Positions 1 to 35,160 of a stretch of 35,160 bases of DNA are shown one piece after another. The stretch lies in IMG/VR virus record IMGVR_UViG_2734482770_000003. One strand, given 5' to 3'. Numbering within the stretch: position 1 is the first letter of the stretch; every line of letters starts with the position of its first letter. The position numbers and the translations under genes were made by a program. This DNA is from a virus. Lineage: Duplodnaviria; Heunggongvirae; Uroviricota; Caudoviricetes. The notes under the pieces are model-generated. The model did no database searches. It was not told where the DNA came from and saw only the letters and a list, made by a program, of their open reading frames with translations.

Positions 1-318
1 ATGAAAAAGATAGCTGCTATATCATTAATTAGTATTTTTATTATGTCTGGTTGTGCTGTGCATAATGATGAGACAAGTATCGGTAAATTTGGTCTTGCAT
101 ATAAAAGTAATATTCAGCGTAAACTCGATAATCAATACTACACCGAAGCCGAAGCTTCTTTAGCCAGGGGCAGAATATCTGGTGCAGAAAATATAGTAAA
201 AAATGATGCAGCCCATTTCTGTGTTACTCAGGGCAAAAAAATGCAGATAGTTGACCTGAAGACAGAAGGTGCAGGATTACATGGCGTCGCTCGTCTGACA
301 TTCAAATGTGGAGAGTGA
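1..318 (+). CDS. Small putative lipoprotein, function unknown; lies outside the prophage on the left flank
   Basis: 105-aa ORF starting at window position 1; N-terminal hydrophobic signal with lipobox-like IMSGC; AT-rich relative to phage backbone. No family recognised. Confidence 0.45.
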   Translation: MKKIAAISLISIFIMSGCAVHNDETSIGKFGLAYKSNIQRKLDNQYYTEAEASLARGRISGAENIVKNDAAHFCVTQGKKMQIVDLKTEGAGLHGVARLTFKCGE

Positions 319-477
319 GAATATTTTTTGGTAAGCGTCAAACATGCGCGTTCTGGTTGTGCTTAGCCGGAACCTGTGCGAGCACGATGCCGTTACGTGA
401 AAGGCATCGTGCTATGAAGGGAGATTCTATCGATGTGGTCAATGGAAGACGGTTACCAGAGATAGGGCTTATGCATA

Positions 478-504
478 AAAAAATAAGCCCGTGTAAGGGA
501 GATT
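478..504. repeat. attL core: 27-bp direct repeat aaaaaataagcccgtgtaagggagatt
   Basis: Exact 27/27 identity with 33628..33654; flanks diverge on both sides; sequence corresponds to the 3' terminator end of cyaR (reverse complement). Confidence 0.85.
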
Positions 505-583
505 TAGGGTGTCACCAGTAGGGGCTTTCAACAGTACAATGCGGGTTTGAGCGGCATAAATTACCACTGAAAGCCCTTAAACG

Positions 584-1597
584 TTACTCTACTGTGGACA
601 CTGTGTGGACACTCTCGGCCTCAGTACCACCTCTTAGCGGATTAAGAGAAATGGCGTCCTGAAGGTACTCTGGCGCAAAATGAGCGTAAACCATAGTTTG
701 CTCAATCCGCGTGTGACCTAGTATCCGTTGTAGCGTGATAATACTTCCTCCATTAATCATGAAATGAGTGGCAAAGCTGTGCCTTAGTGCATGTGTGGCT
801 TGCCCCATTGGCAAATCCGGTTTTATTGCTTTCATTGTTCGTCTGAAGCGAGGGTAATCAGCATCAGGGAATAAAAAACCTCGTTTGTTATCCGCGATCA
901 TTTTGGCAACAGCCTCTGAGATCGGGACGGTGCGTGGTTTGTTTGTTTTCGTTTTAACAAACGTGACGCGGTTATGGATGATATTTTCTGCTTTCAAACG
1001 AGCTGCTTCTCCCCAACGTGCTCCAGTACTCAGGCAAAGAATCGCAATCTTTTTGTTGTCGCCGTCAAGAGCAGCAAGCAGTAAGGCAATTTCTTCCTGC
1101 GTGAGATAGCCTGTGTCTGGTTTTTCCTCCTTAAGCCTTTTTGTCCCTCTGATAGGGTGCTCACCAAAGAATAACTCCGCTTCAATCAGGGCTGTAAACA
1201 TGCCGCTAATACATGTTAAATCACGATTGATACTCGAAGGTTTAATACCCTGACTTCTTCGGGTGGCGCAGTACTGGCTGATAAGCGATTTCGTAATTTG
1301 AAATGCGCATGGGTCATTCGTTATTTTTGTGAAGATTTCAATTTTTCCAAGATTAGATTTCCCATGCTCTTCGTGTTTACCCTTTAAATCCCACCAGATC
1401 TGTGTCAGCTCCGACAGACGTCGCTTGTCTGTTGGTTTTGATAGCCATTCTTTATTGTGGTGGTTGTACAACGTGTATTTCTCGAAAGCGACAGCTTCGC
1501 TTTTCTTATCAAACTTCCTACGGATGCGTTTTCCATTACGTCCAGTAGGGCGGATGTCCACTTCATATCGACCATCATCGAGTTTTTTGATTGCCAT
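584..1597 (-). CDS. int: Tyrosine-type site-specific integrase (P2 Int-like)
   Basis: 337 aa, same length as P2 Int; C-terminal HxxR...Y catalytic region (HALRHSFATHF ... VYAHFAP); adjacent to attL; SD-like ggaggg upstream of start. Confidence 0.9.
   Translation of the reverse strand: MAIKKLDDGRYEVDIRPTGRNGKRIRRKFDKKSEAVAFEKYTLYNHHNKEWLSKPTDKRRLSELTQIWWDLKGKHEEHGKSNLGKIEIFTKITNDPCAFQITKSLISQYCATRRSQGIKPSSINRDLTCISGMFTALIEAELFFGEHPIRGTKRLKEEKPDTGYLTQEEIALLLAALDGDNKKIAILCLSTGARWGEAARLKAENIIHNRVTFVKTKTNKPRTVPISEAVAKMIADNKRGFLFPDADYPRFRRTMKAIKPDLPMGQATHALRHSFATHFMINGGSIITLQRILGHTRIEQTMVYAHFAPEYLQDAISLNPLRGGTEAESVHTVSTVE
593..613. repeat. Tandem tgtggacac repeats (11-bp period) in the P' arm; putative arm-type Int binding sites
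   Basis: tgtggacac at 593..601 and 604..612; a related pair tgtggtca/tgtggacg at 33569..33576 and 33580..33587 in the P arm with the same 11-bp period. Confidence 0.35.
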
Positions 1598-1712
1598 CAG
1601 AAAACCCTCCGAGTGGTGTGTTTTTTTGCGACTACTAATCGCTTTTTTCGTGGTGGCTGAAATTTAGCCACCAATAGTAGGCACTTGTGATGAATATATT
1701 CACGATGAATTG

Positions 1713-2012
1713 TTAACCAGTCTTTTGACCGGAGTGGGGCGACGTTGTTTCGTTTTGCCCAAAGTGTGCGAGAGCGGGCGCAATTTGCCCGGACTCAGGA
1801 GCGATCTGATTGGTCATGAACCATAAAGTGTATTTGGTGAATTGTGGGGTCTGCAGGATGTTCATCATGACATCTGTTGGAGGTGTTGAACGACCACTTT
1901 CATAGTAACTCAGCGTGCCATACGGAACCCCTGTTAAATCAGCAAGTTGTTGTCTGCTCAAATACTCTGATTTTCGCATTAAGACTATCTTCTCGCTTAT
2001 CGTGTTTGACAT
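1713..2012 (-). CDS. C: Immunity repressor (P2 C-like)
   Basis: 99 aa (same as P2 C); helix-turn-helix-like N-terminus (LSRQQLADLTGVPYGTLSYYESG); divergent from cox, next to int. Confidence 0.85.
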   Translation of the reverse strand: MSNTISEKIVLMRKSEYLSRQQLADLTGVPYGTLSYYESGRSTPPTDVMMNILQTPQFTKYTLWFMTNQIAPESGQIAPALAHFGQNETTSPHSGQKTG

Positions 2013-2126
2013 GGTGTTTAGATCTCAATAGTATTTAGTTTAGATGTAGATTGTTTAGTGCTTGGATGTGGGCACTAAAAGGCATTATAAGACATTAAAC
2101 GCAATTCATGAGGGCTAGAGGACGAC
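2004..2126. promoter_or_regulatory. Immunity switch region: rightward early promoter (Pe-like) with direct-repeat operator half-sites; leftward C promoter likely in same interval
   Basis: -35 ttgaca 2006..2011, 17-bp spacer, -10 tagtat 2029..2034; direct repeats gtttagat at 2016..2023 and 2038..2045 (22 bp apart) flank the -10, as for P2 O1/O2; a tataat on the opposite strand at 2084..2089. Confidence 0.5.
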
Positions 2127-2402
2127 ATGAGCAAGCAAGTAACACTCATGACTGATGCGATTCCTTATCAGGAGTTCGCAAAACTAATAGGAAAATCGAC
2201 AGGAGCGGTTCGTCGGATGATCGATAAAGGAAAGCTGCCTGTAATTGATATGACCGATCCACAATCAGCTTCAGGTCGTGCAGGTGAATATTGGGTATAC
2301 CTTCCGGCATGGAATAACGGACTAAAACTGGCTTATGAAAGCCGCCCTAAAGAGATTCGTGACGGCTGGTTGATGTGGTTAGGTCTCGGTGAACCACGTT
2401 AA
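2127..2402 (+). CDS. cox: Cox (excisionase/transcriptional regulator of lysogenic promoter)
   Basis: 91 aa (same as P2 Cox); first gene of rightward early operon, divergent from C. Confidence 0.85.
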   Translation: MSKQVTLMTDAIPYQEFAKLIGKSTGAVRRMIDKGKLPVIDMTDPQSASGRAGEYWVYLPAWNNGLKLAYESRPKEIRDGWLMWLGLGEPR

Positions 2403-2412
2403 GGAGAACCGT

Positions 2413-2583
2413 ATGAATGAGCCTCGTTGTATTGCTCAGTTACTGCGTAACGAAAGCCCCAGGGCGATTGACTTCACCATCACCCACGGTAAGGGGCGTA
2501 AGGGAATCATTATCCGCACCAAAAAACAGAGTCCGTTAAAAAAGGCTCTGACCTTTCTGAAAAGCCGGAGGGTATGGAAATGA
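2413..2583 (+). CDS. Small hypothetical early protein (P2 orf78 position)
   Basis: ATG at 2413 preceded by aaggag (2401..2406); ORF track shows a longer GTG-initiated form from 2389. Confidence 0.5.
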   Translation: MNEPRCIAQLLRNESPRAIDFTITHGKGRKGIIIRTKKQSPLKKALTFLKSRRVWK

Positions 2584-3080
2584 CAGTGATGACGCTCAAT
2601 CTCGTTGAAAAACAGCCAGCAGCTATGCGCCGGATAATTGGTAAGCATCTTGCTGTTCCTCGCTGGCAGGAGACATGTGATTATTATAATCAGATGATGG
2701 AGCGCGAACGGCTAACGGTTTGCTTTCATGCGCAGTTAAAACAGCGTCACGCAACGATGCGTTTTGAAGAAATGAACGACGTCGAACGTGAACGGCTGGT
2801 TTGTGCAATTGATGAATTGCGTGGTGCATTCTCAAAACGCCGTCAGGTTGGCGCAAGTGAGTATGCATATATTAGTTTTTTAACAGTCAGTCAGCGTCGC
2901 ACTTTATTTATGCATGCCGGATTGACTGAAAAAGAATTCAACCAGCCATACTGGCGAATTAATGAAGAGTCATGTTACTGGCGTGATGCTTTATTCCGTG
3001 CATTACGTGAATTATTCAGCCTGTTTGAGTATGCACCGACAATTCTGACGTCGGTAAAACCAGAGCAATATCTGCATTAA
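2580..3080 (+). CDS. B: Replication protein B (helicase-loader-like)
   Basis: 166 aa from ATG at 2580 (P2 B is 166 aa); position between cox and A; ggag at 2567..2570. Confidence 0.7.
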   Translation: MTVMTLNLVEKQPAAMRRIIGKHLAVPRWQETCDYYNQMMERERLTVCFHAQLKQRHATMRFEEMNDVERERLVCAIDELRGAFSKRRQVGASEYAYISFLTVSQRRTLFMHAGLTEKEFNQPYWRINEESCYWRDALFRALRELFSLFEYAPTILTSVKPEQYLH

Positions 3081-3143
3081 GTAATTAACCAGAGTTTTTA
3101 ACGCACTTAATTGTGCGGGGCTTCTTTTTGCCTGGAGAAAGTC

Positions 3144-3368
3144 ATGCATACAGTTTCTGAAAATCAGTGCGGTAAATACGCATTACTGCTGCAACAGGCC
3201 AGAACCGAAGCACAGGCCGACGCTGCGACGCGCTTTTCTTCTCATCTTGACGCCATGATTCGCCATATCACAAAGGCGGAGTTATCCCGCGTGGAGATAG
3301 TCGAGCTGCTCAGTCAGGAGTCGGAAAAATTTCACAATATCGGATTGTCTCGCGGGGAGGTGCTTTGA
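3144..3368 (+). CDS. Hypothetical early protein (P2 orf80 position)
   Basis: ATG at 3144 preceded by ggagaaag; translationally coupled gene string. Confidence 0.5.
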
Positions 3369-3670
3369 TGTCCTGTTCTCATTCAGTTGTATTACTGAAT
3401 AACGCCTTAAAAATCGCCGTTATGAAAAATGGCGATTTGTCTCTTATTCAACTTTGTCTTGATAAAGAAAAACGCGACATAACTGAATCTGTTATCGCGA
3501 TTTATCAGAATGAATTAAACCTCCTGTCTGATGTGGTCAATTTACTTGTTAAACGCGCTGTATTTCATAAGCAAATTTCATCCGTGGATGAACTGACAAA
3601 ATTAACGACAGAAATCGCCAGCTATTGCGCTGATGAATTTAAGAAGCTGAACGACAAAAGGAGCTGGTAA
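3365..3670 (+). CDS. Hypothetical early protein (P2 orf81 position)
   Basis: 101-aa ORF, start overlaps preceding stop (ATGA-type coupling). Confidence 0.5.
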
Positions 3671-3894
3671 TGCCGGACAACATAGATTTTATTCAGGAAC
3701 AACAGGCTGAATTACTGGAGCGCCAGATTAACGCGGCAAGGGTAAAACATTGCGGTGTTTCTGCGCTGGTTTGCGAAGAGTGTGACGCGCCAATACCTGC
3801 TGCCCGTCGTGCAGCTTATCCGTCAGCCACGCGTTGTGTTTCCTGCCAGTCAGTCTTTGAAGCAAAAAACAAGCATTACCGGAGAATGGCATGA
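3670..3894 (+). CDS. TraR/DksA-family C4-type zinc-finger protein (P2 orf82 position)
   Basis: 74 aa with CxxC...CxxC (CEECDAP ... CVSCQ), typical of TraR/DksA-like phage proteins. Confidence 0.7.
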   Translation: MPDNIDFIQEQQAELLERQINAARVKHCGVSALVCEECDAPIPAARRAAYPSATRCVSCQSVFEAKNKHYRRMA

Positions 3895-4166
3895 GTATTC
3901 GTATCGAAATTGGCGAACGTTATGTCGTTACCAGTGACAGCTTTCAGTTTATTCTCCACGAGAAAAAGAGAGCGGAAAGCGGTAAAAACGCCGGTCAGGA
4001 ATGGCTGGCGGTGGTTGGTTATTACCCGAAATTAAGCCAGCTCGTTTCCGGCCTGATGCATCACGATATTCTGACCGGAAGCGCAAAGTCTTTTGCTGAT
4101 TTAAACGCGCAGGTTGAGCAACTCAGCAAGCGTTGTTCTGAGGCTTTTGGCTCATATGGCCGTTAA
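3891..4166 (+). CDS. Hypothetical early protein (P2 orf83 position)
   Basis: 91-aa ORF; stop overlaps A start region. Confidence 0.5.
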   Translation: MSIRIEIGERYVVTSDSFQFILHEKKRAESGKNAGQEWLAVVGYYPKLSQLVSGLMHHDILTGSAKSFADLNAQVEQLSKRCSEAFGSYGR

Positions 4167-6279
4167 AGCCTCCGGGCGTTTTGTCCCTCCGTCAGCATTT
4201 GCCGCAGGCACCGGTAAGGCGTTTACCGGTGCTTATGCATGGAACGCGCCACGCGAGGCTGTCGGGCGCGAAAGACCTCTTACACGTGACGAGATGCGTC
4301 AGGTGCAAGGTGTTTTATCCACGATTAACCGCCTGCCTTACTTTTTGCGCTCGCTGTTTACTTCACGCTATGACTACATCCGGCGCAATAAAAGCCCGGT
4401 GCACGGGTTTTATTTCCTCACATCCACTTTTCAGCGTCGTTTATGGCCGCGCATTGAGCGTGTGAATCAGCGCCATGAAATGAACACCGACGCGTCGTTA
4501 CTGTTTCTGGCAGAGCGTGACCACTATGCGCGCCTGCCGGGAATGAATGACAAGGAGCTGAAAAAGTTTGCTGCCCGTATCTCATCGCAGCTTTTCATGA
4601 TGTATGAGGAACTCAGCGATGCCTGGGTGGATGCACATGGCGAAAAAGAATCGCTGTTTACGGATGAGGCGCAGGCTCACCTCTATGGTCATGTTGCTGG
4701 CGCTGCACGTGCTTTCAATATTTCCCCTCTCTACTGGAACAAATACCGTAAAGGGCAGATGACCACGAGGCAGGCATATTCTGCCATTGCCCGTCTGTTT
4801 AACGATGAGTGGTGGACTCATCAGCTTAAAGGCCAGCGTATGCGCTGGCATGAGGCGTTACTGATAGCTGTCGGGGAGGTCAATAAAGACCGTTCACCTT
4901 ATGCCAGTAAACATGCCATTCGTGATGTGCGTGCGCGCCGCCAGGCAAATCTGGAATTTCTTAAATCGTGTGACCTTGAAAACAGGGAAACCGGCGAGCG
5001 CATCGACCTTATCAGTAAGGTGATGGGCAGTATTTCTAATCCTGAAATTCGCCGGATGGAGCTGATGAACACCATTGCCGGTATTGAGCGTTACGCCGCC
5101 TCAGAGGGTGATGTGGGGATGTTTATCACGCTGACCGCGCCGTCAAAGTATCACCCAACACGTCAGGTCAGAAAAGGCGAAAGCAAAACCGTCCAGCTAA
5201 ATCACGGCTGGAATGATGAGGCATTTAATCCAAAGGATGCGCAGCGTTATCTCTGCCGTATCTGGAGCCTGATGCGCACGGCATTCAAGGATAATGATTT
5301 ACAGGCCTACGGTTTGCGTGTTGTTGAACCACACCACGACGGAACGCCGCACTGGCATATGATGCTTTTTTGTAATCCACGCCAGCGTAACCAGATTATT
5401 GAAATCATGCGTCGCTATGCGCTCAAAGAGGATGGCGACGAAAGAGGAGCCGCGCGAAACCGTTTTCAGGCAAAACACCTTAACCGGGGCGGTGCTGCGG
5501 GATATATCGCGAAATACATCTCAAAAAACATCGACGGCTATGCACTGGATGGTCAGCTCGATAATGATACCGGTAGGCCGCTGAAAGACACAGCTGCGGC
5601 TGTTACCGCATGGGCGTCAACGTGGCGCATTCCGCAATTTAAAACGGTTGGTCTGCCGACAATGGGGGCTTACCGTGAACTACGCAAATTGCCTCGTGGC
5701 GTCAGCATTGCTGATGAGTTTGACGAGCGCGTCGAGGCTGCACGCGCCGCTGCAGACAGTGGTGATTTTGCGTTGTATATCAGCGCGCAGGGCGGGGCAA
5801 ATGTCCCGCGCGATTGTCAGACTGTCAGGGTCGCCCGTAGCCCGTCGGATGACGTTAACGAGTACGAGGAAGAAGTCGAGAGAGTGGTCGGCATTTACGC
5901 GCCGCATCTCGGCGCGCGTCATATTCATATCACCAGAACGACGGACTGGCGCATTGTTCCGAAAGTGCCGGTCGTTGAGCCTTTGACTTTAAAAAGCGGC
6001 ATCGCCGCGCCTCGGAGTCCTGTCAATAACTGTGGAAAGCTCACCTGTGGCGATACTTCGTTACCGGCTCCCACACCTTCTGAGCACGCCGCAGCAGTGC
6101 TTAATCTGGTAGATGACGGTGTTATCGAATGGAATGACCCGGAGGTCTTGAAAGTGCTTAATCTGGCATTGAAAATAGAAGCATCACGTAAATGTACAAA
6201 CAAAGGAGACACACGAGCAGGCATAGTTGGCGAGTCAACCGCGATTTTCAATGTACAGGATGCTGATAATCAACAATGA
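4156..6279 (+). CDS. A: Replication initiation endonuclease gpA (rolling-circle nickase)
   Basis: Starts MAVKASGRFVPPSAFAAG as I recall for P2 gpA; contains HxH-like TPHWHMMLF and tyrosine-motif region GYIAKYISKNIDGY; ATG at 4156 in frame with the longer track ORF from 4114. Confidence 0.9.
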   Translation: MAVKASGRFVPPSAFAAGTGKAFTGAYAWNAPREAVGRERPLTRDEMRQVQGVLSTINRLPYFLRSLFTSRYDYIRRNKSPVHGFYFLTSTFQRRLWPRIERVNQRHEMNTDASLLFLAERDHYARLPGMNDKELKKFAARISSQLFMMYEELSDAWVDAHGEKESLFTDEAQAHLYGHVAGAARAFNISPLYWNKYRKGQMTTRQAYSAIARLFNDEWWTHQLKGQRMRWHEALLIAVGEVNKDRSPYASKHAIRDVRARRQANLEFLKSCDLENRETGERIDLISKVMGSISNPEIRRMELMNTIAGIERYAASEGDVGMFITLTAPSKYHPTRQVRKGESKTVQLNHGWNDEAFNPKDAQRYLCRIWSLMRTAFKDNDLQAYGLRVVEPHHDGTPHWHMMLFCNPRQRNQIIEIMRRYALKEDGDERGAARNRFQAKHLNRGGAAGYIAKYISKNIDGYALDGQLDNDTGRPLKDTAAAVTAWASTWRIPQFKTVGLPTMGAYRELRKLPRGVSIADEFDERVEAARAAADSGDFALYISAQGGANVPRDCQTVRVARSPSDDVNEYEEEVERVVGIYAPHLGARHIHITRTTDWRIVPKVPVVEPLTLKSGIAAPRSPVNNCGKLTCGDTSLPAPTPSEHAAAVLNLVDDGVIEWNDPEVLKVLNLALKIEASRKCTNKGDTRAGIVGESTAIFNVQDADNQQ

Positions 6280-6394
6280 TAGCTATTGTGACTATGCTAA
6301 CCCTATGAATCTATTGTGTGATTATGAGTAATGACTTTTTCTAATATTTGATTTTTAATGTAGTAACTTAGCTAATTTTAAAATTTGTAAAAGG

Positions 6395-7648
6395 ATGTTT
6401 ATGTCGATTTATCAAGGTGGTAACAAGTTAAATGAGGATGATTTTCGTTCTCACGTTTATTCCTTGTGTCAATTAGATAATGTTGGCGTTCTGTTAGGTG
6501 CTGGTGCTTCTGTCGGTTGTGGTGGGAAAACGATGAAAGATGTATGGAAATCGTTTAAGCAAAACTACCCTGAGCTTTTGGGAGCACTTATTGATAAATA
6601 TCTTCTGGTTTCGCAAATTGATTCTGATAACAATTTGGTCAATGTTGAACTTTTGATAGATGAAGCAACTAAATTTCTTTCTGTAGCTAAAACTAGACGA
6701 TGTGAAGATGAAGAGGAGGAATTCAGGAAGATATTAAGTTCATTATATAAAGAGGTTACGAAGGCTGCATTATTAACAGGAGAACAGTTTAGAGAGAAAA
6801 ATCAGGGTAAAAAAGATGCGTTTAAATATCACAAAGAGTTAATTTCAAAATTAATTTCAAATAGACAGCCCGGTCAGTCGGCTCCGGCAATTTTTACAAC
6901 AAATTATGATTTGGCCTTAGAGTGGGCTGCAGAAGATTTAGGAATACAGTTGTTTAATGGTTTTTCTGGGCTACATACACGGCAGTTTTATCCCCAGAAT
7001 TTTGATTTGGCTTTCAGAAATGTAAATGCGAAGGGCGAAGCAAGATTCGGACATTATCATGCGTATCTCTATAAATTACATGGCTCACTTACGTGGTATC
7101 AAAATGATAGCTTGACTGTTAACGAAGTTAGTGCATCTCAAGCATATGATGAATATATTAATGACATAATCAATAAAGATGACTTTTATCGCGGTCAACA
7201 TTTGATTTATCCAGGGGCGAATAAATATAGCCATACAATCGGCTTCGTTTATGGAGAGATGTTTAGACGTTTTGGGGAGTTTATTTCGAAACCTCAAACA
7301 GCGTTGTTCATAAATGGGTTTGGTTTCGGTGATTATCATATAAATAGAATAATATTAGGCGCGTTACTGAATCCATCTTTCCATGTTGTTATATATTATC
7401 CTGAATTGAAAGAAGCAATTACCAAAGTAAGTAAGGGTGGCGGTTCGGAAGCTGAGAAAGCTATTGTTACTTTAAAAAATATGGCTTTCAATCAAGTAAC
7501 TGTAGTTGGGGGAGGAAGCAAGGCATATTTTAATAGTTTCGTAGAACATCTACCATACCCTGTGCTCTTTCCACGAGATAATATTGTTGATGAGTTGGTT
7601 GAAGCAATTGCTAATCTTTCTAAAGGAGAAGGTAATGTCCCTTTTTAA
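6395..7648 (+). CDS. SIR2-like (sirtuin-fold) NADase-type defence protein
   Basis: Gly-rich NAD-binding-like LLGAGASVGCGG near N-terminus, TTNYD motif, catalytic-His-like KLHGS; AT-rich cargo at P2 tin/old position; alternative start at 6401. Confidence 0.8.
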   Translation: MFMSIYQGGNKLNEDDFRSHVYSLCQLDNVGVLLGAGASVGCGGKTMKDVWKSFKQNYPELLGALIDKYLLVSQIDSDNNLVNVELLIDEATKFLSVAKTRRCEDEEEEFRKILSSLYKEVTKAALLTGEQFREKNQGKKDAFKYHKELISKLISNRQPGQSAPAIFTTNYDLALEWAAEDLGIQLFNGFSGLHTRQFYPQNFDLAFRNVNAKGEARFGHYHAYLYKLHGSLTWYQNDSLTVNEVSASQAYDEYINDIINKDDFYRGQHLIYPGANKYSHTIGFVYGEMFRRFGEFISKPQTALFINGFGFGDYHINRIILGALLNPSFHVVIYYPELKEAITKVSKGGGSEAEKAIVTLKNMAFNQVTVVGGGSKAYFNSFVEHLPYPVLFPRDNIVDELVEAIANLSKGEGNVPF

Positions 7649-9467
7649 ACTTACTGAAATCTCGGCTATTGGATACGTTGTAGGATTAGAAGGGGAAAGA
7701 ATTAGGATAAACCTGCATGAGGGGTTGCAAGGCAGATTAGCATCGCATAGAAAGGGGGTGAGCTCAGTAACGCAACCAGGAGATCTTATTGGGTTCGATG
7801 CAGGTAATATATTAGTTGTCGCAAGAGTGACAGATATGGCATTTGTTGAAGCGGATAAAGCGCATAAGGCAAATGTAGGCACATCTGATTTAGCTGATAT
7901 ACCTTTAAGACAAATTATCGCCTATGCAATTGGCTTTGTGAAAAGGGAGTTAAATGGTTATGTTTTTATATCAGAAGATTGGCGCTTACCTGCATTGGGT
8001 TCTTCTGCTGTTCCTTTGACTTCAGATTTTTTGAACATCATTTATAGTATTGATAAAGAAGAACTCCCAAAAGCGGTTGAATTAGGTGTGGATTCTCGAA
8101 CTAAAACCGTTAAGATATTTGCAAGTGTTGATAAATTATTGTCGCGACACTTAGCCGTTCTTGGTAGTACAGGATATGGTAAATCAAATTTCAATGCTTT
8201 GTTAACGAGGAAGGTTTCTGAAAAATACCCTAACTCAAGAATAGTTATTTTTGACATAAATGGTGAATACGCGCAAGCTTTTACAGGTATTCCAAATGTA
8301 AAGCACACTATTCTAGGGGAATCCCCAAATGTTGATAGTTTGGAAAAAAATCAGCAAAAGGGTGAGCTATATAGTGAAGAGTATTATTGTTATAAAAAGA
8401 TACCATATCAGGCATTAGGTTTTGCTGGGTTAATTAAATTATTAAGACCAAGTGATAAAACACAATTGCCCGCATTAAGAAATGCATTAAGTGCAATTAA
8501 TCGGACTCATTTTAAAAGCCGTAATATTTACTTGGAAAAAGATGATGGTGAAACTTTTCTTTTGTATGATGATTGTCGTGACACAAATCAAAGTAAATTG
8601 GCTGAGTGGTTGGATTTATTAAGGCGTAGACGTCTTAAAAGAACGAATGTATGGCCGCCGTTTAAAAGTTTAGCGACTTTGGTTGCTGAATTTGGATGTG
8701 TAGCTGCTGACCGTTCTAATGGAAGTAAACGTGACGCGTTTGGTTTTAGTAACGTGTTGCCATTGGTAAAAATCATACAACAACTTGCAGAGGATATAAG
8801 ATTTAAATCTATTGTTAATTTAAATGGAGGGGGTGAGCTAGCAGATGGTGGAACGCATTGGGATAAAGCTATGAGTGATGAAGTTGATTACTTCTTTGGT
8901 AAGGAAAAAGGACAAGAAAATGATTGGAATGTTCATATAGTTAATATGAAAAATTTGGCGCAAGATCATGCTCCAATGTTACTTAGTGCATTGTTGGAGA
9001 TGTTTGCTGAGATACTATTTAGACGTGGGCAGGAACGTTCGTATCCTACGGTACTTTTGTTGGAAGAAGCGCATCATTACCTGCGTGACCCTTATGCTGA
9101 AATTGACTCACAGATTAAAGCATATGAACGACTTGCTAAAGAAGGTAGGAAATTCAAATGCTCTTTAATTGTCAGTACTCAGCGACCCTCAGAGCTTTCT
9201 CCTACTGTTTTGGCAATGTGTTCAAACTGGTTTTCGTTACGTTTGACTAATGAAAGAGATTTACAGGCTCTCAGATATGCAATGGAAAGCGGTAATGAAC
9301 AAATCTTAAAACAAATATCAGGTTTACCAAGAGGTGATGCTGTTGCATTTGGTTCTGCATTTAATTTGCCTGTAAGAATTTCAATTAATCAAGCAAGGCC
9401 AGGGCCAAAATCTTCAGATGCTGTTTTTTCTGAAGAATGGGCTAATTGTACAGAATTACGTTGTTAA
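7635..9467 (+). CDS. HerA-like (FtsK/HerA superfamily) ATPase, partner of SIR2 protein
   Basis: Walker A VLGSTGYGKS, Walker B-like VLLLEEAHHY; ATG at 7635 preceded by aaaggagaagg; 14-nt overlap with upstream SIR2 stop. Confidence 0.8.
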   Translation: MSLFKLTEISAIGYVVGLEGERIRINLHEGLQGRLASHRKGVSSVTQPGDLIGFDAGNILVVARVTDMAFVEADKAHKANVGTSDLADIPLRQIIAYAIGFVKRELNGYVFISEDWRLPALGSSAVPLTSDFLNIIYSIDKEELPKAVELGVDSRTKTVKIFASVDKLLSRHLAVLGSTGYGKSNFNALLTRKVSEKYPNSRIVIFDINGEYAQAFTGIPNVKHTILGESPNVDSLEKNQQKGELYSEEYYCYKKIPYQALGFAGLIKLLRPSDKTQLPALRNALSAINRTHFKSRNIYLEKDDGETFLLYDDCRDTNQSKLAEWLDLLRRRRLKRTNVWPPFKSLATLVAEFGCVAADRSNGSKRDAFGFSNVLPLVKIIQQLAEDIRFKSIVNLNGGGELADGGTHWDKAMSDEVDYFFGKEKGQENDWNVHIVNMKNLAQDHAPMLLSALLEMFAEILFRRGQERSYPTVLLLEEAHHYLRDPYAEIDSQIKAYERLAKEGRKFKCSLIVSTQRPSELSPTVLAMCSNWFSLRLTNERDLQALRYAMESGNEQILKQISGLPRGDAVAFGSAFNLPVRISINQARPGPKSSDAVFSEEWANCTELRC

Positions 9468-9624
9468 TTACCTGATGTACATGGCTAGTGCAAGTTGGTA
9501 GCGCATGTCTATATGCATTTATTTGCATGTGTTTTATTGAGTGAGCGCACAAGCTTGATGACCCGACAGGTATGTATTTAGACTGAATTTACACCTGCAT
9601 TAAAACCGCCCCACGAAGCGGGCG

Positions 9625-9643
9625 GGCGAGGCGGGGAAAGCAC
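9625..9643. other. cos site: 19-nt cohesive-end sequence ggcgaggcggggaaagcac
   Basis: Matches the P2 cohesive end as I recall it; located between the tin/old-position cargo and Q as in P2; flanked by GC-rich inverted repeat 9606..9625. Confidence 0.75.
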
Positions 9644-9779
9644 TGCGCGCTGGCGGTGGTGCTGATTTTATTTTTTTAGCGTCTCAGCGCGTCGTGATGG
9701 CGTTTAGATTGTGCGCCGGGGCGTTAGTGTGTCTGCGGGGTGTTTTGTGCGGTGGTGAGCGTGTGAGGGCGTGATGACG

Positions 9780-9806
9780 GGGTGTAAAAAAGCCGCCCGC
9801 AGGCGG
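9780..9806 (-). terminator. Rho-independent terminator downstream of Q (minus strand)
   Basis: Hairpin gccgcc-tgcg-ggcggc followed by T-run on the minus strand immediately after Q stop. Confidence 0.5.
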
Positions 9807-9812
9807 CGATGT

Positions 9813-10847
9813 TCAGCCGTTGTCAGTGTCCAGTGAGTAGTTTTTAAAGCGGATGACCTCCTGACCGAGCCAGCCGTTTATCTCACGGATCCTGTCCTGT
9901 AACGGGATAAGCTCATTGCGGACAAAGACCTTTGCCACTTTCTCAATATCACCCAGCGACCCGACGTTCTCCGGCTTGCCGCCCATCAACTGAAAGGGGA
10001 TGCGGTGCGCGTCAAGCAGGTCAGCGGCGCTGGCTTTTTTGATATTAAAAAAATCGTCCTTCGTTGCCACTTCACTGAGCGGGATAATTTTAATGCCGTC
10101 GGCTTTCCCCTGCGGGGCATAGAGAAACAGATTTTTAAAGTTGTTGCGGCCTTTCGACTTCACCATGTTTTCGCGAAGCATTTCGATATCGTTGCGATCC
10201 TGCACGGCATCGGTGACGTACATGATGTATCCGGCATGTGCGCCGTTTTCGTAATACTTGCGGCGGAACAGCGTGGCCGACTCATTCAGCCAGGCAGAGT
10301 TAAGGGCGCTGAGATATTCCGGCAGGCCGTACAACTCCTGATTAATATCCGGCTCCAGCAGGTGAAACACGGAGCCGGGCGCGAAGGCTGTCGGCTCGTT
10401 GAAGGACGGCACCCACCAGTAAACATCCTCTTCCACACCACGGCGGGTATATTTTGCCGGTGAGGTTTCCAGTCTGATGACCTTACCGGTGGTGCTGTAA
10501 CGCTTTTCCAGAAACGCATTACCGAACACCAGAAAATCCAGCACAAAGCGGCTGAAATCCTGCTGGGAAAGCCACGGGTGCGGGATAAACGTTGAAGCCA
10601 GAATATTACGTTTGACGTAAATCGGTGAGCTGTGATGCACGGCAGCACGCAGGCTTTTTGCCAGACCGGTAAAGCTGACCGGTGGCTCATACCATCTGCC
10701 GTTACTGATGCATTCGACGTAATCCAGAATGTCACGGCGGTCGAGTACCGGCACTGGCTCACCAAAGGTGAATGCCTCCATTTTCGGGGCGCTGGCGGTC
10801 ATTTTTTTTGCCGCAGGTTGCTGTGTTTTCCCTTTTTTCTTGCTCAT
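9813..10847 (-). CDS. Q: Portal protein gpQ
   Basis: 344 aa (same as P2 Q); start ATG overlaps P stop; first gene after cos on opposite strand. Confidence 0.9.
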   Translation of the reverse strand: MSKKKGKTQQPAAKKMTASAPKMEAFTFGEPVPVLDRRDILDYVECISNGRWYEPPVSFTGLAKSLRAAVHHSSPIYVKRNILASTFIPHPWLSQQDFSRFVLDFLVFGNAFLEKRYSTTGKVIRLETSPAKYTRRGVEEDVYWWVPSFNEPTAFAPGSVFHLLEPDINQELYGLPEYLSALNSAWLNESATLFRRKYYENGAHAGYIMYVTDAVQDRNDIEMLRENMVKSKGRNNFKNLFLYAPQGKADGIKIIPLSEVATKDDFFNIKKASAADLLDAHRIPFQLMGGKPENVGSLGDIEKVAKVFVRNELIPLQDRIREINGWLGQEVIRFKNYSLDTDNG

Positions 10848-12619
10848 CAGTAAAACTCCAGAATGGTGGATGTCAGCGGGGTGCTGATACCGGCGGTGAG
10901 TGGCTCATTTAACAGGGCGTGCATGGTCGCCCAGGCGAGGTCGGCGTGGCTGGCTTCCTCGCTGCGGCTGGCCTCATACGTGGCGCTGCGTCCGCTGCTG
11001 GTCATGGTCTTGCGGATAGCCATAAACGAGCTGGTGATGTCGGTGGCGCTGACGTCATATTCCAGACAGCCACGGCGGATAACGTCTTTTGCCTTGAGCA
11101 CCATTGCGGTTTTCATTTCCGGCGTGTAGCGGATATCGCGCGCGGCGGGATAGAACGAGCGCACGAGCTGGAACACGCCGACACCGAGGCCGGTGGCATC
11201 AATCCCGATGTATTCAACGTTATATTTTTCGGTGAGTTTGCGGATGGATTCCGCCTGAGTGGCAAAGTCCATGCCTTTCCACTGGTGACGCTCAAGTATT
11301 CTGAATTTGCCACCGGCCACCACCGGCGGTGCCAGCACCACGCATCCGGCGCTGTCGCCACGGTGTGACGGGTCGTAACCAATCCATACCGGGCGGGAGC
11401 CGAACGGATTGGCGGCAAACGGCGCATAGTCTTCCCATTCTTCCAGCGTGTCGACCATGCAGCGTTGCAGCTCCTCGAACGGGAACACCGACGCCTTGTC
11501 GTCAACAAATTCACACATGAACAGGTTTTTAAAATCGTCGGCGCTGTTTTCGCGTTTGAGCTGCTCAATGTCGAACAGCGTGCAGCCGCCTTTCAGGGCG
11601 TCCTCAATGGTGACAATCTGTCGCCACTGGCCGTCCGCACAGAGAAGCCCACCGGCAAGGGCGTTATGACTGACGTCGATTTCCACGCGTTCGGCGGCGC
11701 TGGCGCGTCCCCGGTTGAACAGTTCACCGGACCAGAACGGGTAGGCGTCGTGCGCCAGCGTGGACGGGGTGGAGAAATAGGTCGAGCGCAGGTGACTCTG
11801 TGAGGCCATACCCGATGCCACCTTACGCAGTACCTGAAAATTCGGGATCCAGAAAATCTCGTCGACGTACAGGTCGCCGTTATGGCTCTGTGCGGTGTTG
11901 GAGTTGGTGCCGAGAAAAATCAGTTTTGCGCCGTTATTTCCCAGGACAATCGGGTCACCGGTCAGGTCAACGTCAACCAGACGGGCAAAGGCGATGATAT
12001 ATTCACGGAACACATACGCCTGCGTTTTACTGGCCGACAGAAAAATCTGGTTATGGCCGGTTTTCAGGGCGCGCAGCAGCGCCTCGCGGGAAAAATAAAA
12101 CGTTGCGCCAATCTGGCGGGATTTCAGGATATCGCGGATGCGGTGCTCAAGCCCGGCGCGATACCAGTGCAACTGATAGTCGAAAGACTGCTCAAAGAAA
12201 ATCTGCTCCAGCTTTTCGATGGCCTCGTCACTGAAAAAATTCTTTTTCGGTTTGCGCCGCCCGCCTTTGTTGCGGTTAGCGACGTTCGGATTAAGGTCTG
12301 CCTCGTTGCCGGTCTGGCTGTAGCGGTTGACCCGTGCCAGTCGTTCAATCTGGCGTCCCAGCAGGTCAATTTCCTTGAAGTCACCGCCGGTTTTCTGCGG
12401 TTTGATGATGAGCTGGGTCAGCCGCGCTTCCAGGCTCATTTCGACACGGCTGATGGGGGCAACACTGTCCCAGCCGTCGCGCTGTTTCCAGCTCTGCACC
12501 GTCGGGCGTTTCATCTGCAACATGGCGGCAATCTGCGGCACGGAAAATCCCTGCCAGTACAGCAGCGCCGCCTGACGACGCGGGTCGTGTAAAAGAGTGG
12601 TGTCTGTGGTGATGGTCAT
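10847..12619 (-). CDS. P: Terminase large subunit (ATPase) gpP
   Basis: 590 aa from ATG at 12619 (P2 P is 590 aa) with gaggt SD; track ORF extends to 12649. Confidence 0.9.
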   Translation of the reverse strand: MTITTDTTLLHDPRRQAALLYWQGFSVPQIAAMLQMKRPTVQSWKQRDGWDSVAPISRVEMSLEARLTQLIIKPQKTGGDFKEIDLLGRQIERLARVNRYSQTGNEADLNPNVANRNKGGRRKPKKNFFSDEAIEKLEQIFFEQSFDYQLHWYRAGLEHRIRDILKSRQIGATFYFSREALLRALKTGHNQIFLSASKTQAYVFREYIIAFARLVDVDLTGDPIVLGNNGAKLIFLGTNSNTAQSHNGDLYVDEIFWIPNFQVLRKVASGMASQSHLRSTYFSTPSTLAHDAYPFWSGELFNRGRASAAERVEIDVSHNALAGGLLCADGQWRQIVTIEDALKGGCTLFDIEQLKRENSADDFKNLFMCEFVDDKASVFPFEELQRCMVDTLEEWEDYAPFAANPFGSRPVWIGYDPSHRGDSAGCVVLAPPVVAGGKFRILERHQWKGMDFATQAESIRKLTEKYNVEYIGIDATGLGVGVFQLVRSFYPAARDIRYTPEMKTAMVLKAKDVIRRGCLEYDVSATDITSSFMAIRKTMTSSGRSATYEASRSEEASHADLAWATMHALLNEPLTAGISTPLTSTILEFY

Positions 12620-12792
12620 GAATACCTCGCCGTGATGAATACACGGCAAGGCTACTGAGTCGCGCCCCGCGATTCGCTAAGGTGCTGTTGTGTCAGTGAT
12701 AAGCCATCCGGGACTGATGGCGGAGGATGCGCATCGTCGGGAAACTGATGCCGACATGTGACTCCTCTAATCACTATTCAGGACTCCTGACA

Positions 12793-13647
12793 ATGGCAAA
12801 AAAAGTCTCAAAATTCTTTCGTATCGGCGTTGAGGGTGACACCTGTGACGGGCGTGTCATCAGTGCGCAGGATATTCAGGAAATGGCCGAAACCTTTGAC
12901 CCGCGAGTCTATGGTTGCCGCATTAACCTGGAACATCTGCGCGGCATCCTGCCTGACGGTATTTTTAAGCGTTATGGCGATGTGGCCGAACTGAAGGCCG
13001 AAAAGATTGACGATGATTCGGCGCTGAAAGGCAAATGGGCGCTGTTTGCGAAAATCACCCCGACCGATGACCTTATCGCGATGAACAAGGCCGCGCAGAA
13101 GGTCTATACCTCAATGGAAATTCAGCCGAACTTTGCCAATACCGGCAAATGTTATCTGGTGGGGCTGGCCGTCACCGATGACCCGGCAAGCCTCGGCACG
13201 GAATACCTGGAATTCTGCCGCACGGCAAAACACAACCCCCTGAACCGCTTCAAATTAAGCCCTGAAAACCTGATTTCAGTGGCAACGCCCGTTGAGCTGG
13301 AATTTGAAGACCTGCCTGAAACCGTGTTCACAGCCCTGACCGAAAAGGTGAAGTCCATTTTTGGCCGCAAACAGGCCAGCGATGATGCCCGTCTGAATGA
13401 CGTGCATGAAGCGGTGACCGCTGTTGCTGAACATGTGCAGGAAAAACTGAGCGCCACTGAGCAGCGCCTCGCGGAGATGGAAACCGCCTTTTCCGCACTT
13501 AAGCAGGAGGTGACTGACAGGGCGGATGAAACCAGCCAGGCATTCACCCGCCTGAAAAACAGTCTCGACCACACCGAAAGTCTGACCCAGCAGCGCCGCA
13601 GCAAAGCCACCGGCGGTGGCGGTGACGCCCTGATGACGAACTGCTGA
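12793..13647 (+). CDS. O: Capsid scaffolding protein gpO
   Basis: 284 aa from ATG at 12793 (P2 O is 284 aa); divergent from P; coiled-coil-like C-terminal half. Confidence 0.85.
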   Translation: MAKKVSKFFRIGVEGDTCDGRVISAQDIQEMAETFDPRVYGCRINLEHLRGILPDGIFKRYGDVAELKAEKIDDDSALKGKWALFAKITPTDDLIAMNKAAQKVYTSMEIQPNFANTGKCYLVGLAVTDDPASLGTEYLEFCRTAKHNPLNRFKLSPENLISVATPVELEFEDLPETVFTALTEKVKSIFGRKQASDDARLNDVHEAVTAVAEHVQEKLSATEQRLAEMETAFSALKQEVTDRADETSQAFTRLKNSLDHTESLTQQRRSKATGGGGDALMTNC

Positions 13648-13705
13648 CCGGCGTCAGTCAGTCCGGGAAAACCTTCACGATTAACCCTTAATTTCAGGAA
13701 AAACT

Positions 13706-14779
13706 ATGCGCCAGGAAACCCGCTTTAAATTTAATGCCTACCTGTCCCGTGTTGCCGAACTGAACGGCATCGACGCCGGTGATGTGTCGAAAAAATTCAC
13801 CGTTGAACCGTCGGTCACCCAGACCCTGATGAACACCATGCAGGAGTCCTCTGACTTTCTGACCCGCATCAACATTGTGCCGGTCAGCGAAATGAAAGGG
13901 GAAAAAATTGGTATTGGTGTCACCGGCTCCATCGCCAGCACCACCGACACCGCCGGTGGCACCGAGCGTCAGCCGAAGGACTTCTCGAAGCTGGCGTCAA
14001 ACAAGTACGAATGCGACCAGATTAACTTCGATTTTTATATCCGCTACAAAACGCTGGACCTGTGGGCGCGTTATCAGGATTTCCAGCTCCGTGTCCGTAA
14101 CGCCATTATCAAACGCCAGTCCCTTGATTTAATCATGGCCGGTTTTAACGGCGTGAGGCGTGCCGAAACCTCTGACCGTAGCAGTAACCAGATGCTGCAG
14201 GATGTGGCGGTCGGCTGGCTGCAGAAATACCGCAATGAAGCCCCGGCGCGCGTGATGAGCAAGGTCACTGACGAGGAAGGCCGCACCACCTCTGAGGTTA
14301 TCCGCGTGGGTAAGGGCGGTGATTATGCCAGCCTTGATGCACTGGTGATGGATGCGACCAACAACCTGATTGAGCCGTGGTATCAGGAAGACCCTGACCT
14401 TGTGGTGATTGTGGGACGTCAGCTACTGGCGGACAAATATTTCCCCATCGTCAACAAGGAGCAGGACAACAGCGAAATGCTGGCCGCTGACGTCATCATC
14501 AGCCAGAAACGCATCGGTAATCTGCCCGCGGTACGCGTCCCGTACTTCCCGGCGGATGCGATGCTCATCACGAAGCTGGAAAACCTGTCCATCTACTACA
14601 TGGATGACAGCCATCGCCGCGTGATTGAGGAAAACCCGAAACTCGACCGCGTGGAGAACTACGAGTCAATGAACATTGATTACGTGGTGGAAGACTACGC
14701 CGCCGGTTGTCTGGTGGAAAAAATTAAGGTCGGTGATTTCTCCACACCGGCTAAGGCGACCGCAGAGCCGGGAGCGTAA
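13706..14779 (+). CDS. N: Major capsid protein gpN
   Basis: 357 aa (same as P2 N); follows O. Confidence 0.9.
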   Translation: MRQETRFKFNAYLSRVAELNGIDAGDVSKKFTVEPSVTQTLMNTMQESSDFLTRINIVPVSEMKGEKIGIGVTGSIASTTDTAGGTERQPKDFSKLASNKYECDQINFDFYIRYKTLDLWARYQDFQLRVRNAIIKRQSLDLIMAGFNGVRRAETSDRSSNQMLQDVAVGWLQKYRNEAPARVMSKVTDEEGRTTSEVIRVGKGGDYASLDALVMDATNNLIEPWYQEDPDLVVIVGRQLLADKYFPIVNKEQDNSEMLAADVIISQKRIGNLPAVRVPYFPADAMLITKLENLSIYYMDDSHRRVIEENPKLDRVENYESMNIDYVVEDYAAGCLVEKIKVGDFSTPAKATAEPGA

Positions 14780-14782
14780 CCG

Positions 14783-15520
14783 ATGACGAGTCCCGCACAG
14801 CGCCACATGATGCGGGTCTCGGCAGCGATGACCGCGCAGCGGGAAGCCGCCCCGCTGCGACATGCAACTGTCTATGAGCAGATGCTGGTCAAGCTGGCCG
14901 CAGACCAGCGCACACTGAAAGCGATTTATTCAAAAGAGCTGAAGGCCGCGAAAAAACGCGAACTGCTGCCGTTCTGGTTGCCGTGGGTGAACGGCGTGCT
15001 GGACCAGGGCAAAGGTGCACAGGATGACATTCTGATGACGGTCATGCTGTGGCGTCTGGATACCGGCGATATTGCCGGTGCGCTGGAGATTGCCCGTTAT
15101 GCCCTGAAGTACGGTCTGACCATGCCGGGTAAACACCGCCGCACCCCGCCGTACATGTTCACCGAGGAGGTGGCGCTCGCGGCCATGCGTGCTCACGCTG
15201 CCGGTGAGTCTGTGGATACCCGCCTGCTGACGGAGACCCTTGAACTGACCGCCACGGCTGACATGCCTGATGAAGTGCGCGCAAAGCTGCACAAAATCAC
15301 CGGTCTGTTTCTGCGTGATGGTGGTGATGCCGCCGGTGCGCTGGCGCACCTGCAACGTGCGACACAGCTCGACTGTCAGGCAGGTGTCAAAAAAGAGATT
15401 GAACGACTGGAGCGGGAGCTGAAACCGAAGCCGCAGCCCAAAGCGGTCACCCGCGCCCCGCGTAAGACACGGAGCGTGACACCGGCAAAACGTGGACGAC
15501 CGAAAAAGAAAGCCAGTTAA
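14783..15520 (+). CDS. M: Terminase small subunit / endonuclease gpM
   Basis: 245 aa; basic C-terminal tail; position after N. Confidence 0.85.
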   Translation: MTSPAQRHMMRVSAAMTAQREAAPLRHATVYEQMLVKLAADQRTLKAIYSKELKAAKKRELLPFWLPWVNGVLDQGKGAQDDILMTVMLWRLDTGDIAGALEIARYALKYGLTMPGKHRRTPPYMFTEEVALAAMRAHAAGESVDTRLLTETLELTATADMPDEVRAKLHKITGLFLRDGGDAAGALAHLQRATQLDCQAGVKKEIERLERELKPKPQPKAVTRAPRKTRSVTPAKRGRPKKKAS

Positions 15521-15619
15521 CAACCGAATGCGCCCCGCGCCAGGGCGGCACGCCGGTCAGTGAGGGTGAATCACCTGACACTGCACCGGCGTCCACCGCC
15601 CGACTTTTCAGAGGTAGTC

Positions 15620-16129
15620 ATGATGACGCTGATTATTCCGCGAAAGGAGGCTCCCGTGTCCGGTGAGGGTACGGTGGTCATCCCGCAACCGGCAGGCGAC
15701 GAGCCGGTGATTAAAAACACGTTCTTTTTTCCCGATATCGACCCGAAGCGCGTCCGGGAACGTATGCGCCTTGAGCAGACCGTCGCCCCCGCCCGTCTGC
15801 GTGAGGCCATCAAGTCAGGCATGGCGGAGACGAATGCGGAGCTGTACGAGTACCGCGAACAGAAAATTGCTGCCGGTTTTACGCGTCTGGCGGACGTCCC
15901 GGCGGACGACATCGACGGTGAAAGCATCAAAGTTTTTTACTACGAGCGCGCCGTGTGTGCGATGGCAACCGCATCGCTTTATGAGCGTTATCGCGGCGTG
16001 GATGCCAGTGCGAAAGGCGACAAGAAGGCTGACAGCATTGACAGCACCATTGATGAACTGTGGCGGGATATGCGCTGGGCGGTGGCGCGTATCCAGGACA
16101 AACCGCGCTGCATCGTGAGTCAAATCTGA
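15620..16129 (+). CDS. L: Head completion/stabilisation protein gpL
   Basis: 169 aa from ATG at 15620 (P2 L is 169 aa) preceded by gaggtag. Confidence 0.85.
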   Translation: MMTLIIPRKEAPVSGEGTVVIPQPAGDEPVIKNTFFFPDIDPKRVRERMRLEQTVAPARLREAIKSGMAETNAELYEYREQKIAAGFTRLADVPADDIDGESIKVFYYERAVCAMATASLYERYRGVDASAKGDKKADSIDSTIDELWRDMRWAVARIQDKPRCIVSQI

Positions 16130-16332
16130 TGAAGACCTTTGCGCTACAGGGCGACACGCTCGACGCCATTTGTGTCCGGTATTACGGGCGCACTGAGGGC
16201 GTGGTTGAGACCGTGCTCGCCGCAAATCCGGGACTGGCTGAACTGGGTGCGGTGCTGCCGCACGGCACCGCCGTCGAACTGCCCGACGTTCAGACCGCGC
16301 CCGTGGCTGAAACTGTCAATCTGTGGGAGTAA
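16129..16332 (+). CDS. X: Tail protein gpX
   Basis: 67 aa from ATG at 16129 overlapping L stop (P2 X is 67 aa). Confidence 0.8.
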   Translation: MKTFALQGDTLDAICVRYYGRTEGVVETVLAANPGLAELGAVLPHGTAVELPDVQTAPVAETVNLWE

Positions 16333-16335
16333 CGC

Positions 16336-16617
16336 ATGACAGCAGAAGAAAAAAGCGTCCTGTCGCTTTTCATGATTGGGGTGCTGATTGTTGTCGGCAA
16401 GGTGCTTGCCGGTGGTGAACCCATCACCCCGCGTCTGTTTATCGGGCGCATGTTGCTCGGTGGTTTTGTCTCGATGGTTGCCGGTGTTGTTCTGGTGCAG
16501 TTTCCTGACCTGTCACTGCCTGCGGTGTGCGGCATCGGCTCCATGCTGGGTATCGCCGGTTATCAGGTGATTGAGATTGCCATTCAGCGCCGCTTTAAGG
16601 GCAGGGGGAAACCGTAA
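16336..16617 (+). CDS. Y: Holin gpY
   Basis: 93 aa, hydrophobic helices (VLSLFMIGVLIVVGKVLAGG ...), directly precedes endolysin. Confidence 0.8.
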   Translation: MTAEEKSVLSLFMIGVLIVVGKVLAGGEPITPRLFIGRMLLGGFVSMVAGVVLVQFPDLSLPAVCGIGSMLGIAGYQVIEIAIQRRFKGRGKP

Positions 16618-17114
16618 TGCCGGTAATTAACACGCATCAGAATATCGCCGCCTTTCTCGACATGCTGGCCGTGTCCGAAGGGACGGCGAATCATCCGCTG
16701 ACGAAAAACCGGGGCTATGACGTGATAGTCACCGGACTGGACGGGAAGCCGGAGATTTTCACTGACTACAGTGACCACCCGTTCGCGCATGGCCGACCGG
16801 CGAAGGTGTTTAACCGTCGCGGTGAAAAATCCACGGCCTCCGGTCGCTATCAGCAGCTTTACCTGTTCTGGCCGCACTACCGCAAACAGCTTGCCCTGCC
16901 GGATTTCAGTCCGTTGTCACAGGACAGGCTCGCCATTCAGTTGATCCGCGAACGCGGTGCACTGGATGACATCCGGGCGGGACGCATTGAGCGCGCCATT
17001 TCACGCTGTCGCAATATCTGGGCGTCCCTGCCGGGTGCCGGTTACGGTCAGCGTGAGCATTCACTGGAAAAACTGGTCACCGTCTGGCGTACCGCCGGCG
17101 GTGTACCAGCTTAA
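16617..17114 (+). CDS. K: Endolysin gpK (lysozyme-like)
   Basis: 165 aa (same as P2 K); in lysis cassette between holin and lysA. Confidence 0.85.
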   Translation: MPVINTHQNIAAFLDMLAVSEGTANHPLTKNRGYDVIVTGLDGKPEIFTDYSDHPFAHGRPAKVFNRRGEKSTASGRYQQLYLFWPHYRKQLALPDFSPLSQDRLAIQLIRERGALDDIRAGRIERAISRCRNIWASLPGAGYGQREHSLEKLVTVWRTAGGVPA

Positions 17115-17128
17115 ACGGAGTAAACACC

Positions 17129-17554
17129 ATGAAGAAATTATCCCTTTCACTGATGCTGAATGTGTCGCTGGCGCTGATGCTGGCACTGTCCCTGATTTAC
17201 CCGCAGAGCGTGGCCGTCAATTTTGTCGCCGCCTGGGCGATTCTGGCGACGGTTATCTGTGTGGTTGCCGGTGGTGTCGGCGTGTATGCCACTGAGTATG
17301 TGCTGGAACGCTACGGGCGGGAGCTGCCACCGGAATCGCTGGCCGTGAAGATTGTCACGTCGCTGTTTTTGCAGCCGGTGCCGTGGCGCAGACGGGCGGC
17401 GGCTCTGGTAGTGATGGTGGCGACGTTTATCTCGCTGGTCGCTGCCGGGTGGATTTTTACCGCGCTGATTTATCTTGTGGCGTCGCTGTTTTTCCGGCTG
17501 ATACGTAAAGCCTGTCGTCAGCGTCTTGAGGGGCGGGAACTATGTCAAAGCTGA
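17129..17554 (+). CDS. lysA: Lysis regulator LysA (membrane protein)
   Basis: 141 aa, multiple hydrophobic segments; P2 lysA position and length. Confidence 0.75.
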   Translation: MKKLSLSLMLNVSLALMLALSLIYPQSVAVNFVAAWAILATVICVVAGGVGVYATEYVLERYGRELPPESLAVKIVTSLFLQPVPWRRRAAALVVMVATFISLVAAGWIFTALIYLVASLFFRLIRKACRQRLEGRELCQS

Positions 17555-17967
17555 TGATTGTGCTGGTCGTGTTGTTATCGCTGGCGGTGACCGGTCTGTT
17601 TCTGGTGAAACACAAAAATGCCAGCCTGCGCACCTCGCTGGACAGGGCGAACAGCGTCGCCAGTGAACAGCAGGCGACCATCTCCATGCTGAAAAATCAG
17701 CTTCATGTTGCCCTCACCAGGGCAGACAAAAACGAGCTGGCGCAGGTGGCACTGCGTCAGGAACTGGAGAACGCCGCGAAGCGTGAAGCACAGCGCGAGA
17801 AAACCATCACGAGGTTACTGAATGAAAACGAAGATTTTCGCCGCTGGTACGGCGCTGGCCTGCCTGATGCTGTGCGCCGGTTGCACCAGCGTCCGGCCTG
17901 CACCGACGCCAGTGATTGTCCCCAACGTCTGCCCGAAAGTGAGCCTTTGCCCGATGCCGGGCAGTGA
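17542..17967 (+). CDS. lysB: Spanin inner-membrane subunit LysB (Rz-like)
   Basis: 141 aa, N-terminal TM followed by coiled-coil-like region; P2 lysB position. Confidence 0.75.
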   Translation: MSKLMIVLVVLLSLAVTGLFLVKHKNASLRTSLDRANSVASEQQATISMLKNQLHVALTRADKNELAQVALRQELENAAKREAQREKTITRLLNENEDFRRWYGAGLPDAVRRLHQRPACTDASDCPQRLPESEPLPDAGQ

Positions 17968-18112
17968 CCCGCAGACGAACGGCGATTTAAGTGCCGATAT
18001 CCGGCAGCTTGAGAACGCGCTGGCACGTTGTGCCAGCCAGGTAAAAATGATTAAACACTGTCAGGACGAAAACGATGCTCAAACCCGACAGCCTGCGCAG
18101 GGCACTGACTGA
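17822..18112 (+). CDS. lysC: Spanin outer-membrane lipoprotein LysC (Rz1-like), embedded out of frame in lysB
   Basis: 96 aa; signal peptide with lipobox LCAGC; Pro-rich; starts inside lysB in another frame and extends into R. Confidence 0.7.
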   Translation: MKTKIFAAGTALACLMLCAGCTSVRPAPTPVIVPNVCPKVSLCPMPGSDPQTNGDLSADIRQLENALARCASQVKMIKHCQDENDAQTRQPAQGTD

Positions 18113-18542
18113 TGCCGTCACGGTGCTGAAAACCAGCCCCGAGATGCTGCGGATATTCGTTGATAACGGGAGTATTGCCTCCACACTGGCGACGTCGCTG
18201 TCATTCGAAAAGCGTTACACGCTCAATGTGATTGTGACCGACTTTACCGGTGATTTTGACCTGCTCATCGTGCCGGTGCTGGCGTGGCTGCGGGAAAATC
18301 AGCCCGACATCATGACCACTGACGAAGGCCAGAAAAAGGGCTTCACGTTTTATGCAGACATCAACAATGACAGCAGCTTTGATATCAGCATCAGCCTGAT
18401 GCTGACCGAGCGCACGCTGGTCAGTGAGGTGGACGGCGCACTGCATGTGAAGAATATCCCGGAACCTCCGCCGCCGGAGCCGGTCACCCGCCCGATGGAG
18501 CTTTATATCAATGGCGAACTGGTGAGCAAGTGGGATGAATGA
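18075..18542 (+). CDS. R: Tail completion protein gpR
   Basis: 155 aa (same as P2 R). Confidence 0.8.
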   Translation: MLKPDSLRRALTDAVTVLKTSPEMLRIFVDNGSIASTLATSLSFEKRYTLNVIVTDFTGDFDLLIVPVLAWLRENQPDIMTTDEGQKKGFTFYADINNDSSFDISISLMLTERTLVSEVDGALHVKNIPEPPPPEPVTRPMELYINGELVSKWDE

Positions 18543-18987
18543 GTTTAAGCGTTTTGAAGACCGGCTGACCGGGCTGATTGAATCACTGTCACCATCAGGG
18601 CGTCGGCGACTGAGCACCGAACTGGCGAAACATCTGCGGCAGAGTCAGCAGCGCCGGGTGATGGCACAGAAAGCCCCGGACGGCACACCCTACGCACCAC
18701 GCCAGCAGCAGAGCGCCAGAAAAAAGACCGGTCGTGTTAAGCGAAAAATGTTTGCGAAACTTATCACCAGTCGTTTTTTGCATATCCGCGCCAGCCCGGA
18801 ACAGGCATCAATGGAATTTTACGGCGGGAAGTCACCGAAAATCGCCAGCGTGCATCAGTTTGGTCTGTCGGAAGAAACCCGGAAAGACGGTAAGAAAATT
18901 GATTATCCGGCGCGTCCTCTGCTCGGCTTTACCGGTGAGGATGTGCAGATGATTGAAGAGATTATCCTGGCTCACCTTGAGCGTTAG
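18535..18987 (+). CDS. S: Tail completion protein gpS
   Basis: 150 aa (same as P2 S). Confidence 0.8.
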   Translation: MNEFKRFEDRLTGLIESLSPSGRRRLSTELAKHLRQSQQRRVMAQKAPDGTPYAPRQQQSARKKTGRVKRKMFAKLITSRFLHIRASPEQASMEFYGGKSPKIASVHQFGLSEETRKDGKKIDYPARPLLGFTGEDVQMIEEIILAHLER

Positions 18988-19017
18988 TTTTATCCAGGCA
19001 GAGGCTGATGCGCAATT

Positions 19018-19052
19018 AAACATTGAGCGGCCATGCTGGTCGCTCAATGTTT
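19018..19052. terminator. Perfect 12-bp-stem hairpin between convergent S and cargo gene (bidirectional terminator candidate)
   Basis: aaacattgagcg / loop gccatgctggt / cgctcaatgttt. Confidence 0.45.
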
Positions 19053-19058
19053 AGAGGT

Positions 19059-19844
19059 TTATGAGTGATTTTTATTTGATGCTTTGTATTCTACAACCTT
19101 CTTATTGGCGTAAAGGAATTTTGTATATGACAGGAATATAACCAGACCTGAAATGAAATAGATGAGGGATATTATTAATAATGCTTTTTTTTGGCTGTTA
19201 TTATCTTTAATCTCCTGACTTAACCATTCCGAGTCCTCCTCGTTTAGCTGTAAGAGCTTATTGCAGGCGATCTCAGGAAGTGTGTCTTTTATAAATACGT
19301 TTCGTAGCCTCTTGCAATCGGCAAGGCTATAAGTTTTATTGAATTCAACTGTTTTATTGTTGAAGGATAAAAGAACTTTGTCACTATAAACATAGTACAT
19401 CATATTTTTATATGGTATGCCTATGGCATCTCTTACTATAGCGGATTGTTTGTTGTGTATATAACATGCGAAGAGAATATAAATAATGCTGGACAGAATT
19501 ACAATTATTGTTTTAATTATGTGTGGTGGTTTTGTTATGTCACCCCAGAAGCGAGTAAGAAAAAAATACGATGTTTTTAGTTTTCCATCAATCAGCCCCT
19601 GCTGTATCATTCTCACATCTTCGATGCCTGATACATTGATTCCGTTAATTATTTTAAATAGTTGAATGTCGCGCCATTTTTTGTCGAGCATTTTTAACTT
19701 TCTGTCTGAATACTCAAAATTGAAATAATGTGCAATAAACCTCATAAGATTACTTTTACCAAAGGTAATAAATGTTAATACTATTAATAAAAATAGATAC
19801 AAAGAGATAAACCACCACGCATTAGTCACATTATCACTGAACAT
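19059..19844 (-). CDS. Unrecognised cargo protein with three predicted transmembrane segments (P2 orf30 position)
   Basis: 261 aa; ATG with gaggag SD; hydrophobic stretches near residues 9-28, 108-128, 221-241; strongly AT-rich, opposite strand to flanking late genes. Confidence 0.6.
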   Translation of the reverse strand: MFSDNVTNAWWFISLYLFLLIVLTFITFGKSNLMRFIAHYFNFEYSDRKLKMLDKKWRDIQLFKIINGINVSGIEDVRMIQQGLIDGKLKTSYFFLTRFWGDITKPPHIIKTIIVILSSIIYILFACYIHNKQSAIVRDAIGIPYKNMMYYVYSDKVLLSFNNKTVEFNKTYSLADCKRLRNVFIKDTLPEIACNKLLQLNEEDSEWLSQEIKDNNSQKKALLIISLIYFISGLVIFLSYTKFLYANKKVVEYKASNKNHS

Positions 19845-19927
19845 TACGCTCTCCTCGAATGTTGTATGGTCGTTCTACAAATGAATCCAGATAGCATAAC
19901 TTTTATATATTGTGCAATCTCACACGC

Positions 19928-20563
19928 ATGAACACTCTCGCAAATATTCAGGAACTCGCGCGCGCACTGCGCAACATGATTCGTACCGGCCTTGTCGTCG
20001 AAACCAACCTTAAAGCCGGTCGCTGCCGTGTGCAGACCGGTGGCATGTGCACCGACTGGCTTCTGTGGCTGACCCATCGTGCCGGACGTTCGCGCACATG
20101 GTGGGCACCTTCCGTGGGGGAACAGGTGCTGATTCTGGCTGTGGGCGGTGAACTCGACACGGCGTTCGTTCTGCCGGGGATTTATTCCGGCGATAACCCC
20201 GCGCCGTCTGCGTCGGCGGATGCCCTGCATATCCGTTTCCCTGACGGGGCGGTGATTGAGTATGAACCCGAAACCAGTGCACTCACGGCAAGCGGAATTA
20301 AAACGGCCAGCGTGACGGCTTCTGATTCTGTTACTGCCACGGTGCCGGTGGTCATGGTGAAAGCATCAACCCGCGTCACCCTGGACACACCGGAGGTGGT
20401 CTGCACCAACAGGCTGATTACCGGCACGCTGGAAGTGCAGAAGGGCGGGACGATGCGCGGCAACATTGAACACACCGGCGGTGAACTCTCATCAAACGGT
20501 AAGGTACTGCATACCCATAAACACCCCGGCGACAGCGGCGGCACAACCGGGAGTCCTCTATGA
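19928..20563 (+). CDS. V: Baseplate spike/assembly protein gpV
   Basis: 211 aa from ATG at 19928 (P2 V is 211 aa); track ORF starts at a TTG at 19910. Confidence 0.85.
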   Translation: MNTLANIQELARALRNMIRTGLVVETNLKAGRCRVQTGGMCTDWLLWLTHRAGRSRTWWAPSVGEQVLILAVGGELDTAFVLPGIYSGDNPAPSASADALHIRFPDGAVIEYEPETSALTASGIKTASVTASDSVTATVPVVMVKASTRVTLDTPEVVCTNRLITGTLEVQKGGTMRGNIEHTGGELSSNGKVLHTHKHPGDSGGTTGSPL

Positions 20564-20907
20564 CAGCGCGTTATCTCGGAATGAATCGCAGTGATGGCCT
20601 GACTGTCACTGACCTTGAGCATATCAGCCAGGGTATCGGCGATATCCTGCGCACACCGGTCGGCTCACGGGTGATGCGTCGTGATTACGGCTCGTTGCTG
20701 GCGTCAATGATTGACCAGCCGCAGACCCCGGCGCTTGAGTTGCAGATTAAGGTCGCCTGTTACATGGCGGTGCTGAAATGGGAACCCCGCGTCACCCTGT
20801 CATCCGTCACCACGGCGCGCAGTTTTGACGGGCGAATGACGGTCACGTTAACCGGCCAGCACAACGACACCGGCCAGCCACTTTCGTTAACCATCCCTGT
20901 GAGTTGA
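20560..20907 (+). CDS. W: Baseplate wedge protein gpW
   Basis: 115 aa (same as P2 W); overlaps V stop. Confidence 0.85.
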   Translation: MTARYLGMNRSDGLTVTDLEHISQGIGDILRTPVGSRVMRRDYGSLLASMIDQPQTPALELQIKVACYMAVLKWEPRVTLSSVTTARSFDGRMTVTLTGQHNDTGQPLSLTIPVS

Positions 20908-20911
20908 AACC

Positions 20912-21820
20912 ATGCCGATTATCGACCTGAACCAGCTACCCGCACCGGATGTGGTCGAGGAGCTGGATTTTGAAACCATTCTTGCCGAACGCAAGGCGAC
21001 ACTGATTTCCCTTTACCCGGAAGACCAGCAGGAGGCGGTCGCCCGTACCCTGACGCTGGAATCCGAGCCTCTCGTCAAATTGCTGGAGGAAAATGCTTAT
21101 CGTGAGCTTATCTGGCGTCAGCGTGTGAATGAGGCCGCACGGGCGGTAATGCTGGCCTGTGCCGCCGGTAATGACCTTGATGTGATTGGTGCCAATTACA
21201 ACACCACGCGCCTGATTATCACCCCGGCAGATGATTCGACCCTCCCGCCGACACCGGCAGTGATGGAATCTGACACCGATTATCGTCTGCGTATTCAGCA
21301 GGCGTTTGAAGGTTTAAGCGTCGCCGGGTCGGTGGGAGCCTATCAGTATCATGGTCGCAGTGCCGACGGGCGTGTCGCGGATATCTCTGTCACCAGTCCG
21401 TCTCCTGCCTGCGTCACCATCTCTGTGCTGTCACGTGAAAATAACGGTGTGGCATCTGAAGACCTGCTGGCTGTGGTGCGCAACGCCCTGAATGGCGAGG
21501 ACGTCAGACCGGTGGCCGACCGTGTGACCGTGCAGTCTGCCGCCATCGTTGAATACCAGATAAATGCCACGCTTTACCTTTACCCTGGCCCCGAAAGCGA
21601 ACCCATTCGCGCTGCCGCCGTGAAAAAACTGGAAGCGTATATCACGGCACAGCACCGGCTGGGGCGCGACATCCGACTGTCTGCCATTTATGCCGCTTTG
21701 CATGTGGAAGGCGTGCAGCGTGTCGAACTGGCTTCACCGCTGGCCGACATCGTGCTCAACAGTACGCAGGCGTCTTTCTGTACCGAATACAGCGTCGTGA
21801 CCGGAGGCTCGGATGAGTGA
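20912..21820 (+). CDS. J: Baseplate protein gpJ
   Basis: 302 aa (same as P2 J). Confidence 0.85.
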   Translation: MPIIDLNQLPAPDVVEELDFETILAERKATLISLYPEDQQEAVARTLTLESEPLVKLLEENAYRELIWRQRVNEAARAVMLACAAGNDLDVIGANYNTTRLIITPADDSTLPPTPAVMESDTDYRLRIQQAFEGLSVAGSVGAYQYHGRSADGRVADISVTSPSPACVTISVLSRENNGVASEDLLAVVRNALNGEDVRPVADRVTVQSAAIVEYQINATLYLYPGPESEPIRAAAVKKLEAYITAQHRLGRDIRLSAIYAALHVEGVQRVELASPLADIVLNSTQASFCTEYSVVTGGSDE

Positions 21821-22343
21821 TTCGCGACTGCTGCCGACCGGCTCATCACCGCTTGAAGTCGCCGCCGCAAAAGCCTGTGCGGAAATTGAAAAAACGCCGG
21901 TCAGTATTCGTGAGCTGTGGAACCCGGATACCTGTCCGGCAAATCTGCTGCCGTGGCTGGCGTGGGCGTTTTCGGTCGACAGGTGGGATGAAAAGTGGCC
22001 GGAAGCGACAAAACGCGCCGTTATCCGCGATGCCTATTTCATCCACTGTCATAAAGGCACTATAGGTGCAATCCGGCGTGTGGTGGAGCCGCTGGGCTAT
22101 CTCATCAACGTGACGGAGTGGTGGGAAACCAGTGACCCGCCCGGCACCTTCCGGCTTGATATTGGTGTACTGGAAAGCGGTATCACAGAGGCAATGTATC
22201 AGGAAATGGAACGGCTGATTGCTGATGCCAAACCTGCAAGCCGCCACCTTATTGGCCTGAACATTACCCGGGACATTCCCGGCTACCTGTTCGCCGGTGG
22301 TGTGGCTTACGACGGCGATGTAATTACGGTTTACCCCGGATAA
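21813..22343 (+). CDS. I: Baseplate/tail protein gpI
   Basis: 176 aa (same as P2 I). Confidence 0.85.
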   Translation: MSDSRLLPTGSSPLEVAAAKACAEIEKTPVSIRELWNPDTCPANLLPWLAWAFSVDRWDEKWPEATKRAVIRDAYFIHCHKGTIGAIRRVVEPLGYLINVTEWWETSDPPGTFRLDIGVLESGITEAMYQEMERLIADAKPASRHLIGLNITRDIPGYLFAGGVAYDGDVITVYPG

Positions 22344-22353
22344 GTGAGGAATA

Positions 22354-24672
22354 ATGAGCACAAAATTCAGAACCGTTATCACCACTGCCGGTGCAGCAAA
22401 GCTGGCAGCGGCAACCGCGCCGGGAGGGCGGAAGGTCAACATTACCACGATGGCCGTCGGGGATGGCGGTGGTAAATTACTTGTCCCGGATGCCGGACAG
22501 ACCGGGCTTATCCATGAAGTCTGGCGACATGCGCTGAACAAAATCAGCCAGGACAAACGAAACAGTAATTATATTATCGCAGAGCTGGTTATTCCGCCGG
22601 AGGTGGGCGGTTTCTGGATGCGTGAGCTTGGCCTGTACGATGATGCGGGAACGTTAATTGCCGTGGCGAACATGGCCGAAAGTTATAAGCCAGCTCTTGC
22701 CGAAGGCTCAGGGCGTTCGCAGACCTGTCGCATGGTCATCATCGTCAGCAGTGTGGCCTCGGTGGAGCTGACCATTGACACCGCAACGGTGATGGCGACA
22801 CAGGATTACGTTGATGACAAAATTGCAGAGCACGAACAGTCACGACGTCACCCGGACGCCTCGCTGACCGCAAAAGGTTTTACTCAGTTAAGCAGTGCGA
22901 CCAACAGCACGTCTGAAACACTGGCCGCAACGCCGAAAGCGGTAAAGGCCGCCTATGACCTTGCTAACGGGAAATATACCGCACAGGACGCTACCACAGC
23001 GCGAAAAGGTCTTGTCCAGCTCAGTAGTGCCACCAACAGCACGTCTGAAACGCTCGCCGCAACACCAAAAGCGGTAAAGGCCGCGTATGACCTTGCTAAC
23101 GGGAAATACACTGCACAGGACGCCACCACAACGCGAAAAGGTCTTGTCCAGCTCAGTAGCGTCACCAACAGCGATTCTGAAACGCTTGCGGCAACGCCAA
23201 AGGCGGTAAAGGCCGCGTATGACCTTGCTAACGGGAAATACACTGCACAGGATGCCACTACAGCGCGAAAAGGTCTTGTCCAGCTCAGTAGCGCCACCAA
23301 CAGTGATTCTGAAACGCTGGCCGCAACATCAAAAGCGGTGAAGTCTGCCTATGACAATGCTGAAAAACGTCTTCAGAAAGATCAGAACGGTGCGGATATT
23401 CCGGGAAAGGATACCTTCACGAAAAATATCGGTGCCTGTCGTGCTTATAGCGGCGCTTTGAGCACTGAAGCCGGAAACTGGACAACCGCTCAGTTTATTG
23501 AATGGCTGGATTCCCGTGGTGCATTTAATCATCCGTACTGGATGTGCAAAGGCTCATGGTCATATGCAAATAACAAAATCATTACGGATACCGGATGTGG
23601 TGATATCCACCTGGCTGGTTGTGTCGTCGAGGTCATGGGAACTAAATCTGCAATCACTATCCGAGTGACCACGCCGACAACATCAAGTGGTGGCGGTACA
23701 ACCAGCGCGCAATTCACTTACATTAATCATGGGGACGGCTACTCCCCCGGCTGGCGTCGTGACTGGAATCGTCAGGGCGACTCAATGACCGGAACGATTA
23801 ATCAGGATGGCGGAAGCCAGAATGCCTATATGTCTACGGCCTTATGTTCAGGCACCAGAGGCGGCAAAAAATATCTCAGAAAGTTTCGTGGTGGAGAAGG
23901 AGACACTATCTGGCATGAAACAGTACAGGGCGGGGTAATTCGCTGGGCGACAGGAAACTATGACGCTCAGGAAGAATTATCACTCAGCTCCGCTTATGGT
24001 CTCCGTTCAAGAGGTGAGATTACATCACTCAGTGCTAATGGTCTGCGCATTGCTTATGGCAATTATGGATTCTTTATCAGGAATGATGGCAGCAGCACTT
24101 ATTTTATGTTGACTAAATCAGGTGACAGATTAGGTACTTATAATAATTTAAGACCACTGATTATAAATGATGCCACGGGTGCTGTATCAATGGGGCATGG
24201 CCTGAGTGTTACTGGTGATATTGTCTCAAGTACCAAAGTACGTGCCGGTAGCGGGAAAAAGTTCACGGTCAGCAGCAGCAATACATCCACGAAGGAAGCC
24301 GCATTCAATTTGTGGGGAAACTCAAGTCGTCCTGTGGTGGCTGAATTAGGTGATGATGCAGGCTGGCATTTTTACAGTCAGAGAAATACAGATAACAGCA
24401 TCACTTTTGCTGTTAACGGGCAGGTATCACCATCTAACTATAGTAATTTTGATTCACGCTATGTCCGGGATATCCGGCTTGGTGGTGCTGCCACATACAA
24501 ACCTGCGAACAATGGCATGACATGGACACATCAGGCACCGTCCGGGTGTGTATATTCCGGCATTATTGTTCAGGATACCGGCTCAAACTCTGCCGATAAC
24601 ATTGGTGGCATATATTACAGACCGGTGCAGAAATACATTAACGGGACATGGTATAACGTAGCGCAGGTATAA
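22354..24672 (+). CDS. H: Tail fibre protein gpH (with internal tandem repeats)
   Basis: 772 aa; N-terminus typical of P2-like H; contains about 3.6 tandem 44-aa repeats; variable C-terminal receptor-binding part. Confidence 0.85.
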   Translation: MSTKFRTVITTAGAAKLAAATAPGGRKVNITTMAVGDGGGKLLVPDAGQTGLIHEVWRHALNKISQDKRNSNYIIAELVIPPEVGGFWMRELGLYDDAGTLIAVANMAESYKPALAEGSGRSQTCRMVIIVSSVASVELTIDTATVMATQDYVDDKIAEHEQSRRHPDASLTAKGFTQLSSATNSTSETLAATPKAVKAAYDLANGKYTAQDATTARKGLVQLSSATNSTSETLAATPKAVKAAYDLANGKYTAQDATTTRKGLVQLSSVTNSDSETLAATPKAVKAAYDLANGKYTAQDATTARKGLVQLSSATNSDSETLAATSKAVKSAYDNAEKRLQKDQNGADIPGKDTFTKNIGACRAYSGALSTEAGNWTTAQFIEWLDSRGAFNHPYWMCKGSWSYANNKIITDTGCGDIHLAGCVVEVMGTKSAITIRVTTPTTSSGGGTTSAQFTYINHGDGYSPGWRRDWNRQGDSMTGTINQDGGSQNAYMSTALCSGTRGGKKYLRKFRGGEGDTIWHETVQGGVIRWATGNYDAQEELSLSSAYGLRSRGEITSLSANGLRIAYGNYGFFIRNDGSSTYFMLTKSGDRLGTYNNLRPLIINDATGAVSMGHGLSVTGDIVSSTKVRAGSGKKFTVSSSNTSTKEAAFNLWGNSSRPVVAELGDDAGWHFYSQRNTDNSITFAVNGQVSPSNYSNFDSRYVRDIRLGGAATYKPANNGMTWTHQAPSGCVYSGIIVQDTGSNSADNIGGIYYRPVQKYINGTWYNVAQV
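22868..23350 (+). repeat. Tandem 132-bp coding repeats (about 3.6 copies) inside tail fibre gene H
   Basis: Unit boundaries recur at 23000, 23132, 23264; encoded unit LSSATNSTSETLAATPKAVKAAYDLANGKYTAQDATTARKGLVQ. Confidence 0.85.
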
Positions 24673-24675
24673 TTT

Positions 24676-25203
24676 ATGCAGCATTTGATAAATATAACGG
24701 CGGGTAATCCAAAAACAGTTGAACAATATCAATTGACAAAGAACTTTGATGTTGTCTGGTTTTTTACAGAAGATGGTAAGAACTGGTACGAAGAACAAAA
24801 GTATTTTGCTGATGACACGATAAAAATAGCGTACGACAAAGATAATATCATCCGCTATGTGGAAAAGGATGTGACAGCTATCAGACCGGATGGATTAAGT
24901 GTGGTTGAAGTGGCGGATATTACTGCTAACCGACGGGCGGACATTTCAGGGAACTGGATGTTTAAGGACGGCAAAGTGATTAAACGCATTTATACGGCAG
25001 ATGAATTGCGGCGGCAGGCAGAAATTCGGAAAGTCAGACTTCTTGCAGATGCTGAATCCGTGATTTTGCCGCTGGAGCGCGCTGTCAGGCTGAACATGGC
25101 AACAGATGAGGAGCGTAGCCGACTGGAAGCATGGGAGCGTTACAGCGTTCTGGTCAGTCGTGTGGATCCTGCAAATCCTGAATGGCCGGAAATGCCGCAA
25201 TAA
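24676..25203 (+). CDS. G: Tail fibre assembly chaperone gpG
   Basis: 175 aa (same as P2 G); directly downstream of H. Confidence 0.85.
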
Positions 25204-25567
25204 GTTGTATGAGTTCTGGTGTGAGCTTACACATCTATGGCACAGAGTAAAGCCTAATCTGACAGTTCGCTCTGTGCCAGAAACAGACGTCACTTATATA
25301 TTTCTGTATTAATCAATGAGGAAAGATTCAATTCTCTATAATGGAGGTTGCGTCCACTGTTTTCTCTAAGCAGACCAAGTTCCCTTAACGAAAAATTTAG
25401 TGTCAGAAACTAATATTGACAAAGAGGCAATGTTATATAGTATTAGTTTGATAACTAAAAATATAAGCCTGATTATCTCAAGCTTATATAGGTGATAAAG
25501 TTTCTAACTTAATTTGATTATAGAAGATACATTTCTTAATTATGACGCATTGATAATGGATTCAACT

Positions 25568-26593
25568 TCATTCAATAATGTCTGGTAGAACATTAAATCC
25601 AGTTGGTCGAAAAAAGGATAATCTTTGCTGATGAGAAACTAAATCTATCTTCACAATGTGATGATGGTTTTTTTTGATTTTTCTAGAGTACAATGAGTAA
25701 AAAAGATTTTCTGTGTTAATTTCCACAATGATTCCAGACATATCTAAGTCATAGCATTTTGCTAATGCTTTCAATTTTGGTGATATTTTGCTCTCTTTAA
25801 ACTTTTCATTATATTCCGGTTGAAAATATCTTATCAAAGCAGCTTCGATTATATTAATGGCTTGATTTTTGTTTGGGTGATTTTTTAATGCAAACTTAAA
25901 TCGCTTGTCATCGCTATCCGTATCATTAATTAATCCAGACCTCCCATCTAGAGATGAGAATACTTGTTCATGCTCAAAGGCATACATAAAAAGCATGATC
26001 TCTTGATCTGGCTTGTTATAAAGCGTTTGCGCCAATATTTTTTGTAATTTTGAATGACTCCTTAAACGTTCAACTGCATTCCTGCTACCATTTTTACCTA
26101 CGGCTTGTCCAATATAAAGAACTTCATATGAGGACAGATCTGAATAGTAACCTAATTTACTTGAATATAAGGTGGCAATGAAAGATGCAGAGATGTAAGT
26201 TACCTCCTCCCCTTCATTATTTATACTAATAACTTCTCTGAATGGATAGTTACATATTATATCAGTTGCATCGTCTTCTAATATCCAGTTGTGTTCAAAA
26301 TGGAACTTGCTTTCTTTACCATCTATTTTGTACCCTATCTCTCCTGAGAGAATGTTTTTCTCATGATTAATTGTATTATCAATAAAATAAAAGCTTGGGC
26401 GAGCGCATATAAAGTATATATGGCATTTTGAAAGTTGTTTTTCTTGTTCTAAATTAATTTTTGCATCAGACGTTAGTTGCTGAGCAGTAAGCATCGCTGT
26501 AAAACTATTTAAGTATCCAAAAGCAAATTCGTGTATGAATTTTCTTTTCACTCGAAATATCCTCACTAGAAATGAATAATATTGGTTTTTCAT
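25568..26593 (-). CDS. Unrecognised cargo protein at the Z/fun position (candidate defence/exclusion gene)
   Basis: 341 aa, no TM segments evident, AT-rich, opposite strand to tail genes, flanked by AT-rich non-coding DNA on both sides. Confidence 0.6.
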   Translation of the reverse strand: MKNQYYSFLVRIFRVKRKFIHEFAFGYLNSFTAMLTAQQLTSDAKINLEQEKQLSKCHIYFICARPSFYFIDNTINHEKNILSGEIGYKIDGKESKFHFEHNWILEDDATDIICNYPFREVISINNEGEEVTYISASFIATLYSSKLGYYSDLSSYEVLYIGQAVGKNGSRNAVERLRSHSKLQKILAQTLYNKPDQEIMLFMYAFEHEQVFSSLDGRSGLINDTDSDDKRFKFALKNHPNKNQAINIIEAALIRYFQPEYNEKFKESKISPKLKALAKCYDLDMSGIIVEINTENLFYSLYSRKIKKNHHHIVKIDLVSHQQRLSFFRPTGFNVLPDIIE

Positions 26594-26922
26594 GATAATA
26601 CTCTATTGATCCTAGACTTACCATTTAAAAAACGAACTGACATGCTCCCGTTGATTAATAAGCTGTAAGGTTAGCAATTCTTTTGGCGTTGAGAACAACT
26701 GCGAACTTCCGTTCCTTGCTCAAAGCAGACTGTCAGATTTGATAGCGTTTGGGCTATGTAAGTAGCCAGTTGGAGAATGAGTGAGTGCAAATCAGGACTG
26801 GCGGGCGAATTGCCCGCATTTTCTTTATCTGTTGTTTCATCCACTGACCAGCCTGGTCAAATAGCGTCTCATGCACTGCCCAACAGAAAATAGTTGCACC
26901 CATTAACCACGGAGTTAAACGG

Positions 26923-28113
26923 ATGAGTGACTATCATCACGGCGTGCAGGTGCTGGAGATTAACGACGGCACCCGCGTCATTTCCACCGTATCCACTGCC
27001 ATTGTCGGCATGGTCTGCACGGCCAGCGATGCGGATGCGGAAACCTTCCCCCTCAATAAACCGGTGCTGATTACCAATGTGCAGAGCGCAATTGCAAAGG
27101 CCGGTAAAAAAGGCACGCTGGCGGCGTCGTTACAGGCCATCGCTGACCAGTCAAAACCGGTCACCGTTGTCGTCCGTGTGGAAGACGGCACCGGCGAAGA
27201 CGAAGAAACGAAACTCGCGCAGACCGTTTCCAATATCATCGGCACCACCGACGAAAACGGCCAGTACACCGGACTGAAAGCCCTGCTGGCGGCAGAATCG
27301 GTAACCGGTGTTAAACCGCGTATTCTCGGTGTGCCGGGACTGGACACCAAAGAGGTGGCCGTCGCACTGGCATCAGTCTGTCAGAAGCTGCGCGCTTTCG
27401 GGTATATCAGCGCATGGGGCTGTAAAACCATTTCTGAGGTGAAAGCCTACCGCCAGAATTTCAGCCAGCGTGAGTTGATGGTCATCTGGCCTGATTTCCT
27501 CGCATGGGATACGGTCACCAGTACCACCGCCACCGCGTATGCCACCGCCCGTGCGCTGGGTCTGCGTGCCAAAATCGACCAGGAGCAGGGCTGGCATAAA
27601 ACGCTGTCCAACGTCGGGGTAAACGGTGTTACCGGCATCAGTGCCTCTGTATTCTGGGATTTGCAGGAGTCCGGCACCGATGCTGACCTGTTGAACGAGT
27701 CAGGTGTCACAACGCTGATTCGCCGTGACGGTTTCCGCTTCTGGGGTAACCGTACCTGCTCTGATGACCCGCTGTTCCTCTTTGAAAACTACACCCGCAC
27801 CGCGCAGGTGCTGGCCGACACGATGGCTGAGGCGCACATGTGGGCGGTGGACAAGCCCATCACCGCAACGCTGATTCGCGACATCGTTGACGGTATCAAT
27901 GCCAAATTCCGTGAGCTGAAAACAAACGGCTATATCGTGGATGCGACCTGCTGGTTCAGCGAAGAATCCAACGATGCGGAAACCCTCAAGGCCGGAAAAC
28001 TGTATATCGACTACGACTATACACCGGTGCCTCCTCTCGAAAACCTGACCCTGCGCCAGCGTATTACCGATAAATACCTGGCAAATCTGGTTACTTCGGT
28101 TAACAGCAATTAA
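26923..28113 (+). CDS. FI: Tail sheath protein gpFI
   Basis: 396 aa (same as P2 FI); ggag SD. Confidence 0.9.
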   Translation: MSDYHHGVQVLEINDGTRVISTVSTAIVGMVCTASDADAETFPLNKPVLITNVQSAIAKAGKKGTLAASLQAIADQSKPVTVVVRVEDGTGEDEETKLAQTVSNIIGTTDENGQYTGLKALLAAESVTGVKPRILGVPGLDTKEVAVALASVCQKLRAFGYISAWGCKTISEVKAYRQNFSQRELMVIWPDFLAWDTVTSTTATAYATARALGLRAKIDQEQGWHKTLSNVGVNGVTGISASVFWDLQESGTDADLLNESGVTTLIRRDGFRFWGNRTCSDDPLFLFENYTRTAQVLADTMAEAHMWAVDKPITATLIRDIVDGINAKFRELKTNGYIVDATCWFSEESNDAETLKAGKLYIDYDYTPVPPLENLTLRQRITDKYLANLVTSVNSN

Positions 28114-28125
28114 GGAGCCTGACCG

Positions 28126-28644
28126 ATGGCAATGCCGCGCAAACTCAAGTTAATGAACGTCTTTCTGAACGGCTACAGCTATCAGGGCGTCGCGAAGTCC
28201 GTCACGCTGCCAAAACTGACCCGTAAGCTCGAAAACTATCGCGGTGCGGGGATGAACGGCAGCGCACCGGTAGACCTCGGCCTTGATGACGATGCGCTGT
28301 CAATGGAGTGGTCGCTCGGTGGCTTCCCGGATTCGGTTATCTGGGAGCTTTACGCCGCAACCGGTGTGGATGCCGTACCGATTCGTTTTGCAGGCTCTTA
28401 CCAGCGCGACGATACCGGCGAAACGGTGGCCGTCGAGGTGGTCATGCGTGGACGTCAGAAAGAAATCGACACCGGCGAGGGCAAACAGGGAGAAGACACC
28501 GAGTCGAAAATCTCCGTGGTCTGCACCTATTTCCGGCTGACGATGGACGGTAAGGAGCTGGTCGAAATCGACACCATCAACATGATTGAGAAGGTGAACG
28601 GCGTCGACCGGCTGGAGCAACACCGCCGCAATATCGGCCTGTGA
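28126..28644 (+). CDS. FII: Tail tube protein gpFII
   Basis: 172 aa (same as P2 FII). Confidence 0.9.
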   Translation: MAMPRKLKLMNVFLNGYSYQGVAKSVTLPKLTRKLENYRGAGMNGSAPVDLGLDDDALSMEWSLGGFPDSVIWELYAATGVDAVPIRFAGSYQRDDTGETVAVEVVMRGRQKEIDTGEGKQGEDTESKISVVCTYFRLTMDGKELVEIDTINMIEKVNGVDRLEQHRRNIGL

Positions 28645-28700
28645 TTTTCATCCGGTCAGCCTGGCTGACCGGTTAACCCCGATTCAGAAGTGAGAAAACC

Positions 28701-28976
28701 ATGAACAAAGAAAATGTGATTACCCTGGACAATCCGGTCAAGCGTGGTGAGCAGGTTATCGAACAGGTCACGCTGATGAAACCCAATGCCGGGACGCTGC
28801 GCGGTGTCAGTCTGGCTGCGGTCGCGAACTCTGAAGTCGATGCACTGATTAAGGTGCTGCCGCGCATGACGGCACCGATGCTGACCGAGCAGGAAGTCGC
28901 CGCGCTGGAACTGCCTGACCTTGTGGCGCTGGCCGGTAAGGTGGTCGGTTTTTTGTCGCCGAACTCGGTGCAGTGA
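28701..28976 (+). CDS. E: Tail assembly chaperone gpE
   Basis: 91 aa (same as P2 E); immediately upstream of tape measure gene. Confidence 0.8.
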   Translation: MNKENVITLDNPVKRGEQVIEQVTLMKPNAGTLRGVSLAAVANSEVDALIKVLPRMTAPMLTEQEVAALELPDLVALAGKVVGFLSPNSVQ

Positions 28977-29128
28977 CGTTTCCGAAAAATCTCTCGGTCG
29001 ATGACCTGATGGCAGATGTGGCTGTGATATTTCACTGGCCGCCATCAGAACTGTATCCCATGAGCCTGACCGAACTCATCACATGGCGCGAAAAGGCGCT
29101 CCGGCGAAGCGGAAACACGAATGAGTAA
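28701..29128 (+). CDS. E': gpE+E' fusion produced by programmed -1 frameshift at TTTTTTG (28949..28955)
   Basis: Slippery run ggTTTTTTg in gpE frame; -1 frame stays open to TAA at 29126..29128 (hand-translated ...LITWREKALRRSGNTNE*), overlapping T start; conserved tail-chaperone frameshift arrangement. Confidence 0.6.
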
Positions 29129-31568
29129 CAATGTAAAATTACAGGTATTGCTCAGGGCTGTTGACCAGGCATCCCGCCCGTTTAAATCCATCCGTACAGC
29201 GAGCAAGTCGCTGTCGGGGGATATCCGGGAAACACAAAAATCACTGCGCGAGCTGAACGGTCAGGCGTCCCGTATTGAGGGATTTCGCAAGACCAGTGCG
29301 CAGCTCGCCGTGACTGGTCATGCACTTGAAAAGGCTCGGCAGGAAGCCGAAGCCCTTGCCACACAGTTTAAAAACACCGAACGTCCGACCCGTGCTCAGG
29401 CGAAAGTGCTGGAATCCGCAAAGCGTGCGGCGGAGGACTTACAGGCGAAATATAACCGCCTGACGGATTCCGTTAAGCGCCAGCAGCGGGAACTGGCCGC
29501 TGTGGGAATTAATACCCGCAATCTTGCACATGATGAGCAGGGGCTGAAAAACCGTATCAGTGAAACCACCGCACAGCTTAACCGTCAGCGCGACGCACTG
29601 GCGCGTGTCAGTGCACAACAGGCAAAACTTAACGCAGTAAAACAGCGTTATCAGGCCGGAAAGGAACTGGCAGGAAATATGGCCTCAGTGGGCGCTGCCG
29701 GTGTGGGGATTGCTGCTGCGGGAACGATGACCGGTGTTAAGCTGCTGATGCCCGGTTATGAGTTTGCGCAGAAAAACTCAGAATTGCAGGCCGTGCTAGG
29801 TGTGGCAAAAGACTCCGCCGAAATGGCCGCACTCCGCAAGCAGGCGCGCCAGCTCGGTGACAATACTGCCGCCTCGGCGGATGATGCTGCCGGTGCGCAG
29901 ATTATCATTGCGAAAGCCGGTGGGGATGTTGATGCCATTCAGGCAGCAACGCCGGTCACGCTGAATATGGCACTGGCGAACCGCCGCACGATGGAAGAAA
30001 ACGCCGCCCTGCTGATGGGGATGAAATCCGCCTTTCAGCTTTCAAACGATAAGGTCGCTCATATCGGGGATGTTCTCTCCATGACGATGAACAAAACCGC
30101 CGCCGATTTTGACGGCATGAGCGATGCGCTGACCTATGCCGCACCTGTGGCAAAAAATGCCGGTGTCAGCATTGAAGAAACCGCCGCAATGGTCGGGGCG
30201 CTGCATGATGCAAAAATCACAGGCTCAATGGCGGGGACGGGAAGCCGTGCCGTGTTAAGCCGCCTGCAGGCACCGACGGGAAAAGCATGGGATGCACTCA
30301 AAGAGCTTGGAGTGAAAACCTCAGACAGCAAGGGAAACACCCGGCCAATATTTACCATTCTGAAAGAAATGCAGGCCAGTTTTGAGAAAAACTGGCTCGG
30401 TACTGCCCAGCAGGCTGAATACATGAAAACCATTTTCGGGGAGGAGGCCAGCTCATCCGCCGCTGTGCTGATGACTGCCGCCTCAACCGGAAAGCTGGAC
30501 AAACTGACCGCTGCGTTTAAAGCCTCAGACGGGAAGACCGCAGAGCTGGTAAATATCATGCAGGACAATCTCGGCGGTGACTTTAAGGAGTTTCAGTCCG
30601 CTTATGAGGCGGTGGGGACTGACCTGTTTGACCAGCAGGAAGGCGCACTGCGTAAGCTCACGCAGACGGCCACAATGTATGTGTTAAAACTCGACGGCTG
30701 GATCCAGAAAAACAAATCACTGGCGTCAACCATCGGCATTATTGCCGGTGGTGCACTGGCGCTGACTGGCATCATTGGTGCCATTGGCCTCGTAGCCTGG
30801 CCGGTTATCACCGGCATCAATGCTATTATCGCGGCAGCAGGCGCAATGGGGGCAATCTTCACGACGGTTGGCAGTGCTGTTATGACGGCCATCGGGGCGA
30901 TTAGCTGGCCGGTTGTGGCCGTGGTGGCCGCCATTGTCGCCGGGGCGTTGCTTATCCGTAAATACTGGGAGCCTGTCAGCGCATTCTTCGGCGGTGTGGT
31001 TGAAGGGCTGAAAGCGGCATTTGCGCCGGTGGGGGAACTGTTCACGCCACTTAAGCCGGTGTTTGACTGGCTGGGCGAAAAGTTACAGGCCGCGTGGCAG
31101 TGGTTTAAAAACCTGATTGCCCCGGTCAAAGCCACCCAGGACACCCTGAACCGTTGCCGTGATACGGGCGTCATGTTCGGGCAGGCACTGGCTGACGCGC
31201 TGATGCTGCCGCTTAATGCGTTCAACAAACTGCGCAGCGGTATTGACTGGGTACTGGAAAAACTCGGTGTTATCAACAAAGAGTCAGGCACGCTTGACCA
31301 GACAGCCGCCAGAACTCATGCCGCCACGTATGGCACCGGTGGTTATATTCCTGCGACCAGCTCTTATGCAGGCTATCAGGCTTATCAGCCGGTTACGGCA
31401 CCGGCTGGCCGCTCTTATGTGGACCAGAGTAAAAACGAATATCACATCAGTCTGACGAGCGGTACTGCGCCGGGGACTCAGCTCGACCGCCAGTTACAGG
31501 ATGCGCTCGAAAAATACGAGCGGGATAAACGTGCGCGCGCCCGTGCCAGCATGATGCATGACGGTTAA
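29121..31568 (+). CDS. T: Tail tape measure protein gpT
   Basis: 815 aa (same as P2 T); coiled-coil N-terminal part, Gly/Ala-rich hydrophobic central segment. Confidence 0.9.
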   Translation: MSNNVKLQVLLRAVDQASRPFKSIRTASKSLSGDIRETQKSLRELNGQASRIEGFRKTSAQLAVTGHALEKARQEAEALATQFKNTERPTRAQAKVLESAKRAAEDLQAKYNRLTDSVKRQQRELAAVGINTRNLAHDEQGLKNRISETTAQLNRQRDALARVSAQQAKLNAVKQRYQAGKELAGNMASVGAAGVGIAAAGTMTGVKLLMPGYEFAQKNSELQAVLGVAKDSAEMAALRKQARQLGDNTAASADDAAGAQIIIAKAGGDVDAIQAATPVTLNMALANRRTMEENAALLMGMKSAFQLSNDKVAHIGDVLSMTMNKTAADFDGMSDALTYAAPVAKNAGVSIEETAAMVGALHDAKITGSMAGTGSRAVLSRLQAPTGKAWDALKELGVKTSDSKGNTRPIFTILKEMQASFEKNWLGTAQQAEYMKTIFGEEASSSAAVLMTAASTGKLDKLTAAFKASDGKTAELVNIMQDNLGGDFKEFQSAYEAVGTDLFDQQEGALRKLTQTATMYVLKLDGWIQKNKSLASTIGIIAGGALALTGIIGAIGLVAWPVITGINAIIAAAGAMGAIFTTVGSAVMTAIGAISWPVVAVVAAIVAGALLIRKYWEPVSAFFGGVVEGLKAAFAPVGELFTPLKPVFDWLGEKLQAAWQWFKNLIAPVKATQDTLNRCRDTGVMFGQALADALMLPLNAFNKLRSGIDWVLEKLGVINKESGTLDQTAARTHAATYGTGGYIPATSSYAGYQAYQPVTAPAGRSYVDQSKNEYHISLTSGTAPGTQLDRQLQDALEKYERDKRARARASMMHDG

Positions 31569-31582
31569 GGAGGTGACGAAAA

Positions 31583-32062
31583 ATGATGCTCGCGTTAGGT
31601 ATGTTTGTTTTTATGCGCCAGACGCTGCCACACCAGACCATGCAGCGCGAATCAGATTATCGCTGGCCGTCAAATTCCCGTATCGGTAAACGGGATGCCT
31701 TTCAGTTTCTCGGTGTGGGTGAGGAAAACATCACGCTTGCCGGTGTGCTTTATCCCGAACTGACCGGCGGCAAGCTGACGATGACCACGCTCAGACTGAT
31801 GGCAGAGGAAGGCCGGGCGTGGCCGTTGCTGGATGGCACCGGCATGATTTACGGCATGTATGTCATCAGCAAGGTGAGTGAAACAGGGAGTATTTTCTTT
31901 GCAGACGGCACACCCCGGAAAATTGATTTTACGCTGTCGCTCACCCGCGTTGATGAATCACTGGCCGCGCTTTATGGCGATATCGGTAAACAGGCGGAAT
32001 CGCTCATCGGTAAGGCTGGCAGTATGGCGACTAAATTCACGGGTATGACGGGGGCGGGATAA
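31583..32062 (+). CDS. U: Tail protein gpU
   Basis: 159 aa (same as P2 U). Confidence 0.85.
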   Translation: MMLALGMFVFMRQTLPHQTMQRESDYRWPSNSRIGKRDAFQFLGVGEENITLAGVLYPELTGGKLTMTTLRLMAEEGRAWPLLDGTGMIYGMYVISKVSETGSIFFADGTPRKIDFTLSLTRVDESLAALYGDIGKQAESLIGKAGSMATKFTGMTGAG

Positions 32063-33225
32063 TGCTGGATGCGCTGACATTTGATGCAGGCAGTACGCTG
32101 ACGCCGGATTACATGCTGATGCTCGACAGCAGGGATATTACCGGCAATATCAGCGACCGTCTGATGAGCATGACCCTGACGGATAACCGGGGCTTTGAGG
32201 CTGACCAGCTTGATATTGAACTGAACGACGCCGACGGGCAGGTCGGGCTACCGATTCGTGGCGCTGTCCTGACGGTGTATATCGGCTGGAAAGGTTTTGC
32301 CCTGGTATGCAAAGGGAAATTTACCGTTGATGAGGTTGAACACCGGGGCGCACCGGATGTGGTCACCATCCGCGCCCGGAGTGCAGATTTCCGCGGGACG
32401 CTCAATTCCCGCCGGGAAGGCTCCTGGCATGACACCACGCTCGGTGCGATTGTTGAGGCGATAGCCTCCCGTAACAAGCTGGAGGCCAGTGTCGCTCCGT
32501 CACTGGCCGGAATTAAAATCCCGCACATCGACCAGTCGCAGGAGTCTGATGCGAAATTCCTGACCCGTCTTGCAGAACGCAACGGCGGTGAGGTGTCGGT
32601 AAAAATGGGAAAACTGTTGTTTCTCAAAGCGGGGCAGGGGGTGACGGCCAGCGGTAAAAAAATCCCGCAGGTCACCATCACCCGCAGCGACGGCGACCGT
32701 CATCATTTTGCGATTGCTGACCGTGGAGCCTATACCGGCGTTACGGCAAAGTGGTTACACACCAAAGACCCGAAGCCGCAAAAGCAGAAGGTAAAACTGA
32801 AACGCAAAAAGAAAGAGAAACACCTGCGCGCACTGGAGCACCCGAAAGCGAAACCGGTCACGCAGAAGAAAGAGCCAAAAGTACCGGAAGCGCGCGAAGG
32901 TGAATACATGGCCGGTGAGGCTGACAACGTTTTTGCCCTGACCACGGTATATGCCACGAAAGCACAGGCCATGCGCGCCGCTCAGGCGAAGTGGGATAAA
33001 CTACAACGGGGTGTTGCGGAGTTCTCCATCAGCCTGGCTACTGGTCGGGCAGATATTTACACGGAAACACCGGTTAAAGTGTCAGGCTTTAAGCGCGTCA
33101 TAGACGAGCAGGACTGGACCATCACTAAGGTGACACATTGTCTCAATAATAGCGGCTTCACGACGTCCTTGGAGCTTGAGGTCAGGCTTTCTGATGTGGA
33201 GTACGAAACAGAAGATGATGAGTGA
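32062..33225 (+). CDS. D: Tail protein gpD (late gene)
   Basis: 387 aa (same as P2 D); start overlaps U stop. Confidence 0.85.
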   Translation: MLDALTFDAGSTLTPDYMLMLDSRDITGNISDRLMSMTLTDNRGFEADQLDIELNDADGQVGLPIRGAVLTVYIGWKGFALVCKGKFTVDEVEHRGAPDVVTIRARSADFRGTLNSRREGSWHDTTLGAIVEAIASRNKLEASVAPSLAGIKIPHIDQSQESDAKFLTRLAERNGGEVSVKMGKLLFLKAGQGVTASGKKIPQVTITRSDGDRHHFAIADRGAYTGVTAKWLHTKDPKPQKQKVKLKRKKKEKHLRALEHPKAKPVTQKKEPKVPEAREGEYMAGEADNVFALTTVYATKAQAMRAAQAKWDKLQRGVAEFSISLATGRADIYTETPVKVSGFKRVIDEQDWTITKVTHCLNNSGFTTSLELEVRLSDVEYETEDDE

Positions 33226-33306
33226 TGTTTTTGTTTTATCTGTTTGTTTTATAAGGATAAATTAACTAAAATGGCACCATCAACAAAACCGGAAGAGGTG
33301 CTCGCG

Positions 33307-33525
33307 ATGTTTCATTGTCCTTTATGCCAGCATGCCGCACATGCGCGTACAAGTCGCTATATCACTGACACGACAAAAGAGCGTTATCACCAGTGTCAGA
33401 ACGTGAATTGCAGCGCCACGTTCATCACTTATGAGTCGGTACAGCGATACATCGTGAAGCCGGGAGAAGTCCACGCCGTAAGGCCGCACCCGTTGCCGTC
33501 AGGGCAGCAAATTATGTGGATGTAA
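33307..33525 (+). CDS. ogr: Ogr late-gene transcription activator (C4 zinc finger)
   Basis: 72 aa from ATG at 33307 (MFHCPLCQ...), CxxC...CxxxxC zinc-finger pattern; last gene before attR. Confidence 0.85.
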   Translation: MFHCPLCQHAAHARTSRYITDTTKERYHQCQNVNCSATFITYESVQRYIVKPGEVHAVRPHPLPSGQQIMWM

Positions 33526-33537
33526 TTAGAAACAGGA

Positions 33538-33563
33538 AGCCCCTCAGTCGAGGGGCTTTTTTT
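33538..33563 (+). terminator. Rho-independent terminator after ogr
   Basis: Hairpin gcccctc-agtc-gaggggc followed by seven T. Confidence 0.7.
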
Positions 33564-33627
33564 GTCGATGTGGTCAATGTGTGGACGTGACTAGAAATAA
33601 ATCCTTTTATTTCAATTTGTTGTACGT

Positions 33628-33654
33628 AAAAAATAAGCCCGTGTAAGGGAGATT
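33628..33654. repeat. attR core: 27-bp direct repeat identical to attL core
   Basis: Exact match to 478..504; forms the 3' end of cyaR on the minus strand. Confidence 0.85.
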
Positions 33655-33714
33655 ACACAGGCTAAGGAGGTGGTTCCTGGTACAGCTAGCATTTTATGGG
33701 TTATGTTTTTCAGC
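33628..33714 (-). ncRNA. cyaR: CyaR (RyeE) Hfq-dependent sRNA
   Basis: Minus-strand sequence reads gctgaaaaacataacccataaaatgctagctgtaccaggaaccacctccttagcctgtgtaatctcccttacacgggcttatttttt, matching CyaR as I recall it, including the CACCUCCUU anti-SD region and terminator hairpin with U-tail. Confidence 0.8.
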
Positions 33715-33744
33715 GAAACGGATGATAACCTTAATAAATGCAGC

Positions 33745-33766
33745 TGTATGTGATCGGTTTCTAAGA
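33745..33766 (-). promoter_or_regulatory. Putative CRP site of the cyaR promoter (centred about -41.5)
   Basis: Minus-strand tcttagaaaccgaTCACAtaca: one perfect TCACA half-site and a weaker half-site, centred 41.5 bp upstream of the inferred CyaR 5' end at 33714. Confidence 0.4.
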
Positions 33767-33798
33767 ATTTTCCATCCGGGAAAAATAATCGAAATTAA

Positions 33799-35160
33799 TC
33801 ACTTACCGTGGGGATTACGCGTGGTTTCCCCGGAGAAATTACGCATCAGCAGCGCGTAATTGAGCTCAAGATCCTGCGGGACCGGGAGCCACACAGTATA
33901 ACCATCGCCTGGTGCTATCGGCATAGCTTCGCCTTTGGCGTTTTCCATGTGCTCAAGGGTAAAATTAATGTTGCCTTGCGGCGTCATCAGCTCAAGGCTG
34001 TCGCCAACGGAGAATTTATTTTTCACCGCTACCGCCGCGAGGTCCCCCTTGCGCTCACCGGTAAACTCACCAACAAACTGCTGGCGGTCAGAAACTGAAT
34101 AACCGTATTCGTAGTTCTGATAATCGTCGTGAGTATGACGACGCAGGAAACCTTCGGTATAGCCACGATGCGCCAGACCTTCCAGAGTTTCCAGCAGGCT
34201 GGTATCGAACGGTTTTCCCGCAGCGGCGTCATCGATAGCTTTGCGGTAAACCTGTGCGGTGCGTGCACAATAGTAGAAAGATTTGGTACGACCTTCGATT
34301 TTCAGCGAATGCACGCCCATTTTGGTCAGGCGTTCTACATGGGCGATGGCGCGCAGATCTTTCGAGTTCATGATGTAAGTGCCGTGCTCATCTTCAAACG
34401 CGGTCATATACTCGCCCGGACGCTGGGCCTCTTCGATCATAAACACTTTGTCGGTTGGTGCGCCGATACCCAGCGTCGGCTCAACATTTTGCACCGGAAT
34501 CGGCTCGTACTTGTGTACGATGTTGCCAACATCATCTTCTTTCCCTTCCTGGACGTTGTACTCCCAGCGGCAGGCGTTGGTGCAGGTGCCCTGGTTCGGG
34601 TCGCGCTTGTTGATATAGCCAGAGAGCAGGCAGCGACCGGAGTAGGCCATGCACAGCGCGCCGTGAACGAAGATCTCGATCTCCATATCCGGCACCTGAT
34701 TGCGGATCTCTTCAATCTCTTCCAGCGACAGCTCGCGAGAGAGGATCACGCGGGTCAGGCCCATTTGCTGCCAGAATTTCACCGTCGCCCAGTTCACGGC
34801 GTTAGCCTGCACCGAAAGGTGGATCGGCATTTCAGGGAAGTGCTCACGCACCAGCATAATCAGCCCTGGATCGGACATAATCAGCGCATCCGGCCCCATT
34901 TCCACCACCGGTTTCAGGTCACGGATAAAGGTTTTCAGCTTGGCGTTGTGCGGTGCAATGTTGACCACGACATAAAACTTTTTCCCCAGCGCGTGGGCTT
35001 CATTGATGCCGAGCTGAAGATTTTCGTGGTTGAATTCGTTGTTGCGCACACGCAGGGAATAACGCGGCTGGCCCGCATAAACAGCATCTGCGCCATAAGC
35101 GAAAGCGTAACGCATATTTTTCAGCGTTCCCGCCGGGGAAAGGAGTTCCGGTTTAAACAT
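33799..35160 (-). CDS. yegQ: U32-family peptidase-like protein YegQ/TrhP (host gene)
   Basis: 453 aa; the name rests on the U32-like Cys cluster (CxxxxC...C), the 453-aa length and the position next to cyaR, as in E. coli; start codon ends the window at 35160. Confidence 0.75.
   Translation of the reverse strand: MFKPELLSPAGTLKNMRYAFAYGADAVYAGQPRYSLRVRNNEFNHENLQLGINEAHALGKKFYVVVNIAPHNAKLKTFIRDLKPVVEMGPDALIMSDPGLIMLVREHFPEMPIHLSVQANAVNWATVKFWQQMGLTRVILSRELSLEEIEEIRNQVPDMEIEIFVHGALCMAYSGRCLLSGYINKRDPNQGTCTNACRWEYNVQEGKEDDVGNIVHKYEPIPVQNVEPTLGIGAPTDKVFMIEEAQRPGEYMTAFEDEHGTYIMNSKDLRAIAHVERLTKMGVHSLKIEGRTKSFYYCARTAQVYRKAIDDAAAGKPFDTSLLETLEGLAHRGYTEGFLRRHTHDDYQNYEYGYSVSDRQQFVGEFTGERKGDLAAVAVKNKFSVGDSLELMTPQGNINFTLEHMENAKGEAMPIAPGDGYTVWLPVPQDLELNYALLMRNFSGETTRNPHGK

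Follow-up and report, generated by a model that had tools for sequence, protein, structure and literature searches.

Does the prophage lying between yegR and yegQ in this window (the whole 35,160-nt stretch of DNA analysed) occupy the 3' end of the gene for the sRNA CyaR, and is that gene left whole by the insertion? Our analysis points to an apparently intact lysogenic P2 (Peduovirus P2) at the site locI, whose 27-bp attachment core is the terminator end of cyaR, a reading that we hold at a probability of about 95%.

Attachment cores and boundaries of the element

An exact 27-bp direct repeat (AAAAAATAAGCCCGTGTAAGGGAGATT) occurs in only two copies in the window, at 478-504 and 33628-33654, and the element between them measures 33.15 kb. 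The repeat is the annotated attP core of P2 (AF063097, 24356-24382), with 27/27 identity at both ends of the element, and corresponds to the last 27 nt of cyaR, in line with the initial annotation, which had described the att core as the terminator end of this gene. The features of the attachment region are listed below; the Cox-binding and P' arm coordinates were carried over from the P2 annotation via a 98-99.6% identical alignment.

319..477: host B arm of attB, matching the empty site of E. coli GF153 exactly; positions 425-464 resemble the P arm of P2
478..504: attL core, equal to the P2 attP core and with nothing of cyaR but its last 27 nt; a non-functional stub with no stable fold
521..618: Cox-binding region (521-594) and P' arm Int sites (592-618, TGTGGACA twice), P2 annotation transferred
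33536..33629: ogr terminator (about 33536-33560), P arm Int site (33565-33592) and IHF site (33596-33629), transferred from P2 (24265-24357)
33628..33654: attR core, which doubles as the 3' end of the intact cyaR

When the element is excised in silico, positions 319-504 joined to 33655-33798 match, at 330/330, the spacer that separates yegR from yegQ in E. coli GF153 (NZ_CP172181), whose empty site holds the exact 27-nt core that the initial annotation expected of an uninfected locus. That the repeat arose by chance or through an unrelated duplication, with the true prophage ends elsewhere, is next to inconceivable: the number of copies expected by chance was 0, even with up to 3 mismatches tolerated (100 dinucleotide-preserving shuffles), the repeat coincides with an annotated attP core, and removing the DNA between its copies regenerates a real empty site base for base, which refutes this explanation.

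Gene content and identity of the prophage

Aligned by blastn, the element follows the order of P2 from end to end at 96-98% identity, save for three known variable regions, and reaches 99.6% over region 478-2500. With the P2 proteins as tblastn queries, the four non-essential genes orf91, tin, old and fun(Z) proved absent from the element; the remaining 38 proteins were all found, 36 of them full length, A over 675/761 residues and the tail-fibre protein H over 251/669. The assignment to the P2 family made earlier is upheld by Int, C, Cox and Ogr, as given in the following list of genes and sites.

1..318, plus strand: yegR, host left flank, named after PGAP in matching E. coli genomes (a Pfam search with this ORF gave no match)
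584..1597, minus strand: int, P2 tyrosine integrase, 337 aa, 99.7% identity to P2 Int; Pfam Int_N and Phage_integrase
1713..2012, minus strand: C, immunity repressor, 100% identity to P2 C; Pfam HTH_3
2127..2402, plus strand: cox, excisionase and repressor of Pc, 100% identity to P2 Cox; Pfam Phage_Cox, E 5.5e-48
2413..6279, plus strand: early operon with orf78, B, orf80-83 and A (replication nickase); past residue 675, the C-terminus of A no longer follows P2
9625..9643: cos site, exact 19-nt match to the P2 cohesive end
9813..25203: late genes Q and P (minus strand), O to S (plus), orf30 (minus) and V, W, J, I, H, G (plus), by tblastn and collinear blastn
26923..33225, plus strand: tail genes FI, FII, E, T, U and D, full length, 98-100% identity to P2
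33307..33525, plus strand: ogr, late-gene activator, 72 aa, 100% identity to P2 Ogr; Pfam Ogr_Delta
33799..35160, minus strand: yegQ (trhP), host right flank, after the annotation of matching loci

Among the late genes of 9813..25203, the P2 proteins match full length at 93-100% (orf30 at 85%) in tblastn, while the C-terminal part of the tail fibre H (23080-24617), a gene that contains 132-bp repeats, and G diverge from P2. The A protein has 707 aa, versus 761 in P2, its C-terminus being replaced after residue 675. An ORF at 19844-20230 (minus strand), considered as a cargo gene, was discarded as spurious: it matches no family and lies in P2-collinear DNA, where it overlaps the pV promoter and the beginning of V.

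Two loci carry genes that are foreign to P2:

6395..9467, plus strand: SIR2 (6395-7648) and HerA (about 7653-9467), an anti-phage pair predicted by PADLOC and NCBIfam at the tin/old hotspot
25568..26593, minus strand: uncharacterised protein of 327-341 aa with a GIY-YIG-like fold, at the Z/fun hotspot, replacing fun(Z)

Both members of the first locus were detected by PADLOC (SIR2, 4.3e-190; HerA, 2.1e-277), and the NCBIfam models SIR2_antiphage and HerA_antiphage scored 507.2 bits (cut-off 500) and 710.4 bits (under the curated cut-off of 800), respectively. Based on these family assignments, the SIR2-HerA pair of the prophage is a predicted defence pair. The GIY-YIG-fold cargo protein is rare and sits in a defence hotspot; its 341-aa ORF found no match by tblastn in 50,697 phage records.

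The divergent C-terminus of A after residue 675 and the three replaced regions could be taken as signs of a cryptic, defective P2-like remnant comparable to ogrK-yegZ of K-12, where decay at the cyaR site is documented, rather than of a functional prophage. Yet the essential P2 genes are all present without frameshifts and, save A, full length at 93-100% identity, the cos, attL, attR and arm sites are intact, and the replacements fall in the tail-fibre tip and in cargo hotspots already known, parts in which viable P2-like phages differ from one another; we regard a defective element as very unlikely. By analogy with established P2 biology the prophage would be viable, on the assumption that it remains competent for replication despite the replaced C-terminus of A.

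The cyaR gene at the two junctions

The sRNA gene itself reads as follows.

33628..33714, minus strand: cyaR (ryeE) sRNA gene, complete, by Rfam RF00112, identity to K-12 b4438 and a terminator hairpin that folds

The Rfam family CyaR_RyeE (RF00112) gives a single full-length match at 33631-33716 on the minus strand (model positions 1-85 of 85), with a covariance-model score of 100.7 bits (gathering score 47; E 3.4e-19), and the annotated 87-nt cyaR of K-12 MG1655 (b4438) aligns at 33714..33628 (minus strand) with 87/87 identity; the copy at attR is also identical to that of the empty site. Covariance model and K-12 match thus agree with the complete 87-nt CyaR that the initial annotation had placed beside yegQ at attR, and the truncated 3' fragment that it reported at attL is likewise there, reduced to 27 nt. 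Of its further statement that a phage-supplied core completes the gene at attR, the intact CyaR stands, whereas the origin of the core has to be left aside, since attP and attB are identical over all 27 bp and the phage-supplied copy is indistinguishable from the other.

The terminator of CyaR, a CRP-dependent sRNA, forms an 11-bp stem in the minimum-free-energy fold (z -3.43); of this terminator the core takes in the loop, the stem's 3' half and the U tract. On its other side the gene keeps its conserved neighbourhood, with yegQ lying 85 nt upstream and a promoter side made of untouched host DNA, the same as in the empty site. Past the terminator, the U tract counts 6 U at attR versus 7 U at the empty site, so that the annotated 87 nt are restored exactly, whereas the base that follows them is not. 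The stub at attL was also considered as an RNA or as a terminator of int, and rejected, its fold being no better than those of shuffled sequences (z 0.14).

From established P2 biology, the arrangement may be accounted for as follows. P2 Int, a tyrosine recombinase that would require IHF, would have joined attP to attB by recombination between their 27-bp cores, leaving the yegQ-side junction (attR) with an 87-nt cyaR that is unchanged because the two cores are identical, and the yegR-side junction (attL) with a mere 27-nt stub devoid of promoter, seed and 5' stem half. Excision would take Int and Cox, and the empty site would be regained without any change. As cyaR and ogr are convergent and each has its own terminator, sRNA and prophage would be insulated from each other.

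Integration might nevertheless not be neutral for the sRNA, if the new downstream context altered the termination, Hfq binding or level of CyaR. The transcription of ogr converges on cyaR, the attR sequence reads 6 U followed by ACGUAC where the empty site reads 7 U followed by AUGCAU, and the length of the U tail is known to matter for Hfq-dependent sRNAs in general. Such an effect is nonetheless unlikely in our view: neither the annotated 87 nt nor the terminator hairpin differs, and K-12, in which CyaR was characterised, itself has the phage-type attR context.

One O157:H7 genome (TR01) carries a foreign att core in place of the cyaR terminator.

Comparison with related elements

The E. coli C lysogen that carries P2 at locI shares with the window the 27-bp core, Int, C, Cox and Ogr, as well as the architecture of the attP arms, the gene order and the chromosomal location between yegR and yegQ. 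Relative to P2, the window has SIR2-HerA in place of orf91-tin-old and the GIY-YIG-fold protein in place of fun(Z), and differs in the tip of tail fibre H, in G and in the C-terminus of A. The cryptic remnant ogrK-yegZ of K-12 (PR-X), which the initial annotation had assigned to the same locus, is indeed found there, in the order yegR, host arm, 18 nt of core, D' (yegZ), ogrK, P arm, full core and cyaR. It has the same attR as the window (P arm, core, cyaR), with about 96.7% identity over D'-ogr-attR, but has lost the stretch that runs from position 18 of the attL core as far as mid-gene D, whereas the window holds a complete phage.

The same overlap of core and terminator end is seen in integrations at the 3' ends of tRNA, tmRNA (ssrA) and other sRNA genes (ryeB/sdsR in Salmonella, rybB with P2-like prophages), where the target is likewise a small structured RNA gene and the element brings a copy that restores it. 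In contrast to tRNA-type sites, the target in the window is an Hfq-dependent regulatory sRNA, and it is attR, the junction on the ogr side and distant from int, that holds the intact gene. A second group of P2-like phages (Escherichia phages S164, pro483 and P24A7b) has a near-identical ogr and P arm and the architecture of P2, but another core of 26 nt (AAAAAATGTCACCAATAACTGACATT); the right junction of an element of this type adjoins pflB in strain 90-3040, and no Rfam family was found at the pflB-side att site.

Known status and frequency of the site

The overlap of the P2 site with cyaR (ryeE) has been noted ever since the sRNA was discovered. PMC3931495 quotes the same 27-mer as the core of locI, the preferred site of P2 in E. 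coli C; in Table 2 of PMC3032704 the P2-type prophages of strains W, K-12 and B are assigned to "cyaR RNA" as their site of insertion, and PMC3603311 names ryeE as a previously known phage target. What the initial annotation called a recurrent P2-family site is in fact the classical preferred site of P2 itself, and the weight it gave to the use of an sRNA gene was too high, cyaR/ryeE being already listed as a phage target. The reading of P2 at cyaR is correct but ordinary, and already known.

Among 5,426 complete E. coli genomes, the empty junction is spanned in 4,208 (about 78%), the P2-type right junction (attR) is present in 1,204 (about 22%) and the attL junction with P2 int in 817. In a scan for exact matches with one genome per species, Escherichia/Shigella and Kluyvera had the 27-mer, as did two records under the title Enterobacter hormaechei, and no others; the core of Salmonella, E. 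albertii and E. fergusonii differs from it by one base.

A possible older scar beside the core

The host B arm shares a 15-mer (TCGATGTGGTCAATG) with the annotated P-arm Int site of P2, and this exact 15-mer contains one Int arm-type site (TGTGGTCA), in the host arm beside the core. In the genome MOD1-EC7003 of an Escherichia cryptic clade, the host arm also keeps sequence of the IHF region. We tentatively propose, at slightly less than even odds and from sequence resemblance, that the "empty" cyaR-yegR site of Escherichia may be the scar, or fossil attR, of a far older P2-like prophage; the opposite direction, in which P2 captured its own P arm from the host cyaR locus, would account for the likeness equally. 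Were the site a fossil attR, P2 would be inserting itself into an attR that an ancestor left behind, all E. coli would carry phage-derived sequence immediately downstream of CyaR, and the K-12 remnant would represent a younger stage of the same cycle of decay.

Implications

As a textbook P2 attachment site, the locus carries little weight as a discovery. It is useful as a clean, verified case of a phage that takes the terminator of a regulatory sRNA as its attB and yet rebuilds the gene. Judging from the junctions counted, about one-fifth of sequenced E. coli, K-12 included, would express the sRNA CyaR from a copy flanked by phage DNA.

A P2 prophage and its cargo

The initial annotation had placed a P2-family prophage at 478-33714, and comparison with P2 bears this out. 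In a blastn comparison with the complete P2 genome, the window is collinear from attP across int, C, cox, B and A, then over cos, all head, lysis and tail genes, D and ogr, and back to attP, with 96-98% identity. Over the left end of the element (478-2500), identity is 99.6% to bacteriophage P2 (AF063097) and 99.9-100% to several Peduovirus records. When every P2 protein was used as a tblastn query, 38 were matched, 36 of them at full length and at 93-100% identity, except for orf30 (85%) and G (74%); the partial matches are A (675 of 761 residues) and the tail-fibre protein H (251 of 669), and the only ones absent, orf91, tin, old and fun(Z), are non-essential. Int shares 99.7% identity with that of P2; for C, Cox and Ogr the figure is 100%, and Pfam concurs for all four. 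Measured from repeat to repeat, the phage genome is 33,150 bp long.

Features of the window discussed in the text
478-504: 27-bp repeat AAAAAATAAGCCCGTGTAAGGGAGATT, exact copy at attL
33628-33654: second exact copy, at attR
33631-33716, minus strand: CyaR_RyeE (RF00112), full model, 100.7 bits versus a gathering score of 47
9625-9643: cos, exact 19-nt P2 cohesive end
6395-9467, plus strand: SIR2-HerA defence pair, in the tin/old hotspot between A and cos
25568-26593, minus strand: uncharacterised cargo ORF (327-341 aa), in the Z/fun hotspot

The SIR2-HerA pair stands in place of orf91, tin and old (PADLOC E-values of 4e-190 for SIR2 and 2e-277 for HerA); SIR2 passes the NCBIfam SIR2_antiphage cut-off (507.2 versus 500), and HerA lies under that of HerA_antiphage (710.4 versus 800). 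In A, a shorter, unrelated C-terminus takes the place of the last ~86 residues of the P2 protein. The tail-fibre gene H carries three 132-bp tandem units (22854-23361), and the C-terminal part of H is unrelated to that of P2 and is found together with the divergent assembly protein G (23080-25283), which implies from sequence a receptor specificity different from that of P2.

The ORF that replaces fun(Z) matched no Pfam, NCBIfam or PADLOC family. It is rare in complete E. coli genomes (6 of 5,426), and a search of 50,697 phage records gave no match. Its 139 homologues are annotated as "hypothetical", and the named ones belong mostly to Gammaproteobacteria. The predicted fold, together with six residues invariant in a 41-sequence alignment of the family (Y146, G148, R162, H166, E236, N248), matches GIY-YIG nucleases. 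In the record of P0022 (named Serratia) the homologue has an AAA_15/AAA_21 ATPase alongside it, and in the records of P0066 (named Pseudomonas syringae) it lies between tra genes as ICE cargo; the first kind of surroundings is defence-island-like. We propose the product as a candidate new single-gene antiviral (anti-phage) nuclease.

Integration into the terminator of cyaR

The 27-bp repeat occurs exactly twice in the window, where shuffled sequence would be expected to give no match even at three mismatches. It coincides with the P2 feature annotated "attP core" (24356-24382), and the arm-type Int sites, IHF site and Cox-binding region annotated in P2 are each conserved where expected. CyaR_RyeE was the sole above-threshold match in an Rfam scan of the whole window. 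As the initial annotation had proposed, the core is the terminator end of cyaR; it takes in the terminator loop with the 3' half of its stem, and the U tract. The minus strand from 33714 to 33628 is base for base the 87-nt cyaR of E. coli K-12 MG1655 (b4438), in agreement with the coordinates in the initial annotation. The truncated 3' fragment expected at attL is also there: these 27 nt are all that represents cyaR, and minus-strand RNA around attL folds no better than shuffles (z of 0.14 versus -3.43 for complete cyaR).

The prophage is the product of site-specific integration by the P2 tyrosine integrase at the preferred attB of P2; the recombination chemistry and the requirements for IHF and Cox would be those of established P2 biology and the P2 record annotation. 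Since attP and attB do not differ within the core, cyaR emerges from the exchange unchanged on the attR side, and attL keeps a 27-nt stub that lacks a promoter. At attR, ogr (plus strand) and cyaR (minus strand) converge, each with its own terminator.

An empty locus confirms this arrangement: E. coli GF153 holds no prophage between yegR and yegQ, and its intergenic region there agrees at 330/330 positions, core included, with window positions 319-504 joined to 33655-33798. The T/U run after the terminator is seven long where the site is empty and also at attL, but six at attR and in K-12 (477-483 versus 33627-33633). For the sRNA, the base past its annotated 3' end is the only difference: A follows six U at attR, against seven U in the empty site. 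The CyaR copy studied in K-12 therefore has a phage-type downstream context. The K-12 remnant ogrK-yegZ does lie at this locus: there the host arm, with the first 18 core nucleotides, runs directly into the 3' portion of gene D (yegZ), and next come ogrK, the P arm, the complete core and cyaR.

Among 5,426 complete E. coli genomes, the empty junction is spanned in 4,208, the ogr-side junction (P arm-core-cyaR) in 1,204 and the int-side junction (host arm-core-P' arm) in 817; the surplus of right over left junctions fits K-12-type remnants.

PMC3931495, restating classical work, gives the window's own 27-nt core and locus as locI, the preferred P2 site in E. coli C, and a P2 remnant at that site in K-12. 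According to the E. coli W genome paper (PMC3032704, Table 2), P2-type elements are inserted at "cyaR RNA" in W (Wphi2), K-12 (ogr-D') and B, and the rybB ncRNA is another site of this type. Bobay et al. describe E. coli ryeE as [quoted passage not shown] (PMC3603311). The P2 prophage at cyaR is therefore correctly observed and interpreted, and already known.

A divergent junction in TR01

E. coli O157:H7 TR01 (NZ_CP033605; L033 2960-3000 and L035 5900-6320 of our compared loci) carries the same P2 int, with an identical protein, and a normal attL. At its attR, AAAAAATGTCACCAATAACTGACATT replaces the 27-bp core. This is the att core of another P2-like phage group (S164, pro483, P24A7b), and TR01 CyaR thus has a foreign 3' hairpin, with an Rfam score of 55.4 bits versus 100.7 in the window. 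TR01 is the only identified example of such a swapped 3' end, and its junction may reflect aberrant recombination or an assembly artefact. The right junction of the S164/pro483/P24A7b type adjoins pflB in E. coli 90-3040, ~190 nt from the end of that gene (locus L036, 2566-2700). On the minus strand, the 26-nt core of this junction is itself a hairpin with a T run after it, and no Rfam family matched there.

Origin of the attachment site

In the empty site, TTCTATCGATGTGGTCAATGGAAGACGGTTACCAGAGATA, situated 53 nt from the core in the direction of yegR, aligns with phage TTTTGTCGATGTGGTCAATGTGTGGACGTGACTAGAAATA (regions compared: window 425-477 and 33560-33627). The two arms have in common an exact 15-mer, inside an annotated Int arm-binding site of P2, and their local alignment score was reached by 9 of 2,000 shuffles. 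The orthologous arm of the cryptic-clade Escherichia sp. MOD1-EC7003, 79.8% identical to that of E. coli over 198 nt, also has AATCCTTCTGTTTCATTGA, which matches the phage IHF-site region and where E. coli shows a 14-nt gap. This cryptic-clade arm (L026 597-687) is more phage-like than that of E. coli, and a single BLAST alignment joins it, the core and cyaR-yegQ with the phage-side attR of the window. Taken with the more phage-like cryptic-clade arm, the likeness suggests as the simplest reading that the "attB" of Escherichia derives from the attR of an older P2-like prophage and is now its decayed fossil, to which we give slightly less than even odds from these alignments; the phage may instead have captured host DNA at this locus.

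Beyond E. coli, many Kluyvera species and two records titled Enterobacter hormaechei have the exact core as their cyaR terminator, and the sequence downstream of it is mostly unrelated. A P2-like P arm adjoins the core in Kluyvera intermedia (L025) and in one further record (L007), and the cyaR site is therefore used outside E. coli.

What the first reader, a model, noticed from the sequence alone, without database searches (positions are those of the whole stretch)
6280..9624. SIR2-HerA type two-gene defence module at the tin/old position
Between replication gene A and cos, where P2 carries tin and old, there is an AT-rich two-gene operon with overlapping stop/start. Gene 1 has sirtuin-like motifs (GAGxS-type Gly-rich loop, TTNYD, KLHGS). 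Gene 2 has HerA/FtsK-type Walker A (GSTGYGKS) and Walker B (LLLEEAHH). This matches the described SIR2-HerA anti-phage system (NAD+ depletion on infection). It is a known family, but its placement shows which phage slot is used and makes it a defence island carried by a temperate phage.
Basis: partly seen in the sequence, partly recalled or inferred. Interest (0 to 1): 0.65.

Follow-up and report, generated by a model that had tools for sequence, protein, structure and literature searches.

The report
Known SIR2-HerA defence in P2 prophage

Summary
Window 6401-7648 (+) encodes a 415-aa SIR2 protein and 7635-9467 (+) a 610-aa HerA ATPase. The two genes overlap by 14 nt and lie in a 36.6% GC segment within a 52% GC P2-like prophage. 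The segment sits between replication gene A and the exact P2 cos 19-mer at 9625-9643.

The interpretation also holds. SIR2 is 415/415 identical and HerA 609/610 identical (N239 here, K in the structure) to the proteins of PDB 8J4U/8SU9. [quoted passage not shown]

The placement is not new. Rousset et al. 2022 defined the gpA-gpQ hotspot of P2-like phages. Their Table S5B lists "SIR2 | DUF87 = SIR2 + HerA" as system 14, with 188 occurrences. NCTC 11129 itself carries the cassette in this slot.

Three corrections to the finding:
- The SIR2 start is 6401.
- The foreign DNA begins at about 6150, inside gene A, and replaces gpA's conserved C-terminal ~90 aa.
- The operon runs co-directionally with A, opposite to old/tin in P2.

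Verdict: already known, low interest. The side observations (clipped gpA, and a GIY-YIG-like orphan gene at the Z/fun slot) are more novel than the finding.

The parts
6150..9593 (.). Foreign AT-rich cargo segment (~3.44 kb) that replaces the P2 region holding the A 3' end, orf91, tin and old
   Evidence: Alignment with NC_001895: homology is lost at ~6150 and regained at ~9594. GC is 36.6% vs 52.0% elsewhere. P2-like phage records match only 9592-9700 of the 6200-9700 query.
6401..7648 (+). SIR2 NADase gene (415 aa), identical to EcSir2 of PDB 8j4u/8su9/8sxx. Predicted catalytic Asn168 (TTNYD) and His227 (KLHGS).
   Evidence: 415/415 identical. PADLOC 4e-190. NF042942 507 bits, cut-off 500. 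N168/H227 align with SaSir2 N226/H287 in 8yhx, and H287A abolishes NADase per PMC11514289.
7635..9467 (+). HerA ATPase/helicase gene (610 aa), 609/610 identical to EcHerA of PDB 8j4u (N239 here, K in the structure and in NCTC 11129). Walker A GSTGYGKS 177-184, Walker B LLLEEAHH 474-481.
   Evidence: PADLOC HerA 2e-277. Pfam DUF87 2.5e-20.
7635..7648 (+). 14-nt overlap of the HerA start with the SIR2 stop (ATGTCCCTTTTTAA), with AAGGAG at 7623-7628. Implies translational coupling.
   Evidence: The same layout is annotated in RefSeq.
6391..6395 (+). Shine-Dalgarno-like AAGGA, 5 nt upstream of ATG 6401. Favours 6401 over 6395 as the SIR2 start.
   Evidence: The PDB and RefSeq proteins start MSIYQ.
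9625..9643 (+). P2-type cos cohesive-end 19-mer
   Evidence: Exact match. Identical to the annotated cosR of NC_001895.
4156..6279 (+). Replication gene A (Phage_GPA). Its last ~42 codons (from ~6150) are cargo-derived and unrelated to the conserved ~90-aa C-terminal tail of gpA in P2, P2_AC1 and 12W.
   Evidence: Pfam PF05840 1.3e-121. Alignments. RefSeq labels it 'replication endonuclease, incomplete, missing C-terminus'.
9813..10847 (-). Portal gene Q, the right-hand border of the hotspot
478..504 (+). attL copy of the 27-bp att core AAAAAATAAGCCCGTGTAAGGGAGATT. The second copy is at 33628-33654. Together they delimit the ~33.2-kb prophage between yegR and yegQ.
   Evidence: Flanking genes.

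Best explanation
The segment is the canonical E. coli Sir2-HerA ('Nezha') abortive-infection system. It is carried as a two-gene, translationally coupled operon in the cos-proximal gpA-gpQ cargo hotspot of a P2-like prophage integrated between yegR and yegQ.

Mechanism, taken from published work on the same proteins:
- SIR2 forms a dodecameric ring that docks on a HerA hexamer, and this assembly switches on the SIR2 NADase.
- The complex also has ATPase, helicase and nuclease activities.
- Physiological ATP keeps these activities inhibited.
- During infection ATP falls, the check is released, and NAD+ is hydrolysed to ADP-ribose and nicotinamide. The infected cell arrests, so the incoming phage (lambda and T7 were tested) cannot multiply.

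Shown here: sequence identity to the characterised proteins, intact reading frames and catalytic motifs, the coupling signals, the foreign base composition, and the exact position and junctions. Inferred: that the operon is expressed from the lysogen and is active in this strain. The phage-derived trigger for this subtype is still undefined in the literature.
For: Identity to solved structures: SIR2 415/415 and HerA 609/610 against 8j4u and 8su9. [quoted passage not shown] EcSir2-HerA comes from E. coli NCTC 11129 and protects against lambda. 0.5 mM ATP inhibits the NADase (PMC11514289). EcHerA binds an EcSIR2 dodecamer (PMC11472057). EcSir2-HerA depletes NAD+ and blocks T7 and lambda (PMC13464706). 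Family profiles agree. The NCTC 11129 chromosome has the same A-SIR2-HerA-Q layout. Eight of eight contexts shown for the identical SIR2 in public assemblies are this slot. 46 of 5426 complete E. coli genomes carry this subfamily, and the three checked (one per allele lineage) are in the same slot and orientation. Rousset 2022 Table S5B lists SIR2|DUF87 as system 14 of the P2 hotspot. The catalytic Asn/His and the Walker A/B motifs are conserved in all three allelic lineages.
Against: No activity was measured here. No convincing sigma-70 promoter was found in the 121-nt gap upstream of SIR2. Promoter-like hits in 5900-9850 number 11 against 11.5 expected from shuffles, so expression in the lysogen is assumed, not shown. 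The HerA score against NCBIfam NF042943 (710 bits) is below that model's 800-bit cut-off. HerA differs from the characterised protein at one residue, N239 instead of K. The carrying prophage may be replication-defective, which affects mobility but not the defence function.
Confidence: 0.95

Rival explanations
1. The cassette is intact but silent or ineffective in this context. It has no promoter of its own and is transcribed only by read-through from the repressed early operon (Pe-cox-B-A). It would therefore give the lysogen no standing protection and be expressed only during prophage derepression.
For: The operon is co-directional with and immediately downstream of gene A, unlike old/tin in P2, which have their own promoter on the other strand. 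No above-chance promoter match was found upstream. No intrinsic terminator-like site on the + strand was found between A and SIR2.
Against: Rousset et al. showed that genetic systems at this hotspot can provide resistance in their natural lysogen context (one P2-like phage, AC1). The 121-nt AT-rich leader and partly conserved upstream blocks in three allelic lineages leave room for a non-consensus promoter. The arrangement is conserved at >=99.5% identity in 20 complete genomes, which suggests selection on the cassette.
Confidence: 0.04
2. The HerA/SIR2 pair works for the phage itself, as a HerA-type DNA translocase for repair, replication or packaging with a sirtuin regulator, rather than as a defence system.
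For: HerA shows weak profile similarity to FtsK/TrwB/terminase-type ATPases and to DSB-repair HerA.
Against: DSB-repair HerA models score 95 bits against cut-offs of 800-970, and there is no NurA or Mre11/Rad50 neighbour. P2 and other viable P2-likes lack the genes altogether. The composition is foreign. The identical proteins are experimentally anti-phage.
Confidence: 0.01

Closest known systems
E. coli NCTC 11129 Sir2-HerA / 'Nezha' (Gao et al. 2020; Tang et al. 2023; Shen et al. 2023; PDB 8J4U, 8SU9, 8SUB, 8SUW, 8SXX, 8UAE, 8UAF)
   Same: SIR2 is 100% identical and HerA 99.8% identical. Gene order, the 14-nt overlap and the flanks (truncated A, cos, portal) are the same.
   Different: One HerA residue (N239 vs K239). 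99.7% nucleotide identity over 3.5 kb. Otherwise nothing.
P2 gpA-gpQ cos-proximal defence hotspot (Rousset et al. 2022, PMC9122126), system 14 'SIR2 | DUF87'
   Same: Same slot, same two-gene architecture, annotated there as SIR2 + HerA (Gao 2020) with 188 occurrences.
   Different: The representative HerA printed in that table is a diverged allele of the same subfamily. Alleles of this kind in strains H6 and Combat13F7 are 81-82% (SIR2) and 76-77% (HerA) identical to the window's proteins.
P2 old and tin (lysogenic-conversion exclusion genes of phage P2)
   Same: They occupy the same interval between A and cosR and serve the same role, protecting the lysogen from other phages.
   Different: Unrelated proteins (OLD ATPase-nuclease; Tin). 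They are transcribed on the opposite strand from a promoter near cos, and in P2 gene A and orf91 are intact.
Paenibacillus sp. 453MF and S. aureus SIR2-HerA; E. coli Sir2-HerA types I-III
   Same: SIR2 NADase plus HerA hexameric ATPase forming a supramolecular complex, with NAD+ depletion and abortive infection.
   Different: Only 28% and 23% identity to the Paenibacillus proteins. SIR2 oligomer state differs (12-mer in E. coli, 14-mer in Paenibacillus, dimer in S. aureus alone). Types I-III share 13-22% identity with Nezha, and type III uses a nickase and is triggered by phage SSB.

Membership tests
SIR2-HerA (Nezha) anti-phage system | Adjacent, co-oriented SIR2-domain gene and HerA-type ATPase gene forming one operon | tested here: met
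   6401-7648 and 7635-9467, + strand, 14-nt overlap. No other credible ORF lies in the cargo.
SIR2-HerA (Nezha) anti-phage system | SIR2 protein matches system-specific SIR2 profiles | tested here: met
   PADLOC PDLC02186 E=4.3e-190, full length. NCBIfam NF042942 SIR2_antiphage 507.2 bits, cut-off 500. Pfam SIR2_2 40.3 bits, cut-off 24.5.
SIR2-HerA (Nezha) anti-phage system | HerA protein matches system-specific HerA profiles | tested here: met
   PADLOC PDLC02185 E=1.9e-277 over 7-605 of 610. Pfam DUF87 74 bits, cut-off 23.2.
SIR2-HerA (Nezha) anti-phage system | HerA reaches the curated cut-off of NCBIfam equivalog NF042943 (HerA_antiphage) | tested here: inconclusive
   710.3 bits against a cut-off of 800. 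It is the best model and covers the full length. The experimentally characterised EcHerA is 99.8% identical and would also fall short, so this reflects the model's cut-off, not the protein. RefSeq accordingly names it only 'ATP-binding protein'.
SIR2-HerA (Nezha) anti-phage system | Catalytic Asn/His dyad in SIR2; Walker A Lys and Walker B acidic residues in HerA | tested here: met
   N168 and H227 align with SaSir2 N226 and H287. GSTGYGKS 177-184 and LLLEEAHH 474-481 are present.
SIR2-HerA (Nezha) anti-phage system | Near-identity to an experimentally validated member | tested here: met
   415/415 and 609/610 to PDB 8j4u chains A and M.
SIR2-HerA (Nezha) anti-phage system | Phage resistance with infection-dependent NAD+ depletion | not testable with these tools
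   Published for the same proteins. Not measured for this strain.
P2-like gpA-gpQ defence hotspot cargo | Lies between replication gene A and portal gene Q, next to cos, flanked by P2-homologous DNA, in a P2-like (pro)phage | tested here: met
   A 4156-6279, cos 9625-9643, Q 9813-10847. P2 homology on both sides. Full P2 gene order and att repeats.
HerA-NurA DNA double-strand-break repair module | HerA equivalog score and a NurA nuclease partner | tested here: not met
   NF040819 95.5 bits against 970, NF040937 93.5 against 800. No NurA-like ORF is adjacent.

The most novel reading that the evidence does not exclude
Acquisition of the cassette clipped the conserved ~90-aa C-terminal tail of replication protein gpA. 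The tail is lost in two of three allelic lineages, and all three lineages have different left junctions. Nezha-carrying P2-like prophages may therefore be systematically replication-crippled. This could be because a lytic cycle of the carrier would itself trip the NAD+-depleting system, or simply because domestication fixes the defence cassette in the chromosome. In that case the 'phage-borne' defence would really be a grounded one.
Probability: 0.1. Interest if true: 0.4.

Novelty: already known. Interest (0 to 1): 0.1.

Why it matters
It matters little as a discovery. The system, its structure, its mechanism and its residence in the P2 gpA-gpQ hotspot are all published, and the type system studied in the literature (E. 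coli NCTC 11129) sits in this very slot. The value here is confirmatory annotation:
- The RefSeq label 'ATP-binding protein' for the HerA partner should read anti-phage HerA.
- The cargo's left junction lies inside gene A.
- This prophage carries at least two further AT-rich cargo slots with uncharacterised genes.

Tried and rejected
1. Megablast of 6200-9700 against 50,697 phage records found no isolated phage carrying the cassette; only the cos-proximal 9592-9700 matched. This is not informative. About 1-1.6% of P2-like loci carry the subfamily (46 of 2937 places; 188 of 18,150). About one hit would therefore be expected among the ~71 P2-like records.

2. The sigma-70 promoter and terminator scan gave no above-chance promoter upstream of SIR2 (11 found against 11.5 expected). 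It found no + strand terminator-like site between A and SIR2, and none in the interval between HerA and cos. A hairpin followed by a U-run at ~9501-9537 folds no better than shuffles, z=-0.16. Promoter and terminator remain unassigned.

3. I searched for extra small genes or RNAs in the cargo. There were only short chance ORFs and no Rfam family or tRNA in the cassette.

4. Direct and inverted repeats that might mark a transposon or integron-type insertion were absent. The one exception is a 14-nt exact repeat at the left junction, so insertion looks like recombinational replacement.

5. The primary Mol Cell papers (Tang 2023; Shen 2023, PMC11418745) are not held. Mechanism statements therefore rest on open-access papers that summarise them.

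6. The single-sequence AlphaFold run of the Z/fun-slot ORF was useless, pLDDT 34.6. It was repeated with a 51-sequence alignment.

7. HerA as a repair or packaging ATPase was rejected.
Full report
**Observation**

The window carries two co-oriented + strand ORFs between replication gene A (ORF ending at 6279) and the portal gene Q (9813-10847, - strand).

- The first ORF runs 6395/6401-7648 and the second 7584/7635-9467.
- The biologically sensible starts are ATG 6401 (AAGGA 5 nt upstream) and ATG 7635 (AAGGAG 6 nt upstream). These give proteins of 415 and 610 aa.
- The two genes overlap by 14 nt, ATGTCCCTTTTTAA.
- The region is compositionally foreign. GC is 36.6% over 6150-9593 against 52.0% for the rest of the window. 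Third-position GC is 0.27 and 0.25 against 0.55 in gene A.
- The exact P2 cohesive-end 19-mer GGCGAGGCGGGGAAAGCAC sits at 9625-9643. It is identical to the annotated cosR of phage P2. The finding's end coordinate, 9624, is therefore the base before cos.

**What it is**

Family profiles are unambiguous.

- Pfam: SIR2_2 and DUF87 ('Helicase HerA, central domain').
- PADLOC: SIR2 PDLC02186 at 4e-190 and HerA PDLC02185 at 2e-277, both over the full length.
- NCBIfam: SIR2_antiphage NF042942 at 507 bits, above its 500-bit cut-off. HerA_antiphage NF042943 is the best HerA model at 710 bits, below its 800-bit cut-off.

The decisive result is the comparison with solved structures.

- The SIR2 protein is 415/415 identical to chain A of PDB 8j4u (also 8su9, 8sub, 8suw, 8sxx, 8uae, 8uaf).
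- The HerA protein is 609/610 identical to chain M of 8j4u. The single difference is N239 here and K in the structure.
- PMC13434337 identifies 8J4U as the 'Sir2-HerA/Nezha' system of E. coli.
- PMC11514289 states that EcSir2-HerA comes from E. coli NCTC 11129 and protects against lambda.
- The NCTC 11129 chromosome is in the E. coli collection. It matches the window at 99.7% over 3.5 kb and shows the same layout: truncated replication endonuclease, SIR2, 'ATP-binding protein', portal.

The window therefore contains the type example of this defence system with one amino-acid change.

**Context**

The window is a complete-looking P2-like prophage.

- It is delimited by 27-bp att core repeats at 478-504 and 33628-33654 and lies between yegR and yegQ.
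- Gene order is int, C, cox, B, orf80-83, A, [cargo], cos, Q, P, O, N, M, L, X, lysis genes, R, S, V, W, J, I, H, G, FI, FII, E, T, U, D, ogr.
- The two segments compared (6200-9700 and 25250-26950) are 100% identical to E. coli O121 strain 201805972.

Alignment with P2 (NC_001895) defines the cargo.

- Homology stops at about 6150, inside the 3' end of gene A, and resumes at about 9594, 31 bp before cos.
- The ~3.44-kb cargo replaces the P2 interval that holds the end of A, orf91, tin and old.
- In P2, old and tin are transcribed towards A from a promoter near cos. Here the operon runs in the same direction as A.

**Distribution**

- 20 of 5426 complete E. coli genomes carry the cassette at >=99.5% identity.
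- A further 26 carry alleles at ~73.5% nucleotide identity. These are 81-82% (SIR2) and 76-77% (HerA) identical at protein level, with all motifs conserved.
- The two diverged alleles inspected (strains H6 and Combat13F7) sit in the same A-to-cos slot in the same orientation. They are in P2-like prophages, one at yegQ and one next to pflA.
- The identical SIR2 sequence is indexed in 1239 blocks of the large assembly collection. All eight contexts displayed are this slot.

**How it works**

This section is taken from the literature on the same proteins and was not measured here.

- EcSIR2 forms a dodecamer that binds an EcHerA hexamer through a C-terminal SIR2 extension and the HerA N-terminus (PMC11472057).
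- Complex formation activates the SIR2 NADase. The complex also has ATPase, helicase and nuclease activities.
- ATP at sub-physiological concentration (0.5 mM) inhibits the NADase (PMC11514289; PMC13434337).
- In infected cells ATP falls, the check is released and NAD+ collapses, giving abortive infection.
- EcSir2-HerA blocks T7 and lambda and depletes NAD+ in vivo. Phages can counter it by rebuilding NAD+ (PMC13464706).
- By alignment with S. aureus Sir2 (8yhx), the catalytic dyad here is N168/H227. In that protein N226 and H287 are the conserved dyad and H287A abolishes activity.
- The phage trigger for the Nezha subtype is still described as undefined.

What I infer rather than show is that the operon is expressed in the lysogen. 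The consensus scan finds no above-chance promoter upstream.

**Comparison with what is known, and novelty**

Rousset et al. 2022 defined the region between gpA and gpQ of P2-like phages as a hotspot of anti-phage systems, with 1,650 gene arrangements in 18,150 loci. Their supplementary table of P2-hotspot systems lists 'SIR2 | DUF87' as system 14, with 188 occurrences, annotated 'SIR2 + HerA (Gao et al., 2020)'. So the system, its mechanism, its structure and its placement are all already described. Novelty is 'already known' and interest is low.

**Rivals**

- *A silent cassette dependent on read-through from the repressed early operon.* This is not excluded by sequence alone, since the operon is co-directional with A and no promoter was found. 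It is unlikely because the cassette is conserved at >=99.5% identity in 20 complete genomes, and because Rousset et al. showed, for one P2-like phage (AC1), that hotspot cargo can protect in its native lysogen context.
- *A housekeeping or repair role for HerA.* This is rejected. Repair-type HerA models score ~95 bits against cut-offs of 800-970, there is no NurA partner, and viable P2-like phages lack the genes.

**Things seen in passing**

1. *Clipped gpA.* The cargo's left junction removes the C-terminal ~90 aa of gpA. That tail is conserved in P2 and in the viable isolates P2_AC1 and 12W. Here 42 unrelated residues replace it, and RefSeq flags the gene as a pseudogene. The three allelic lineages have three different left junctions. 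H6 keeps a near-full-length A (770 aa), while Combat13F7 has a 706-aa A truncated at a different point. A 2026 survey notes that the replication gene is the core gene most often pseudogenised in defective P2 and P4 elements. Whether this prophage can replicate is open.

2. *14-nt repeat.* An exact direct repeat, AGTGCTTAATCTGG, lies at 6096-6109 and 6153-6166 and brackets the left breakpoint.

3. *Z/fun-slot gene.* A second AT-rich islet at the P2 Z/fun position holds a 327-aa minus-strand gene (25568-26551).
   - It has no hit at E<=0.001 in Pfam or PADLOC and none at E<=0.01 in NCBIfam. Its only strong family match is PHROG 15714, of unknown function.
   - It has no match in the phage records, and the segment is present in only 6 of 5426 complete E. 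coli genomes.
   - It belongs to a family with 298 hits at E<=0.001 across Gammaproteobacteria. Invariant residues include Y145-x-G147 (VLYIGQA), R161, H165, E235 and N247.
   - Homologues in Pseudomonas and Serratia sit beside AAA_13 or AAA_15/21 ATPases, DUF2971 and HipA in small variable islets.
   - I read it as a GIY-YIG-like nuclease and a candidate single-gene defence or exclusion factor. It is untested.

4. *orf30-slot gene.* A third AT-rich islet (19059-19844, - strand) encodes a member of PHROG 2407, a family of hypothetical proteins found in 21 P2-like phage records.

5. *CyaR.* The CyaR/RyeE sRNA gene (33631-33716, - strand) overlaps the right att core.

6. *Annotation gap.* The NCBIfam HerA_antiphage cut-off excludes the experimentally characterised EcHerA, which explains the uninformative RefSeq product name.

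Noticed in passing
window 4156-6279 (junction at ~6150): Replication gene A loses homology to P2 gpA at ~6150. The ~90-aa C-terminal tail conserved in P2, P2_AC1 and 12W is replaced by 42 unrelated residues encoded by the cargo, and RefSeq flags the identical gene as a pseudogene 'missing C-terminus'. The prophage may be replication-defective.
   Followed up: partly
L007 (E. coli H6) 1128-6549; L008 (E. coli Combat13F7) 3672-9043: Two further allelic lineages of the same SIR2-HerA subfamily (81-82% and 76-77% aa identity) occupy the same A-to-cos slot in the same orientation. Their left junctions differ: A is 770 aa in H6 and 706 aa in Combat13F7. This points to repeated cassette swapping that nibbles the 3' end of A.
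   Followed up: partly
window 6096-6109 and 6153-6166: An exact 14-nt direct repeat, AGTGCTTAATCTGG, brackets the left homology breakpoint between P2-like DNA and the cargo. It may be a micro-homology trace of the recombination that installed the cassette, or chance.
   Followed up: no
[not shown]
   Followed up: partly
window 19059-19844 (- strand), AT-rich islet 19000-20000: A 261-aa hypothetical gene lies between S and V, at the P2 orf30 position. It has no Pfam, PADLOC, NCBIfam or PDB match and belongs to PHROG 2407 (unknown function). It is present in 21 P2-like phage records at 60-98% identity.
   Followed up: partly
window 478-504, 33628-33654 and 33631-33716: 27-bp att core direct repeats (AAAAAATAAGCCCGTGTAAGGGAGATT) delimit the prophage. 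The right copy overlaps the CyaR/RyeE sRNA gene (Rfam RF00112, 100.7 bits, - strand), so the prophage is integrated at the end of cyaR between yegR and yegQ.
   Followed up: partly
window 7635-9467: Annotation gap. NCBIfam HerA_antiphage NF042943 scores 710 bits, below its 800-bit cut-off, for a protein 99.8% identical to the structurally characterised EcHerA. RefSeq therefore names it only 'ATP-binding protein'.
   Followed up: yes
L001 (E. coli CP66-6_Sichuan) 36155-37806: In another strain carrying the 100%-identical cassette, the prophage has an internal deletion that fuses a truncated tail-fibre gene to a truncated D gene. The defence cassette therefore persists in an overtly defective prophage.
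   Followed up: no

Follow-up and report, generated by a model that had tools for sequence, protein, structure and literature searches.

P2-like phages carry three AT-rich islands that have already been named as their three moron regions, and the available text of the hotspot literature (PMC9122126, PMC9519451, PMC13586616, bioRxiv 10.1101/2024.10.15.618418, PMC6823313 and PMC3091744) gives defence carriage at several hotspots for 10% of P2-like prophages having a complete defence system. In the SIR2-HerA defence system of Escherichia coli, HerA and SIR2 form a large complex and infection leads to NAD+ depletion, as described for proteins near-identical to those discussed below; HerA-linked nuclease and ATPase activities have also been described.

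The window, i.e. the whole 35,160-nucleotide stretch that was analyzed (IMG/VR record IMGVR_UViG_2734482770_000003), contains, as judged by alignment, a P2-type E. coli prophage of ordinary make-up. Positions 478-33654 constitute an intact-looking P2-like (Peduovirus) prophage with 96-98% identity to phage P2 in three blastn blocks (478-6151, 9625-23079 and 26704-33654). The assignment follows from the P2 gene order (int-C-cox-B-A, cos, Q-P / O...S / V...G / FI...D-ogr), the high identity, and the P2 cos and att cores, and the PGAP annotation concurs. The two att cores form an identical 27-nt direct repeat, with yegR on one side of the integration point and trhP/yegQ on the other, and E. coli O121 strain 201805972 matches the prophage at 100%. 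Homology to P2 is lost within gene A, where the final ~43 codons (from 6152) already belong to the cargo sequence beyond the junction; the resulting gpA has a C-terminal sequence unlike that of P2 and a length of 707 aa, compared with 761 aa in P2, and is called a pseudogene without its C-terminus by PGAP. With gpA truncated, the prophage may have lost part of its function.

Table 1. Coordinates of the prophage ends, the three cargo islands and their genes in the window.
Feature	Position	Strand	Basis
attL core, 27 nt, AAAAAATAAGCCCGTGTAAGGGAGATT; left prophage end	478..504		Aligns to P2 attP core 24356-24382
Gene A (gpA), replication	4156..6279	+	P2 homology stops at window 6151 (P2 30029), within gene A
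TO-slot (tin/old) cargo island, 3444 bp, GC 0.366	6152..9595		blastn against P2
SIR2 NADase gene of SIR2-HerA, 415 aa	6401..7648	+	PADLOC SIR2 PDLC02186, 4e-190
HerA ATPase/helicase gene of SIR2-HerA, 610 aa	7635..9467	+	PADLOC HerA PDLC02185, 2e-277
cos site, GGCGAGGCGGGGAAAGCAC	9625..9643		Aligns to P2 cosL 1-19 and cosR 33575-33593; identical to P2
orf30 island, gpS (18535-18987) to gpV (19928-20563), ~940 bp, GC 0.338	about 18988..19927		GC
orf30, 261 aa, P2's own non-essential gene	19059..19844	-	P2 orf30 is 91% identical in nucleotides and 85% in amino acids
Z/fun-slot cargo island, 1415 bp, GC 0.317	25289..26703		blastn against P2; GC
Terminator-like hairpin downstream of the Z-slot gene, 12-bp stem then T run	25461..25489	-	Consensus scan only
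Z-slot gene, 327 aa, endonuclease-II-like GIY-YIG nuclease core (candidate)	25568..26551	-	Fold, motifs
attR core; right prophage end	33628..33654		P2 homology stops at P2 24382

Sliding-window GC falls into three troughs, at 6250-9500 (0.33-0.40), 19000-19900 (0.33-0.36) and 25250-26750 (0.30-0.34), against a backbone of 0.52-0.60. With the limits taken from the P2 alignment, backbone GC is 0.538, and the three islands lie 4-5 standard deviations under the mean, since backbone windows of matched length (mean 0.54-0.55, standard deviation 0.04-0.05) stay at or above minima of 0.42-0.45. Third-position GC is 0.25-0.36 in four cargo genes versus 0.57-0.72 in the sampled late genes, except H (0.49) and G (0.44), the receptor-binding module being exchanged in both. 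The preliminary description held that the inserts are lower in GC than the backbone, that they occupy the three P2 accessory slots, and that the last two are opposed to the late operons. All three points hold: island GC is 0.37, 0.34 and 0.32 against a backbone of 0.54; the flanking genes match in the P2 alignment and in the annotation (gpA / cargo / cos-gpQ, gpS / cargo / gpV, and gpG / cargo / gpFI); and orf30 and the Z-slot gene are both on the minus strand, opposing the O, V and F late operons, with SIR2 and HerA on the plus strand. The interval 6280-26922 begins immediately after the gpA stop and ends immediately before the FI start, and so brackets three slots rather than a single feature.

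The islands thus differ from the backbone in GC and in third-position GC, and their foreign origin is not refuted by the comparison of composition and codon usage. The further claim of foreign cargo in all three slots stands with respect to composition, but the orf30-slot gene is P2's own and represents no new insert. Possession of three filled, AT-rich slots was considered as a special trait of this prophage and rejected because reference P2 shows the same state, with islands of GC 0.365, 0.34 and 0.33 at the same three slots.

The TO cargo stands in place of P2 30030-33545 (the 3′ end of A, orf91, tin and old) and contains adjacent, co-oriented genes matching defence-specific models, the start of HerA overlapping the end of SIR2 by 14 nt. 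SIR2 scores 507 bits with NCBIfam SIR2_antiphage (cutoff 500) and 946 bits across residues 1-415 of PDB 8J4U/8SU9 chain A; HerA scores 1376 bits over all 610 residues (PDB 8J4U chain M) and 710 with NCBIfam HerA_antiphage, under the cutoff of 800 for that model. As judged by these matches, the TO cargo is E. coli SIR2-HerA, an experimentally characterized defence system with a solved structure, and the system is present in the gpA-gpQ hotspot of 20 of 5426 complete E. coli genomes. By analogy, the two genes would act through abortive infection, in which NAD+ depletion upon infection stops phage growth.

The orf30-slot gene has the position, orientation and length of P2 orf30 and belongs to the P2 Orf30 family (phrog_2407, 2e-144). 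It is not a new insert, because it lies inside an unbroken 13.5-kb alignment to reference P2 (97% identity); of the two genes previously called unknown, this one is a known P2 gene. Among 1576 E. coli genomes matching the S-V junction query, 459 (~29%) carry orf30 at a coverage of at least 80%. A spread sample of the junctions without orf30 mostly shows a 66-nt gap, the usual gpS-gpV spacing among E. coli P2-like prophages; in a few of these junctions a different gene fills the slot. Overall, the slot is usually empty or occupied by orf30. Three hydrophobic segments predict an inner-membrane protein with three transmembrane helices (AlphaFold2 pLDDT 76), and in the predicted topology the N-terminus would be out, followed by a cytoplasmic loop of ~80 aa, a periplasmic loop of ~89 aa containing two invariant cysteines, and an inward C-terminus. 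No PADLOC model matched orf30, and no sequence or fold homology to characterized superinfection-exclusion membrane proteins was detected. Our guess is that the protein may be prophage-expressed and have an envelope or superinfection-exclusion function.

The Z cargo stands in place of P2 15359-17428, which holds fun(Z), and its gene is the sole new item among the three cargos. Homologues, PGAP and the sequence place the start at a GTG codon (26551) preceded by a GAGGA ribosome-binding site. The protein has no PADLOC match and no Pfam match at threshold, and belongs to a large, unnamed family, of which 1316 cluster representatives match at E <= 1e-3. AlphaFold2 gives a confident model (pLDDT 82, pTM 0.83), and fold and motifs suggest a core similar to that of the GIY-YIG nuclease T4 endonuclease II (EndoII). 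Alignment of the family profile with EndoII using hhalign gives P = 9e-4 over 90 columns, where Glu236 of the family is paired with a glutamate. We take this glutamate to be Glu118, which is mutated in PDB 2WSH, provided that the 136-aa numbering starts 8 codons into the ORF. In a search of the PDB with the family profile, the sole sequence matches are the UvrC GIY-YIG domain and Eco29kI, both of which fall on the catalytic Glu...Asn helix. Seven residues are invariant in 47 sequences of 25% mean identity (Tyr46, Tyr146, Gly148, Arg162, His166, Glu236 and Asn248), and five of these would supply the GIY-YIG catalytic set (Tyr of YIG, Arg, Glu, Asn): Tyr146, Gly148, Arg162, Glu236 and Asn248. 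A GIY motif ~10-11 residues before the YIG is not present in the protein, the sole candidate being the invariant His44-Ile45-Tyr46, 100 residues upstream of YIG. No Pfam GIY-YIG model exceeds its curated threshold in the family, with RE_Eco29kI (14 of 45 members, best E 0.008) and GIY_YIG_2 (2-3 members) appearing below threshold, and the PADLOC model of PD-T4-3, a GIY-YIG single-gene defence (Vassallo 2022), also scores below threshold with the Z-slot protein, which shows no close structural similarity to PD-T4-3.

We regard the Z-slot nuclease gene as a fair candidate for a single-gene phage defence of a new kind, and the family as worth testing. The protein would be a soluble, stand-alone DNA endonuclease, expressed in the lysogen and cutting incoming phage DNA. 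As no methylase or immunity gene accompanies it, the nuclease must spare the host, either because it recognizes DNA that is modified or otherwise not the host's, or because it is activated only upon infection.

A GIY-YIG-type core is also used by the Seg and I-Tev enzymes, and a single AT-rich intergenic gene between conserved phage genes, from a family present in several unrelated mobile elements, could be a selfish, free-standing homing endonuclease (like T4 seg) residing between G and FI with no benefit to the host. Four observations make this distinctly unlikely: (i) the limits of the cargo coincide with Z-hotspot junctions at which over 1,500 E. coli genomes (flank-only matches, ~18% coverage) hold different cargos, and such generic junctions point to cassette exchange via flanking homology; (ii) the core is central (residues ~140-250), rather than an N-terminal catalytic domain followed by a NUMOD/HTH tail, and hhalign of the family against I-TevI found nothing (E 0.55); (iii) the gene opposes the late operons, like a lysogen-expressed moron; and (iv) other homologues lie in chromosomal islets or in an integrative and conjugative element (ICE), adjoining defence-type genes. 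A Seg / I-Tev assignment was rejected on the position of the core and the generic junctions. Members of the family are carried as lone genes by prophages, an ICE and genomic islands. In prophages they sit at the P2 Z hotspot, at one end of a P2-like prophage of Morganella and at the moron position of a different prophage. Other homologues are found in the cargo region of a Pseudomonas syringae ICE, in a Paludibacterium integrase island, in a Serratia islet beside an OLD-like AAA_15/DUF2813 ATPase, and in an Acinetobacter island with Cap15 and RelB. These contexts are mobile or defence-like, although one homologue has housekeeping-gene surroundings, which counts against the defence reading given above.

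It was proposed earlier that orf30 and the Z-slot gene function alongside SIR2-HerA, which would make the three cargos a cooperating defence unit with the two genes as accessories or partners. All three cargos do occur in one prophage, and the Z-slot gene (6 carriers among 5426 E. coli genomes) coincides with SIR2-HerA (20 carriers) in two genomes, CP119441 and CM149595, where ~0.06 would be expected by random assortment. However, the two prophages are near-identical members of one lineage, inserted at a single chromosomal site, and therefore represent one event, not two. Natural recombinants contradict the proposal: in NCTC11129, SIR2-HerA is accompanied by an empty orf30 slot and another Z cargo, and strain 05-3629 combines tin/old with orf30 and the identical Z-slot gene. 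Reference P2 pairs orf30 with tin/old. No SIR2-HerA was found within the 6-8 kb flanks of the distant Z-slot homologues (Serratia, Pseudomonas, Morganella, Acinetobacter and Paludibacterium), the solved complex is built from the two SIR2-HerA proteins alone, and the genes lie 10-16 kb apart in separate transcription units on different strands. We found no link of orf30 or the Z-slot gene to SIR2-HerA and consider a cooperating unit highly improbable; the best reading is that the three cargos are independent, swappable cassettes.

Either orf30 or the Z-slot gene, or both, might instead serve the phage cycle or a host fitness trait other than phage defence, for example host-DNA degradation during lytic growth, as with T4 EndoII, or a membrane protein altering envelope physiology. 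The nearest match by fold and profile, T4 EndoII, serves its phage by degrading host DNA, orf30 resembles no known defence protein, and P2 hotspots also hold non-defence cargo such as CDT toxin and partition genes, according to the literature. Against this, both genes are dispensable, most P2-like prophages lacking orf30 and the Z-slot gene being as rare as stated above, and both are antisense to the late operons, which makes a part in the lytic programme unlikely. Moreover, T5 is blocked by fun, the gene that P2 itself carries in the Z slot, and the Z hotspot is the location of three validated defence systems. We therefore judge a non-defence role unlikely. The idea of a multi-system defence carrier is plausible in view of the 10% of prophages cited above, but of the three cargos only SIR2-HerA, a genuine defence system, belongs to a known defence family.

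Taken together, we propose, with a probability of roughly 75%, that the window holds an intact-looking P2-like prophage whose three moron slots each contain an independent, horizontally acquired AT-rich cassette. The cassettes would be exchanged through recombination at the conserved flanking phage genes and may be expressed in the lysogen; if active, they would provide separate, additive layers rather than one system.

This arrangement agrees with the P2-like defence hotspots described in the available portions of Rousset 2022, Vassallo 2022, Moura de Sousa 2026 and Egorov 2024, where the hotspots are likewise gpA-gpQ and the G-FI interval that holds fun, cargo is swapped among near-identical backbones, and some prophages are defended at more than one hotspot. 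Those portions contain no mention of orf30 or the Z-slot GIY-YIG-like family, and a literature search by accession found nothing. The TO cargo shares full-length, near-identity scores and the overlapping operon with E. coli SIR2-HerA (PDB 8J4U, 8SU9, 8SUB, 8SUW, 8UAE and 8UAF), with no difference detectable by sequence, and is seen here in a native setting, the P2-like gpA-gpQ hotspot. The Z-slot protein has 13-26% identity to GIY-YIG nucleases (T4 DenA, the UvrC N-terminal domain, R.Eco29kI, I-TevI and PD-T4-3), and differs from them in its length of 327 aa with extra beta-rich N- and C-terminal parts. The prophage has the gene order, 96-98% backbone nucleotide identity, and cos and att cores of P2 (AF063097 / NC_001895), together with three AT-rich islands of the same GC (0.33-0.37) at the same junctions and orf30 in both. 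It differs from P2 in carrying plus-strand SIR2-HerA where P2 has orf91-tin-old, a 327-aa GIY-YIG-like gene where P2 has the 528-aa fun(Z), a replaced and shortened gpA C-terminus, and a diverged distal tail fibre (H) and G.

The prophage at 478–33654 is complete-looking and P2-like and lies between yegR and trhP/yegQ, as judged by its alignment to the reference P2 genome (AF063097 / NC_001895), the cos sequence and the identical att cores at its ends. E. coli O121 strain 201805972 matches the window at 100% in both stretches compared. Prophages from strains 05-3629, CP66-6_Sichuan and FG92-1 share the window's integration site (flanks 1–477 and 33655–35160); two of the three are truncated remnants that have kept SIR2-HerA. 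The distal part of gene H together with gene G (23080–25288) is strongly diverged from P2 (73–77% identity or no match) and lowered in GC (0.45–0.48), which indicates that the receptor-binding module, directly adjoining the Z slot, has been exchanged. The H product is 772 aa long versus 669 aa in P2, and its greater length is accounted for by a 132-nt unit that is present 3.5 times in tandem (90% matching; 22900–23355).

Features of the prophage in window coordinates
Feature	Window	Strand	P2 coordinates	Identity to P2	GC	Remarks
att cores, 27 nt	478-504 and 33628-33654					identical to each other
P2-aligned segment	478-6151		24356-30029	98.2%
TO (tin/old) slot island	6152-9595				0.366
SIR2	6401-7648					overlaps HerA by 14 nt; PADLOC 4e-190; NCBIfam SIR2_antiphage above cutoff
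HerA	7635-9467					PADLOC 2e-277
P2-aligned segment	9625-23079		1-13459	97.2%
cos sequence, 19 nt	9625-9643
orf30 island	~18988-19927				0.338
Gene G	24618-25288			77%
Z-slot island	25289-26703
Z-slot gene, sole gene of the Z/fun cargo	25568-26551	-				327 aa; GTG start after GAGGA
P2-aligned segment	26704-33654		17429-24382	96.3%

Three AT-rich inserts, two of them read against the late operons, had been reported in the preliminary description, and both observations are borne out: the first by a sliding GC profile and exact segment counts, and the second by the location of orf30 and the Z-slot gene on the minus strand. Backbone GC is 0.538 (0.555 for the late genes alone), and backbone windows of the same length as the islands never fall below 0.42–0.45, so that each island lies 4–5 standard deviations under the mean. 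Third-position GC is 0.25–0.36 in the cargo genes versus 0.57–0.72 in the sampled late genes, the exceptions being H (0.49) and G (0.44) in the exchanged receptor-binding module. The early/immunity region (int, C, cox, B and small orfs; 478–4155) is intermediate at 0.45, clearly below the late genes yet above the three islands. Low GC in all three slots is not peculiar to this prophage: GC in the matching regions of reference P2 is 0.365, 0.34 and 0.33, and AT-rich cargo in every one of the three slots is the reference-P2 state. Since promoter-like sites in the islands are no commoner than in shuffled sequence, we claim no promoter.

In the TO slot, between gpA and gpQ, the SIR2 and HerA proteins each match, from end to end, chains of the solved E. 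coli SIR2-HerA complex (8J4U, 8SU9 and others), scoring 946 and 1376 bits, respectively. As judged by these matches, the cargo is the characterized two-gene SIR2-HerA anti-phage system in its native context, and the window shows where in the genome the E. coli system known from structures naturally resides. It occupies this slot in 20 of 5426 complete E. coli genomes. The left junction falls inside gene A, with window 6100–6279 forming the 3' end of the gene; ~43 unrelated residues stand in place of the C-terminal ~97 of P2 gpA (707 aa versus 761), and the gene is a pseudogene according to PGAP.

The orf30 slot, between gpS and gpV, does not hold a novel insert. The gene at 19059–19844 lies inside an unbroken 13.5-kb P2 alignment and is 91% identical in nucleotide and 85% in protein sequence to P2 orf30, annotated as nonessential in the P2 record. 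Among E. coli genomes matching a junction-spanning query, 459 of 1576 have orf30 at the S–V junction; in a spread sample of those lacking it, the S–V gap is 66 nt in most and contains other genes in a few. E. coli S10 (791–1834 of the comparison locus) fills the slot with a different, 347-aa antisense hypothetical gene, and the site is therefore a minor hotspot and not one of simple orf30 presence or absence. A 128-aa ORF at 19844–20230 on the minus strand was rejected as a GC-rich antisense artefact overlapping gpV. The Orf30 family is narrow, a search of 5.8 billion proteins having yielded five clusters. The protein has three strongly hydrophobic segments, a charge distribution compatible with an N-out/C-in topology and two invariant cysteines in a predicted periplasmic loop; a fold search with its AlphaFold2 model (pLDDT 76) returned nothing informative. 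A role in superinfection exclusion or the envelope is conceivable, and as a secondary possibility P2's long-ignored orf30 may be a membrane superinfection-exclusion gene.

It had also been suggested that the two uncharacterized genes function alongside SIR2-HerA. We found no evidence for this, and natural variants argue against it: (i) in NCTC11129, SIR2-HerA is accompanied by a vacant orf30 slot and by another Z cargo, of 433 aa; (ii) strain 05-3629, many of whose late-gene products are identical to those of the window, carries orf30 and an identical Z-slot gene, yet its TO slot is filled by tin/old; and (iii) reference P2 combines orf30 with tin/old and fun. The two genomes in which SIR2-HerA and the Z-slot gene occur together share one prophage lineage, integrated at one site. 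The SIR2-HerA carriers CP053723 and CP142677 were set aside as truncated prophage remnants, uninformative on the other slots. More than 1,500 genomes have other cargos at the very junctions that bound the cargos here, which fits cassette exchange through flanking homology, a process described for these P2-like hotspots in the literature. The proposal of a multi-system defence carrier stands in part: one system is proven and the prophage family is known to stack defences, but orf30 is P2's own gene. Overall, the compositional observation is confirmed and its interpretation partly supported.

The Z-slot gene, between gpG and gpFI, is rare (6 of 5426 E. coli genomes). An upstream ATG start at 26593 (341 aa) was rejected in favor of the GTG at 26551 on the basis of homologues' N-termini, the PGAP call and the GAGGA ribosome-binding site. 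Neither the protein, searched against Pfam, NCBIfam and PADLOC, nor 47 divergent family members, scanned with Pfam and PADLOC, gave a significant match; the family is missing from PADLOC-DB 2.0.0, the defence catalogue searched. A literature search on the cargo proteins' accessions and PHROG identifiers found nothing. A word-indexed search returned 139 homologues and an exhaustive profile search 1316 cluster representatives (about 1,300 clusters at 50% identity), nearly all full-length at 310–340 aa. In 50,697 phage records, tblastn with the Z-slot protein found no match, nor did any record contain the greater part of the SIR2-HerA stretch, so that prophages are the only setting in which either cargo is seen here.

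A homologue with 89% identity in Morganella morganii (6001–6984 of its locus) lies behind ogr, where a P2-like prophage ends, and not between G and FI, so that one cassette uses different slots among P2-like phages. Other homologues are found in a moron position of an unrelated prophage, within a Pseudomonas syringae ICE, within a Paludibacterium integrase island, alongside Cap15 and RelB in an Acinetobacter island, among housekeeping genes (one case) and, in Serratia (locus L004, 8001–8990), beside an OLD-like ATPase. The Serratia pair forms a two-gene islet in which the ATPase (5845–7632; 595 aa; AAA_15/AAA_21/DUF2813, OLD/Gabija-like) is divergently transcribed; among the contexts examined, this pairing occurs in Serratia only. 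These settings are typical of a mobile single-gene moron, one that moves between prophages, ICEs and islands. The Z slot, occupied by fun in P2, is a validated defence hotspot, to which three of the systems of Vassallo 2022 map. Because of the mobile pattern and the nature of the slot, we favor a stand-alone defence nuclease. The cargo has no accompanying gene to protect host DNA, and the nuclease may therefore depend on DNA modification or on infection-triggered activation. Between the cargo and the FI late promoter region, in P2-shared sequence, lies a GC-rich hairpin with a T run after it (26801–26817); this hairpin, which the P2 record does not annotate, may insulate the Z slot from the F operon.

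The AlphaFold2 model of the Z-slot protein is confident (pLDDT 82, pTM 0.83), and Foldseek found nothing at E ≤ 0.001 among viral predicted structures (BFVD). PDB sequence matches of the family profile are limited to UvrC and Eco29kI, on the catalytic helix; family members' Pfam matches to RE_Eco29kI and GIY_YIG_2 are all sub-threshold. Together with an alignment to T4 EndoII, these independent lines and the confident model suggest that residues ~140–250 form a GIY-YIG nuclease core. Invariant in the 47 members (25% mean identity) are Y46, Y146, G148, R162, H166, E236 and N248. The family has no canonical GIY motif at normal spacing; an invariant HIY at residues 44–46, which would contain the first catalytic tyrosine, may supply the GIY part across a ~100-residue beta-rich insert before YIG, and this insert might sense modified DNA or some other non-self signal. 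That the gene represents a large unnamed family of stand-alone anti-phage nucleases with an unusual GIY-YIG core is a far-reaching and tentative reading (probability roughly 0.35).

The literature already describes the three AT-rich moron regions of P2-like phages and the part they play as defence hotspots; the prophage architecture adds nothing new, being one more case of cargo swapping on a near-constant backbone. The sole fresh lead is the Z-slot family, a widespread, unannotated candidate nuclease family flagged in a validated defence hotspot. Its cassette is compact (one gene, 1.4 kb with a putative promoter region) and, if active, would provide a new single-gene system for defence catalogues and an annotation for sequence clusters, well above a thousand in number, that are at present called hypothetical. 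As for known enzymes, hhalign found no relationship between the family and I-TevI. T4 EndoII aligns with P = 9e-4, and the family's E236 is paired with an EndoII Glu that would be E118 (mutated in PDB 2WSH) if the literature numbering starts 8 codons into the ORF; the putative core is EndoII-like.

What the first reader, a model, noticed from the sequence alone, without database searches (positions are those of the whole stretch)
18988..19927. Unrecognised three-TM membrane protein in an AT-rich insert between S and V (orf30 position)
A 261-aa reverse-strand ORF (19059..19844) with three hydrophobic segments and a good SD sits between tail-completion gene S and baseplate gene V. It is separated from S by a perfect 12-bp-stem hairpin. 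Its composition is much more AT-rich than the neighbouring late genes, so it looks like a moron acquired independently of the backbone. Small membrane proteins at such sites often mediate superinfection exclusion or abortive infection; I recognise no family.
Basis: partly seen in the sequence, partly recalled or inferred. Interest (0 to 1): 0.75.

Follow-up and report, generated by a model that had tools for sequence, protein, structure and literature searches.

The report
Phage P2 orf30 membrane gene
The ORF is real, but it is the long-catalogued, never-characterised accessory gene orf30 of phage P2. It encodes a three-pass inner-membrane protein of a small family tied to P2-like prophages, and its function is still untested.

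Summary
A 261-codon reverse-strand ORF (19059..19844) with a good Shine-Dalgarno sequence and three hydrophobic helices fills an AT-rich 940-bp interval between tail gene S and baseplate gene V. A 13-bp perfect hairpin separates it from S.

It is not unrecognised. It is phage P2 orf30 (85% aa identity, same locus, annotated "nonessential") and equals PHROG 2407. It occurs in 464 of 5426 complete E. coli genomes.

New here:
- Relatives at 17-33% identity sit at the same S-V position, on the opposite strand, in P2-like prophages of Yersinia, Pectobacterium, Cronobacter and Sodalis, one metagenome contig, and a second E. coli type.
- All examined relatives have 33-35% GC.
- All 27 aligned members keep exactly two cysteines in the TM2-TM3 loop.
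- The predicted topology is N-out/C-in, with a conserved 76-aa cytoplasmic helical domain.
- The soluble domains are under purifying selection, and the gene stays intact in decayed prophages.

No known fold, defence, exclusion or lysis family matches. My best guess, at modest confidence, is a lysogen-expressed envelope protein that gives narrow superinfection exclusion. Published lysogen data give no sign of broad defence. The gene is already known and its function is open, so interest is moderate to low.

The parts
18988..19927 (.). AT-rich S-V cassette (940 bp) that replaces the 66-bp spacer of P2-like phages lacking the gene
   Evidence: GC is 33.8% against 53-61% in the flanks. Boundaries come from alignment with phage P2_4C9.
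19059..19844 (-). orf30 coding sequence, 261 aa plus stop; orthologue of phage P2 Orf30 / PHROG 2407
   Evidence: It is intact in 73 of 73 full-length viral-contig copies with an ATG start, and dN/dS is 0.42.
19851..19856 (-). Shine-Dalgarno GAGGAG, 6 nt before the ATG
   Evidence: Read from the sequence. The region is conserved in 22 unique upstream sequences.
19752..19820 (-). TM1 (about residues 9-31); the N-terminal tail before it is predicted periplasmic
   Evidence: Hydropathy. AlphaFold helix 6-40. The N-tail has no K/R in 26 of 27 family members.
19524..19751 (-). Predicted cytoplasmic helical domain (residues 32-107), the best conserved part of the family. Motif D59-x-Q61-L-F, G68-I-N-V, D76, G87.
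   Evidence: Alignment A2. Length is 76 aa in 25 of 27 members and positive-inside bias holds in 26 of 27. dN/dS is 0.38.
19446..19523 (-). TM2 (about residues 108-133)
   Evidence: dN/dS is 0.52.
19188..19445 (-). Predicted periplasmic alpha/beta domain (residues 134-219): four strands and two short helices. Invariant cysteine pair Cys177 (19314-19316) and Cys194 (19263-19265).
   Evidence: AlphaFold model, pLDDT 86. Exactly two Cys in this loop in 27 of 27 members. dN/dS is 0.24.
19119..19187 (-). TM3 (about residues 220-242), followed by a basic cytoplasmic tail (19062-19118)
19017..19053 (.). Hairpin with a 13-bp perfect stem between the convergent genes S and orf30; putative terminator for the O operon and probably for orf30
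   Evidence: P2 annotation. Identical in P2. Other genera have different hairpins at the same place.
19859..19886 (+). Late-activator (Ogr) binding site of the V-operon promoter. It lies inside the cassette, 15-42 nt upstream of the orf30 start codon.
   Evidence: Position transferred from the P2 record by alignment. The TGTTGTGTGGT-like half-site recurs upstream of V in the Yersinia, Pectobacterium, E. coli type-2 and metagenome loci.
18535..18987 (+). Gene S (tail completion), left flank
19928..20563 (+). Gene V (baseplate spike), right flank, divergent from orf30

Best explanation
**What it is (high confidence).** This is the orthologue of phage P2 orf30. It is a dispensable, solitary accessory gene of P2-like prophages, transcribed against the late operons.

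**Predicted protein (prediction, not shown).**
- A short acidic N-tail lies in the periplasm, followed by TM1.
- A length-invariant, roughly 76-aa helical domain lies in the cytoplasm, followed by TM2.
- An approximately 85-aa alpha/beta domain lies in the periplasm and is probably stapled by a Cys177-Cys194 disulfide. TM3 and a basic cytoplasmic tail follow.
- The membrane helices behave as exchangeable anchors. The two soluble domains carry the function.

**How it most likely works (inferred, about 0.3-0.4).**
- It is made in the lysogen from its own weak promoter. That promoter must overlap the V promoter, so it would be shut off when Ogr activates late transcription.
- It acts at the envelope as a narrow-spectrum superinfection-exclusion or defence factor. 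The periplasmic domain would engage an incoming phage component or a host entry factor. The cytoplasmic domain would hold a host partner.
- It is not a pore-forming suicide effector.
For: **Identity**
-.

**Accessory status**
- Present in 460 of 1583 E. coli genomes that have the S/V junction. Most others have an empty 66-bp site.

**Tie to the phage lineage**
- Seven family branches sit between S and V on the opposite strand: E. coli type 1, E. coli type 2, Yersinia, Pectobacterium, Cronobacter, Sodalis and a metagenome contig.
- 74 of 74 viral-contig loci with both flanks show the same arrangement.
- Two further members sit at other P2 accessory slots: after int and beside the portal gene.

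**Orientation**
- The gene is antisense to the late genes and has its own terminator.
- The Ogr site centre is only about 28 nt from the ATG, too close to activate orf30.

**Likely benefit to the host in lysogeny**
- The ORF stays intact in decayed prophages. In E. coli B, S is truncated and a portal fragment abuts it. In CP66-6, gene A is truncated and the H-D region is deleted.
- Pantoea ARC270 keeps only an integrase stump plus an intact homologue.

**Selection**
- dN/dS is 0.24 in the periplasmic loop, 0.38 in the cytoplasmic loop, and about 1 in TM1 and TM3.

**Topology**
- Positive-inside bias holds in 26 of 27 members, and exactly two loop-2 Cys occur in 27 of 27.
- The AlphaFold model has pLDDT 86 and pTM 0.72.

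**Locus as a defence-type site**
- An alternative cargo at the same slot, also on the reverse strand, is a RelA/SpoT-domain protein that matches PADLOC candidate PDC-S33.
- The window's TO region (between replication gene A and portal gene Q) carries SIR2-HerA.
- From my own knowledge of the P2 literature, the characterised AT-rich P2 morons old, tin and fun(Z) are all phage-exclusion genes.
Against: - There is no experimental phenotype in any paper I could find.
- There is no similarity to any PADLOC model.
- No PHROG matches other than the unannotated 2407, apart from two single-member hits to other PHROG families at E of about 1e-3 to 1e-2.
- Rousset et al. made E. coli C lysogens of four isolated P2-like phages and tested them on an eight-phage panel. 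At least three of those phages (AC1, DC1, SIAC10) carry orf30. Only AC1 is described as protective, and the cloned TO-region system reproduced that phenotype (PMC9122126). I did not see their Figure S5.
- I found no site-wise or domain-wise signal of diversifying selection in the soluble domains.
- No convincing sigma-70 promoter was found upstream, so expression in lysogens is assumed, not shown.
- From my own knowledge, classical genetics shows that superinfecting P2 DNA enters P2 lysogens. So it does not exclude its own phage type.
Confidence: 0.38

Rival explanations
1. Lysogenic-conversion factor unrelated to phages. The protein would change host envelope physiology (stress signalling, transport, colonisation or resistance traits) by binding host membrane or cytoplasmic partners through its two soluble domains.
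For: - It is retained intact in decayed prophages and in a relic.
- The most conserved part is cytoplasmic and length-invariant. That fits a conserved host partner better than a variable phage target.
- I found no diversifying selection.
- The published lysogen tests describe no orf30-linked defence.
Against: - There is no enzymatic or signalling domain and no conserved partner gene.
- The family is restricted to P2-like prophage slots rather than spread over chromosomes.
- The neighbouring accessory loci of the same phages are defence loci.
Confidence: 0.22
2. Abortive-infection membrane effector. Orf30 would oligomerise on sensing infection and depolarise or permeabilise the inner membrane, in the manner of RexB.
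For: - It is a small multi-pass membrane protein encoded by a prophage at a cargo site.
- Membrane effectors are common in defence systems, as discussed in PMC9122126.
Against: - The TM helices evolve almost neutrally (dN/dS 0.5-1.1) and carry no conserved polar or charged residues. The constraint sits in the soluble loops.
- It is a solitary gene with no sensor partner.
- It has no PADLOC match.
- It is stably carried in 8.5% of E. coli genomes with no disrupted copies, so it is not obviously toxic.
Confidence: 0.12
3. Non-essential helper of the P2 lytic cycle, for example tuning lysis timing, tail or baseplate assembly at the membrane, or genome delivery. Its position between the lysis/tail-completion genes and the baseplate genes would suggest this.
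For: - It keeps a constant position next to V and S across genera.
- The gene is divergent from V, with the Ogr site inside its leader.
Against: - It is on the opposite strand to every late operon, and the Ogr site is too close to its ATG to activate it.
- It is absent from about 70% of E. coli P2-type S-V junctions and from viable phages such as P2_4C9.
- P2 annotates it as nonessential.
- Homologues also sit after int and beside the portal gene.
- It survives when the structural genes decay.
Confidence: 0.13
4. No cellular function. The cassette would persist as hitch-hiking AT-rich DNA, or because it supplies the O-operon terminator and the V promoter.
For: - The cassette does contain the terminator hairpin and the Ogr-dependent V promoter.
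- Overall dN/dS of 0.42 is relaxed compared with 0.07-0.14 for R, S, V and W.
Against: - None of 75 complete copies is disrupted and there are no indels.
- The soluble domains show dN/dS of 0.24-0.38.
- The architecture, motifs and Cys pair are conserved down to 17% identity.
- A homologue is kept after loss of the whole prophage.
Confidence: 0.05

Closest known systems
Bacteriophage P2 Orf30 (AAD03281, record AF063097; PHROG 2407)
   Same: - It is the same gene: 85% aa identity over 261 of 261 residues.
- It has the same S-V position, strand, terminator hairpin and V-promoter arrangement.
- The PHROG 2407 match is full-length, E = 2e-144.
   Different: - It is an allelic variant. The closest sequenced phage is P2_4A7b at 98.5%.
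- The reference gene has no known function either. It is annotated only as "nonessential".
Pfam DUF6216 (PF19723), uncharacterised proteobacterial membrane proteins of about 270 aa
   Same: - A family member from a Sodalis P2-like prophage (P0028), also between S and V, matches DUF6216 end to end above the gathering score: 28.9 against 27.3 bits.
- Four other members match it with E-values below 0.01.
- Length and three-TM layout are the same.
   Different: - The window protein itself gives no DUF6216 hit. The link is only transitive.
- DUF6216 carries no functional information.
P2 lysogenic-conversion genes old, tin and fun(Z), and the P2 defence hotspots of Rousset et al. 2022
   Same: - They are also AT-rich, dispensable cargo at fixed slots of the P2 backbone.
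- The S-V slot was named with the TO and Z regions as the three variable P2 loci (PMC3091744).
- In this window the TO slot holds SIR2-HerA, and the Z slot holds another AT-rich ORF.
   Different: - Those are soluble proteins or multi-gene systems with demonstrated exclusion phenotypes.
- orf30 is a membrane protein with none shown.
- The S-V slot is low-diversity (mostly empty or orf30), unlike the highly variable TO hotspot.
Membrane superinfection-exclusion proteins (T4 Imm, P22 SieA, HK97 gp15); functional analogy recalled from my own knowledge
   Same: They are small prophage- or phage-encoded inner-membrane proteins that act alone at the envelope.
   Different: - There is no detectable sequence relationship. 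The PHROG scan at E up to 10 returns only phrog_2407.
- No structural match was found.
- Orf30 has a conserved cytoplasmic domain that, as far as I recall, those proteins lack.
- No exclusion phenotype is known.
Claudin / TARP-gamma tetraspan fold (PDB 3x29_C, 9s41_J, 5b2g_A)
   Same: - Both have a membrane helical bundle capped by a small extracytoplasmic beta-sheet. From my own knowledge, the claudin sheet carries a disulfide.
   Different: - Orf30 has three TM helices, not four. This is an analogy at most.

Membership tests
P2 Orf30 / PHROG 2407 | Full-length match to the family profile | tested here: met
   phrog_2407 matches residues 1-261 of 261, E = 2.2e-144. All 27 aligned relatives also hit it.
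P2 Orf30 / PHROG 2407 | Located between tail-completion gene S and baseplate gene V of a P2-like genome, on the opposite strand | tested here: met
   74 of 74 viral-contig loci with both flanks show this.
P2 Orf30 / PHROG 2407 | About 260 aa with three hydrophobic helices and a Cys pair in the TM2-TM3 loop | tested here: met
Pfam DUF6216 (PF19723) | Score at or above the Pfam gathering threshold (27.3 bits) | tested here: not met
   The window protein has no DUF6216 hit at E up to 10. Relative P0028 reaches 28.9 bits and P0038 reaches 24.3 bits, so the relationship is transitive only.
Known anti-phage defence systems (PADLOC-DB 2.0) | Match to any defence-protein model | tested here: not met
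   0 families at E up to 10.
Annotated superinfection-exclusion or lysis families of phages (PHROGs) | Match to a PHROG annotated as exclusion, immunity, holin or spanin | tested here: not met
   Only phrog_2407 (unknown function) matches at E up to 10. Family members add only two single-member hits to other PHROG families.
Superinfection-exclusion proteins (functional class) | Expression in the lysogen and a block of infection by another phage at adsorption or DNA entry | not testable with these tools
   This needs wet-lab assays. The only indirect data are lysogens of orf30-carrying phages, for which no orf30-linked protection is described.
Moron (independently transcribed prophage cargo) | Dispensable, with its own promoter and terminator, flanked by conserved backbone genes | tested here: inconclusive
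   Dispensability, flanks and the terminator hairpin are met. No convincing sigma-70 promoter was found; the best match is 8 of 12 with a 19-bp spacer.
Solved or predicted structural families | Significant fold match | tested here: not met
   [not shown]

The most novel reading that the evidence does not exclude
Orf30/PHROG 2407 could be a fold-novel, envelope-spanning exclusion or sensing protein specific to P2-like phages. Its periplasmic disulfide domain would recognise an incoming phage or envelope signal. Its invariant cytoplasmic domain would relay or block. Late-activator binding over its leader would switch it off. That would make the S-V slot a third functional defence locus of P2-like prophages and would define a new single-gene membrane defence family.
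Probability: 0.3. Interest if true: 0.6.

Novelty: already known. Interest (0 to 1): 0.35.

Why it matters
orf30 is one of the last P2 genes without a function. The allele family here sits in 8.5% of complete E. coli genomes, including the E. coli B laboratory lineage.

If it proves to be an exclusion or defence factor, it would add a new single-gene membrane mechanism. It would also add a third defence slot to a phage family already used as a model for defence hotspots.

If it instead alters host envelope physiology, it would be a widespread conversion factor.

This analysis makes the question directly testable. It gives a topology model, two candidate functional domains, point-mutation targets (Cys177, Cys194, D59/Q61/G68/D76/G87), natural empty-site controls, and a panel of divergent orthologues.

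As a scan finding it is still a rediscovery of a catalogued gene.

Tried and rejected
**Family and structure searches that gave nothing useful**
- Pfam, NCBIfam and PADLOC scans of the window protein gave only sub-threshold transmembrane noise.
- The PDB sequence-profile search found nothing.
- The AFDB library was not available.

**Other sequence searches**
- A plasmid search found no copy.
- The Rfam scan of the interval returned only a far-below-threshold miRNA hit on the hairpin.
- A genome-wide locus search with the 27-sequence alignment failed because no stretch was conserved enough.
- A word-indexed protein search with the family profile or with P0028 added few or no sequences.

**Tests of specific ideas**
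- hhalign of the family against the two other unknown S-V cargos (246 aa and 347 aa) showed they are unrelated.
- A sigma-70 promoter upstream of orf30 was not found convincingly.
- Positive selection was rejected. No site is significant, and the raised gene-wide dN/dS comes from the TM helices.
- Recent import as the cause of AT-richness was rejected. Relatives at 20% identity in hosts of 48-56% GC all have GC3 of 32-34%.
- Ogr as an activator of orf30 was rejected on geometry.

**Literature**
- Searches for orf30 function, DUF6216, protein accessions and P2 lysogen transcriptomes found nothing functional.
Full report
**1.

The window carries a 261-codon ORF on the reverse strand, 19059..19844. 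GAGGAG lies 6 nt before its ATG. Three strongly hydrophobic 19-residue windows cover residues 11-29, 109-127 and 221-239.

The ORF lies between gene S (18535..18987) and gene V. The true ATG of V is 19928, by alignment to P2. The finding's interval 18988-19927 is therefore exactly the S-V intergenic space.

A hairpin with a 13-bp perfect stem (19017-19029 paired with 19041-19053) lies between the two convergent stop codons. It folds much better than shuffled sequence on both strands. The ORF has 32% GC and the neighbouring late genes have 53-61%.

**2. It is phage P2 orf30**

tblastn against sequenced phages gives 21 records, all Peduovirus. All hits are at the same position. P2 itself matches at 85% aa identity over the full length.

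The P2 record annotates four relevant features:
- the gene, as "orf30, nonessential";
- the hairpin, as the putative rho-independent terminator of the O operon;
- an activator (Ogr) binding site;
- the V-operon start, between orf30 and V.

By alignment the activator site is window 19859-19886, which is 15-42 nt upstream of the orf30 ATG.

The protein matches PHROG 2407 (unknown function) end to end, E = 2e-144. It matches nothing in Pfam, NCBIfam or PADLOC.

The literature treats orf30 as a gene of unknown function. It names the S-V site, with the TO region (between replication gene A and portal gene Q) and the Z region, as the three places where P2-like phages carry horizontally acquired genes (PMC3091744, PMC2771037 and PMC6823313). 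I found no functional study.

**3. The cassette and its distribution**

P2-like phages without the gene, such as P2_4C9, have a 66-bp S-V spacer. Homology to the window ends 2-3 bases after the S stop and resumes at the V ATG. The 940-bp block is therefore swapped as a unit. It contains the hairpin, orf30 and the Ogr-dependent V promoter.

Among 5426 complete E. coli genomes:
- 1583 have a P2-type S/V match;
- 460 of those contain orf30;
- most of the rest show the short empty form.

Rare alternatives at the same site are:
- a reverse-strand 359-aa RelA/SpoT-domain protein that matches PADLOC candidate PDC-S33;
- a reverse-strand 347-aa unknown protein;
- a forward-strand 246-aa unknown protein.

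The two unknowns are unrelated to Orf30. No plasmid carries orf30.

**4. A small family bound to P2-like prophages**

An exhaustive profile search of 1.84 billion representative proteins found only 44, about 25 of them full length (250-271 aa). These share 17-40% identity with the window protein. Named members all come from Enterobacterales.

Genomic context was resolved for eleven branches:

| Branch | Position |
|---|---|
| E. coli type 1 (this window) | between S and V, opposite strand |
| Yersinia | between S and V, opposite strand |
| Pectobacterium | between S and V, opposite strand |
| E. coli type 2 | between S and V, opposite strand |
| Cronobacter | between S and V, opposite strand |
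| Metagenome contig | between S and V, opposite strand |
| Sodalis | between S and V, opposite strand |
| Pantoea S-LA4 | directly after int of a 186-like prophage |
| Pantoea ARC270 | same chromosomal site; only an integrase stump remains, homologue intact |
| Metagenome member P0038 | next to a P2-type portal gene (the TO slot) |
| Two further members | contig ends, uninformative |

Of 78 viral-contig loci, 74 of 74 with both flanks have V and S around the gene.

The flanking proteins of these phages are 46-83% identical to the window's. The Orf30 homologues are 21-33% identical.

Every examined member has 33-35% GC and GC3 of 32-34%, in loci of 48-56% GC. The AT-richness is therefore a stable family trait, not a sign of recent arrival.

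One member reaches the Pfam gathering score for DUF6216 over its full length, and four others match it with E-values below 0.01. The family is therefore a remote branch of that uncharacterised Pfam family.

**5. Protein anatomy**

An AlphaFold model built with the 27-sequence alignment reaches pLDDT 86 and pTM 0.72. In true residue numbers it shows:
- a long helix at 6-40 (TM1);
- three helices at 48-94;
- a helix at 109-134 (TM2);
- four beta-strands at 141-173;
- two short helices at 174-198;
- a long helix at 202-260 (TM3 plus tail).

Positive-inside bias favours N-out/C-in in 26 of 27 members. The N-tail has no K/R in 26 of 27 members. Loop 1 is 76 residues in 25 of 27 members. Loop 2 has exactly two cysteines in all 27 members; in the window these are Cys177 and Cys194. 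The likely reading is a periplasmic disulfide-stabilised domain and a cytoplasmic helical domain. The cytoplasmic domain carries the best-conserved motif: D59-x-Q61-L-F, G68-I-N-V, D76 and G87.

**6. Selection**

Across eight phage alleles the ratio of mean dN to mean dS is 0.47 for orf30. It is 0.07-0.14 for R, S, V and W.

A tree-based count on 54 unique alleles gives the following (one search agrees):

| Region | dN/dS |
|---|---|
| Whole gene | 0.42 |
| Periplasmic loop | 0.24 |
| Cytoplasmic loop | 0.38 |
| TM2 | 0.52 |
| TM3 | 0.95 |
| TM1 | 1.14 |

No individual site is significant. The soluble domains are constrained, the membrane helices are interchangeable anchors, and I found no evidence of an arms-race signature.

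None of 75 complete copies is disrupted. The gene remains intact in degraded prophages: E. coli B, strain CP66-6, and several genomes with truncated S or V.

**7. Expression logic (inferred)**

The gene is antisense to all late operons and ends at a shared hairpin. The Ogr site centre is about 28 nt from the ATG, so Ogr cannot act as an upstream activator for orf30. Any orf30 promoter must overlap the V promoter and the 5' end of V.

I found only a weak sigma-70-like candidate: 8 of 12 matches with a 19-bp spacer. Expression in lysogens, and shut-off when late transcription fires, is therefore a hypothesis and not a result.

**8. What it most likely does**

The data point to a host-beneficial, lysogen-state envelope function carried out by the two soluble domains. 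The supporting features are:
- it is a solitary gene;
- it occupies prophage accessory slots;
- it is antisense to the late genes;
- it is retained after prophage decay;
- its soluble domains are constrained;
- defence genes occupy the same and neighbouring slots.

I favour narrow-spectrum superinfection exclusion or defence at the inner membrane, at about 0.3-0.4.

Three things count against a broad defence role:
- there are no matches to known defence or exclusion families;
- Rousset et al. made E. coli C lysogens of four isolated P2-like phages, of which at least AC1, DC1 and SIAC10 carry orf30, and reported protection only for AC1; the cloned TO-region system reproduced that protection;
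- from my own knowledge, classical work shows that P2 DNA enters P2 lysogens.

A pore-type abortive effector is disfavoured because the TM helices are unconstrained. A lytic-cycle role is disfavoured by strand, dispensability, the alternative slots, and survival in remnants. A non-phage conversion function is the main rival.

**9. Verdict**

The finding is a correct description of a gene that is already catalogued.

Four results are new:
- the conserved S-V residence of a deeply diverged family;
- the stable AT-richness;
- the topology and Cys-pair model;
- the DUF6216 link.

Function remains open and easy to test. I score interest at 0.35.

Noticed in passing
window 6395-9467 (+): The AT-rich TO region between replication gene A and portal gene Q carries a SIR2 protein (417 aa, PADLOC SIR2, E = 4e-190) and a HerA ATPase (627-aa ORF from a TTG start; PADLOC HerA, E = 2e-277). 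This is a SIR2-HerA anti-phage pair at the classical old/tin slot.
   Followed up: partly
window 25568-26593 (-): A third AT-rich island (GC about 32%) lies at the Z/fun slot between tail-fibre assembly gene G and sheath gene FI. It holds a 341-aa reverse-strand ORF with no PADLOC or Pfam match, so it is another uncharacterised cargo gene.
   Followed up: partly
L019 834-1913 (-) (E. coli S88, S-V slot): The S-V slot can instead carry a 359-aa RelA/SpoT-domain protein (Pfam RelA_SpoT, E = 2e-21; PADLOC candidate PDC-S33, E = 1e-16). It is also on the reverse strand. This suggests a toxSAS-type defence gene at the same site.
   Followed up: partly
L020 856-1899 (-) and L021 771-1511 (+): Two further S-V cargos have no family match and are unrelated to Orf30. 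One is a 347-aa reverse-strand ORF. The other is a 246-aa forward-strand ORF, whose 741-bp length matches the ORF reported at this site in phage R18C.
   Followed up: partly
L006 9364-10777 (Pantoea sp. ARC270), compared with L002: This is a prophage relic. An 89-bp att-like repeat, a 79-aa degenerate C-terminal integrase fragment and an intact 258-aa Orf30-family gene are all that remain of a 186-like prophage. The full prophage is present at the same site in Pantoea sp. S-LA4.
   Followed up: yes
L026 8800-10440 (Pectobacterium) and L029 4965-5899 (Cronobacter): In some genera the S-V slot holds extra genes beside the Orf30 homologue. Pectobacterium has an ORF6N-domain protein plus two small ORFs. 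Cronobacter has a 180-aa unknown protein plus a DUF7480 protein. So the slot can grow into a small island.
   Followed up: partly
window 18970-18997 (+): A second, small terminator-like hairpin (GCTCACCTTGAGC followed by GTTAGTTTTA) overlaps the end of gene S. The stem is not conserved in the empty-site phage P2_4C9.
   Followed up: no
L018 (E. coli CP66-6) and L032 (E. coli B derivative AS19): Copies of the cassette that are identical (CP66-6) or 99.5% identical (AS19) to the window sit in clearly defective P2-like prophages. CP66-6 has a truncated gene A and an H-to-D deletion. E. coli B has S cut to 168 bp next to a portal fragment. So the common laboratory B lineage carries an intact orf30.
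   Followed up: partly

What the first reader, a model, noticed from the sequence alone, without database searches (positions are those of the whole stretch)
25204..26922. Unrecognised 341-aa gene in an AT-rich island at the Z/fun position (between G and FI)
The tail-gene string is interrupted exactly where P2 carries the accessory gene Z/fun. The insert is one reverse-oriented, AT-rich ORF (25568..26593) with AT-rich non-coding DNA on both sides. I cannot assign the protein to any family I know, nor confirm or exclude relatedness to P2 Fun itself. One weak motif is GYY-x9-YIG-x8-R-x4-RSH (...LGYYSDLSSYEVLYIGQAVGKNGSRNAVERLRSH...), loosely reminiscent of a GIY-YIG nuclease core; this is a hypothesis only. 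A single-gene cargo at a defence hotspot is a good candidate for an undescribed abortive-infection or exclusion function.
Basis: partly seen in the sequence, partly recalled or inferred. Interest (0 to 1): 0.8.

Follow-up and report, generated by a model that had tools for sequence, protein, structure and literature searches.

The report
Hidden split GIY-YIG nuclease cassette
The unannotated gene sitting among the tail genes of this P2-like prophage very probably encodes a DNA-cutting enzyme of the GIY-YIG type whose catalytic motif is split by an inserted domain. It belongs to a large uncharacterised family that travels as a single-gene cassette in prophage defence hotspots, integrons and other mobile elements, which makes it a good but untested candidate for a new anti-phage defence gene.

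Summary
A reverse-oriented ORF (25568..26593) sits in a 28-36% GC island between tail genes G and FI, at the P2 Z/fun locus. The true start is most likely GTG 26551, giving 327 aa rather than 341. The protein is unrelated to P2 Fun(Z) and has no significant hit in Pfam, NCBIfam, PADLOC or the PDB. It belongs to a large unnamed family (1,295 clusters at 50% identity, many phyla).

The residues conserved in at least 90% of family members match a GIY-YIG nuclease active site: Y46 in H-I-Y, Y146-I-G148, R162-x3-H166 and E236-x11-N248. The last two spacings equal those of R.Eco29kI. Every weak database hit is a GIY-YIG family (Eco29kI, GIY_YIG_2, UvrC). Coevolution analysis places the HIY strand between the YIG strand and strand 183-191, as in the GIY-YIG sheet, so about 90 residues are inserted into the β1-β2 hairpin.

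The gene has no conserved partner. Relatives occupy both P2 defence hotspots, other prophages, an ICE, integron cassette arrays and sites next to OLD or Cas genes.

The best reading is a stand-alone nuclease acting in anti-phage defence. The fold assignment is about 85% likely and the defence role about 60%. Neither activity nor phenotype has been tested.

The parts
25568..26551 (-). Gene for the 327-aa protein (RefSeq WP_223675583.1, 'hypothetical protein'). It is a member of PHROG 15714 and of a large unnamed family.
   Evidence: ORF. RefSeq CDS coordinates. Homolog N-termini. PHROG E 1e-218. 1,295 clusters at 50% identity.
26552..26593 (-). 14 in-frame codons upstream of the likely start. 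This is probably 5' UTR, with the Shine-Dalgarno GAGGA at 26564-26560.
   Evidence: Sequence. The 327-aa length of homologs and the RefSeq start.
26595..26600 (-). TATTAT, a candidate -10 hexamer for the gene's own promoter, downstream of an A/T tract. There is no good -35. This assignment is an inference only.
   Evidence: Read from the sequence. The consensus scan found no strong minus-strand promoter in this region.
26414..26422 (-). Codons for H44-I45-Y46, the proposed 'GIY' motif on β1, the central strand of the nuclease sheet.
   Evidence: Y46 is invariant in A2 and conserved in at least 90% of A4. Strand 45-52 appears in the AF2 model. It couples antiparallel to strands 141-149 and 183-191.
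26132..26395 (-). Residues 53-140: a β-rich module of about 90 residues inserted between β1 (HIY) and β2 (YIG). Its function is unknown; it is a candidate substrate-recognition or sensor module.
   Evidence: AF2 secondary structure with pLDDT mostly above 88. Internal coevolving pairs G70-F85, I57-K82 and E92-V117. No structural match in the PDB or BFVD.
26108..26116 (-). Codons for Y146-I147-G148, the 'YIG' motif on β2.
   Evidence: Invariant in A1/A2 and conserved in at least 90% of A4. Aligns to YVG of UvrC in the relaxed hhalign alignment.
26054..26068 (-). Codons for R162-L-R-S-H166, the Arg-x3-His pair of the GIY-YIG α1 helix.
   Evidence: R162 is invariant in A1/A2 and conserved in at least 90% of A4; H166 is invariant in A1, A2 and A4. 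The spacing equals R104/H108 of R.Eco29kI and R27/H31 of I-TevI (PMC1952068; the I-TevI H31 position is from my own knowledge).
25808..25846 (-). Codons for E236-AALIRYFQPEY-N248: the metal-binding Glu helix and the structural Asn.
   Evidence: E236 is invariant throughout; N248 is invariant in A1/A2 and conserved in at least 90% of A4. HMMER aligns them to E76 and N88 of T. maritima UvrC. hhalign vs an E. coli-type UvrC N-domain profile gives P 5e-5.
25461..25489 (-). Terminator-like hairpin (12-bp A/T-rich stem followed by a T run) 79 nt after the stop codon.
25269..26728 (.). The exchangeable 1.46-kb cassette: gene, 177 nt upstream and about 300 nt downstream. It is 90.4% identical to an orphan copy in the Providencia rustigianii chromosome.
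   Evidence: blastn. Boundary alignments. The Providencia flanks are a fimbrial operon and LysR/PrpF, with no P2 genes.
25256..25290 (.). Left arm of the 35-nt imperfect inverted repeat of the P2 Z locus. The outer 11-13 nt are P2-specific; the inner about 22 nt travel with the cassette.
   Evidence: (I1). The 'left inverted repeat' annotation in AJ512685 is shown.
26705..26739 (.). Right arm of the same inverted repeat.
26740..26922 (+). Conserved P2 backbone upstream of FI: a terminator-like hairpin at 26801-26817 and the region homologous to the P2 pF late promoter and activator site. This is not part of the cargo.
   Evidence: About 90% identity to many P2-like phages. P2 annotation. Alignment. 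Hairpin.

Best explanation
The gene encodes a stand-alone Mg2+-dependent DNA endonuclease of the GIY-YIG superfamily. Its active site resembles that of R.Eco29kI and UvrC: Tyr46, Tyr146, Arg162, His166, Glu236 and Asn248. The fold is unusual because a β-rich module of about 90 residues is inserted into the β1-β2 hairpin, so the 'GIY' (here HIY) and 'YIG' motifs lie 100 residues apart. Extra N- and C-terminal elements pack on the core.

The gene is carried on a 1.46-kb AT-rich cassette with its own expression signals. It is transcribed against the late tail operons, so it can be expressed from the prophage in the lysogen.

The most likely role is lysogenic-conversion immunity: the enzyme cuts incoming phage or other foreign DNA. 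No methyltransferase or other partner accompanies it. Discrimination from host DNA is therefore presumed to reside in the protein itself, most plausibly in the inserted module and the C-terminal region. These might recognise a feature of foreign DNA, such as a modified base or a replication or injection structure, or might keep the enzyme inactive until infection.

Shown here: the gene, the cassette boundaries, the family, the conservation pattern, the strand topology from coevolution, the lack of a partner, and the mobile and defence contexts.

Inferred: nuclease activity, expression in the lysogen, the defence role, and how self is spared.
For: Fold:
- The conserved positions map one-to-one on the six GIY-YIG catalytic or structural residues: Y146, G148, R162, H166, E236 and N248 are invariant in A1/A2; in the 144 diverse representatives (A4) H166 and E236 stay invariant and Y46, Y146, G148, R162 and N248 are conserved in at least 90%.
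- The R-x3-H and E-x11-N spacings equal those of R.Eco29kI, where these residues were validated by mutagenesis (PMC1952068).
- Single-sequence weak hits are to RE_Eco29kI (E 0.16) and UvrC (E 0.11).
- Family profiles against the PDB rank the UvrC GIY-YIG domain first (E 0.13-0.31) and Eco29kI next, aligning E236 and N248 to UvrC E76 and N88.
- Of 144 diverse members scanned separately, 14 hit RE_Eco29kI and 6 hit GIY_YIG_2. No unrelated Pfam family recurs in more than 2.
- hhalign of the core against a UvrC N-domain profile gives 66% probability and P 5e-5. The relaxed alignment puts YVG/YVG, RL/RL, E/E and YN/YN in register.
- The core-only model retrieves only two of 350,542 PDB chains, both the UvrC GIY-YIG domain. 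The scores are not significant.
- Mean-field DCA (244 sequences, Neff 211) shows strand 45-52 coupled antiparallel to the YIG strand (ranks 3 and 9; P 3e-4) and to strand 183-191 (ranks 11-13; P 2e-6). No strong coupling (top 60) links those two strands directly; weaker pairs appear at ranks 64, 104 and 175. This is the β2-β1-β3 sheet order I recall for GIY-YIG folds.

Stand-alone module:
- Among 667 neighbour proteins in 78 loci, no cluster occurs in more than 3 loci.
- No methylase appears among the recurrent neighbour families.

Defence and mobile context:
- The window locus is the P2 Z/fun hotspot (PMC9519451; PMC13586616).
- A distant homolog lies between gpA and the portal gene, which is P2 hotspot 1.
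- Other homologs sit in a lambdoid-type prophage at a moron position, in ICE cargo and next to an OLD-like ATPase in Serratia.
- Neighbours include OLD (E 1e-227), Septu/Gabija-type ATPases, and Cas1 and Cas7.
- 33 IMG/VR viral contigs carry the family.
- About 14 of 76 loci carry an integron-cassette signature, with arrays verified in L044 and L073. Integron cassettes are a documented reservoir of defence genes.
- The same prophage already carries SIR2-HerA in hotspot 1.
Against: - No hit to any GIY-YIG model reaches a curated or conventional significance threshold. The Pfam best is E 0.002-0.16, below gathering scores, and hhalign gives only 41-68%.
- Foldseek with the confident full-length model found no GIY-YIG structure in the top 50. 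The core-only model was mediocre (pLDDT 77, no strands) and its UvrC hits have E 3-9.
- Splicing the HIY strand onto the core did not improve hhalign beyond control splices. The identity of the first Tyr therefore rests on conservation plus coevolution, not on alignment.
- I could not inspect the model coordinates to confirm that the six residues cluster.
- PADLOC (2023) has no model matching the protein.
- Many neighbours of homologs are ordinary housekeeping genes, so enrichment near defence genes is modest and was not formally tested.
- No promoter of good consensus was found.
- A solitary endonuclease with no immunity partner needs an unexplained means of sparing host DNA.
Confidence: 0.55

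Rival explanations
1. Abortive-infection variant: the same GIY-YIG nuclease is held inactive in the lysogen and is switched on by a phage cue. It then degrades host and phage DNA indiscriminately, so the infected cell dies or arrests before phage release. This rival concerns the mechanism, not the fold.
For: The gene is solitary, with no methylase or immunity gene. The large inserted module and C-terminal elements could act as an autoinhibitory sensor. Many single-gene prophage defences found at P2 hotspots act by abortive infection (PMC9519451).
Against: Nothing in the sequence distinguishes triggered from constitutive activity. Eco29kI-like and UvrC-like cores are normally substrate-specific rather than promiscuous.
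Confidence: 0.2
2. Selfish free-standing homing endonuclease: the nuclease cuts P2-like genomes, or other sites, that lack the cassette. It spreads by recombinational repair, as the seg and mob genes of T4 do, with no benefit to the host.
For: GIY-YIG is a classic homing-endonuclease fold. The gene sits between conserved phage genes. Its presence is polymorphic: 6 of 5,426 complete E. coli genomes carry the cassette, while 1,017 carry only the flanks. A near-identical cassette with sharply defined ends occurs at an unrelated chromosomal site in Providencia.
Against: No NUMOD, HTH or other DNA-binding module typical of GIY-YIG homing enzymes was detected. The full-length architecture is conserved across phyla, which is not expected for enzymes tracking different target sequences. 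Members occur as integron cassettes, ICE cargo and chromosomal islets, which move by other means. The Z locus holds many unrelated cargo genes between the same repeats. The gene is oriented against the late operons, whereas a homing enzyme would be expected to be expressed during phage replication (my inference).
Confidence: 0.12
3. Orphan or trans-protected type II restriction endonuclease of the Eco29kI/Cfr42I kind. It would have a sequence-specific target, with the host protected by a methyltransferase encoded elsewhere or by absence of sites.
For: The most frequent weak Pfam hit is RE_Eco29kI, in 14 of 144 members. The catalytic residue spacing is identical to Eco29kI.
Against: There is no methyltransferase in the cassette and none among the recurrent neighbour families. 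The cassette moves alone into new hosts such as Providencia, integrons and ICEs, which would be lethal for a classical restriction enzyme. The score is far below the Pfam gathering threshold (12 vs 30.8 bits). The architecture differs: 327 aa with an inserted module, against a Pfam model length of 164.
Confidence: 0.08
4. Not a defence gene. It could be a GIY-YIG-derived protein with a housekeeping or phage-beneficial role, for example repair or processing of DNA structures, or anti-defence. It could also be a catalytically inactive scaffold.
For: UvrC, Cho and Slx1 show that GIY-YIG cores also serve in repair. Many homologs have ordinary metabolic neighbours. No phenotype is known.
Against: The distribution is rare and patchy: 325 stretches in 185,579 species genomes. 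The surroundings are hyper-variable, and the gene is repeatedly carried by prophages, ICEs and integrons. All of this is atypical for housekeeping repair genes. All six catalytic residues are conserved in at least 90% of the family (two of them invariant), which argues against an inactive scaffold.
Confidence: 0.05

Closest known systems
R.Eco29kI / Cfr42I (GIY-YIG type II restriction endonucleases; Pfam PF09517)
   Same: It is the most frequent weak Pfam hit across the family. The six-residue active-site pattern is the same and the R-x3-H and E-x11-N spacings are identical (Eco29kI Y49, Y76, R104, H108, E142, N154). Eco29kI also has an enlarged β1-β2 region, with 27 residues between the two Tyr.
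   Different: There is no cognate methyltransferase. Scores are far below the family threshold. Here 100 residues lie between the two Tyr because of a folded β-rich insert. Extra N- and C-terminal elements are present. The protein is 327 aa, whereas Eco29kI is about 214 aa (from my own knowledge; the crystallised chain 3nic_A is 235 residues).
UvrC / Cho N-terminal GIY-YIG domain (Pfam PF01541; PDB 1ycz, 1yd6)
   Same: It is the top hit in PDB sequence-profile searches and the only hit in the domain fold search. The helix EAaLIrYFqPxYN aligns to EAnLIKKYRPKYN, and YVGQ and RL align to YVGK and RL.
   Different: UvrC is a multi-domain repair protein that works with UvrA and UvrB. Its GIY and YIG motifs are about 10 residues apart, and it has Tyr rather than His after the Arg. 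Its genomic behaviour is completely different: universal and vertically inherited, against rare and mobile here.
Single-gene GIY-YIG defence systems: PD-T4-3, PD-λ-1 (SNIPE) and Uzume
   Same: These are single proteins whose effector is a GIY-YIG nuclease and which act in anti-phage defence. Some were found in E. coli prophages.
   Different: No PADLOC model for these, or for any other system, matches the protein even at E 10. SNIPE is membrane-anchored, with DUF4041 and a C-terminal nuclease domain. Neither Pfam nor PADLOC detects any such domain here, and I see no obvious hydrophobic membrane segment in the sequence, though no transmembrane predictor was run. The GIY-YIG core is interrupted by an insert.
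P2 Fun(Z)
   Same: It has the same genomic slot (between G and FI), the same reverse orientation, the same AT-rich single-gene cargo arrangement and the same flanking inverted repeats.
   Different: There is no sequence or profile similarity: BLASTP E 2.7, hhalign 0.4%. Fun is 528 aa.
Free-standing GIY-YIG homing endonucleases (I-TevI, Seg and Mob proteins of T4)
   Same: They share the GIY-YIG catalytic core, location between conserved phage genes, and presence/absence polymorphism.
   Different: Those enzymes have a compact N-terminal GIY-YIG domain joined to NUMOD or HTH DNA-binding modules (from my own knowledge). None was detected here. This family also lives in integrons, ICEs and chromosomes across many phyla.

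Membership tests
GIY-YIG nuclease superfamily | Second motif 'YIG' on β2 (Tyr-x-Gly) | tested here: met
   Y146-[IV]-G148 is invariant in 24- and 114-sequence alignments and conserved in at least 90% of 144 diverse representatives.
GIY-YIG nuclease superfamily | First motif 'GIY' Tyr on β1, adjacent to β2 in a three-stranded antiparallel sheet | tested here: inconclusive
   The candidate is H44-I45-Y46, with Y46 conserved in at least 90%. Strand 45-52 coevolves antiparallel with strands 141-149 (P 3e-4) and 183-191 (P 2e-6), as a central β1 should. However, the motif is HIY rather than GIY and lies 100 residues from YIG. hhalign did not align it to UvrC GVY, and the coordinates could not be inspected.
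GIY-YIG nuclease superfamily | Conserved Arg on helix α1, followed 4 residues later by His or Tyr | tested here: met
   R162 is invariant in A1/A2 and conserved in at least 90% of A4; H166 is invariant in all three alignments. The spacing equals Eco29kI R104/H108. The pair lies in helices 159-164 and 167-179 of the model.
GIY-YIG nuclease superfamily | Metal-binding Glu on a helix and a conserved Asn 12-15 residues downstream | tested here: met
   E236 is invariant throughout; N248 is invariant in A1/A2 and conserved in at least 90% of A4. E236 lies in helix 228-243. HMMER aligns them to UvrC E76 and N88.
GIY-YIG nuclease superfamily | Statistically significant sequence or profile match to a curated GIY-YIG model | tested here: inconclusive
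   The best Pfam E-values are 0.002 (GIY_YIG_2) and 0.012 (RE_Eco29kI), all below gathering scores. The PDB profile E is 0.13. hhalign gives 41-68% probability with pairwise P 5e-5. The hits are nonetheless exclusively GIY-YIG families and recur in 20 member-hits, against at most 2 for any other family.
GIY-YIG nuclease superfamily | Three-dimensional fold similarity to solved GIY-YIG domains | tested here: inconclusive
GIY-YIG nuclease superfamily | Divalent-metal-dependent phosphodiester cleavage | not testable with these tools
   This requires purified protein.
Eco29kI-type restriction-modification system | Adjacent cognate DNA methyltransferase | tested here: not met
   There is no second ORF in the cassette. 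There is no conserved neighbour and no methylase among the recurrent neighbour Pfam families.
Eco29kI-type restriction-modification system | Pfam PF09517 match above the gathering score | tested here: not met
   12.2 bits against a cut-off of 30.8, covering only residues 226-263.
Known defence systems in PADLOC-DB v2 (including PD-T4-3, PD-λ-1 and Uzume) | Match to a system HMM | tested here: not met
   Zero families at E up to 10. The database dates from 2023, so later systems are not covered.
P2 Fun(Z) family | Sequence homology to Fun(Z) | tested here: not met
   BLASTP E 2.7 and hhalign probability 0.4%.
P2 hotspot cargo (Z/fun locus) | Located between G and FI, bounded by the conserved inverted repeats, and replaceable by other cargo | tested here: met
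GIY-YIG homing endonucleases (I-TevI/Seg type) | Compact N-terminal catalytic domain joined to NUMOD or HTH DNA-binding modules | tested here: not met
   No such Pfam domains appear in the query or in 144 members. The catalytic core is central and interrupted.
Integron gene cassette (applies to some family members, not to the window copy) | ORF bracketed by a GTTRRRY core upstream and its own attC (RYYYAAC...GTTRRRY palindrome) downstream, within an array of such sites | tested here: met
   L044 has a 63-nt attC-like repeat three times, with the gene exactly between copies 2 and 3. L073 has nine repeats 0.6-1.5 kb apart. About 14 of 76 loci have GTTAG[CG] upstream and its complement after the stop. 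No integrase was looked for.

The most novel reading that the evidence does not exclude
The family is a new class of one-protein immune nuclease in which a sensor module is built into the catalytic hairpin of a GIY-YIG domain. Because β1 (carrying the general-base Tyr) and β2 are joined only through the inserted module of about 90 residues, binding of a foreign-DNA feature or a phage protein by that module could assemble or release the active site. Self/non-self discrimination would then need no partner gene. This would explain why the gene can hop alone between prophage hotspots, integrons, ICEs and chromosomes across phyla.
Probability: 0.15. Interest if true: 0.8.

Novelty: new variant of a known kind. 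Interest (0 to 1): 0.6.

Why it matters
If the prediction holds, a family of more than a thousand sequence clusters would gain a fold, an active site and a testable role. The family is currently annotated only as 'hypothetical protein' and is invisible to Pfam, NCBIfam and PADLOC.

It would add a fourth, architecturally distinct single-gene GIY-YIG defence alongside PD-T4-3, SNIPE and Uzume. It would also show that one compact gene circulates between the two P2 hotspots, other prophages, ICEs and integron arrays.

A solitary nuclease that spares its host without a methylase raises a well-defined mechanistic question. The six predicted catalytic residues and the inserted module give direct handles for experiments.

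The case also shows how a GIY-YIG domain can escape profile and fold searches when its first hairpin is split by an insertion.

Tried and rejected
1. Homology to P2 Fun(Z): none.
2. Curated libraries with the single sequence (Pfam, NCBIfam, PADLOC, PDB): nothing significant. PHROG 15714 matches but has no function.
3. Foldseek of the full-length model against the PDB and BFVD: only noise, with TM at most 0.16.
5. The core-only AF2 model came out without β-strands (pLDDT 77). Its Foldseek hits were the right family but non-significant.
6. In-silico 'de-insertion': I spliced the HIY strand onto the core before hhalign. The scores (61-68%) were the same as for four control splices, so this test says nothing about β1.
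7. The UvrC profile I could build was shallow (Neff 2.3; only gamma-proteobacterial fragments were returned), which limits hhalign power.
8. Search for a conserved partner gene: none.
9. Family-wide terminal inverted repeats: observed equals shuffled, so the 35-nt repeat is a feature of the P2 Z locus and not of the family.
10. A strict regular expression for attC sites failed on real sites. Direct-repeat detection and the GTTAG bracket test worked instead. The trinucleotide control is confounded by A/T-rich words, so the 14 of 76 figure rests on the specific GTTAG[CG] motif and not on that control.
11. The consensus promoter scan found no convincing promoter for the gene.
12. A literature search for the accession, UniRef id and PHROG number found nothing.
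Full report
**1. The observation**

The ORF 25568..26593 on the minus strand (341 codons) is present as described. GC content falls to 0.28-0.36 between about 25300 and 26800, against 0.51-0.59 in the neighbouring tail genes. The neighbours are a tail-fibre gene (22354..24672), a tail-fibre assembly gene (24676..25203), the sheath gene FI (26923..28113) and the tube gene FII (28126..28644). RefSeq annotates the 100%-identical locus of E. coli O121 strain 201805972 in the same way and calls the gene 'hypothetical protein'.

In reference P2 this slot holds fun(Z), also reverse-oriented, followed by the pF activator site and promoter.

The window as a whole is a complete P2-like prophage. Its other hotspot, between gene A and the portal gene, carries a SIR2-HerA system.

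**2. Corrections to the anatomy**

*Start codon.* The start is most likely GTG 26551, for four reasons:
- A GAGGA lies 8 nt upstream.
- RefSeq's CDS is 327 aa.
- Almost all homologs are 325-330 aa and begin MKRKF.
- The upstream ATG abuts a -10-like TATTAT.

I use 327-aa numbering below.

*Extent of the cargo.* The 'island' 25204-26922 is not all cargo. The first about 85 nt and the last about 220 nt align with P2 and with P2-EC67, which carry different genes here. They contain a 35-nt imperfect inverted repeat (25256-25290 / 26705-26739) that GenBank entry AJ512685 annotates as left and right inverted repeats.

*The Providencia copy.* A copy of the cassette in Providencia rustigianii shares 90.4% DNA identity over window 25269..26728. 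It lies between a fimbrial operon and a LysR/PrpF locus, with no P2 genes nearby. Homology stops at symmetric positions inside both repeat arms. The outer 11-13 nt (AATCTGACAGT / ACTGTCAGATT) are P2-only. The inner about 22 nt are shared by all the sequences compared. So the unit that moves is a 1.46-kb cassette: the gene, 177 nt upstream, and about 300 nt downstream including a terminator-like hairpin (25461-25489). How it moves is unresolved.

**3. What the protein is not**

- It is not related to Fun(Z): BLASTP E 2.7, hhalign probability 0.4%.
- It has no significant match in Pfam, NCBIfam, PADLOC-DB or PDB sequences.
- It does match PHROG 15714 (E 1e-218), which has no function.
- All database names are 'hypothetical protein'.
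- No paper in the library mentions its accession, UniRef id or PHROG.

**4. The family**

The word-indexed search found 139 relatives. The exhaustive profile search found 1,295 clusters at 50% identity with E up to 1e-3, of which 559 have E up to 1e-30. Nearly all are 300-345 aa and match end to end.

In one genome per species, 325 stretches were found among 185,579 genomes. They span Pseudomonadota, Bacteroidota, Acidobacteriota, Planctomycetota, Cyanobacteria, Bacillota, Campylobacterota, Myxococcota and CPR. The family is therefore large, old, rare per genome and patchy.

**5. Fold and active site**

*Conserved residues.* Alignments of 24, 114 and 144 members show a small conserved set. H166, E236 and P245 are invariant even among the 144 diverse representatives. 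Y146, G148, R162, Q170, P181, N248 and H298 are invariant among the closer homologs and conserved in at least 90% of the diverse set. Y46 (in H-I-Y) is invariant in A2 and at least 90% conserved in A4; R310 is at least 90% conserved in both.

The pattern is Y-x-G, then R-x3-H, then E-x11-N inside 'EAALIRYFQPxYN'. This is the GIY-YIG active-site pattern. In R.Eco29kI the residues validated by mutagenesis are Y49, Y76, R104, H108, E142 and N154, with the same R-x3-H and E-x11-N spacing (PMC1952068).

*Database evidence.* Each line is individually weak, but all lines agree:

| Test | Result |
|---|---|
| Single sequence vs Pfam | RE_Eco29kI, E 0.16 |
| Single sequence vs NCBIfam | UvrC, E 0.11 |
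| Family profiles vs PDB | UvrC GIY-YIG domain first (E 0.13-0.31), Eco29kI next; E236 and N248 align to UvrC E76 and N88 |
| 144 members scanned one by one vs Pfam | RE_Eco29kI in 14, GIY_YIG_2 in 6; every other family in at most 2 |
| hhalign, core vs UvrC N-domain profile | 66% probability, P 5e-5; relaxed alignment puts YVGQ/YVGK, RL/RL, E/E and YN/YN in register |
| Foldseek, core-only model vs 350,542 PDB chains | Two hits only, both UvrC GIY-YIG 1yd6; E 3.1 and 9.3, not significant |

The full-length AF2 model is confident (pLDDT 83, pTM 0.83). It shows strands at 45-52, 141-149 and 183-191 and helices at 159-179 and 228-243.

I could not read the coordinates, so I ran mean-field DCA on 244 sequences (Neff 211). 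Among the 15 strongest long-range couplings:
- F47-I147 (rank 3) and A50-E143 (rank 9) form an antiparallel ladder between the HIY strand and the YIG strand (enrichment P 3e-4).
- A50-Q183, I48-L187 and R51-E184 (ranks 11-13) form a ladder between the HIY strand and strand 183-191 (P 2e-6).
- No strong coupling (top 60) links strands 141-149 and 183-191 directly; only weaker pairs appear, at ranks 64, 104 and 175.

This places the strand carrying H44-I45-Y46 in the middle of the sheet, which is the β2-β1-β3 order I recall for GIY-YIG domains. It would also explain why the trimmed core, lacking that strand, lost its sheet in the second model. That last point is my inference.

Residues 53-140 therefore form a β-rich module of about 90 residues inserted into the β1-β2 hairpin. 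Its internal couplings (G70-F85, I57-K82, E92-V117) support a folded unit.

A splice test meant to align HIY with UvrC's GVY was uninformative: control splices scored the same.

*Overall.* I put the GIY-YIG assignment at about 0.85. The identification of Y46 as the first catalytic Tyr is somewhat less certain.

**6. Context**

No partner gene exists. Among 667 neighbours within five genes in 78 loci, the largest homologous cluster occurs in three loci.

The cassette in the window has no second credible ORF. Only ORFs of 43 codons or fewer lie inside it, apart from a 57-codon ORF (26671..26844) that laps over the upstream boundary into the conserved P2 backbone.

Relatives occur in these settings:
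- At this same Z locus in E. coli. Only 6 of 5,426 complete genomes carry the cassette, while 1,017 share just the flanks. IMG/VR proviruses L096 and L097 also carry it.
- Between gene A and the portal gene of a distant P2-like prophage. This is the classical old/tin hotspot (the hotspot is defined in PMC9519451 and PMC9122126).
- Between gpU and a tail-fibre gene in another P2-like phage.
- At a moron position in a lambdoid-type prophage.
- In the cargo region of a Pseudomonas syringae ICE.
- Next to an OLD-like ATPase in Serratia.
- In 33 IMG/VR contigs overall.

Immediate neighbours of 40-odd loci include OLD (E 1e-227), Septu/Gabija-like ATPases, Cas1, Cas7, integrases, transposases and group II intron reverse transcriptases. 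They also include many ordinary genes. No recurrent methylase is present.

*Integron cassettes.* Unexpectedly, about 14 of 76 loci have GTTAG[C/G] 25-53 nt upstream of the gene and its reverse complement just after the stop. This is the signature of integron cassettes.
- In L044 a 63-nt attC-like palindrome occurs three times, with the gene exactly between two copies.
- In L073 nine repeats are spaced 0.6-1.5 kb apart, with the gene between two of them.

Integron cassettes have recently been shown to be rich in phage-defence genes.

**7. Interpretation**

The best-supported reading is a self-sufficient GIY-YIG endonuclease used as an anti-phage (or anti-mobile-element) defence. It would be expressed from the prophage independently of the late operons.

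The mechanism of self-sparing is unknown. I favour recognition of a foreign-DNA feature by the inserted or C-terminal modules, or infection-triggered activation (the abortive-infection variant).

The rivals are a selfish homing endonuclease, an orphan restriction enzyme, and a non-defence role. The evidence for and against each is in the Rival explanations section.

Nothing here demonstrates nuclease activity or a phage phenotype. PADLOC-DB dates from 2023, so a description under a newer name cannot be excluded.

**8. Novelty and score**

GIY-YIG nucleases in defence are known: PD-T4-3, PD-λ-1/SNIPE and Uzume. Unknown genes at P2 hotspots often turn out to be defences. The general idea is therefore not surprising.

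What is new:
- A large unnamed family gains a fold assignment.
- The GIY-YIG domain has a split-hairpin architecture.
- A single gene circulates among both P2 hotspots, integrons, ICEs and chromosomes.

I rate it a new variant of a known kind, with interest 0.6.

Noticed in passing
window 6395-9467: The other P2 hotspot, between replication gene A and portal gene Q, carries a two-gene SIR2 (6395..7648) plus HerA (7584..9467) defence system. The PADLOC hits are E 4e-190 and 2e-277. This prophage therefore carries a known defence in hotspot 1 and the candidate nuclease in hotspot 2.
   Followed up: partly
window 19059-20230: Two reverse-oriented ORFs (261 aa at 19059..19844 and 128 aa at 19844..20230) lie among the forward tail genes, roughly where I recall P2 carrying orf30. 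Neither has a Pfam or PADLOC hit. This may be another small accessory insert.
   Followed up: partly
window 25256-25290 and 26705-26739; L016 9825-11283: The orphan Providencia copy of the cassette ends at symmetric positions inside both arms of the 35-nt inverted repeat. The inner about 22 nt of each arm travel with the cassette and are also present in P2 and P2-EC67, which carry different cargo. The outer 11-13 nt are P2-only and are palindromic to each other, not a direct duplication. This hints at insertion into a palindrome, or at a repeat-directed exchange mechanism. It is unexplained.
   Followed up: partly
L044 1-1700; L073 5000-13026; also L018, L030, L033, L035-L038, L041, L061, L080, L083, L088: Family members in Luteimonas, a Bacteroidota MAG, Vibrio, Aliivibrio, Pseudoalteromonas, Saccharophagus and others are bracketed by GTTAG[CG] upstream and its complement after the stop. 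L044 and L073 sit in arrays of attC-like repeats, so they are integron gene cassettes. No integrase was searched for.
   Followed up: partly
L121 5914-6834: In a distant P2-like provirus the homolog lies between gpA (Phage_GPA, E 8e-79) and the holin and portal genes, which is the old/tin hotspot. The same family therefore uses both P2 hotspots.
   Followed up: yes
L002-L005 5845-7632: In Serratia the homolog (53% identity) is divergently adjacent to a 595-aa AAA_15/AAA_21/DUF2813 (OLD-like) ATPase, in a two-gene islet between LacI- and LysR-type regulator genes. This may be a miniature defence islet.
   Followed up: no
window 22880-23410: The tail-fibre gene H contains four tandem copies of a 44-aa unit (…KGxVQLSSATNSxSETLAATPKAVKAAYDLANGKYTAQDATT…). 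They are visible as a 132-nt periodicity, with out-of-frame ORFs at 22955, 23087 and 23219.
   Followed up: no
window 26801-26817: A G+C-rich terminator-like hairpin (GCGGGCGAATTGCCCGC followed by a T run) lies on the plus strand. It sits between the cassette and the pF promoter region and is conserved in P2 and P2-EC67. It could insulate the late F operon from read-through across the variable locus.
   Followed up: no
window 33799-35160: A peptidase U32 family gene (E 5e-89) follows the last phage gene (D-like, 32062..33225). It is probably host DNA, so the right prophage end lies at about 33.3-33.8 kb.
   Followed up: no
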